A DNA stretch of 26,523 bases, from assembly GCA_027039745.1 (NCBI GenBank), contig JALUMP010000114.1, forward strand, positions 1 to 26,523, in the 5' to 3' direction. Below the pieces are notes generated by a model, which ran no database searches, was not told the DNA's origin, and saw nothing but the letters and a program-made list of their open reading frames with translations. Source of the DNA: Candidatus Parcubacteria bacterium (GTDB taxonomy: Bacteria > Patescibacteriota > Minisyncoccia > Phycocordibacterales > GCA-2747955). Both the position numbers and the translations under genes were made by a program. Positions within the stretch are counted from its first letter, which is position 1. Every line of letters starts with the position of its first letter. This document shows positions 1 through 26,523 of the stretch, one piece after another.

Positions 1-1
1 C

Positions 2-484
2 TTCTATAAAATAAGATTCTTTTTTTTGATAAGTTTCAATGATATCTGTTAATATTTTTAAAATATGATTTTTTCCCTTTTTTGGTAAAAATATTTTCCT
101 TTCTTTTAAACCACTAAAAATTGCACCAACTCTATCACCATTTTTAATAGCAGAAAAAGCCAATAAAGCAAACGCTTCCAACATATTTTCAAATTTTCCA
201 ACCTTTTGAGATTGAAAATAAATTGCTGGTGAAAAATCAAAAACAAAAAATAAAGTATTATCTCGACTTTCCTGATATTTTTTCACAAAGACCTTCCCTT
301 GTTTTGCTGTTGTTTTTCAATCAATATCACGAATATCATCATTCAAATCATAAGGTCTAATATCAGCAAACTCAATTCCCCTTCCTTGAAAAACTGAACG
401 ATAATTTCCAACAAAGAGAGAGTTGATTTTATTCTGACTAGAATATTCTATTTTTTTTACCTTTTTTAAAATTTTTTTTAACAT
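2..484 (-). CDS. DUF58 family protein (MoxR-associated), 3' partial, table 4
   Basis: ATG at 484; MLKKILKKVKKIEYSSQNKINSLFVGNYRSVFQGRGIEFADIRPYDLNDDIRDID[TGA 317-319]KTTAKQGKVFVKKYQESRD matches the DUF58 G.EF...R.Y...D..R.IDW motif; open to window edge; directly downstream of moxR. Absent from the ORF track. Confidence 0.92.
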
Positions 485-488
485 AATT

Positions 489-1478
489 TTATGGTGTTTG
501 GATTGTATTTAAAATTTCATCAATAATTTTATCTGAATTTATATCATCAGCCTCAGCTTCAAAAGATAAAATTATTCTATGCCTTAAAATATCATGGGTT
601 ACTGCCTTCACATCATCAGCATTAACATAATCCCTTCCTTCAAATAAAGCATTAATTTTAGCAGCTTTTAGCAAATTAATACTTCCACGAGGAGAAGCTC
701 CAAATAAAATTCAATTCTTCAAATTTTCTAAATGATATTTTTCTGGACTTCTGCTTGCATCTACAATTTTTGTAATATATTTAATAATTACGTCATCTAC
801 ATAGACAGACTTTACTAATTTTTGATTTTTTAAAATTTCCTTTTCATTAAAAACTTTTTCAATTTTATCAAAATCTTGTTTTTCAATTTTATCTAAAACC
901 ATTTTTTCTTCTTCTAAATTAGGGTAGGTCATATCAACCTTAAAGAAAAATCTATCAATCTGTGCTTCTGGAAGTGGGTATGTTCCTTCTTGCTCAATAG
1001 GATTTTGAGTAGCCAAAGTCAAAAAGACTTTTGAAAGTTTATAAGTTTTTTGACCAATTGTGACCTGTCTTTCTTGCATTGCTTCAAGCAAAGCTGATTG
1101 GACCTTTGCAGGGGCACGATTAATTTCATCGGCTAAAAGTAAATTTGTAAAAACAGGACCCTTCTTAACCGAAAAAGATTTATCTTCCATATTGAAAATC
1201 TCGTTTCCAATAATATCTGATGGAAGCAGATCTGGGGTAAATTGAATTCTTTTAAAATCTAAATCAGCAACTTTAGAAAGTGCTAAAACAGAAGTAGTCT
1301 TGGCAATTCCTGGCACCCCTTCTAATAAAATGTTTCCTCTTACAAATAAAGCTTGCAAAAGTCTATTTACTAAATTTTCCTGACCTACTAAAATTTTTGA
1401 AATTTCTTTTTTAGCTTTTTGAATTTTTTCTTGAAATTTTTTAATTTCTTCACTATTTATTTTTTGTTTTTCTGTCAT
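489..1478 (-). CDS. moxR: MoxR family AAA+ ATPase, 329 aa (table 4)
   Basis: ORFs 711..1478 and 489..674 are in one frame joined by TGA 711-713 (LKN-W-ILFGASPRGS); Walker A EGVPGIAKT, RIQFTPDLLPSDIIG, LLADEINRAPAKVQSALLEAMQERQVT, ATQNPIEQEGTYPLPEAQIDRF; ends TAA. Confidence 0.96.
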
Positions 1479-1586
1479 AATTTTTCTATCTTACTTTTTC
1501 TATGACAAAATTATATAAAACAAAAATGAAGAAAAAATGAAGATATTGCTATCAACCTTCATTTCAGATATTTAAATGAGAAAAAA

Positions 1587-3812
1587 TTATAAATCACACC
1601 CTAACATACTATTAGCTTGTTTTTTTGTATACTTAAATCAATTCCCTGTTGGGCTAACAAGACCTAAAGGTTTCAGAATTTTATCCGAATATTTAGACTG
1701 AAAGTCTTTTACAGCTTGCTCTGTTATACTACCAAAATACCCAGTATCTTTTTGATATTTAAAATAACCTTTTTTTCTTAAGAAATTCTGAACCTTTTTA
1801 ACTTCTCCTCCCCTATCACCTCTTTTTAATTTCTTTCTAAAAATCTCACAACTTTTTCCACTCTGTGTTTCTTGCTTGTCTTTTAATAATTTTAAAAGAT
1901 GATCGATTTGTTTTTGAAGTTCTTTTTTAACATCATCACTATTTTTATCTGAGGTTTTATATTTACACAAAGATTGTCTATGAAGCCCTTTCTTTTTATA
2001 ATTCAAAGCTTTAGGGTCTTTACACACTTTCTTTTTTTTAAAACTCTTTGGTCTTGATCTTCCTGTTTGTCCAGAAGATACTATTACATGTCTTATCACT
2101 TCTACAGCAGAATTACCAGCAGAATCATCAACATTGTATGTTACAGGATAGTCTCCAGCGACATTAGTATTAACAGGATTATTAACAATAATATTGGCAG
2201 TAATATCACCATCAACATCATCGGTTGCTGTTGCTCCTGCATCAAGATAAACCTCTCCAATATTTAAATTAACCACTGGACTTCCAAGAAGAGAAATAAC
2301 TGGAATATTTTCATCTAAATCAATTATAGAAATTATAAAAGATTTTTGATAAGTTCCACCGTGTCCATCATCTGTTTGTATTCTAATAGAGTATGTATTG
2401 TTTCCTGCTGTATCTCCAAGATCTGTTGGGTTTTCAAAATCTGGAGTAAAAGCTAATTGTAGGTTTGAACCAGATATTTGGAATTTTGCATTATCTTCAT
2501 CACCTACTCCAGCTACAAGCGTGTAAGTATGTGAATCTCCTACATCAATATCGGTAGTGGTAATTGTTGCTATACTTGTTCCAGAAATTGTTCCTTCGTT
2601 TACATTATCAGTATTTCCACCATCTATCTGAATATTTGTTGGACTAGAATTTGTATCATAATTGATATTGATATTGTCTATTTCAACTGCTTGCATCCCG
2701 TTTGATGTTAGAAAAGATTTAACATAAATTTTATTAGCTGTGGTTGGGAATGTTGAGATGTTTGTGTTTATACCAGCTTCAGTGTTGTAGTCTGTAGCTC
2801 CTGCATTTACTCAAGCTGCTCCATCTCAATATTTTCAAGTTATGCCGTCTTCTGACAATTGATATGCTAAACTACCGCCCACTACTCCCCCTGTAACCAC
2901 AAAATTATTAAAAATAGAAATAGTCCCAGTATCTCCGCCATTTTTTGTAATAGAAAATACACCACTTTCGTATTGAGTAACTTCTTTTCCATTTCCTGCA
3001 TTATATAATTCAGAAATTTCAGCTGGCAAAAGTGCTCTATTTCAAACAGCAGTTTCATCAATTTCTCCTGAAAATTTACCATTATATGTCGCATGGACTC
3101 CAGACCCAGACACATCATTATATCTTCCGATTAAAAATACATTATTTTTATCAAAATCTATCGCACTATATGCCGAAATATCAATACTGCTTTTAAAAAC
3201 ACCATCAATATACAGGCTCATATCTCCATCACGATCAAAGACAGCTATCGCCTGGTGTCATTGGTCATCCAAATATGGCCCAGAAGGCACTCCCGTTATC
3301 TTATTTGCAGCACCTCCATCAAACATTATACGAAGCTGACCAGATGAAAAATATAAAGCATATCGTTCGTCTTGCCCAGAATAAAAAGATTTTGCTACTA
3401 AAATTCCTCCAGCGTCTGTTGTTTTAAATCAAGAACTTATGGTCATATCACCTAACCCCATATTCATCATAGAGCCACTACCTTGAAGATAATCATTTTC
3501 TACAAAAGTTAAAGCGTTGTTTAACTTACCAACACTTCCATAACTTGCATTATGGTTTACTAGGTTATTTCCATTACCAGAACTATCTACGATTTGTCCA
3601 GCTATATCGTCCATTTTTCAATATCCCTGTAAACCACTTCAAAGAGAAGATTGTTTTATTTTTGCTAAACCACCAACAACTTCGATTTCACTATCCATTG
3701 TGTAATTAGCAGCTGTAGAAAATGGAGTTGTAAAAACGGCAGCAAAAATAGTTTGCCAAAAGAAAAATAACAAAAATAATAAACTCCAAATAAAAATATT
3801 AATCTTTTTCAT
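1587..3812 (-). CDS. Secreted/surface protein, 741 aa: signal peptide, LamG-like jellyroll, cadherin-like domain, Ig-like (DUF5011-type) domain, Cys motif, C-terminal peptidoglycan-binding domain
   Basis: Single frame from ATG 3812 to TAA 1587-1589 with 9 in-frame TGA (3639, 3618, 3429, 3258, 3042, 2835, 2826, 2811, 1638) giving GLQGYWKMD, TISSWFKT, DQWHQAIAV, IDETAVWNRAL, TWKYWDGAAW; cadherin-like DFENPTD..YSIRIQTDD; Ig-like YLDAGATATDDVDGDIT; CKDPKALNY..CKY; LKRGDRGGEVKKVQNFL..TGYFGSITEQAVKDFQ. Confidence 0.9.
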
Positions 3813-3887
3813 AATCAATGATATTAAGTATTATACCTGAAAAAAAAATACATCAAAATACCCAAAAAAAACAAAAATAATATAATC

Positions 3888-4109
3888 TTATATTTTAATC
3901 TCCAACATTTTGTTTGGTCTATGGTGCCCAGAAATGATTTTTATTTTTTTTTGATCTACTTTTAAAAAAAAGGCGATATCGGTCAACATTTCTTTATTAG
4001 CAAAATTCTGTTCTGCTTTACTTTTTACTCAAATTTCATATTTTTCCTCATCTATTTTTTCAATATGTTTTTTTTTAGATTTTGGATGTAATTTTATTTT
4101 TATAAACAT
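3888..4109 (-). CDS. DUF167 (YggU-like) family protein, 73 aa (table 4)
   Basis: MFIKIKLHPKSKKKHIEKIDEEKYEI[TGA 4029-4031]VKSKAEQNFANKEMLTDIAFFLKVDQKKIKIISGHHRPNKMLEIKI-TAA; pattern I.V.P.SK...I....E....V...A..N.AN..L...IA..L.V....I.IISG.....K is DUF167-like. Absent from the ORF track. Confidence 0.82.
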
Positions 4110-4115
4110 AAAATA

Positions 4116-5198
4116 TTAAAAACCTGCTTTTTTTAATTCTTCAAAAAGTTTTTTGTTTTTTTTTGAAATTTTTGTTGGAATGTCAATTTTAACTTTTAAT
4201 ATCATATCTCCTCTTTTTCCATTTGGCTTTTTAAAACCATAACCTTTCACTTTTAGATTATCTCCATCTGAAATACCAGCAGGAACTTTTACTTTGACCT
4301 CTCCATCAATAGCCTCGACTTTTTTTATTCCGCCCAAAACAGCATCGGAAATAGAAATTTTTATTTTAGAATTAATATTATCTCCATCTTTTATAAATTT
4401 TGAATTCTGTGGAACAACAATATGTAAATATAAATCACCAGCCTGAGCCCCAAAGGTAGCATTTCCCCCACCAGAAACCCTCAAAACAGAACCTGTTTCT
4501 ACTCCGGCTGGAATCTTAATGTCTATATCTTCTTTGCTTCGTATTATCCCCTTACCTGCACACACAGAACATTTCTTTTCTGGTATTTTTCCTAGACCAT
4601 GACACTCGGAACATGTTACTCGCACCTGGCTTACTCCAAAAATAGTTTGTCTAGTTTCAACTGTTGAGCCAACTCCGTTACATTTTGAACATTTTTTTGT
4701 TTTTTTATCTTTCGCTCCTGTGCCACCACATTCTTTACATTCTATATCTTTTTCAATTTTAATAGTTTTTTTTGTGCCAAAGACTGACTCCTCAAAAGAA
4801 ATTTTAAGCTCTACTTCTATGTCAGTACCTCTTTGCTGTCGAGTTTTATCACTCCTAGAACCACCACCGAACATATCGAAAATATCTTCAAAATCAAAAC
4901 CTCCAGCACCACCAAAACCGCCTTGTTGCGCCCCACCAAAACCAGAAAAATCAAAGCCCCCCATTCCACCTTGCCCAAAACCAGCTCCAGCATCAGCACT
5001 TCCAAACGTGTCATATTGTTGCTTTTTCTTATCATCAGATAATACTGTATAAGCTTCATTTATTTCTTTAAACTTTTTTTCATCTCCGTCCTTTTTATCA
5101 GGATGATATTTTTGTGCAAGACCACGAAAAGCCTTTTTTATCTCTGTTTTTGAGGCACTTTTGTCTACACCTAATACATCGTAATAGTTTTTTGTCAT
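4116..5198 (-). CDS. dnaJ: Molecular chaperone DnaJ, 360 aa
   Basis: J domain with HPD (YHPDK), G/F-rich linker, four CxxCxGxG zinc-finger repeats, C-terminal domain; TAA stop. Confidence 0.98.
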
Positions 5199-5235
5199 TT
5201 GAATTTTTATTTAGTTTTGATATTATAACAGAACA

Positions 5236-5481
5236 ATGCAAAAATTTAAACATCACCCATCAGTTGAAACTAAATTTAAACAAGGAGGAATTGATATTGT
5301 TCTCACTATCATTATTCTTTTTGGGATGTCTGTCTTTATTGCTATTTGATATTATCAATATAAAGTCAATCCACAAAGCACAATAGAAGACCAAAGAATG
5401 AAAGATATGCAAATAGAATACAACAGACTAAAATCAGAAATTAAAAAAATACAAGACGAACAAGAACCAACAAAAAAATAG
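5236..5481 (+). CDS. Small single-TM hypothetical protein, 81 aa, possibly pilin-like (table 4)
   Basis: MQKFKHHPSVETKFKQGGIDIVLTIIILFGMSVFIAI[TGA 5347-5349]YYQYKVNPQ...EPTKK-TAG; hydrophobic helix then coiled coil; fills the intergenic gap and ends at a hairpin. Confidence 0.7.
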
Positions 5482-5498
5482 CAACGTGCTATTTTTTT
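5472..5498. terminator. Probable bidirectional intrinsic terminator
   Basis: AAAAAAATAGCA-ACG-TGCTATTTTTTT inverted repeat with A/T tails between convergent genes ending at 5481 (+) and 5518 (-). Confidence 0.7.
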
Positions 5499-5517
5499 TA
5501 TCTTATTTTTTTAAATA

Positions 5518-6228
5518 CTAGTCTCTCCCCCCACCAAACAAAGACAGTAAAGATTGAAAAATAGCTACAAAATTAATATACATATGCAAAGCTCCTAAAA
5601 TTGTGTATCTTCCATAATTTTTTTCATCATTTTTTACTCCATGATAAATGGCCTTGTAAGCCTGATTATCATAAATCGTAAGAGCAGAAAAAACAATCAA
5701 AACTACAACAGAAATAACCATATTAAACAAAGATGAATGAAAAATTAACATATTTAAAAATGACATCACAATAATAGCTATTGTAGTTGGGGCTAATACT
5801 GCACCCCAAGATGACAAGTCCATTTTTGTTCTATAACCCATTACGGCTAAAACAATATACAAAACAATAGCTCCTGCAAAAGTTTGAATAATAGTGTCTA
5901 TGCTATAAATTGCAAAAATCACAGACATGGTAACACCATTTACAGCTGCATAAGCCAGAAATAGAGCTGTAGCTATCTGTGGAGTAACTTTGTTGATAAT
6001 AATCTGGATACCAAAAACCAACAAAAGCTCAATCCCTATTAATCCATAAAAAAATATTTGTGCAGAAAAGATAAAATCAAAAGCATGAGTGTAAATAGTA
6101 ATACCTGCAAACAAAGCGGACATAAAAACACCAATTGCCATTCACTTATAAATACCTGCAAAAAAACTAGACAAACCTAAATCTATTTGTTCCGCTCTAC
6201 TTTCTAAAGAAACATTTTCATTATCCAT
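5518..6228 (-). CDS. BAX inhibitor-1/YccA (YbhL-like) membrane protein, 236 aa (table 4)
   Basis: ATG 6228; FFAGIYK[TGA 6142-6144]MAIG corresponds to family F...VY.WM..GL; several TM helices; C-terminal GALHMYINFVAIFQSLL; TAG stop. Confidence 0.92.
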
Positions 6229-6273
6229 AATTTATTAAAATTTTAATTTATAATTTTCAAAATTATATCATAT

Positions 6274-6618
6274 CTAACTTTCTAATGTTTGTGGTATAAA
6301 AGTATTTTTTATCTCTTCAAACTGCATTTCATAACTGGCTGTGTTTTCACCTATCTCTTTCAGCTTTTGTATTTCAAATTCTAAATCTTTAATGGCAAAT
6401 CCAACCATATAATTTTTACTTTTATCATTTATATAAGATTGAGTCTCAGCTATTTCTTTCTCTACGTTTTTTATTCTAATTTTTCTCTCAGTATTTAAAA
6501 AGAAATTATGAACAATATTTGAACTTTTAAAAATAAACTGCAAACTTTTCAATCAGCCATGTTTCATTTTCTCTTGATCTACAACTCTTCCATTGTATTT
6601 TTTTTGTTCTATACTCAT
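6274..6618 (-). CDS. Hypothetical protein, 114 aa (table 4)
   Basis: ORF 6274..6552 extends through TGA 6553-6555 to ATG 6618 (MSIEQKKYNGRVVDQEKMKHGWLKSLQF); TGG-TATCAT box 7 nt upstream; no recognisable domain. Confidence 0.6.
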
Positions 6619-6759
6619 AACAAATATGATACCATTTATATTAAATAACGTCAATATCAACTTTCCACTTATTCATAAGTTAATATCAATTTAAAAATCA
6701 TTAAAGCTATGGTAAAATAACCACCTTATATAAAATATAACCCGATCATCTAAGAGTGG

Positions 6760-6791
6760 GGATAAAAAGAAAATTTATTTTCTTTTTATCC
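6760..6791. repeat. Perfect 15-bp inverted repeat upstream of tRNA-Gln
   Basis: GGATAAAAAGAAAAT-TT-ATTTTCTTTTTATCC, followed by TGAAACGAAGTGAA mini-hairpin motif at about 6796-6810. Confidence 0.8.
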
Positions 6792-6837
6792 TATCTGAAA
6801 CGAAGTGAAAGAATTTTTAATGTTTTGTTTTCAAAGC

Positions 6838-6908
6838 TACCATGTCGTCTAATGGTAGGACAACGGGTTCTGGTCCCGTTAATCTAGGTTCGAGTCCTAG
6901 CGTGGTAG
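6838..6908 (+). tRNA. trnQ: tRNA-Gln (anticodon CTG), CCA not encoded
   Basis: Acceptor TACCATG/CGTGGTA, D arm GTCTAATGGTAGGAC, anticodon stem ACGGG/CCCGT with loop TT-CTG-GT (6870-6872), T arm CTAGG-TTCGAGT-CCTAG, discriminator G. Confidence 0.95.
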
Positions 6909-6933
6909 CTTTGAAAAGAAAACGAAAAAATAG

Positions 6934-6978
6934 GGGTTCCGGTCAGGTCAATCTAGGTTTGAGTCCTAGTCTGATAGC
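6934..6978 (+). pseudogene. Degenerate copy of the 3' half of tRNA-Gln (att-like scar)
   Basis: GGGTTCCGGTCAGGTCAATCTAGGTTTGAGTCCTAGTCTGATAGC aligns to GGGTTCTGGTCCCGTTAATCTAGGTTCGAGTCCTAGCGTGGTAGC of the tRNA; anticodon stem broken, T loop TTC changed to TTT, no 5' half. Confidence 0.75.
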
Positions 6979-7111
6979 ACGAAAAAGATTAAACTACTTA
7001 ACACCACATCAGGTTTTTGTTGAGAAAAAAAATCCGTCTAAAGTGTTGCACTTCAAAGGTTAATTTAAGCTTTTAATTTGCCATTTATCATTTATATTAT
7101 ATAATAATTTT

Positions 7112-7861
7112 ATGAATCAAAATAAAATTGTATGCGTAATGACTTTCAAGCAAGGTAGTCCAAACAACTCCATTGAAAAAACTAGAAGTGAAGTATTTTT
7201 TAATACAGCGCAAAAAATATTAGATAAGGGGCATCTATTAGTTGTTGTCTATACTGAAACCCAAGAGGCTGTGTTGAAAATGCTCAAACAACTTGGTGTA
7301 ATTATGATTGATCAACAAGCAACAGGGATTGGCAATATTCGCAGAGAAGCACTATCAAAAGCTTCTGAATATTTTCCAGAAGCTCAATACTTTTGCTGAC
7401 TTGAACCAGAAAAACCAGATTTAGTACAATTTATTGAACCCATGGCTTATAAAATGCAAAAAGAACAATCTGTTTTTGGTATTTTTAACAGAACTGATAT
7501 GGCAAGCTATCCACCAGAACAAGCATACTATTATCTTTTTTGTCGTGCTGTGGCAAGCCAACTGATTGGCTTTGATATTGACTATGCTTTTGGACCCATG
7601 ATGATGACAACTAAAACAATTTCATATTTCTTAAAATATTCAGGTGATAACTACGGTGATAAATGAGACTCAATTTTGGTTCCTCGGTTACATATAATAA
7701 AAGACAAATTGAAAATTTCAATATTACCAATAAATTTCAAAAATGATAAAAGAATGACTGATATAGAATCTGGTAATACCACCATGATCCTCAAAAGGTT
7801 AAAACAATTTAACAACGTTATTCCTTCTCTTGTTAACGAATGGAAACTTCTTAATAAATAA
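7112..7861 (+). CDS. Hypothetical protein, 249 aa, probable GT-A (glycosyltransferase family 2-like) fold (table 4)
   Basis: Three track ORFs (7112..7399, 7442..7666, 7676..7861) lie in one frame joined by TGA 7397-7399 (YFC-W-LEPEKPDL) and 7664-7666 (YGDK-W-DSILVP); beta/alpha pattern with QQATGIGNIRREAL resembling GT2 N-termini; TAA stop. Fold call is inference. Confidence 0.72.
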
Positions 7862-7873
7862 TGTTTACTATAA

Positions 7874-7903
7874 AAAAACAACTAACCCTAGTTAGTTGTT
7901 TTT
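7874..7903. terminator. Bidirectional intrinsic terminator
   Basis: AAAAACAACTAAC-CCTA-GTTAGTTGTTTTT, 13-bp stem between convergent genes ending at 7861 (+) and 7918 (-). Confidence 0.78.
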
Positions 7904-7917
7904 CTAAAACCCATTAA

Positions 7918-8112
7918 TTAACCATTTACAAATGGAATCAAAGCCATAAAACGTGCTCTTTTGATTGCTTTTTCTACTTTTTTTTGATTTTTAGCAGAAA
8001 GACCTGTGTGTTTTCTAGCAATAATTCTTCCGTATGGATTTAAAAATTTATTGATGAATTCTAAATCTTTATAGTCAACGTGATTTATTTTATTATTATC
8101 TATTTTTTTCAT
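7918..8112 (-). CDS. rpsR: 30S ribosomal protein bS18, 64 aa, Cys-free (non-zinc) type
   Basis: [50 protein letters not shown]; conserved rpsF-ssb-rpsR order. Confidence 0.97.
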
Positions 8113-8161
8113 AGTATGTTTTTTATTAATATCTTTTAATTTAAATTTAAATACAAGTTTA

Positions 8162-8267
8162 TAAATTTCTTATTTTTTGATGAAGTTCGCGGAGACAAGT
8201 AAAATTTTTCTGAGATGTATATGTATACATTGAAGAAAAATTTATACGAAGTCGACAAAGAAATTTA
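8162..8267 (+). repeat. Structured intergenic element between ssb and rpsR
   Basis: Outer arms TAAATTTCTT (8162-8171) / AAGAAATTTA (8258-8267); inner hairpin AAATTTTTCT-GAG-ATGTATA-TG-TATACAT-TGA-AGAAAAATTT (8202-8243) with a tandem GA/AG mismatch. Confidence 0.6.
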
Positions 8268-8286
8268 CCAAAAAATTAAATTTTAA

Positions 8287-8745
8287 CTAGAAGGGTATAT
8301 CTTCAGGGTTAATATCTTCTTCAGGATACTTAATCTCCTCACTCTTCCCCTCAGTTTGAGGCCCTTGAGCTTGTTGTTGTGGTGCTTGGTTGTAGTTTCC
8401 AGCAGAAGCTCCTCCTGGTTTTAGACCAAACTCAAATTTGTCCATAATAATTTCAGTTCGATACATTTTTTTACCACTTCCTTGATCTTCCCAAGACCTT
8501 GTTTGTAGTCTACCCTCTACATAAATTTCTTGCCCCTTAACAAAATATTGAGCAACTATCTCTGCTTGTTTACCAAAAGTTACAATATTGTGAAACTCTG
8601 TTGTTTCAACCTTACTTCCCTGTTGGTCTTTATAAGTATAATTAGTAGCTACAGAAAAATTTAAAACTTTTGTGCCACCATTTGTAGTTTTAAGTTCTAA
8701 ATCTTGAGTAATCCTACCGATTATCATTGCTTTGTTTAAATTCAT
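8287..8745 (-). CDS. ssb: Single-stranded DNA-binding protein, 152 aa
   Basis: MNLNKAMIIGRITQDLELKTT, VEGRLQTRSW, acidic tail ending DIPF; TAG stop. Confidence 0.98.
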   Translation of the reverse strand: MNLNKAMIIGRITQDLELKTTNGGTKVLNFSVATNYTYKDQQGSKVETTEFHNIVTFGKQAEIVAQYFVKGQEIYVEGRLQTRSWEDQGSGKKMYRTEIIMDKFEFGLKPGGASAGNYNQAPQQQAQGPQTEGKSEEIKYPEEDINPEDIPF

Positions 8746-8772
8746 ATTTTTTTATGTTATTTCCCCCAAAGC

Positions 8773-9498
8773 TTATTCTCCTCCGTTTAATTCGTCTTGT
8801 AATACTTTTAACTCATCTCATTTTTCGTCACGAGCAAGTCTAGCTTGTTTTGACCAAGATTTTGGGTCATATCTTTTAAGCCCAGCCTCTTCTAAAATGT
8901 CTCTCAAGTCTCCAACTTTTGAACCAGCTAAATCAACGTAAGTTGAAATATCTTTAGCATTCAACGCTTCTACTGTTTTTGGGCCAATACCCTCTATTTT
9001 TGTTAAATCATCTGCTTCAGAGCTTTTTGGAGCCCCTTCAGCCTCTTTTTCAACGACCTCTTCTTTTACTTCTTCTTTCTTAACTTCCTTTTTAACTTCC
9101 TCTTTTTTTTCTTCCTCAACCTCTTCTTCAGATTCCTCTTCAGATTCTACTTGAAATTTATTAGTCTCTGAATCATCTGCCACAGTTTTGACAATAAGAT
9201 ATCTAAAAATATCTTTTTTAACATTATCAACTGCTTTTTTAAGTGCATCAATATCTGAAGGAGCAGCTTCAAACTTTATTCAAGTAAAAAAAGCTTTATC
9301 AAATCTTTCATTAATTGATGCTATTTTGGTAATTATTTGATAAGCAAGATCAACATCTACAATCTCACCTTCGGAAATTACAGAAGCGTTTATCTTTGTT
9401 AAAAAACCTTTTAGTTTTTCAACTACTTTTTCAACCTTCTGTTGTGACAAATCAGGGTTTATCAACACCCCAATTTCGTAAATATTATTATTATTCAT
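8773..9498 (-). CDS. rpsF: 30S ribosomal protein bS6 fused to Glu/Lys-rich linker and helix-hairpin-helix (HHH_5/DUF4332-like) domain, 241 aa (table 4)
   Basis: ATG 9498; YEIGVLINPDL..LAYQI..FDKAFFT[TGA 9280-9282]IKFEA..IFRYLIVKT (S6) continues without TAA/TAG into ESEEESEEEVEEEKKEEV.. and DDLTKIEGIGPKTVEAL..DPKSWSKQARLARDEK[TGA 8818-8820]DELKVLQDELNGGE-TAA 8773-8775. Confidence 0.9.
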
Positions 9499-9578
9499 AA
9501 CGTTCGCTAGTATAGCATATTTCAACCTAAAGATAAATTACATAAAGGGCTCAAAGTATGTGCTAAAATAGCTTTTAT

Positions 9579-10763
9579 ATGAAAATTATATCAATAGAAA
9601 CATCCTGTGACGAAACAGCTATTTCGATACTTGATTTCCAAAAAAACAACAAATTTAAAATATTATCAGACTTGGTAGTATCACAAATAGATATTCACAA
9701 AAAATATGGTGGTGTTTACCCAAAACTAGCAAAAAGAGAGCATACTTCCAACCTCTTCCCTGTCTTTTTTCAATCTTTGAAAAAAGCAAAACTTTTAGAA
9801 AAAAGGAAGAAAGAAAGGGTGCTCGATAAACAAATATTGAGAAAACTAAACAAAATTTTAGACAGAGATGAGCACAATAAAGAGCTACTCATCGACTTTT
9901 TGCAAAATTATAAAACACCAAAACTTAATGCCATATCTGCAACATACGGACCAGGCTTAGAAATGGCATTATGAACAGGCTTTAATTTTGCTCGTGCTTT
10001 ATCTTTAATCTTTAATACCACTCTCGTTCCAGTCAACCATATGGAAGGTCATGTTTATGCATCACTTATAAAAAAAATATCTTCCAATAAATACAAAATT
10101 CAAAAAATATCTTACCCATCACTAGTAGTATTGATTTCTGGTGGGCATACCCAACTGCAACTGATTAAAAAACAACACTCCTACAAGCTTTTAGGCTCTA
10201 CATTAGATGATGCAGTAGGAGAAGCATATGACAAAACAGCAAGACTTCTCGGTATTGCCTACCCAGGAGGACCAGAGATCTCAAAACTAGCTGACTCTTT
10301 TGCAACATCCCCGGGATGTTGCAAAACTCGTGGATGTTGCAAAGTTACATTACCAAGACCTATGCTACATACTCAAAATTTTGACTTTTCTTTTTCTGGT
10401 CTTAAAACCGCAGTTTTATATATTGTTCAAAGTAAAAAAAGACTAACTAAAAAATTTAAACAAGAACTTTCTGCAGAATTTGAAAATGCAGTTTCTGATG
10501 TATTGATTGGTAAAACAAAAAAAGCTCTAATAAAATATAAAGCAAAAAATATTATCATAGGAGGAGGAGTAGCAGCCAACAACAGACTAAGAAAAGACTT
10601 TAGAGAACTCGCTAAAACTTTTAAAATAAAATCATACATACCACACAAAAAATACACAGGAGATAATGCTCTCATGATAGGTATTGCTGGATATTTAAGA
10701 TACAAAAACAAAAACTACCCAAAAAGGATAGCGCGAGTAAACGGCAATTTAAAATTAAAATAA
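9579..10763 (+). CDS. tsaD: tRNA N6-threonylcarbamoyladenosine synthase TsaD, 394 aa (table 4)
   Basis: SIETSCDETA, HKKYGGVYPKLAKREH, TYGPGLEMAL[TGA 9972-9974]TGFNFARAL, VNHMEGH, ISGGHTQL, DDAVGEAYDK, FSFSGLKTA, GGGVAAN, YTGDNALMI; has a ~45-aa insertion before the GPGL motif. Confidence 0.97.
10298..10343 (+). repeat. In-frame palindrome plus extra copy inside tsaD
   Basis: TTTTGCAACATCCC-C-GGGATGTTGCAAAA (10298-10326, 14-bp arms) and a further GGATGTTGCAAA (10332-10343); encodes FATSPGCCKTRGCCK. Confidence 0.85.
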
Positions 10764-11210
10764 TTCTTTTTTGAGAACCTGCGTTTTATGTTCAACAAAT
10801 CCAAGTTTTTTATATCAATCTTGAGCAATAACCTTACTTGAAGTAAGCTCTATTCTTTGTAAATCTTTTTCTTTTGAAATAGCTAAAATATTTTCCCAAA
10901 GCATCGTGCCAATACCATTTCTACGAAATTTTTTATCTACAACAACATCTTGAATATTACCAAACCGACCAAGAGGCTGAATATGCGGGATTAACGTAGC
11001 CAAAGCCACTAATGTTTTTGAATTATCTGTCATATCTCTTGCAGAAAATACATAGTTTCTTTTCATCACTTCTTGCCAGTGAGAAAAATCGTTAATTAAC
11101 TTTTTGTTTTTAACAAAAGCATTTAAACTCAACTGAAACAACAAATCATTGATTTGCGGCATATCTTTTTTCTCTATATCGTTTACAAAAACTTTAATTT
11201 CTTTTTCCAT
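10755..11210 (-). CDS. GNAT family N-acetyltransferase, 151 aa (table 4)
   Basis: GNIQDVVVDKKFRRNGIGTML (acetyl-CoA motif A), RIELTSS, AQD[TGA 10815-10817]YKKLGF (A..FY.KLGF motif) to TAA 10755-10757; start at ATG 11210 preferred over 11225, which would overlap dus. Confidence 0.9.
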
Positions 11211-11217
11211 ACAATAA

Positions 11218-12246
11218 TTATACATTGTTTTCTAAAAAATCTTGGCAAATTTTTTTTACCCCAGAGATAGTTTTTTCTTCCATAAGTTTTGTTCTTAAAG
11301 TTTTGGCTCCACCAAAACCATTAATATAAATCTTAAAAAACTTTTTCATTAACGCAAAAGTTTTTACTCATCTATCTTTTTTATAAAATTCTTCTTCAAA
11401 CAAATCCAAGTGGCTAAACATTACTTCTATTTTTTTTTCAACCAAAAAACTATCAAAATTGCCTCCTTCAAACAACGCTGGATTATAAAAAATGCCTCTT
11501 CCTACCATATAACCATCAAAACCAGAGCTTTCTAATTTTTCTTCACCCTCTTTTTTACTTTCTATGTCTCCATTGCCTATCAATACTGTTTCTGGAGAAA
11601 TCTTTTCTCTCATTTTATTTATCTGTTCTGCAAGCTCTCAATGGGCAGGCACTTTTGACATCTCTTTTCTTGTGCGTAAATGCACAATTAATGCTTGTGG
11701 TTTTAACTTGAGTAAAAATTTTATTCAGTCTAAGTCTATTTGGTTAAAACCAATTCTTGTTTTTATAGACATAGGGATATTGCCAGCGGCTTTTTTAGAA
11801 GCTAAAAATATCTTTTTAAATCTTTCTGGATCATTTATCAAAGCAGAACCAGAGCCCTGTTTTATTACAGCTTTGTCTGGGCAACCAGTATTTATATCTA
11901 TGCCTGCTGGATCAAACTTTTTAATAATTTTAATAGCTTGAAAAAATTTATCTGGATCTGAACCAAAAAGCTGAAATACTAAATTTTTGTTTTTTTTCTC
12001 GTGCTTTGTTTTTTTAAGCATTAAATAAAGCCTCTCTCTGCCACCTTCTGAACAAAGCCCATCTACAGAAACAAACTCTGTAAAAAAAATATCAGGTGCT
12101 CCTAAATCTGCCACTATTTGCCGAAAAGGTTTGTCTGTTACATCAAGCATAGGGGCTAAAATAGAAATTTTTCCAGCTTTTTCTAACTTTAATTTTTGCC
12201 AAATATTTTTATTAGATTTTTTAAAAATTTTTCCTCAATTGAACAT
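11218..12246 (-). CDS. dus: tRNA-dihydrouridine synthase, about 342 aa (table 4)
   Basis: LAPMLDVTD, FFTEFVS, QLFGSDP, GIDINTGCP (catalytic Cys), SIKTRIG, LD[TGA 11725]IKFLL, HLRTRKEMSKVPAH[TGA 11638]E, IGNGDI, DGYMVGRG, DR[TGA 11368]VKTFALMKKFFK, GAKTLR; TAA 11218-11220. Start at 12246 (with TGA at codon 4) is less certain. Confidence 0.93.
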
Positions 12247-12288
12247 TTTTATATTCTAACATACTCTAATAGGATATATCTTTGATAC

Positions 12289-12461
12289 AACAATCGCTCG
12301 TTCGGTTATAAAAATTAAATTTCATTTCATGAGCTTAATTTTTTCAACTCTCACTTCGCTATGTTATATAAAGATTATATAACAGTCGCTCGTTCGGTTA
12401 TAAAGAAATAGGTTTTACTACATTCACCAATTTTTTACAACTCTCACTTCGCTATGTTATA
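12289..12461. repeat. Tandem pair of bipartite structured repeats in the divergent dus/pcrA intergenic region
   Basis: TCGCTCGTTCGGTTATAAA at 12294-12312 and 12386-12404; CAACTCTCACTTCGCTATGTTATA at 12345-12368 and 12438-12461; different sequences between them; junction palindrome TGTTATATA-AAGAT-TATATAACA 12362-12384. Confidence 0.88.
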
Positions 12462-12463
12462 AT
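12455..12463 (+). promoter_or_regulatory. Putative extended -10 promoter (TGnTATAAT) of pcrA
   Basis: TGTTATAAT ending 7 nt before ATG 12471; formed by the end of the second repeat unit. Confidence 0.6.
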
Positions 12464-12470
12464 ACCCTAA

Positions 12471-14444
12471 ATGGCAAAAATTACTCTAAACAAACAACAA
12501 TCAAAAGCTGCCAACACATTGTCAGGGCCTGTTTTAATACTTGCAGGAGCAGGAGCTGGAAAGACCATGACTTTAACAGCAAGAATCATAAAACTTATTT
12601 CTTCTGGAATTATGCCTCAAAATATTTTAGCGATTACTTTCACCAACAAAGCGGCTGGAGAAATGAGAGAAAGAATCACAAAAGCTATATCTAAAAACTC
12701 TAAAATAAATTTCTCTACTTTAGAGCTGGGTATGACACCTTTTGTCTCCACTTTTCACGCCTTAGGAGTTTTTATTATTAGAGAAAACCATCAGAAACTT
12801 GGTATATCAAAATATTTTTCTATCTACGATAGAGCAGATTCTAGAAAAGCTTTAAAAGAAGCCCTAAAGAAACTATCTCTTGACCCAAAAGAATGAGACT
12901 TAAGGATGCTTATTTCCGTAATTTCTAAAAACAAAGGAAATTTTTTAGATCATAAAAATTTTACAAAAATAGCTAAAAATAACTTTCACACAAAAACAAT
13001 TTCAGATATCTGAAATAAATATGAAGAAATAAAAAAAGAAGATAAAGCTCTTGATTTTGACGACCTCCTTTTAAAAACAGCACAATTATTAGATAATGAT
13101 AAAAGTATAAGAGAACATTACCAAAAAAAATGAAGCCATATCCATATAGACGAATACCAAGATACCAACAAAGTCCAAAATAAAATCGCAGAACTTTTAA
13201 CCAACCCAGAAACAAAAAATATTTTTGCTGTTGGTGATGATGACCAATCTGTATATGCATGAAGAGGATCTGACATAAAAAATATTTTAGATTTTGAAAA
13301 AAAACATAATGCCCATAAAATATTTATGGAGCAAAACTATCGTTCTTCTGGAAATATTATTGAAGCATCTAACGCTGTTATAGCGAAAAACAAAGACCGA
13401 TATCCTAAAAAACTTTTTACAGAAAGCCCCGCTGGAGAAGAGATAATCTTATACTCTTCTTTTTCAGAAAAAGAAGAAGCCCGTGCAATTGCTGCTAAAA
13501 TAAAAGAGAGATTAAAATATAATAAAAAAATAAATGAAAATGATATAGCAATTTTATATAGAGCTAATTTTCAATCACGAGTTTTAGAAGAAGCTATGCT
13601 TACAGAAAATATACCTTACCAAGTTTTAGGTACAAAATTTTTTGATAGAGCTGAAGTAAAAGATATTATGTCTTATATTAAAGCTTCTCAAAACCCAACC
13701 TCACTCGTTGACTTAAAAAGAATTATCAACTCTCCAAAAAGAGGTATTGGCAAAGTCTCGGTTGTAAAAATATTTTCTGGAGATACGTCAACACTTTCTG
13801 CAAAAGCTCAAACTTCTTACAAAGATTTTTTAAAAATCTTAGAAAAAATTAAACAATATTCTAAAAACCATACCCCATCAGAACTCATAAAATTTACTAT
13901 AAAAGAATCTGGTTTTGAAAAAATGTTTAAAAACCAAAAAACAGACGAGGCTAATGAAAGACTTGCCAACACTTACGAGCTTGCTTTGTTTGCTGAAAAA
14001 TACGATATTTTAGAAAAAGAAGAAGCTTTACTGAAATTTTTTGAGGATGTAGCACTAATCTCTGACCAAGATAGCAAAAAAGATAGCAAAAAAAAGCCCT
14101 CTGTAAAGCTAATGACTATCCACGCTTCAAAAGGACTTGAATTTGATACTGTATTTTTAACAGGGGCTGAAGAGCATTTTTTCTCTCCTTTAGAAACCGA
14201 AAGTTCTGAAAAAGAAGCTGAAAAAAAAGAAGAAGAAAGAAGACTTTTTTATGTAGCCATGACAAGAGCTAAAAATCTACTATTTATCTCATGGTCTGGT
14301 ATGCGAACAATCTACGGAAAAACAGAAACCAATGACTTAGTTTCTTTCGTACTTGATATTCCACATAACTTAATAAAAGAAGACTCAACCTTTCAAAATT
14401 TTAAAGACGACAATGACGATGAAATAGAGTATTTAGAATGGTAA
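12471..14444 (+). CDS. pcrA: ATP-dependent DNA helicase PcrA/UvrD, 657 aa (table 4)
   Basis: Walker [36 protein letters not shown][TGA 13131][22 protein letters not shown][TGA 13260][46 protein letters not shown]; other TGA at 12894 and 13011; ends TGG-TAA. Confidence 0.97.
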
Positions 14445-14451
14445 TATTTAA

Positions 14452-15063
14452 TTACCTAGTCTTTATATCTTCTTCCCCAAACTCAGAAACTCAAAATGCT
14501 TGACCATCAACCTCGACTACCTTTCCGTGAAAACCTTGCTCTGTTGAAACAATCGTATCTATACCAGCTTCCGAAAAATAAAATGTATCAGCCACTTCAT
14601 TTTTTTCTTTAGAATATCTTTCAATTTTTACAACTACTTTTCCTTCTTGATTTTTTTCAAATCCAACCACTTCATTATAAAAATTATCTGTAATATTATA
14701 TCTATAACCAACAACCTTGACTGTTTTTAAACTTTCTTGATTAGCAGTAACCAATTTATCACCTTGTTGATATATACCATTTTCTACTAAAACTAGAGGT
14801 TTTTCTTGTTGTTTTGTATTATCTGTATTTAAAACTAATCCTCCTATAATTATAGCTGGAGCGAGAGAGACAAAAGGAGTAAATGTCATCAAATACTTTT
14901 TAACTTTTTTATTTTTGTCATTTTTTTCTGCTTTTTTAAAAGAATCAAAAAAAACTTTAAGTTTATTTACAACTTCTTCACCATTTTCCCGCCCTTTATC
15001 AAAACTTTTTTTAACATCATCCACTGTTAATACTTCTACTTTTGGTTGCCAATTTTCTTTCAT
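14452..15063 (-). CDS. Hypothetical membrane-anchored protein, about 203 aa (table 4)
   Basis: ATG 15063 (MKENWQPKVEVL), one TM segment (FTPFVSLAPAIIIGGLVL), beta-rich C-terminus; TGA 14491-14493 read through to TAA 14452-14454. Confidence 0.65.
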
Positions 15064-15170
15064 AATTAAGTTATCATACACAATATTTATATATTTGTCA
15101 ATATATACAATATTAAAAAACAAGTGATAATACAACTTGTTTTTTTATGTTATATTTTTTAATAGTCAAT

Positions 15171-15923
15171 CTAATTTTCAATTTTATAAGTGATTGAAAT
15201 ATTTTTTGTAATTTTTTGCTCTCCAGGATTAATCTCTGGCAGCTCAACACTCTTTCCTAAAGCTACTGGCTCAGCAAAATCCATTTTTTCATATTGAGGA
15301 TAATAATTTCTGCCACTACCTGATTCTGAAAAACCAACTATTTTTATTAAATCAACACCTAATTCTGAAGCTAACTTTTTAGCTTTACTTTTTGCGTCAT
15401 CAATAGCGATTTCTCTTAAAGAATCTTGAACTTCATCCAAACGATCAATAAACATATTTGGACCATTTAAATCATCTACTTTTTGTTCAACAATTTTTGC
15501 TAAAACTTTTGGTGTATTTTCTAAATCTCTTACAACAACAGAAACATTTTGTCGCACTCTGTAACCAATAAAATCTCTTTTTCCTTCGTTTCAATTATAT
15601 TCTGGAGTCAAAGAATAAGTAGTTGTTTTTATATCTTTCTTATCTATATCTAAATCTTTTAATACTTCTACTACTTTTTTTGTTTTTTTGTTTACATAGT
15701 TTGCAATATTTTTTTGATCGTTGCCTCTCTTTGTTATATAGAATGATATTCTAGCAGTATCTGGAGCAACTTGTTTTTCAGCTTTTCCAGAAACTGTAAT
15801 AGTATTATTGTTTTGTTCTGAAACATCTAAATCCATTTTTAATGTATGAGTTTGAAATAACCCAAAACCTAAAATAACAACAGCGGCAGTTAATAAAATA
15901 TTTGTAATTGTTTTATTTTTCAT
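15171..15923 (-). CDS. SIMPL domain (DUF541/YggE-like) protein, 250 aa (table 4)
   Basis: N-terminal TM, TITVSGKAEKQVAPDTARISF, DIKTTTYSLTPEYN[TGA 15591-15593]NEGKRDFIGYRVRQNVSV, AIDDAKSKAKKLASELGV, INPGEQKITKNISITY; TAG stop. Confidence 0.93.
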
Positions 15924-15967
15924 ATAATTATATTAAATTTATTAATATAATCATTATACATCACGGT

Positions 15968-16633
15968 TTACAAAATTGGTAATGAAATAGCTAAAAATTC
16001 AAAAATATAATAAAAACCAACATTTTTATGAGAAAGTTTTTTTTTGATTTCTATAAAATCTTTAAATACTCTTGGAAAATTTCGAATCTTTTCTCGTTGC
16101 ATCACTAAAGCGTTCTCCAATGATTCAATAAATTGTAAATATTCTGCCTGATTAAGTTTTTTAATAATTTTTGTTCTATCTTTATATTTAGATTTCAAAA
16201 AAACTCGACCAATTTCATCTTTTTCTTGAGATATTATTTTAATTATTTGAGCTCTTGATTTTATTGTATCTAAAAGTAAATTAACAGAATTAACTAAAAG
16301 AAAAAAAACAGTATTATCGACAGGTTCTTCAAAAGTTTTTAGTAAAGCGTTCTGACTTATTCTACTTATATATTGAAAATCTAAAATAAAAACACGTAAC
16401 TCTTTTATTTTTCCGTTACCCGTTGTATTAATTTCTTTTATTTTTCTAACCTGGTCTACTTTTAAGTCAACTCCTGAAAAATAAAACAACTCAGAGCTAT
16501 TTTTTTTTATATTATATTTTTTTTGTAAAAAAATAAAAACTTCTTCTGTATTTTTTTTATTATTTCCAGAAATTATATAAAGAGACGCTAACTGCCCACT
16601 GTTCTGATTCAAAACATTTACTAAATCGTTCAT
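15968..16633 (-). CDS. holB: DNA polymerase III delta-prime-like subunit (reduced), 221 aa
   Basis: LKVDQVRKI, SRISQNALLKTFEEP..TVFFLLVNS...LLDTIKSR are HolB/clamp-loader motifs; Walker A and Zn cluster absent. Confidence 0.8.
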   Translation of the reverse strand: MNDLVNVLNQNSGQLASLYIISGNNKKNTEEVFIFLQKKYNIKKNSSELFYFSGVDLKVDQVRKIKEINTTGNGKIKELRVFILDFQYISRISQNALLKTFEEPVDNTVFFLLVNSVNLLLDTIKSRAQIIKIISQEKDEIGRVFLKSKYKDRTKIIKKLNQAEYLQFIESLENALVMQREKIRNFPRVFKDFIEIKKKLSHKNVGFYYIFEFLAISLPIL

Positions 16634-16634
16634 A

Positions 16635-18182
16635 TTAATATTTTTTATCTTGTTTATGTTTTTCTCAATATGCCTTAATTTTTCTTCTAGCTGTATTAGT
16701 TTTTACAAAATCAAGTCATTTTAAATTTGGACTTTCATTTTTTCTTGATTCTAACTCTACTACATCACCATTTCTAAGCTCTGTATCTAATGATTTAAAA
16801 ATCCCATTAATTTTAGCTCCTACAATGGTATCCCCTAAACTACTGTGCACATAATATGCAAAATCCACAGGAGTAGAACCGACAGGTAAATCAATAACAT
16901 CACCAATTGGTGTAAAAGCAAAAATTCTATCTGAAAAAAAATCATCTTTTAGTCTTGTTTCAAAATCAAAAGCTTCGGGGTTATCGGAATGCTCTGCAAG
17001 CTCTTGTATTCATTTGATCTTATTCTTTTTATCATCTTTTCCGACTTCCTGCTTCTTAGAAAAAACTCTAAAAACTTTTGAGACTCAATCAGAATCTTGA
17101 GAATTATATTTTAATCCCATTTGTTTAGCTTTATAACCTAAATGCGAAGCTGCCCCATACTCAGCTTCAGCATGCATTTTGTCAGTTCTTATTTGCACCT
17201 CAACAACACCACCATGTCCTGTAAAAATTGTAGTATGAATTGACTGATAACCATTTGGTTTTGGTAAAGCAATATAGTCCTTAATTCTTCCCGCCATTGG
17301 TTTAAAGTTTTTATGAATCACCCCCAAAACTTTATAACAATCACCAACTGTTGGTACAATTATTCTCAACGCAATAATATCATATACATTTTCAGCATGT
17401 CACTTTTTTTTAATTAATTTTTTATATAGTGATACTATGGCCTTTGTTCTACTTGTTAATTTAAATTTTTTTATTTTAGCGGCAACCAACTTTTTTGTAA
17501 TTGATCGACTGACCTGCTCTAAATTCCTTTTATTTTCCTTTGATCTTTCTTTCAAAATATTTCTTATTTTTCTATATTTTTCTGGAAAAACATATTTAAA
17601 AGATAAATCACCTAAAGCCTTTGATAAAGTAGTAATCCCTAACCTATAAGCAAGTTGTGTATAAATTTCTAATGATTCTGTAGCAATTCTTATTTGTTTC
17701 TCACGTGGTAAAAAATCTAATGTTGTTAAATTGTGCAATCTATCTGCAAATTTAATAATAAGAACTCTAATATCTTGAGATGTCGCAACAAAAAGTTTTC
17801 TCAACGATTCGTTATGTCTACGCATTCCACGATATTTAATGTGCCCTAATTTTGTAACTCCTTCCACTAGAAATAATATTTCTACTCCAAAAACTTTTTC
17901 AATCTCTTCTCTCGTTGCTGCTCCATCTTCTATAGAATCATGCAAAAGACCAGCAGAAATCACAATCCCATCCATTCCTAAATTAGATAAGTTTTGTGCT
18001 GTTGCAACTAAATGATAAAAATAAGGGTCTCCAGACTGTCTTACTTGCCCTTCATGTTTACTTTTAGCAAATAAGTAAGCTTTTTTTATAATTTCACGAT
18101 CTTTTTTGGTTAATTCGAGATTTAAATTAAAAATACTTTCTAATGAAAAATCTTTCTTTTTTTTATCGTTAGACGCTGTCAT
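16635..18182 (-). CDS. rel: RelA/SpoT homolog (HD hydrolase + synthetase + TGS), 515 aa (table 4)
   Basis: HEGQVRQSGDPYFYH, GLLHDSIED, IKFADRLHN, YDIIALRII, RIKDYIALPKPNGYQSIHT, EVQIRT, AEYGAASH, TGS FAFTPIGDVIDLPVGSTPVDFAY; TGA at 17400, 17085, 17010 (K-W-IQEL), 16716 (PNLK-W-LDFVKT), 16665; TAA 16635-16637. Confidence 0.95.
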
Positions 18183-18255
18183 CCTATAATTATGACATAA
18201 AACAAAAAGAAAACCAAAAAACTTCCAAGTTCAAGCTTTGTCCTAAGCTAAATTC

Positions 18256-19551
18256 TTATTTTTTAAATAATAAATCAACTTCAGAAAATGCATTTTGAAC
18301 AGATTTATTTGGAGTATATTTTCCACCATAAATAGACTCAATCATAAATTTAAAAATATCATAAGTTTTTTCAAAATCTGGATCAATAAATGATTGAGCA
18401 TATATTGCTTCTTTATAGAAAATATCCATATAAATATCACTTGCTGGTTGTGACAATAAATCTCTTCTCACAGGGGGGAGATTAAGTTTTTTAGAAATTA
18501 TTTTTTGTGCTTCTTTCCCTGCAAACTCTGTTGCAACAATCATAGCCCCATTTTTATTTTTAGCAACTTTCGGAATAGCCAAAGCATACACTTTTGCAAA
18601 AACAGATTTTCTTTCTGCCCCAGACACAGCAGGAATTTCTGCTATATCAAAAATTAAATTAGGATTTTTCTTTCTGATGTCTGCGATTTCAGAAGCAAAA
18701 CCAAAATACGTTGCTAATTTCCCACTTAAGAAAAATTGTTTAGAATTTGGTAGTGATTTATTTCAAGAATAAGATGGACTTGTTTGATTTGAAAATTCCA
18801 TAAAAAATCGAATAGGTGCAGCTTGGTCACTATTTTGGTTTATATTTTTAATTGTTCTATATTCTCCTTTTCTTCTTTCAATAATAGGATTTCCTAATTG
18901 CAAAAATAAATTAATCAATATTTCTTTAAAATTTTCTACATTTGAAACTACCCCAAAAGAAATAGCAGAACGCTTGATATTTTCTTTATTATCGACAATT
19001 GTCAATTTTTTTGGTAAGTCAATAAATTCTTCTCATAATTTTGGTGGAGTTGCTATAGAATTAGAAGCAAATATACTTTTATTATAATACATAATAAGCG
19101 GGTCTACTGAAAAAGGAAAAGCATATATACCATCTGTATCTGTAAAAGTCGCAAAAACATCTACAAAATTAGATAAATATTCTCTCACTGGATAAACTTT
19201 ATTTGGAATTTTATATATTTTATTTAAATTAAAATAAAAATCTTCATTTGAAATCAACAACAAATCTGGAGATTTTCCTGATGCGAGTTCTTCTAATAAC
19301 TCAGTTTGATATGTATTTTTATCTTTTTGAACATAAGAAACCCCCTGTAAACCGTTATTTTGCTTCTTAACATCTATTAAAATTGACTCCATTATATTTT
19401 TATCAAGAGTCCCTCAAATAACTACTTTTCCAACAACATCTTTTGATTTTTTGCCACCCTTATATGTTGCAAACAACAAAAAACCAACAGCCATCAAACC
19501 AAGAAATATTGCTAACATTATCATTCCAAAAGCAGACGTTTTATTATTCAT
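18256..19551 (-). CDS. Membrane-anchored extracellular solute-binding protein (sugar ABC SBP family 1-like), 431 aa (table 4)
   Basis: ATG 19551, TM anchor, VVI[TGA 19414]GTL, ELASGKSPDL, YAFPFSVDPLIMYYNKSIF, PPKL[TGA 19033]EEF, YS[TGA 18763]NKSLP, FLSGKLATYFGFASE; three track ORFs in one frame; TAA stop. Confidence 0.9.
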
Positions 19552-19587
19552 ACAAATATTATACTAAAATAAGGAATGAATACAAAC

Positions 19588-19876
19588 TTGAATCCTACTA
19601 GGTGCACAGGACTCGTCCGTGATAAAAACAAAGCTAACGCTTTGTTTTTAATGTTTGAAATAGGATTTGGCTAACCTCACTGAAAAATCAAAACTCACTT
19701 TATTCGTTTGATTTTTCTAGTGCCTTAGCCATTCCGCTTGTGGTTTAATACTCAAAAATATATACTCGCTTTGCTCGTATATTTTTGGTATAAAACATAC
19801 TTCGCTTTTTTCAAATCCTACCGGGCGCTACAAAACATATTAAAAACAAAGCTAACGCTTTGTTTTTAATGTTTTG
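19588..19876. repeat. Composite palindromic trailer downstream of tRNA-Tyr
   Basis: 34-nt exact direct repeat TAAAAACAAAGCTAACGCTTTGTTTTTAATGTTT at 19623-19656 and 19841-19874; 19-nt inverted copy of the tRNA 3' end at 19810-19828; degenerate copy at 19588-19607; hairpins at 19669-19730 and 19743-19796. Confidence 0.88.
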
Positions 19877-19959
19877 TGCGCCCGGTAGGATTTGAACCTA
19901 CGTAGGAATCATCCGGCGGATTTACAGTCCGCTGCTTTTGACCACTCAGCCACAGACGC
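19877..19959 (-). tRNA. trnY: tRNA-Tyr (anticodon GTA), long variable arm, CCA not encoded
   Basis: Reverse complement GCGTCTG-TG-GCTGAGTGGTCAAAAGC-A-GCGGA-CTGTAAA-TCCGC-CGGATGATTCCTAC-GTAGG-TTCAAAT-CCTAC-CGGGCGC-A. Confidence 0.95.
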
Positions 19960-20045
19960 ATAAAAGTTTTAATATTTTATCATAAAAAAGCTTATATGCA
20001 AAAAATATTATTTGATATTTAACATATCTGTTATAATATAAATAT

Positions 20046-20987
20046 ATGACAGAAAAAAAACATATTTTTGATTTAATAATCATAGGGGGAGGTCCTGCAG
20101 GAGTTACAGCAGGGGTTTATGCTGCAAGAAAAAAATTAAATACTTTGCTTATTACCAAAGATTTTGGTGGTCAAAGTATAGTTTCAGAATATATAGAAAA
20201 CTGAATAGGAGAAATAAAAATTTCAGGAAAAAAATTACAACAAAAATTAGAAACTCATATCAAACATTATCAATCTAAAGATTTCATTATCAAAGAATTT
20301 CAATATATAACAAACATATCTGAAATTAAAGATAATATTTTTACAATAACAACAAACACTAACACTCAATATTACACAAAATCAATTCTTATCACAACAG
20401 GAGCCAAACGCAGAAAAATAACTGTCCCAGGAGCTGATAAATTTGAACACAAAGGGCTTACTTACTGTGCCTCATGTGATGGGCCATTGTTTACAGATAA
20501 AGACGTTGTTGTAATCGGAGGTGGTAATTCTGGTTTTGAATCTGCTTCGCAATTAGCTGCTTATGCAAAATCTGTAACCATTTTACAACGCGATGAAAAA
20601 TTTAACGCAGAAGAAACAATGATTGATAATGTGCTTAATAAAAAAAATACTAAAGGAATATTAAATGCAGATATCTCGGGAATCTTTGGTAAAAAATTTG
20701 TTGAGGGAATCAAATATATTGACTTAAAAACACAAAAAGAACATGCCCTGGATGTAAAAGGTGTTTTTATAGAAATTGGGGCAATCCCAGCCACTGATTT
20801 TATATCTGAAAATCTTGTAAAAAAAGATACCTTTGGTCAAATAAAAATCAATCACAAAACAGGACAAACTTCAAAAAAAGGAATCTGAGCTGCTGGAGAC
20901 TGCACAGATTCTCTATACAAACAGAACTCAATCGCTATGGGTGACGCAACTAAGGCTATAGAAGATTTATATCATTATTTAAAATAA
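20046..20987 (+). CDS. trxB: Thioredoxin-disulfide reductase (TrxB/AhpF C-terminal-like), 313 aa (table 4)
   Basis: IIIGGGPAG (FAD), IEN[TGA 20202]IG, ITTGAKRR, YCASCDG (redox CxxC), VVIGGGNSG (NADPH), KGI[TGA 20886]AAGDCTD; TAA 20985-20987. Confidence 0.93.
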
Positions 20988-21001
20988 CTTTTTCCTAAAA
21001 T

Positions 21002-21029
21002 AAAAAACGACAAAATATTGTTGTTTTTT
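21002..21029. terminator. Probable bidirectional intrinsic terminator
   Basis: AAAAAACGACAA-AATA-TTGTTGTTTTTT (one G.T pair) between convergent trxB and the second pilus ATPase. Confidence 0.65.
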
Positions 21030-22717
21030 TATAAATCAATAACCCTATTAAGCTCTTCAAAAGATGTTTGTCCTTTTAAAACCTTAATTATACCATCCTG
21101 CCTCAATGTTAAAATACCTTGATGTCTTGATCCTGCGACAAGCTCTCTTGATGTAGGTCTTGTTTTTAATAATTGTTCAATTTTATCATCCATTAAAATA
21201 CCCTCTACAATTGCAACCCTTCCTTTATAACCAGTATTATTACATTTTTCACAACCATTTGCTTTATATATATCATATTCTTGACCTTTATCTAAATATC
21301 TTTCTTTGTTTTTTATACTTCCAAAAATATCTTTGATTATTTTTTCTTGTTTTTTATTTTTTTCTTTCCTAAAATCAACTGGAATTTTACAAACAGGACA
21401 TAATTTTCTAACCAACCTTTGAGCAACAACCATATTAACAGCTGTTGCTAAAATTCTAGGGTCAATTTCTAAATCTAAAAACCTAGGAAAAGCTCCAGCT
21501 GCAGAGTTTGTATGCAATGTAGACAATACCAAATGCCCTGTTAATGCAGAGTTAACAGCCACAGAAGCTGTTTCTTTGTCCCTTATCTCTCCAATCATAA
21601 TAACATCAGGATCTTGCCTTAATGCTGAACGCAATCCAGATAAAAACGTATAACCTTTTTCTTTATTTACTTGTGTTTGTGTAACACCTTCTACATGATA
21701 TTCTATCGGGTCCTCAATAGTAATAATTTTTATATCTGTAGATATTTTTTTTCTCAATAACGCAAATAAAGTTGTAGACTTACCAGAACCAGTCGGACCA
21801 GTATTTATAATCATACCGTTTGGTTTACTTATCTCATTTTTTAAAATATCTAAAAAATATGGCAACATACCTAATTCCTCTAAAGGAACAGATATAGATG
21901 ACGGATCTAAAATCCTCATAACAATAGACTCCCCGTATGCACTAGGTAAAGTCGATGTTCTTATCTCAATATCTTTATCTGCCAACTTAATTGTAAATCT
22001 TCCATCTTGAGCATTATTTTTAATATTAATCTTTAACCCAGCAGTTAATTTGATCCTAGATAAAATTCTTCCATATGTATTTAAATTAATTTTAATTACT
22101 TCTACCAAAATACCATCAATCCTAAAACGTATAATTGTATCGCTCTCGGATGGTTCAATATGCACATCTGATGCACCAATGGCATAAGCTGAATACAAAG
22201 CTAATTCTATCAGTTTTGAAACCATATAAGCTTTTTTTGACTCTGAAGCATTTTTTAATAACCCACGAACATCAGAAATAGTTTTTATTTGTTTCAAAAC
22301 ATCTTGAATATCATCAGACGAAATATCTATTACTCCTTTTTTTGTTTTAACGGCATAAGAAATATCACCATAACGTGACCATGCTTTTTGAATAGAACGC
22401 TTAGAGACCATATATAACTCTACCTCATATTTTTTTGTTTCAAGACGCTTTATTTCCTCTTGCACAAAATCTGGTAATGGCGACAATACAGCTAAAAATA
22501 ACTTCCTACCTACTAGATTAAAAGCTGCCATACCATGAGCCCTTGCTCTATCTTCTGGAATAACTCTCAAAGCATCTGTATTTATTGGAACTAATGATAA
22601 ATCAATATATTGAACTCCATATTTTTTAGAATATACTTCAACCATCAACTCCTCACTCTGTTGTCTTAATTTTTGCAGTTTCTGAACATGTTTTGCTGTT
22701 TTAAATTTTATAGGCAT
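21029..22717 (-). CDS. pilB: Type IV pilus assembly ATPase (PilB/GspE family), copy 2, 562 aa, with Zn-binding tetracysteine
   Basis: ASDVHIEP, QDGRF, GPTGSGKSTTL, ITIEDPIE, LRQDPDVIMIGEIRD, GHLVLSTLHTN, LCPVC...CEKCNNTGYKGR. Confidence 0.93.
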   Translation of the reverse strand: MPIKFKTAKHVQKLQKLRQQSEELMVEVYSKKYGVQYIDLSLVPINTDALRVIPEDRARAHGMAAFNLVGRKLFLAVLSPLPDFVQEEIKRLETKKYEVELYMVSKRSIQKAWSRYGDISYAVKTKKGVIDISSDDIQDVLKQIKTISDVRGLLKNASESKKAYMVSKLIELALYSAYAIGASDVHIEPSESDTIIRFRIDGILVEVIKINLNTYGRILSRIKLTAGLKINIKNNAQDGRFTIKLADKDIEIRTSTLPSAYGESIVMRILDPSSISVPLEELGMLPYFLDILKNEISKPNGMIINTGPTGSGKSTTLFALLRKKISTDIKIITIEDPIEYHVEGVTQTQVNKEKGYTFLSGLRSALRQDPDVIMIGEIRDKETASVAVNSALTGHLVLSTLHTNSAAGAFPRFLDLEIDPRILATAVNMVVAQRLVRKLCPVCKIPVDFRKEKNKKQEKIIKDIFGSIKNKERYLDKGQEYDIYKANGCEKCNNTGYKGRVAIVEGILMDDKIEQLLKTRPTSRELVAGSRHQGILTLRQDGIIKVLKGQTSFEELNRVIDL

Positions 22718-22736
22718 ATATTTTTATATAAAAATT

Positions 22737-24458
22737 TTATAATTTTAAAACTTCATCAAAAGTAGTTACTCCAGCAAGAGCTTTTAAAATTCCATCTTCT
22801 TTAAAAGTAATAAAACCATTTTTTCTAGCTATTGAATAAATAGACAAAGATGATGGATCAGTTAAAATTAATCTTCGAATTTTATCAGTCATTTCTAATA
22901 CCTCAAAAACAGCAATTCGCCCCTTAAGACCATTATCTCCCTCTTTTGTAACATTCTCTGTGGTATACATTTTTTTACCAGAAAATCTTTTTTGAATATC
23001 CGTTGATAAATCTTTTATACGATCCTGAACAAATAACTTAACTTCATCAGTCATTTCTCTTTCTTGTTTTGCGTCTGGTCTTATTTTTCTAATTAACCTT
23101 TGTCCAATAGACACTATCAATGTCGGACCTATCAGATAAGGTTCTACCCCCATATCAACAAGACGCTGAGGAACATCATACGATGTATTTGTATGAATAG
23201 TAGATAATACTAAATGTCCAGTTAAAGAAGCCTCTATAGCTAACTTAGCTGTTTCTTCATCACGAATCTCCCCAACCATAATAACATCAGGGTCCTGCCT
23301 TAAAATAGACCTTAATCCTGTAGAAAAAGTATATCCAATATCTGGTCTAACTTGAGATTGTGATACCCCAGGAACATTTAACTCAATCGGGTTTTCTAAT
23401 GAAACAACATTCTTTTCTACTTTATCAATTTCATTCAATAATGAATATAAAGTATTTGTTTTACCAGAACCAGTTGGACCACAAACTAATAAAATACCGT
23501 ATGTATGCGCAATTGCTTTATTTATTTTTTCTAAATTTTCTTCTGTAAAACCAAGATCTGTAATAGCTAATGCCCCACGATCTTGTTCTAGAAGCCTCAT
23601 CACAACCTTCTCACCATAAAAAGTTGGAAATGTAGAAACACGAAAGTCTATCTTTCTACCCAAAATTCTTTGAGAAAACCTACCATCTTGCGGTTTTCTT
23701 CTTTCGTCAATTTTAATAAATGCCATAATCTTTACACGAGCAACTACAGCTCTATGAATATTTTTTGGGAGAGATAAAGATTTTTTTAAAACACCATCTA
23801 TACGATATCTTACACTGATATTTTTATCTGAAACCTCTATATGAATATCAGAAGCATCTTGAGACGCAGCTCCTTTTATAATATTTGTAACAATTTTAGC
23901 AATTGGAGCATCTTCTCTAATAACATCAGCTTCATTTATATCTTTATCTTCGTTTTTTTGTAACTTCTGCATTTCACGCTCCTGAACCGAAGAATATTCT
24001 CCAAGAGCCTTAGAAACTTCTCCTTTTACTCCAGAATAACTAGATAAAATATAATCATAATGTGATTGAGAAATTAAAAATATATTATACGGCATTCCAG
24101 CTTTACTAGAAATAAATTGCAAAATTGTATTTGCTGTCATATCTCCAGGATCTAACATCCCAACATTTAAATATCCATCATCAATACCTAACGGAACAAT
24201 TTTATATCTTTTTACAGAATCTTCTGGAATATAATTTAAAACACTTTCGGGAACAGTTTTATTTTTATCAAATTCAGCAAAAGGAATATCTGAAAAAAAA
24301 TCTTTCTTTATTTTTACAATTTTTTCTTCTGGTATTCCAATACCTATTAAAGCCTGATCTAATGTTTTAGAAGTGGACTCCATTTCTTTTTTTACAGAAA
24401 AAGCCTCCTCTGGACTAATAATTTTATTCTCTATAAATTTATCTATTAATGATGACAT
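22737..24458 (-). CDS. pilB: Type IV pilus assembly ATPase (PilB/GspE family), copy 1, 573 aa, lacking tetracysteine motif
   Basis: ASDIHIE, RKPQDGRF, GPTGSGKTNTL, VSLENPIE, LRQDPDVIMVGEIRD, GHLVLSTIHTN; RLIRKIRPDAK...GLKGRIAVFE with no Cys pairs. Confidence 0.92.
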   Translation of the reverse strand: MSSLIDKFIENKIISPEEAFSVKKEMESTSKTLDQALIGIGIPEEKIVKIKKDFFSDIPFAEFDKNKTVPESVLNYIPEDSVKRYKIVPLGIDDGYLNVGMLDPGDMTANTILQFISSKAGMPYNIFLISQSHYDYILSSYSGVKGEVSKALGEYSSVQEREMQKLQKNEDKDINEADVIREDAPIAKIVTNIIKGAASQDASDIHIEVSDKNISVRYRIDGVLKKSLSLPKNIHRAVVARVKIMAFIKIDERRKPQDGRFSQRILGRKIDFRVSTFPTFYGEKVVMRLLEQDRGALAITDLGFTEENLEKINKAIAHTYGILLVCGPTGSGKTNTLYSLLNEIDKVEKNVVSLENPIELNVPGVSQSQVRPDIGYTFSTGLRSILRQDPDVIMVGEIRDEETAKLAIEASLTGHLVLSTIHTNTSYDVPQRLVDMGVEPYLIGPTLIVSIGQRLIRKIRPDAKQEREMTDEVKLFVQDRIKDLSTDIQKRFSGKKMYTTENVTKEGDNGLKGRIAVFEVLEMTDKIRRLILTDPSSLSIYSIARKNGFITFKEDGILKALAGVTTFDEVLKL

Positions 24459-24600
24459 AAAAAAATATTATACAAAAAATTATATAACATTTAAGATGAT
24501 ATTCCTAATTTTTTATAATTAAATACCTACTGACAACAAAAAATAAATACTATTTTCAAAAAAACAAAAGATACACTATAACACCTTACAACCATCTGTC

Positions 24601-25059
24601 CTATCCGGCTATGGTTTCTGGTATTGTATTTTCTTGCTTGTTTGAATCTACATTATTCTCTGGTATAGCTGTAATAGGTTCTCTATTATTAGAATCTAAA
24701 ACATTAGTAATAAAAGTGCCTTCAGTTACAGCAAATGGATTTGGTTTACCAACATCTTTTAATGGAATATCTTTTTCTGAAAAATCAATAAGATCTTGAA
24801 AAGATACTAAATTAGAACTACCTGTATTTTGTAAATTTTCAGTGAAAAAATCTGGATCAATGTTAATTTTTTCTAGCTCATTCAACGTTTTAATAATTTG
24901 CATTGCTTGCTCATCATAATTTTCATCAGTAACATTTTCTGTTATAGCCTCTTTTGGTTTATCCTGCATATAATTATAAGCAAAAGTAATAATAAACACA
25001 GCAACTATTATTATAATAATTTTATTTACATTTTTTTTGACTAATTTTAAAAAATTCAT
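24601..25059 (-). CDS. Hypothetical single-TM protein in pilus operon (PilP-position), 152 aa
   Basis: N-terminal TM, LNELEKINIDPDFF..FQDLIDFS..VGKPNPF; sits after pilO; TAG stop. Confidence 0.7.
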   Translation of the reverse strand: MNFLKLVKKNVNKIIIIIVAVFIITFAYNYMQDKPKEAITENVTDENYDEQAMQIIKTLNELEKINIDPDFFTENLQNTGSSNLVSFQDLIDFSEKDIPLKDVGKPNPFAVTEGTFITNVLDSNNREPITAIPENNVDSNKQENTIPETIAG

Positions 25060-25060
25060 A

Positions 25061-25645
25061 TTAATTATTTATTCAATACGTTCGAATTGATAATGTAAAC
25101 ATATAATTATCTCCCGTACTTTCTTCTCCTTGATTTTCTTGTAATCTTAAAGATAAATCAACAATGTCCACTAATCTTAATGATTTATGTAAATCATCTA
25201 AAAACTTTTGAAAATTTTGATAATTTGACACAAATGAAAAACTCAATACAACTGATGAATAATTAGTATCCTCTTTTATTTTTATTTTACCAACATCAAC
25301 TCCTTTTTTAACACTTTTAGAAGCATCACGAATCAATGTAATATCACTCATATTTCTAATATTGTTTTTCTTAGCAATCCTATCTATATCAACGATTAAT
25401 TCAATATTGTTAACATGGTCAGGAATAAATTTATTAATTTTTGTCAAATCAGATGATGAAATAGCTGTATATTGATCATTCAATTTTTGTTTTTTTTCAT
25501 TAATTTCATCTGCTTTATCAAATTTCTCTTGAAAAGCTACCTTTGTTTTTTGCAATTCTTTTATACCCTGATAATGTGGATCAATGTAAGTCAAAAAAGT
25601 CCCTACAGAAATTGCTATTAGAATAATTGGAAAAACTAAATTCAT
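25061..25645 (-). CDS. pilO: PilO-like type IV pilus assembly protein, 194 aa (table 4)
   Basis: N-terminal TM, coiled coil, KFIPDHVNNIELIVDIDRIA, YQNFQKFLDDLHKSLRLVDIVDLS, SIRTY[TGA 25073-25075]INN-TAA. Confidence 0.8.
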
Positions 25646-25651
25646 AATATT

Positions 25652-26245
25652 TTAATTATTATTACCACTACTACTAAACTCCCTAATACTTAAATCTTTT
25701 TTATCTACTTCAAATTCTAGATCAAAAGAAACCAACCCATCTTGTGTTCTAGAAATATTTGACATCACTAAATTTTTTATATTCTGATTTTTTCCATATG
25801 ATTTTGATTGTAAATACAAATCACTTAATGCTGGGGCTAACCCTTGTGCTGTTATTGCTAATACAGAATCACGTTCTTCTAAATTTAGTTCTGTCAAAAC
25901 TATATTTGTCTGTGTCTCTGCCTCTAAAAATCTAAAAATAGGTAATACATTATAATGATTATTTAATAATATATTTCCAGCCTGTATCCTTTTGTTCAAA
26001 TCAGAAAATTTTTTGATACTATCAATACTATAATCGTCTCTATTTTCTGTTAATTGTTTTGTAAATTCTTCATTTGTTTTTTCTATATCCATCTTTCACA
26101 AAGTAACTCCTACTGCCCCTATGATTGTTGACAAAAAAATCACTAAAGAAATTAAAAAAAATACATTTATCTTAAAACCTTTTTTCTTTTTCTTTTTACT
26201 AAGCGCCTGCTTAGGAATAAATGATGTGTTAATTATTTCTACCAT
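25652..26245 (-). CDS. PilN-like type IV pilus assembly protein, 197 aa (table 4)
   Basis: ATG 26245; NTSFIPKQAL motif, TM helix, VTL[TGA 26096-26098]KMDIEK, then ferredoxin-like core (IFRFLEAET..IVLTELNL..ITAQGLA..VSFDLEFEV); upstream of pilO. Confidence 0.75.
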
Positions 26246-26272
26246 TATTATATAATTATATACTAAAATTTT

Positions 26273-26523
26273 CTATATACCAGCAGCTGACCCTCCTGTT
26301 ATAGAATAAATTGGTAGCAAAACCGCAGCTAATAATAACCCTACCCCACCACCTAATGCCGTAATAATTATTGGTTCTAACAACGCGACCATAGCACTTA
26401 CTGCTGCCATAACCTCTTTTTCATAAAAGTCAGCCATGGTTTTTAAAATAGTAGCCAATTGACCAGATTCTTCTCCAACTTTTGTCATTTGAATAAATAA
26501 TTTAGGAAATTCGTCATGTTTAG
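26273..26523 (-). CDS. pilC: PilC/GspF inner-membrane platform protein, 5' partial
   Basis: FPKLFIQMTKVGEESGQLATILKTMADFYEKEV..LLEPIII..VLLPIYS is the T2SSF C-terminal signature; open to window edge; TAG stop. Confidence 0.92.
   Translation of the reverse strand, partial: KHDEFPKLFIQMTKVGEESGQLATILKTMADFYEKEVMAAVSAMVALLEPIIITALGGGVGLLLAAVLLPIYSITGGSAAGI

Follow-up and report, generated by a model that had tools for sequence, protein, structure and literature searches.

A genome of the GTDB genus GCA-2747955 (Patescibacteria) very probably reads UGA as tryptophan (NCBI translation table 4), with a tRNA-Trp(UCA) as the putative decoder, as judged from codon alignments, release factors and tRNA genes. 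The reassignment is separate from the one in Gracilibacteria and Absconditabacteria, which made UGA a Gly codon. The stretch analyzed, termed the window, spans 26,523 nt and makes up a complete contig of a metagenome-assembled genome that was recovered from a hydrothermal vent and belongs to the Minisyncoccia (Parcubacteria). The bin that holds it (G000) is 90% complete and represents an uncultured vent Patescibacterium with a small genome of 29% G+C; it also contains foreign contigs with the standard code, about 105 to 130 kb in total, which dilute statistics over the entire bin to a small degree. Comparisons involved the recoded congeners G001, G002, and G004, which likewise carry in-frame TGA, the standard-code sister species G003, and the standard-code relatives G005 and G007, the latter complete.

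In-frame TGA codons in the window

Translated with table 4, the window contains 25 open reading frames (ORFs) with 41 in-frame TGA codons versus 13 TGG. By the start choices used here, the TGA codons fall in 18 genes; an earlier note on this DNA had put the counts at 43 TGA, spread over 20 genes, and roughly 12 TGG, so that its pattern stands while the figures shift. All 15 TGA positions which it listed individually, from 317 to 25073, are TGA in the context described. Window genes contain no in-frame TAA or TAG, against the 41 TGA, and all 24 gene ends inside the window are TAA or TAG, as the note had observed. In the coding-density comparison that had been proposed, ORFs of at least 100 amino acids take up 64% of the window when table 11 is used and 89% with table 4. 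Pfam domains of the window proteins span the TGA sites at full length, consistent with the claim that read-through fuses split ORFs. This TGA pattern is far above chance. Window TGA sites aligned to G007 stand opposite Trp in 20 of 24 cases and those aligned to G005 in 16 of 20, with Gly at none in either genome; the sister genome G003 has TGG at 8/8 orthologous sites.

The minus strand carries the first genes of the window: a DUF58 gene running off the contig end (2..484; TGA at 317-319), a MoxR-type AAA ATPase (489..1478; TGA at 711-713), and a LamG/Ig-like/peptidoglycan-binding surface protein (1587..3818) with nine TGA, at 3639, 3618, 3429, 3258, 3042, 2835, 2826, 2811, and 1638, each codon being given by its lowest coordinate in the window. 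An orthologue of the surface protein for scoring these sites is absent in G005 and G007. The single TGA of a Bax1-I family membrane protein (5518..6228, minus strand; 6142-6144) corresponds to Trp in both of these genomes. Two hypothetical genes, at 6274-6660 (minus) and 7112-7861 (plus), have TGA at 6553, 7397, and 7664 and flank a tRNA-Gln(CUG) at 6838-6909. A fusion of ribosomal protein bS6 with an HhH domain (8773..9525, minus) has TGA at 9280-9282 and 8818-8820, both opposite Trp (TGG) in G005 and/or G007, and TsaD (9579..10763, plus) has one at 9972-9974, a Trp position encoded by TGG in G005.

Next on the minus strand (10755..12246) lie a GNAT acetyltransferase (TGA 10815) and Dus (TGA 12235, 11725, 11638, and 11368); G003 has TGG at 10815, 11725, 11638, and 11368. 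In the PcrA/UvrD helicase (12471..14444, plus), the TGA codons at 12894, 13011, 13131, and 13260 are all TGG in G003. Among 29 relatives, 25 to 28 have Trp at three of these four PcrA sites; at the fourth, the residue is either Phe or Trp. A hypothetical gene (TGA 14491) and a SIMPL/DUF541 gene (TGA 15591, Tyr in relatives) share 14452..15923 on the minus strand, which also encodes RelA/SpoT (16635..18182; TGA 17400, 17085, 17010, 16716, and 16665), with four of five TGA opposite Trp in G005 and G007, and a solute-binding protein (18256..19551; TGA 19414, 19033, and 18763) with Trp at all three. Thioredoxin reductase (20046..20987, plus; TGA 20202 and 20886) and, on the minus strand, PilO (TGA 25073) and PilN (TGA 26096), together at 25061..26245, show Trp in G007 at every TGA.

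Genome-wide meaning of UGA

For a genome-wide tally, the codons of G000 were compared with the complete standard-code relative G007, using the best-scoring ORF per place with shadow ORFs removed. The 472 TGA columns obtained contain Trp at 289 (61%), with Tyr at 38, Phe at 24, Leu at 19, and Gly at only 6 (1.3%), in line with the earlier reading of UGA as Trp rather than Gly. The 230 TGG columns have a comparable Trp share (150; 65%). A different picture, with 7% Cys and many Ser and Arg in TGA columns as well as TGA in the code-11 genomes G003 and G005, was gone once antisense shadow ORFs were left out; such ORFs look conserved because the real genes beneath them are conserved.

Gene ends bear on the possibility, raised earlier, that TGA serves as a stop elsewhere in the genome. 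For 165 of the 171 ORFs aligned through the C terminus of their homologue, the stop is TAA or TAG, and no TGA comes ahead of it. A TGA lies 1 to 3 codons past the end of homology in 4 of the 171, and each of these four is followed by TAA or TAG within the next 0 to 3 codons.

Release factors

RF2 is the sole factor recognizing UGA. A search with TIGR00020 did not find it in the 90%-complete bin, in which the only matches are RF1 and a small RF-1-domain protein; RF1 of the bin scores 233 bits with this RF2 model, which gives 277-343 bits in relatives. RF2-level matches occur in 36 of 40 relatives, and RF2 is absent from exactly those congeners with in-frame TGA, namely G000, G001, G002, and G004. 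At the syntenic site, on contig C116 of the bin, glutaredoxin and ribosome-recycling factor are followed by a 60-nt gap, and a search there for remnants of prfB gave nothing below E = 0.5. A loss of prfB, which the earlier note had proposed checking, is supported by both approaches; with the bin 90% complete, it rests on the search and this one syntenic site. RF1 is present, and its own gene contains an in-frame TGA. Across the order, RF2 is short (about 290 amino acids) and encoded in a single frame, and the canonical prfB +1 frameshift cassette (CTT TGA C) was not found in relatives.

The best-surviving alternative is that UGA has a dual role, being mainly Trp but still ending a few genes by way of some RF2-independent route. 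The four ORFs with TGA just beyond homology would fit such a role, as would the code-11 sister species, which appears to tolerate one UGA as Trp within prfB. However, each of the four TGA is backed by a nearby TAA or TAG, some of the four cases may lie on foreign contigs, and an RF2 to read UGA was not found. We therefore regard a dual UGA as improbable and favor UGA as a Trp codon throughout.

A candidate tRNA for UGA

The recoded congeners G001, G002, and G004 each have a 72-nt tRNA(UCA), whose best match in G000 is tRNA-Trp(CCA), with 80-84% identity, and not tRNA-Gly. By this similarity, the congener tRNA(UCA) is a tRNA-Trp paralogue. In the bin itself, a search for tRNA(UCA) found none; only tRNA-Trp(CCA) is present, with a normal 5-bp anticodon stem. 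Two Logan contigs from the source run X1 cover the tRNA(UCA), with no anticodon difference listed. As the flanks of both contigs have no match in the bin, their tRNA(UCA) cannot be assigned to the window organism. The tRNA-Trp(TCA) expected earlier is therefore seen in three congeners and on unbinned contigs of the run, but not in the bin. Synteny around the gene is not conserved among G001, G002, and G004. One gene near tRNA(UCA) in G001 has its counterpart on contig C38 of the bin, about 530 nt short of the contig end, and its distance to the tRNA in G001 is about 835 nt; these distances would be compatible with an assembly gap.

The tRNA evidence also weighs on a reading of UGA as Gly (table 25), as in Gracilibacteria and Absconditabacteria. 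These lineages share the phylum, and coding density by itself does not separate table 25 from table 4. Against this, Gly occupies 6 of the 472 TGA columns, where Trp accounts for 61% in a profile like that of TGG codons, the congener tRNA(UCA) is akin to tRNA-Trp(CCA), and no tRNA-Gly(UCA) was found. We give the Gly reading hardly any weight.

A standard code, with the TGA codons as nonsense mutations, sequencing errors, or pseudogenes of a decaying genome, would match the fragmentation of genes under table 11. Yet no in-frame TAA or TAG in the window accompanies its 41 TGA and the 472 aligned columns of the genome, the TGA codons occupy Trp positions in essential genes, RF1 among them, RF2 was not found, and the same pattern recurs in three further species of the genus from different samples. 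This explanation is extremely unlikely, and reassignment to Trp is the reading that we retain.

Placement of the window genome

The relative G005 is 100% identical over 3210 nt to contig PDQZ01000012.1 of GCA_002747955.1, the assembly which gives the GTDB genus GCA-2747955 its name. G000 and G005 are classed in one genus, and a three-protein tree puts G000 within the clade containing G005. On this sequence evidence, the window genome belongs to GCA-2747955. Among named genomes, those of Zambryskibacteria, Nomurabacteria, Campbellbacteria, and Paceibacterota are closest to it, which, together with the same-genus GCA_002747955.1, upholds the Parcubacteria placement made earlier from gene content. 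The group is abundant in communities associated with Rimicaris (PMC8042907). That the code is real and the organism a Mollicute or insect-type endosymbiont, as 29% G+C, a small genome, and table 4 might suggest, can be dismissed, because the 40 nearest genomes all fall in the size range of Patescibacteria (0.5-1.1 Mb), the named ones are Patescibacteria and not Mollicutes, and the window encodes type IV pilus proteins (PilB, PilM, PilN, and PilO) and a PG_binding_1 peptidoglycan-binding domain.

Proposed course of the reassignment

Duplication of tRNA-Trp(CCA) may have yielded a tRNA-Trp with anticodon UCA that decodes UGA. With RF2 gone, A+T pressure (29% G+C) would let TGG codons drift to TGA, and these two factors would account for the roughly threefold excess of TGA over TGG in the window.

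Standard-code species branch among the recoded ones, and a test rejects a monophyletic group of recoded species. In the standard-code congeners, TGA stops are nearly extinct. The prfB gene of the sister G003 has one same-frame UGA at an invariant Trp codon in the DFW motif (UUU UGA AG), so that full-length RF2 would need Trp read-through of a codon that RF2 itself recognizes. The same design is found in a second genus, g2 (G009 and G011), and on three metagenome contigs; the RF2 proteins of these other carriers are 66-72% identical to that of G003, and within the sample the carriers are otherwise pure code 11. Retention of the UGA across species at this level of RF2 identity speaks for a stable device. 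The arrangement suggests autoregulation of RF2 by read-through, which may have been a stepping stone to reassignment. Autoregulation of RF2 by UGA read-through is a proposal decades old; the read-through design was reported in 2016 to be unseen in bacteria.

One tRNA-Trp(UCA) lineage common to recoded species that are not monophyletic would imply either ancestral ambiguity or horizontal spread. The genus ancestor might have had RF2 and tRNA(UCA) at once, an ambiguous intermediate, or the suppressor tRNA might have moved horizontally and recoded several species independently. It is conceivable, although we lean slightly against it, that the family keeps intermediates of the reassignment in the form of the prfB UGA, the nearly lost TGA stops, and the tRNA-Trp(UCA) shared by non-clade recoded species.

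Comparison with known systems

Table 4 is the code of Mycoplasmatales and Entomoplasmatales and of the insect endosymbionts Hodgkinia, Nasuia, Zinderia, and Stammera. These share with GCA-2747955 UGA as Trp, loss of RF2, and, mostly, low G+C, and their tRNA-Trp(UCA) often arose by duplication or mutation of tRNA-Trp(CCA). GCA-2747955 differs in its phylum and in that its recoding is a young, genus-level change, the clade still including species with the standard code. The table 25 lineages Gracilibacteria and Absconditabacteria (class JAEDAM01) belong to the same phylum and also have UGA as a sense codon and RF2 lost, but insert Gly through tRNA-Gly(UCA), whereas Gly is found at 1.3% of TGA columns in the present bin.

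The finding in the window is already known at the level of the genus, since gTranslate (preprint May 2026, 10.64898/2026.05.24.727570; PeerJ October 2026, PMC13695967) reported UGA-to-Trp in ten genomes of GCA-2747955. The evidence given in its searchable text consists of Trp columns, tRNA-Trp(UCA) in most members, and absence of prfB (PMC13695967). According to that text, code-11 genomes are likewise nested in the lineage, with no difference in kind from our set, and the window bin differs from most of the members in having no tRNA(UCA) gene. UGA-to-Trp is also reported for the family JAKLIH01, order UBA6257, Minisyncoccia (Nucleic Acids Res 2026, PMC13092985), which has the same phylum, class, and reassignment; RF2 was searched for and tRNA(UCA) identified there (PMC13092985). 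The caution in the earlier note that the lineage may be rare rather than wholly new was thus well placed, with the genus in PMC13695967 and JAKLIH01 in PMC13092985. As gTranslate's searchable text treats JAKLIH01 and GCA-2747955 as two separate recoded lineages (PMC13695967), we infer that the recoding of GCA-2747955 is an event separate from that of JAKLIH01. The same searchable text does not contain codon capture, intermediate, or reversion as terms (PMC13695967), and the nesting of standard-code species with rejected monophyly of the recoded ones, the near-extinct TGA stops, and the UGA in prfB are probably additions of the present analysis to it.

Genomes of GCA-2747955 require translation with table 4. 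For at least one member, the public record (GCA_027024305.1) has the SecA, PheS, and DnaG genes in pieces, and such splitting distorts annotation, completeness estimates, and phylogeny.

The closest parallel to the prfB arrangement is Candidatus Providencia siddallii PSAC, in which an early UGA-to-Trp change is accompanied by a UGA in prfB (Genome Biol Evol 2023, PMC10540940). There, a Trp codon changed from UGG to UGA with A as the next base, and this prfB was proposed to rely on read-through and to set off the code change (PMC10540940). The prfB of G003, of g2 (G009 and G011), and of the three metagenome contigs has the same design as in PSAC (PMC10540940). The PSAC genome, however, is about 20% recoded and its prfB was called a pseudogene, whereas the sampled carriers among the kin of GCA-2747955 are otherwise code 11. 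With recoded and standard-code species side by side and an RF2 gene that seemingly depends on read-through, codon capture and an ambiguous intermediate become testable against each other in natural genomes.

Meaning of UGA in the window and its bin

Translated by the standard code (table 11), the window is fragmented into short ORFs, whereas table 4, in which UGA encodes Trp, gives 25 full-length genes; ORFs of at least 100 amino acids (aa) cover 89% of it under table 4 versus 64% under table 11. These genes hold 41 TGA and 13 TGG codons in frame, counts that depend on our own choice of ORF starts. They contain no in-frame TAA or TAG, and all 24 gene ends inside the window are TAA or TAG. End-to-end matches to Pfam domains (UvrD, RelA/SpoT, Dus, TsaD, Pyr_redox_2, SBP, and others) run across the TGA sites. 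An earlier note, made from the sequence alone, had claimed that UGA is Trp here, and all 15 coordinates it gave as examples are TGA in the peptide context it described.

Comparison with relatives bears this claim out. In PcrA, three of four TGA sites face Trp in 25 to 28 of 29 relatives, and the fourth faces Phe or Trp. At the DNA level, orthologous window TGA sites in the sister species, standard-code G003, are TGG at 8/8. For a Codetta-like tally, the references were G007, a complete standard-code relative (622,806 bp), and 449 kb of the standard-code congener G005, rebuilt from fetched stretches; antisense shadow ORFs were removed before the genome-wide count. Against G007, the 472 TGA columns of the whole bin (G000) face Trp in 289 cases (61%), followed by Tyr (38), Phe (24), Leu (19), and Gly (6; 1.3%), while Trp is found at 150 of 230 TGG columns (65%). 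Window TGA sites face Trp at 20/24 positions against G007 and 16/20 against G005, and never Gly. Both Gly counts exclude table 25, in which UGA encodes Gly. Among 171 ORFs aligned to the C terminus of a homologue, TAA or TAG closes 165, with no TGA preceding it; UGA does not act as a stop in G000.

A bS6-HhH fusion in the window (8773-9525) recurs in GCA_002747955.1, from which the genus takes its name (L182:3161-3808; 215 aa, Ribosomal_S6 plus HHH_5), and is therefore a lineage trait rather than an assembly artifact.

About 105 to 130 kb of bin contigs (C130, C54, C68, C74, C101, C138, C162, C163, and about 15 smaller ones, L185-L194) have almost no TGA, as sense codon or stop. Their G+C content is 26-27%, and their mean identity to relatives is 44%, versus 52% for recoded contigs. 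Conjugative type IV secretion genes (TraC/VirB4, VirD4, and TrbI) with ATGA stop-start overlaps lie on C130. This material is either foreign standard-code DNA or a mobile or conjugative element binned with G000, and it leaves the window unaffected.

Release factor and tRNA genes

Loss of prfB, the RF2 gene, had been suggested as a check, and the outcome agrees with recoding. In the 90%-complete G000 bin, the prfB model matched only RF1, whose gene itself holds an in-frame TGA, and a small RF-1-domain protein; RF2 was not found. G003 has the genes for RF2 (prfB), ribosome-recycling factor, and glutaredoxin in that order; on G000 contig C116 a 60-nt gap replaces prfB, with no RF2 remnant detected there. 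The same model gave RF2-level matches in 36 of 40 relatives and none in G001, G002, and G004, congeners whose genes for PcrA, Rel, PilB, or RF1 likewise contain in-frame TGA. Outside the genus, G020 (same order, 98% complete) is the sole relative that looks standard-code yet lacks an RF2-level match; its PcrA has no in-frame TGA ahead of the normal end. The short gap where the sister species has prfB is occupied by a palindrome, TTTGCAACATCC...GGATGTTGCAAA (C116:1020-1050). A 12-mer of it has 14 copies in the bin, including one in frame in tsaD (window 10298-10343), and it may be a small mobile palindromic repeat.

The suggested search for tRNA-Trp(UCA) succeeded in the congeners but not in the bin. 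G001, G002, and G004 have one 72-nt tRNA(UCA) each; in G000, ARAGORN and the Rfam tRNA model found none, and the closest sequence is tRNA-Trp(CCA), at 84-90% identity. One tRNA-Trp(CCA) gene lies on C112 (72 nt, 5-bp anticodon stem), and a second, CCA-ended copy lies within a tRNA array on C110. Of the words sampled from the window, 99% occur in Logan contigs of run X1, a 2020 hydrothermal vent metagenome that is therefore the probable source sample. Two of its contigs (2352 nt, depth 26.9; 811 nt, depth 12.4) span tRNA(UCA), with no difference listed in the anticodon. The flanks of neither match the bin; this tRNA is therefore in the sample yet not assignable to the window's organism.

Among the three tRNA(UCA) copies, 3 to 6 of the 72 positions differ, and four shared positions set them apart from every CCA copy; between G001 and G004 the CCA copies differ at 20. 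The few differences and the UCA-only positions point, at the sequence level, to a single origin of the UCA gene, which was either ancestral alongside RF2 and later sorted among lineages or spread horizontally. A tRNA-Trp query against the whole of G002 recovered only a UCA copy, not a CCA one. The CCA copy of G004 is far more diverged (20-25 differences) than its UCA copy (3-5); the CCA gene may be under relaxed constraint once the UCA tRNA reads both codons.

Tandem tRNA arrays occur at C110:240-1756 (14 genes, including the second tRNA-Trp), C74:2996-3639 (6 genes), and C101:5018-5533 (5 genes). Genes in the arrays encode their CCA ends, and members are duplicated; recoded contigs, by contrast, have scattered 72-nt tRNAs without CCA. 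Possible origins of the arrays are a contaminant, a phage, or a mobile element. A tRNA-like gene at C82:70-144 (37 bits, Rfam tRNA model) has an 8-nt anticodon loop, read by ARAGORN as cttg (Lys or Gln). Genes for tRNA-Ile(UAU) lie at C101:5460-5533 and C139:5618-5691; this tRNA is uncommon in bacteria, where AUA is usually read by a lysidine-modified CAU tRNA.

Recoding within the genus

The named relatives are Zambryskibacteria, Nomurabacteria, Campbellbacteria, and Paceibacterota MAGs, in keeping with the proposed Parcubacteria placement. GCA_002747955.1 (PDQZ01), reached via a Rel homologue, matches G005, a same-genus relative, at 100% over 3210 nt, and G001 is GCA_027024305.1, whose genes are split in the deposited record. 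The gTranslate study (PMC13695967; preprint, May 2026) reports UGA-to-Trp, on the same kind of evidence as ours, in ten genomes of genus GCA-2747955, within which it notes three code-11 genomes, and in twelve of family JAKLIH01, whose recoding was published in April 2026 (PMC13092985). The finding is thus correct but already known for this genus: the code change stands, as does the earlier note's caveat that the lineage may be rare rather than new. Vent communities of Rimicaris shrimp are rich in this genus or family (PMC8042907), which fits a hydrothermal-vent source.

A tree of PcrA, Rel, and PilB (1694 columns) has the topology (G004,((G000,G003) 99.9/100,((G001,G002),G005)) 100/100), nesting standard-code G003 and G005 among recoded species, with G003 as sister to the window's genome. 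With only these three proteins as data, making the four recoded species monophyletic lowers the likelihood by 140 lnL units (AU p about 1e-55). The code-11 congeners have all but lost TGA as a stop, using it at about 2-4% of ORF ends: G005 has 205 TAA, 27 TAG, and 4 TGA (4/236; 449 kb sampled) and G003 has 22, 3, and 1 (1/26; 28 kb sampled). In G007, 13 of 123 stops are TGA (about 11%). TGA had almost vanished before or alongside reassignment.

An in-frame UGA in prfB of standard-code relatives

The G003 prfB (contig C28; L062:28-897, minus strand) contains one in-frame TGA. It is codon 25, where the N-terminal DFW motif has its invariant Trp; the reading frame is unchanged across it, and SPF and GGQ are intact. 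This TGA is seen in two assemblies of the organism, in G009 and G011 of a neighboring genus, and in three unrelated metagenome contigs encoding an RF2 with 68-72% identity to the G003 protein (carrier stretches: L276 for G009, L277 for G011, L303, L306/L307, and L308). Across carriers it falls at codon 23-25, invariably in the context GAY TTT TGA AG; the codon is TGG in G005, G007, G008, G010, and 12/12 order-level relatives. In the carrier DNA sampled (135 kb of G003, 20 kb of G009, and others), prfB is the sole conserved ORF with TGA at a Trp column. Gene callers place the start of the carriers' prfB downstream, giving products of 250-253 aa.

An A after UGA is a read-through-prone context in Escherichia coli (PMC10540940). 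Judged from sequence, the prfB UGA may be an autoregulatory device in which RF2 levels would depend on UGA read-through, and such a device would plausibly have prepared the family for UGA as Trp. According to Atkins et al. in 2016, an early UGA in the same frame had not been known from the RF2 gene of any bacterium (PMC5009743). A later case, Providencia siddallii PSAC, is tied to a code change (PMC10540940) and, like G003 and the other carriers, has a UGA within prfB.

What the first reader, a model, noticed from the sequence alone, without database searches (positions are those of the whole stretch)
8773..9498. Ribosomal protein bS6 fused to an acidic linker and a helix-hairpin-helix domain
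Seen: one 241-aa frame with an S6 domain (~105 aa), a Glu/Lys-rich low-complexity linker, and a domain DDLTKIEGIGPK...TY.DLA...W.KQA.LA..KW.EL..LQ.EL.GG; both TGA sites sit at Trp positions of the respective families. Established: this HhH-type domain is known as a C-terminal add-on of other ribosomal proteins (e.g. bL21, uS2) in some bacteria; S6 and S18 form the 30S platform, and in Bacteroidota bS6/bS18/bS21 sequester the anti-SD. Inference: an extra nucleic-acid-binding arm on the platform may matter for SD-independent or leaderless initiation in this organism. The fusion is invisible under table 11.
Basis: partly seen in the sequence, partly recalled or inferred. Interest (0 to 1): 0.6.

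Follow-up and report, generated by a model that had tools for sequence, protein, structure and literature searches.

The report
Ribosomal protein S6 with tethered HhH tail
This tiny uncultured bacterium's only gene for ribosomal protein S6 really does carry a floppy acidic linker and a small helix-hairpin-helix domain, but the same untested add-on sits on many other ribosomal and membrane proteins, so this is one more example of a widespread tag.

Summary
On the minus strand, 8773-9498 is one 241-codon frame: a bS6 domain, a disordered Glu/Lys linker of about 47 residues, and an 80-residue (HhH)2-type tail. It is intact only if UGA is read as Trp. Both UGA codons fall on Trp positions that are conserved and TGG-encoded in standard-code kin.

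It is the genome's only S6 gene and lies in the usual rpsF-ssb-rpsR row. It is not unique:
- S6-tail fusions occur in 9 of 12 sampled genomes of its family, in a second Paceibacterota lineage and in Saprospiraceae.
- 56 of the 120 best protein clusters share the architecture.
- The tail family has about 6,100 clusters, on L32, L20, L27, L17, L21, S2, S5, S16, S1, NuoE, membrane anchors and the phasin PhaH.

This scan already met the same tail on L27, L13 and L3 in other genomes.

The tail is acidic, hops between ribosomal proteins, and is missing from S6 in close kin.

The only characterised relative, the Caulobacter PhaH tail, binds DNA non-specifically. My best guess, at about 40%, is therefore a tether to the nucleoid or other nucleic acid. 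Protein docking is the main rival.

UGA=Trp in this group was published in 2026.

The parts
8773..9498 (-). Complete rpsF (bS6) coding sequence: 241 codons plus a TAA stop, read with UGA=Trp
   Evidence: It is the only PF01250 match in the genome.
9169..9486 (-). bS6 core domain (about residues 5-110)
   Evidence: Pfam PF01250, E 4.7e-11. AF2 pLDDT is above 90, with the strand-helix order expected for S6.
9280..9282 (-). In-frame TGA, codon 73, read as Trp
   Evidence: The column is at least 90% Trp in 35 homologues. It is TGG in G003, G006 and G010.
9022..9162 (-). Disordered Glu/Lys-rich linker (residues 113-159)
   Evidence: pLDDT is below 50. Composition is E20 K10 V7 of 47 residues. Among homologues the linker is 29-75 aa long and only 23% identical on average.
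8779..9021 (-). C-terminal (HhH)2-type tail domain (residues 160-240), with a canonical hairpin E-G-I-G-P-K at residues 169-174
   Evidence: Pfam HHH_5, E 3.5e-6. The tail-only model has pLDDT 89.6 and five helices. Fold neighbours are (HhH)2 domains with Z 6-8. There are 6,118 related clusters.
8818..8820 (-). In-frame TGA, codon 227, read as Trp (the motif K-W-D-E-L)
   Evidence: Trp is invariant in A1 and A2. It is TGG in standard-code kin.
8287..8745 (-). ssb, directly downstream of rpsF
   Evidence: Pfam SSB, E 4e-35.
7918..8112 (-). rpsR (bS18), which completes the usual rpsF-ssb-rpsR row
   Evidence: Pfam Ribosomal_S18, E 6.7e-22.

Best explanation
This is the organism's single, functional bS6 gene, translated with UGA=Trp. 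It is a natural fusion. An ordinary S6 core enters the 30S platform. S6's usual acidic C-terminal extension has become a disordered leash of about 47 residues. At its end hangs a compact five-helix (HhH)2 domain. That domain belongs to a very large family of tethered tails, found at the C-termini of many ribosomal proteins, NuoE, small membrane anchors and the phasin PhaH. These points are shown. What follows is inferred. The tail acts as a generic docking module whose exact attachment point on the ribosome does not matter. By homology with the only tested member, the PhaH tail of Caulobacter, it most likely binds double-stranded nucleic acid non-specifically through its canonical G-I-G-P-K hairpin. 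This would keep ribosomes near the nucleoid or nascent transcripts. I put the identity at about 0.97 and this mechanism at about 0.4.
For: Identity: the Pfam S6 and HHH_5 hits, the sole S6 in the genome, the rpsF-ssb-rpsR context, and two confident domains joined by a disordered linker. Selection: the tail is more conserved than the S6 core (62% against 47% mean identity to the query; linker 23%), and the hairpin residues E169, G170, G172, P173 and W215, Q218, A222, W227, L230, Q234 are invariant. A generic, position-independent role: the same tail is on L32, L27, L17, L21, S2, S5, S16 and S1 and on L32 and L20 in the same family. In G006 the S6 and L20 tails are 99.1% identical over 232 bp of DNA, which indicates recent copying or gene conversion. 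S6-tail fusions also arose in Saprospiraceae. DNA binding: there is a local hit to the NCBIfam PhaH model NF045508 (E 2.9e-8), and a review states that the PhaH HhH domain binds DNA non-specifically and positions PHB granules on the nucleoid (PMC13052382). The hairpin keeps the Gly-hydrophobic-Gly-Pro-Lys form of DNA-binding HhH motifs. Many family members carry 2-10 tandem tails, as expected for multivalent binding to a polymer. Fold neighbours include the Rad51/RadA N-terminal domain and polymerase HhH domains.
Against: The tail is acidic (net -5, pI 4.7; family mean -4.3, range -15 to +1), which is unusual for a nucleic-acid binder. In S6 the linker is also strongly acidic. The closest small solved domains include NusA AR2 (Z 6.4, 31% identity), which binds protein, not DNA. 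No structural match stands out (all Z below 8; Foldseek E above 0.4). I did not read the primary PhaH paper, so whether its basic linker contributes to DNA binding is unknown to me. Nothing here tests binding directly.
Confidence: 0.45

Rival explanations
1. The tail is a protein-protein docking module, like the acidic (HhH)2 repeats of NusA. It binds a conserved protein partner. One candidate is the co-occurring membrane-anchored paralogue, which would hold ribosomes at the membrane. Another is the RNA polymerase alpha-CTD.
For: The tail is acidic throughout the family. NusA AR2 is among the best structural and sequence neighbours, and SAM-type oligomerisation domains appear at Z 4-5. All 10 tail-bearing genomes among the 12 sampled in family f1 that carry a ribosomal tail also encode a conserved single-pass membrane protein with a distinct tail subtype: the one in G000 lies at C10:14547-15110, with its tail predicted cytoplasmic by the positive-inside rule. 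The same pairing is seen in G443, Kriegella, Pricia and Cocleimonas. In alphaproteobacteria, membrane proteins Urf1/protein-O carry the tail on the cytoplasmic side (PMC12079452, PMC13066640).
Against: The hairpin is the canonical DNA-binding G-h-G-P-K, which NusA AR domains lack. The one tested homologue binds DNA. The co-occurrence is among kin and is not an independent test. G002 has the membrane form only, and Maribacter sp. X9 showed no single-pass membrane form.
Confidence: 0.25
2. One reading: the tail is an extra mRNA- or rRNA-binding arm placed specifically on the 30S platform to help Shine-Dalgarno-independent or leaderless initiation.
For: S6 sits on the platform next to S18. A 47-residue leash could reach the mRNA exit side.
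Against: The tail sits on proteins of both subunits, far from the platform, and on non-ribosomal proteins. Close kin have S6 without the tail: G002, G004 and G008, with the tail on L32 in G004. None of the other 29 families sampled in the order has it on S6. Bacteroidota and proteobacteria of very different initiation biology carry it. The domain is acidic.
Confidence: 0.08
3. The tail has no ribosome-linked role. Abundant proteins merely serve as carriers that supply it in high copy, possibly with release by proteolysis in the linker, or the fusion is a near-neutral passenger spread by domain shuffling.
For: The carriers are diverse but all are abundant cytoplasm-facing assemblies. The tail moves and is copied between genes. 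The linker is long, variable and unstructured.
Against: The tail is under stronger constraint than the S6 core. It is always C-terminal on a leash. It is kept on the only S6 copy in 9 of 12 family genomes.
Confidence: 0.1
4. Artefact: two genes joined by a lost stop codon, a chimeric assembly, or a wrong genetic code.
For: Under table 11 the frame is broken twice. The source is a 179-contig metagenome-assembled genome.
Against: The same fusion is found without any in-frame TGA in standard-code relatives (G003, G006, G007, G010) and in 56 listed protein clusters. UGA=Trp is supported across the window and is published for this group (PMC13695967).
Confidence: 0.01

Closest known systems
Long-form bL21 and uS2 'unknown domain fusion' proteins (NCBIfam NF008915/NF008916 = PRK12278; NF008966 = PRK12311)
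   Same: A ribosomal protein core, then a low-complexity charged linker, then the same C-terminal HhH tail. Local hits reach E 8.5e-8 and 8.9e-6. The tails of S2 and L21 proteins align with 49-58% identity.
   Different: The carrier here is bS6. The linker is acidic (Glu/Lys) rather than Ala/Lys/Pro-rich and basic. The host is a Patescibacteria genome that reads UGA as Trp.
Caulobacter crescentus phasin PhaH (NCBIfam NF045508; Salinas et al. 2023, Mol Microbiol 120:307, cited from PMC12678847 and PMC13052382)
   Same: A homologous C-terminal HhH tail (local hit E 2.9e-8). It is the only family member with a tested function: non-specific DNA binding that ties a large cytoplasmic body to the nucleoid.
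   Different: The N-terminal part of PhaH binds PHB granules and is not a ribosomal protein. The primary paper was not read here. It is untested whether this acidic tail binds DNA.
Urf1 / protein-O / protein-3h of purple bacteria (PDB 9WQV chain a, 8YY9 chain O) and the NuoE C-terminal extension (NF009040)
   Same: The best PDB sequence matches (E 0.0036 and 0.046) fall in their C-terminal 'compact domain'. Their authors call its function obscure (PMC12079452) or unknown (PMC13066640).
   Different: These are membrane-anchored or complex I proteins. The tail is invisible in the maps, so no experimental structure of the domain exists.
NusA acidic repeat AR2 and other (HhH)2 domains (Rad51/RadA N-terminal domain, POLQ C-terminal HhH)
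   Same: A five-helix (HhH)2 fold: VIA-align Z 6.4 with 31% identity to 2jzb_B, Z 6.1 to Rad51 and Z 7.9 to POLQ. The tail is acidic like NusA AR2.
   Different: Sequence similarity is marginal (phmmer E about 0.1). The tail has a canonical G-I-G-P-K hairpin and an extra Trp-rich C-terminal helix pair. It is not a member of any of these families.

Membership tests
Ribosomal protein bS6 (Pfam PF01250; NCBIfam TIGR00166) | Sequence match above the family threshold | tested here: met
   PF01250 scores 43.2 bits against a cut-off of 27. TIGR00166 scores 37.4 bits, below its equivalog cut-off of 42.9; this is a divergent but clear match.
Ribosomal protein bS6 (Pfam PF01250; NCBIfam TIGR00166) | Sole copy in the genome, in the rpsF-ssb-rpsR context | tested here: met
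   There is one PF01250 match in the 90%-complete genome. SSB and S18 lie directly downstream.
Ribosomal protein bS6 (Pfam PF01250; NCBIfam TIGR00166) | Incorporation into the 30S subunit | not testable with these tools
   This needs ribosome proteomics or cryo-EM.
HHH_5 helix-hairpin-helix domain (Pfam PF14520) | Sequence match above the gathering score, with a Gly-hydrophobic-Gly hairpin | tested here: met
   27.8 bits against a cut-off of 27 at residues 163-201. E169, G170, G172 and P173 are invariant.
Tethered HhH tail of long-form ribosomal proteins (PRK12278/PRK12311 type) | C-terminal position after a low-complexity linker; the motifs D-D-L-x-K-I-E-G-I-G-P-K and W-x-x-Q-A ... K-W-D-E-L ... 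L-Q-D-x-L-x-G-G | tested here: met
   Alignments A1 and A2, the NCBIfam local hits, and 6,118 related clusters.
Phasin PhaH (NF045508) | Full-length match including the granule-binding N-terminal part | tested here: not met
   34.2 bits against a cut-off of 250, and only the tail aligns. This protein is homologous in the tail but is not a PhaH.
Phasin PhaH (NF045508) | Non-specific DNA binding by the HhH tail | not testable with these tools
   Known for PhaH from the literature (PMC13052382). It needs a binding assay here.
DUF4332 (Pfam PF14229) | Sequence match | tested here: not met
   There is no PF14229 hit at E up to 1 for this protein, although some homologues carry the annotation.
NusA acidic repeat (AR2) | Significant sequence or fold match, and a NusA context | tested here: inconclusive
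   phmmer E about 0.1; Z 6.4 with rmsd 2.9 over 65 residues, which is within the background range for small helical domains. There is no NusA core.

The most novel reading that the evidence does not exclude
The ribosome-borne tails (here on bS6) and the conserved single-pass membrane protein carrying a sister tail form one positioning system. Through a shared ligand (DNA) or direct tail-tail contact, they fix where ribosomes sit relative to the nucleoid and the membrane. In ultra-small cells with few ribosomes, this would secure co-transcriptional translation of leaderless mRNAs or even partitioning of ribosomes at division. That would be an undescribed, widespread layer of bacterial ribosome organisation.
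Probability: 0.2. Interest if true: 0.75.

Novelty: new member of a known kind. Interest (0 to 1): 0.38.

Why it matters
The tail is one of the commonest unexplained add-ons on bacterial ribosomal proteins. It has thousands of clusters across many phyla, is more conserved than its carriers, and is actively copied between them. I found no study testing what it does on a ribosome. A published survey of CPR ribosomes only notes that bS6 is 'large' and that such regions are uncharacterised (PMC9297842). The S6 case adds three things. It shows that the tail tolerates an acidic leash. It is the sole S6 of a minimal genome, so it must be compatible with normal ribosome function. And it travels with a membrane-anchored sister protein. 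As a single locus it is ordinary for its lineage. The value lies in the family-wide question, which can be tested in culturable carriers such as Caulobacter and marine Flavobacteriaceae.

Tried and rejected
- Plus-strand translation of the given interval gives nonsense; the gene is on the minus strand.
- Code 25 (UGA=Gly) is rejected. Both sites are conserved Trp, TGG in kin, and the UvrD and RelA motifs need Trp.
- No tRNA with a UCA anticodon was found in the 90%-complete assembly. The decoding tRNA is therefore not identified.
- The PDB sequence search gave only weak hits whose tail is unresolved in the maps.
- Foldseek against PDB gave no hit with E below 0.4. The wide VIA-align search gave only generic (HhH)2 and SAM-like neighbours with Z below 8.
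- The ESM Atlas feature search returned only 'hypothetical / HHH_5 / DUF4332' clusters.
The homodimer job on the window's own tail returned 'no answer' (score 0.00) and counts neither for nor against binding.
- Literature searches for DUF4332, HHH_5 with ribosomal proteins, and 'unknown domain fusion protein' found no functional study of the ribosomal tails.
- The 16S 3' end is not in the assembly, so the anti-SD sequence could not be inspected.
- The consensus promoter scan did not list a promoter next to the rpsF start. The -10-like box I mention is my own reading of the sequence.

Full report
**What is there.** The interval 8773-9498 makes no sense on the plus strand. On the minus strand under table 4 it is one open frame of 241 codons ending in TAA. 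Pfam finds Ribosomal_S6 at residues 7-104 (E 4.7e-11) and HHH_5 at 163-201 (E 3.5e-6). An AlphaFold2 model built on 35 homologues gives two confident domains (residues 1-110 and 160-238, pLDDT above 90). They are joined by a segment, 113-159, with pLDDT below 50. That segment has 20 Glu, 10 Lys and 7 Val in 47 residues. The gene is the only S6 match in the 872-kb, 28.6% G+C, 90%-complete assembly. It heads the usual rpsF-ssb-rpsR row.

**Genetic code.** The frame holds two TGA codons: codon 73 (9280-9282) and codon 227 (8818-8820).
- In an alignment of 35 S6-tail fusions, the first column is at least 90% Trp and the second is invariant Trp.
- Relatives without in-frame TGA (G003, G006, G010) use TGG there.
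- Elsewhere in the window, TGA falls on the Trp of the UvrD helicase motif III and on conserved Trp positions of RelA/SpoT.
- No RF2 reached its cut-off, and no tRNA-UCA was found.
- Under table 11 the gene splits into an 81-aa and a 121-aa ORF.

UGA-to-Trp in the Patescibacteriota class Minisyncoccia (family JAKLIH01 and genus GCA-2747955) was reported in 2026 (PMC13695967, PMC13092985). The code itself is therefore not new. Within the window's genus, G000, G001, G002 and G004 show in-frame TGA, while G003 and G005 do not in these genes.

**How common is the fusion.**
- A search of 5.8 billion protein clusters returned 468 hits. Of the best 120, 56 carry both PF01250 and PF14520. Some are named by NCBI as S6 of Candidatus Pacebacteria, Campbellbacteria or 'Patescibacteria group'.
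- Among 40 relatives, the S6-tail fusion is present in 9 of 12 genomes of the window's family. G009 and G011 are cut by contig ends, but the tail has begun. It is absent from S6 in G002, G004 and G008.
- None of the other 29 families sampled in the order has it; their S6 ends in an acidic extension only.
- An even sample of 400 genomes of the phylum held no further S6-tail fusion, and held the tail itself in one other family only.
- A scan of one genome per species found full-length S6-tail loci in about a dozen Paceibacterota-type MAGs and in two Saprospiraceae MAGs, confirmed by Pfam.

The architecture is thus lineage-typical and recurrent, not unique, and not phylum-wide.

**The tail as a family.**
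- The same 80-residue module, with the motifs D-D-L-T-K-I-E-G-I-G-P-K and K-W-D-E-L...L-Q-D-E-L-x-G-G, ends L32, L27, L17, L21, S2, S5, S16 and S1 proteins and L20.
- A full scan of 1.84 billion representatives found 6,118 clusters at E up to 1e-3 and 2,402 at E up to 1e-10. Many hold 2-10 tandem copies.
- NCBIfam places the tail with long bL21, long uS2, NuoE and the phasin PhaH.
- The best PDB sequence hits are Urf1/protein-3h and protein-O of purple bacteria. Their C-terminal domain is not resolved, and its function is called obscure or unknown.
- A survey of CPR ribosomes lists bS6 among proteins that are larger in CPR and leaves the extra regions uncharacterised.

**Properties that bear on function.**
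- The tail is more conserved than its carrier: 62% against 47% mean identity to the query. The linker is 23% identical and 29-75 residues long.
- Tail and carrier histories disagree. A second lineage has S6 cores only 31-37% identical to this one, but tails 62-72% identical. Some closer S6 cores (65-69%) carry a different tail subtype (43-48%).
- In G006 the tails of S6 and L20, on different contigs, are 99.1% identical over 232 bp of DNA. Tails are therefore copied or converted between ribosomal genes.
- The tail is acidic: net -5 here, mean -4.3, range -15 to +1 over 110 tails.
- The tail-only model (pLDDT 89.6) is a five-helix (HhH)2-like domain. Its neighbours are generic: POLQ HhH (Z 7.9), NusA AR2 (Z 6.4, 31% identity), Rad51 N-terminal domain (Z 6.1), and SAM domains at Z 4-5. 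None stands out.

**A recurrent companion.** The window's genome has exactly one other tail, at C10:14547-15110. It belongs to a 188-residue protein with one N-terminal transmembrane helix, a charged linker and a distinct tail subtype. By the positive-inside rule the tail faces the cytoplasm. Orthologues of this membrane protein are present in all 10 tail-bearing genomes among the 12 sampled in the family that have a ribosomal tail, and in G002, which has none. Comparable single-pass, tail-bearing proteins accompany ribosomal tails in G443, Kriegella, Pricia and Cocleimonas, but were not seen in Maribacter sp. X9. These genomes are kin or few in number, so this is a lead, not a test.

**Mechanism.** The one tested family member is Caulobacter PhaH. 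Its HhH domain binds DNA non-specifically and keeps PHB granules spread along the nucleoid (PMC13052382; the primary paper is cited in PMC12678847 and was not read). Three other features point the same way: the canonical hairpin, the tandem arrays and the indifference to attachment site. Together they make a non-specific nucleic-acid or nucleoid tether the most likely role, at about 0.4. The acidity and the likeness to NusA AR2 keep a protein-docking role alive, at about 0.25. That rival includes contact with the membrane paralogue.

rpsF does have a TGCTATACT box 10 nt before its ATG and no SD-like sequence. The homodimer job gave no verdict.

**Verdict.** This is a new member of a known but functionally untested kind. 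Earlier agents of this scan reported the same tail on L27, L13 and L3 in other genomes, with the same open question.

Noticed in passing
window-wide; e.g. 9280-9282, 8818-8820, and the TGA codons in 12471-14444 and 16635-18182: The genome reads UGA as Trp. No RF2 scored above the cut-off and no tRNA-UCA was found in the 90%-complete assembly. Within the same genus, G001, G002 and G004 also show in-frame TGA, but G003 and G005 do not in the genes examined, so the code boundary may run inside the genus. UGA=Trp in Minisyncoccia is already published (PMC13695967, PMC13092985).
   Followed up: partly
G000 contig C10:14547-15110 (+), locus L109:1048-1611: This is the only other copy of the tail in this genome. 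It is a 188-aa single-pass membrane protein with a charged linker and a distinct, conserved tail subtype. Orthologues occur in 11 of the 12 sampled family genomes (G000 included), and similar proteins occur in Flavobacteriaceae and Cocleimonas.
   Followed up: partly
L007:1959-2190 against L099:935-1166 (genome G006): The tails of S6 and of L20 in one genome are 99.1% identical over 232 bp of DNA, on different contigs. This indicates recent duplication or gene conversion of the tail between ribosomal protein genes.
   Followed up: partly
window 9509-9517 (-): An extended -10-like box, TGCTATACT, lies 10 nt upstream of the rpsF ATG, and no Shine-Dalgarno-like sequence lies between them. The consensus promoter scan did not list it.
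   Followed up: no
proteins P0125-P0136 and others: Proteins of 400-1,200 residues carry 4-10 tandem copies of the tail. I did not examine their N-terminal parts.
   Followed up: no
L123:292-1710, L125:286-1704, L122:247-1707 (Maribacter, Kriegella, Pricia): A polytopic membrane protein of about 473-487 residues, with 4-5 predicted helices, ends in a divergent tail variant (...G-I-G-P...D-D-W-A-G-Q-A). I did not identify its family.
   Followed up: no
L035 and L025: Tail-encoding loci are also recorded in a MAG labelled Nanoarchaeia and in an Absconditabacterales MAG. The first may be a binning error or a transfer.
   Followed up: no
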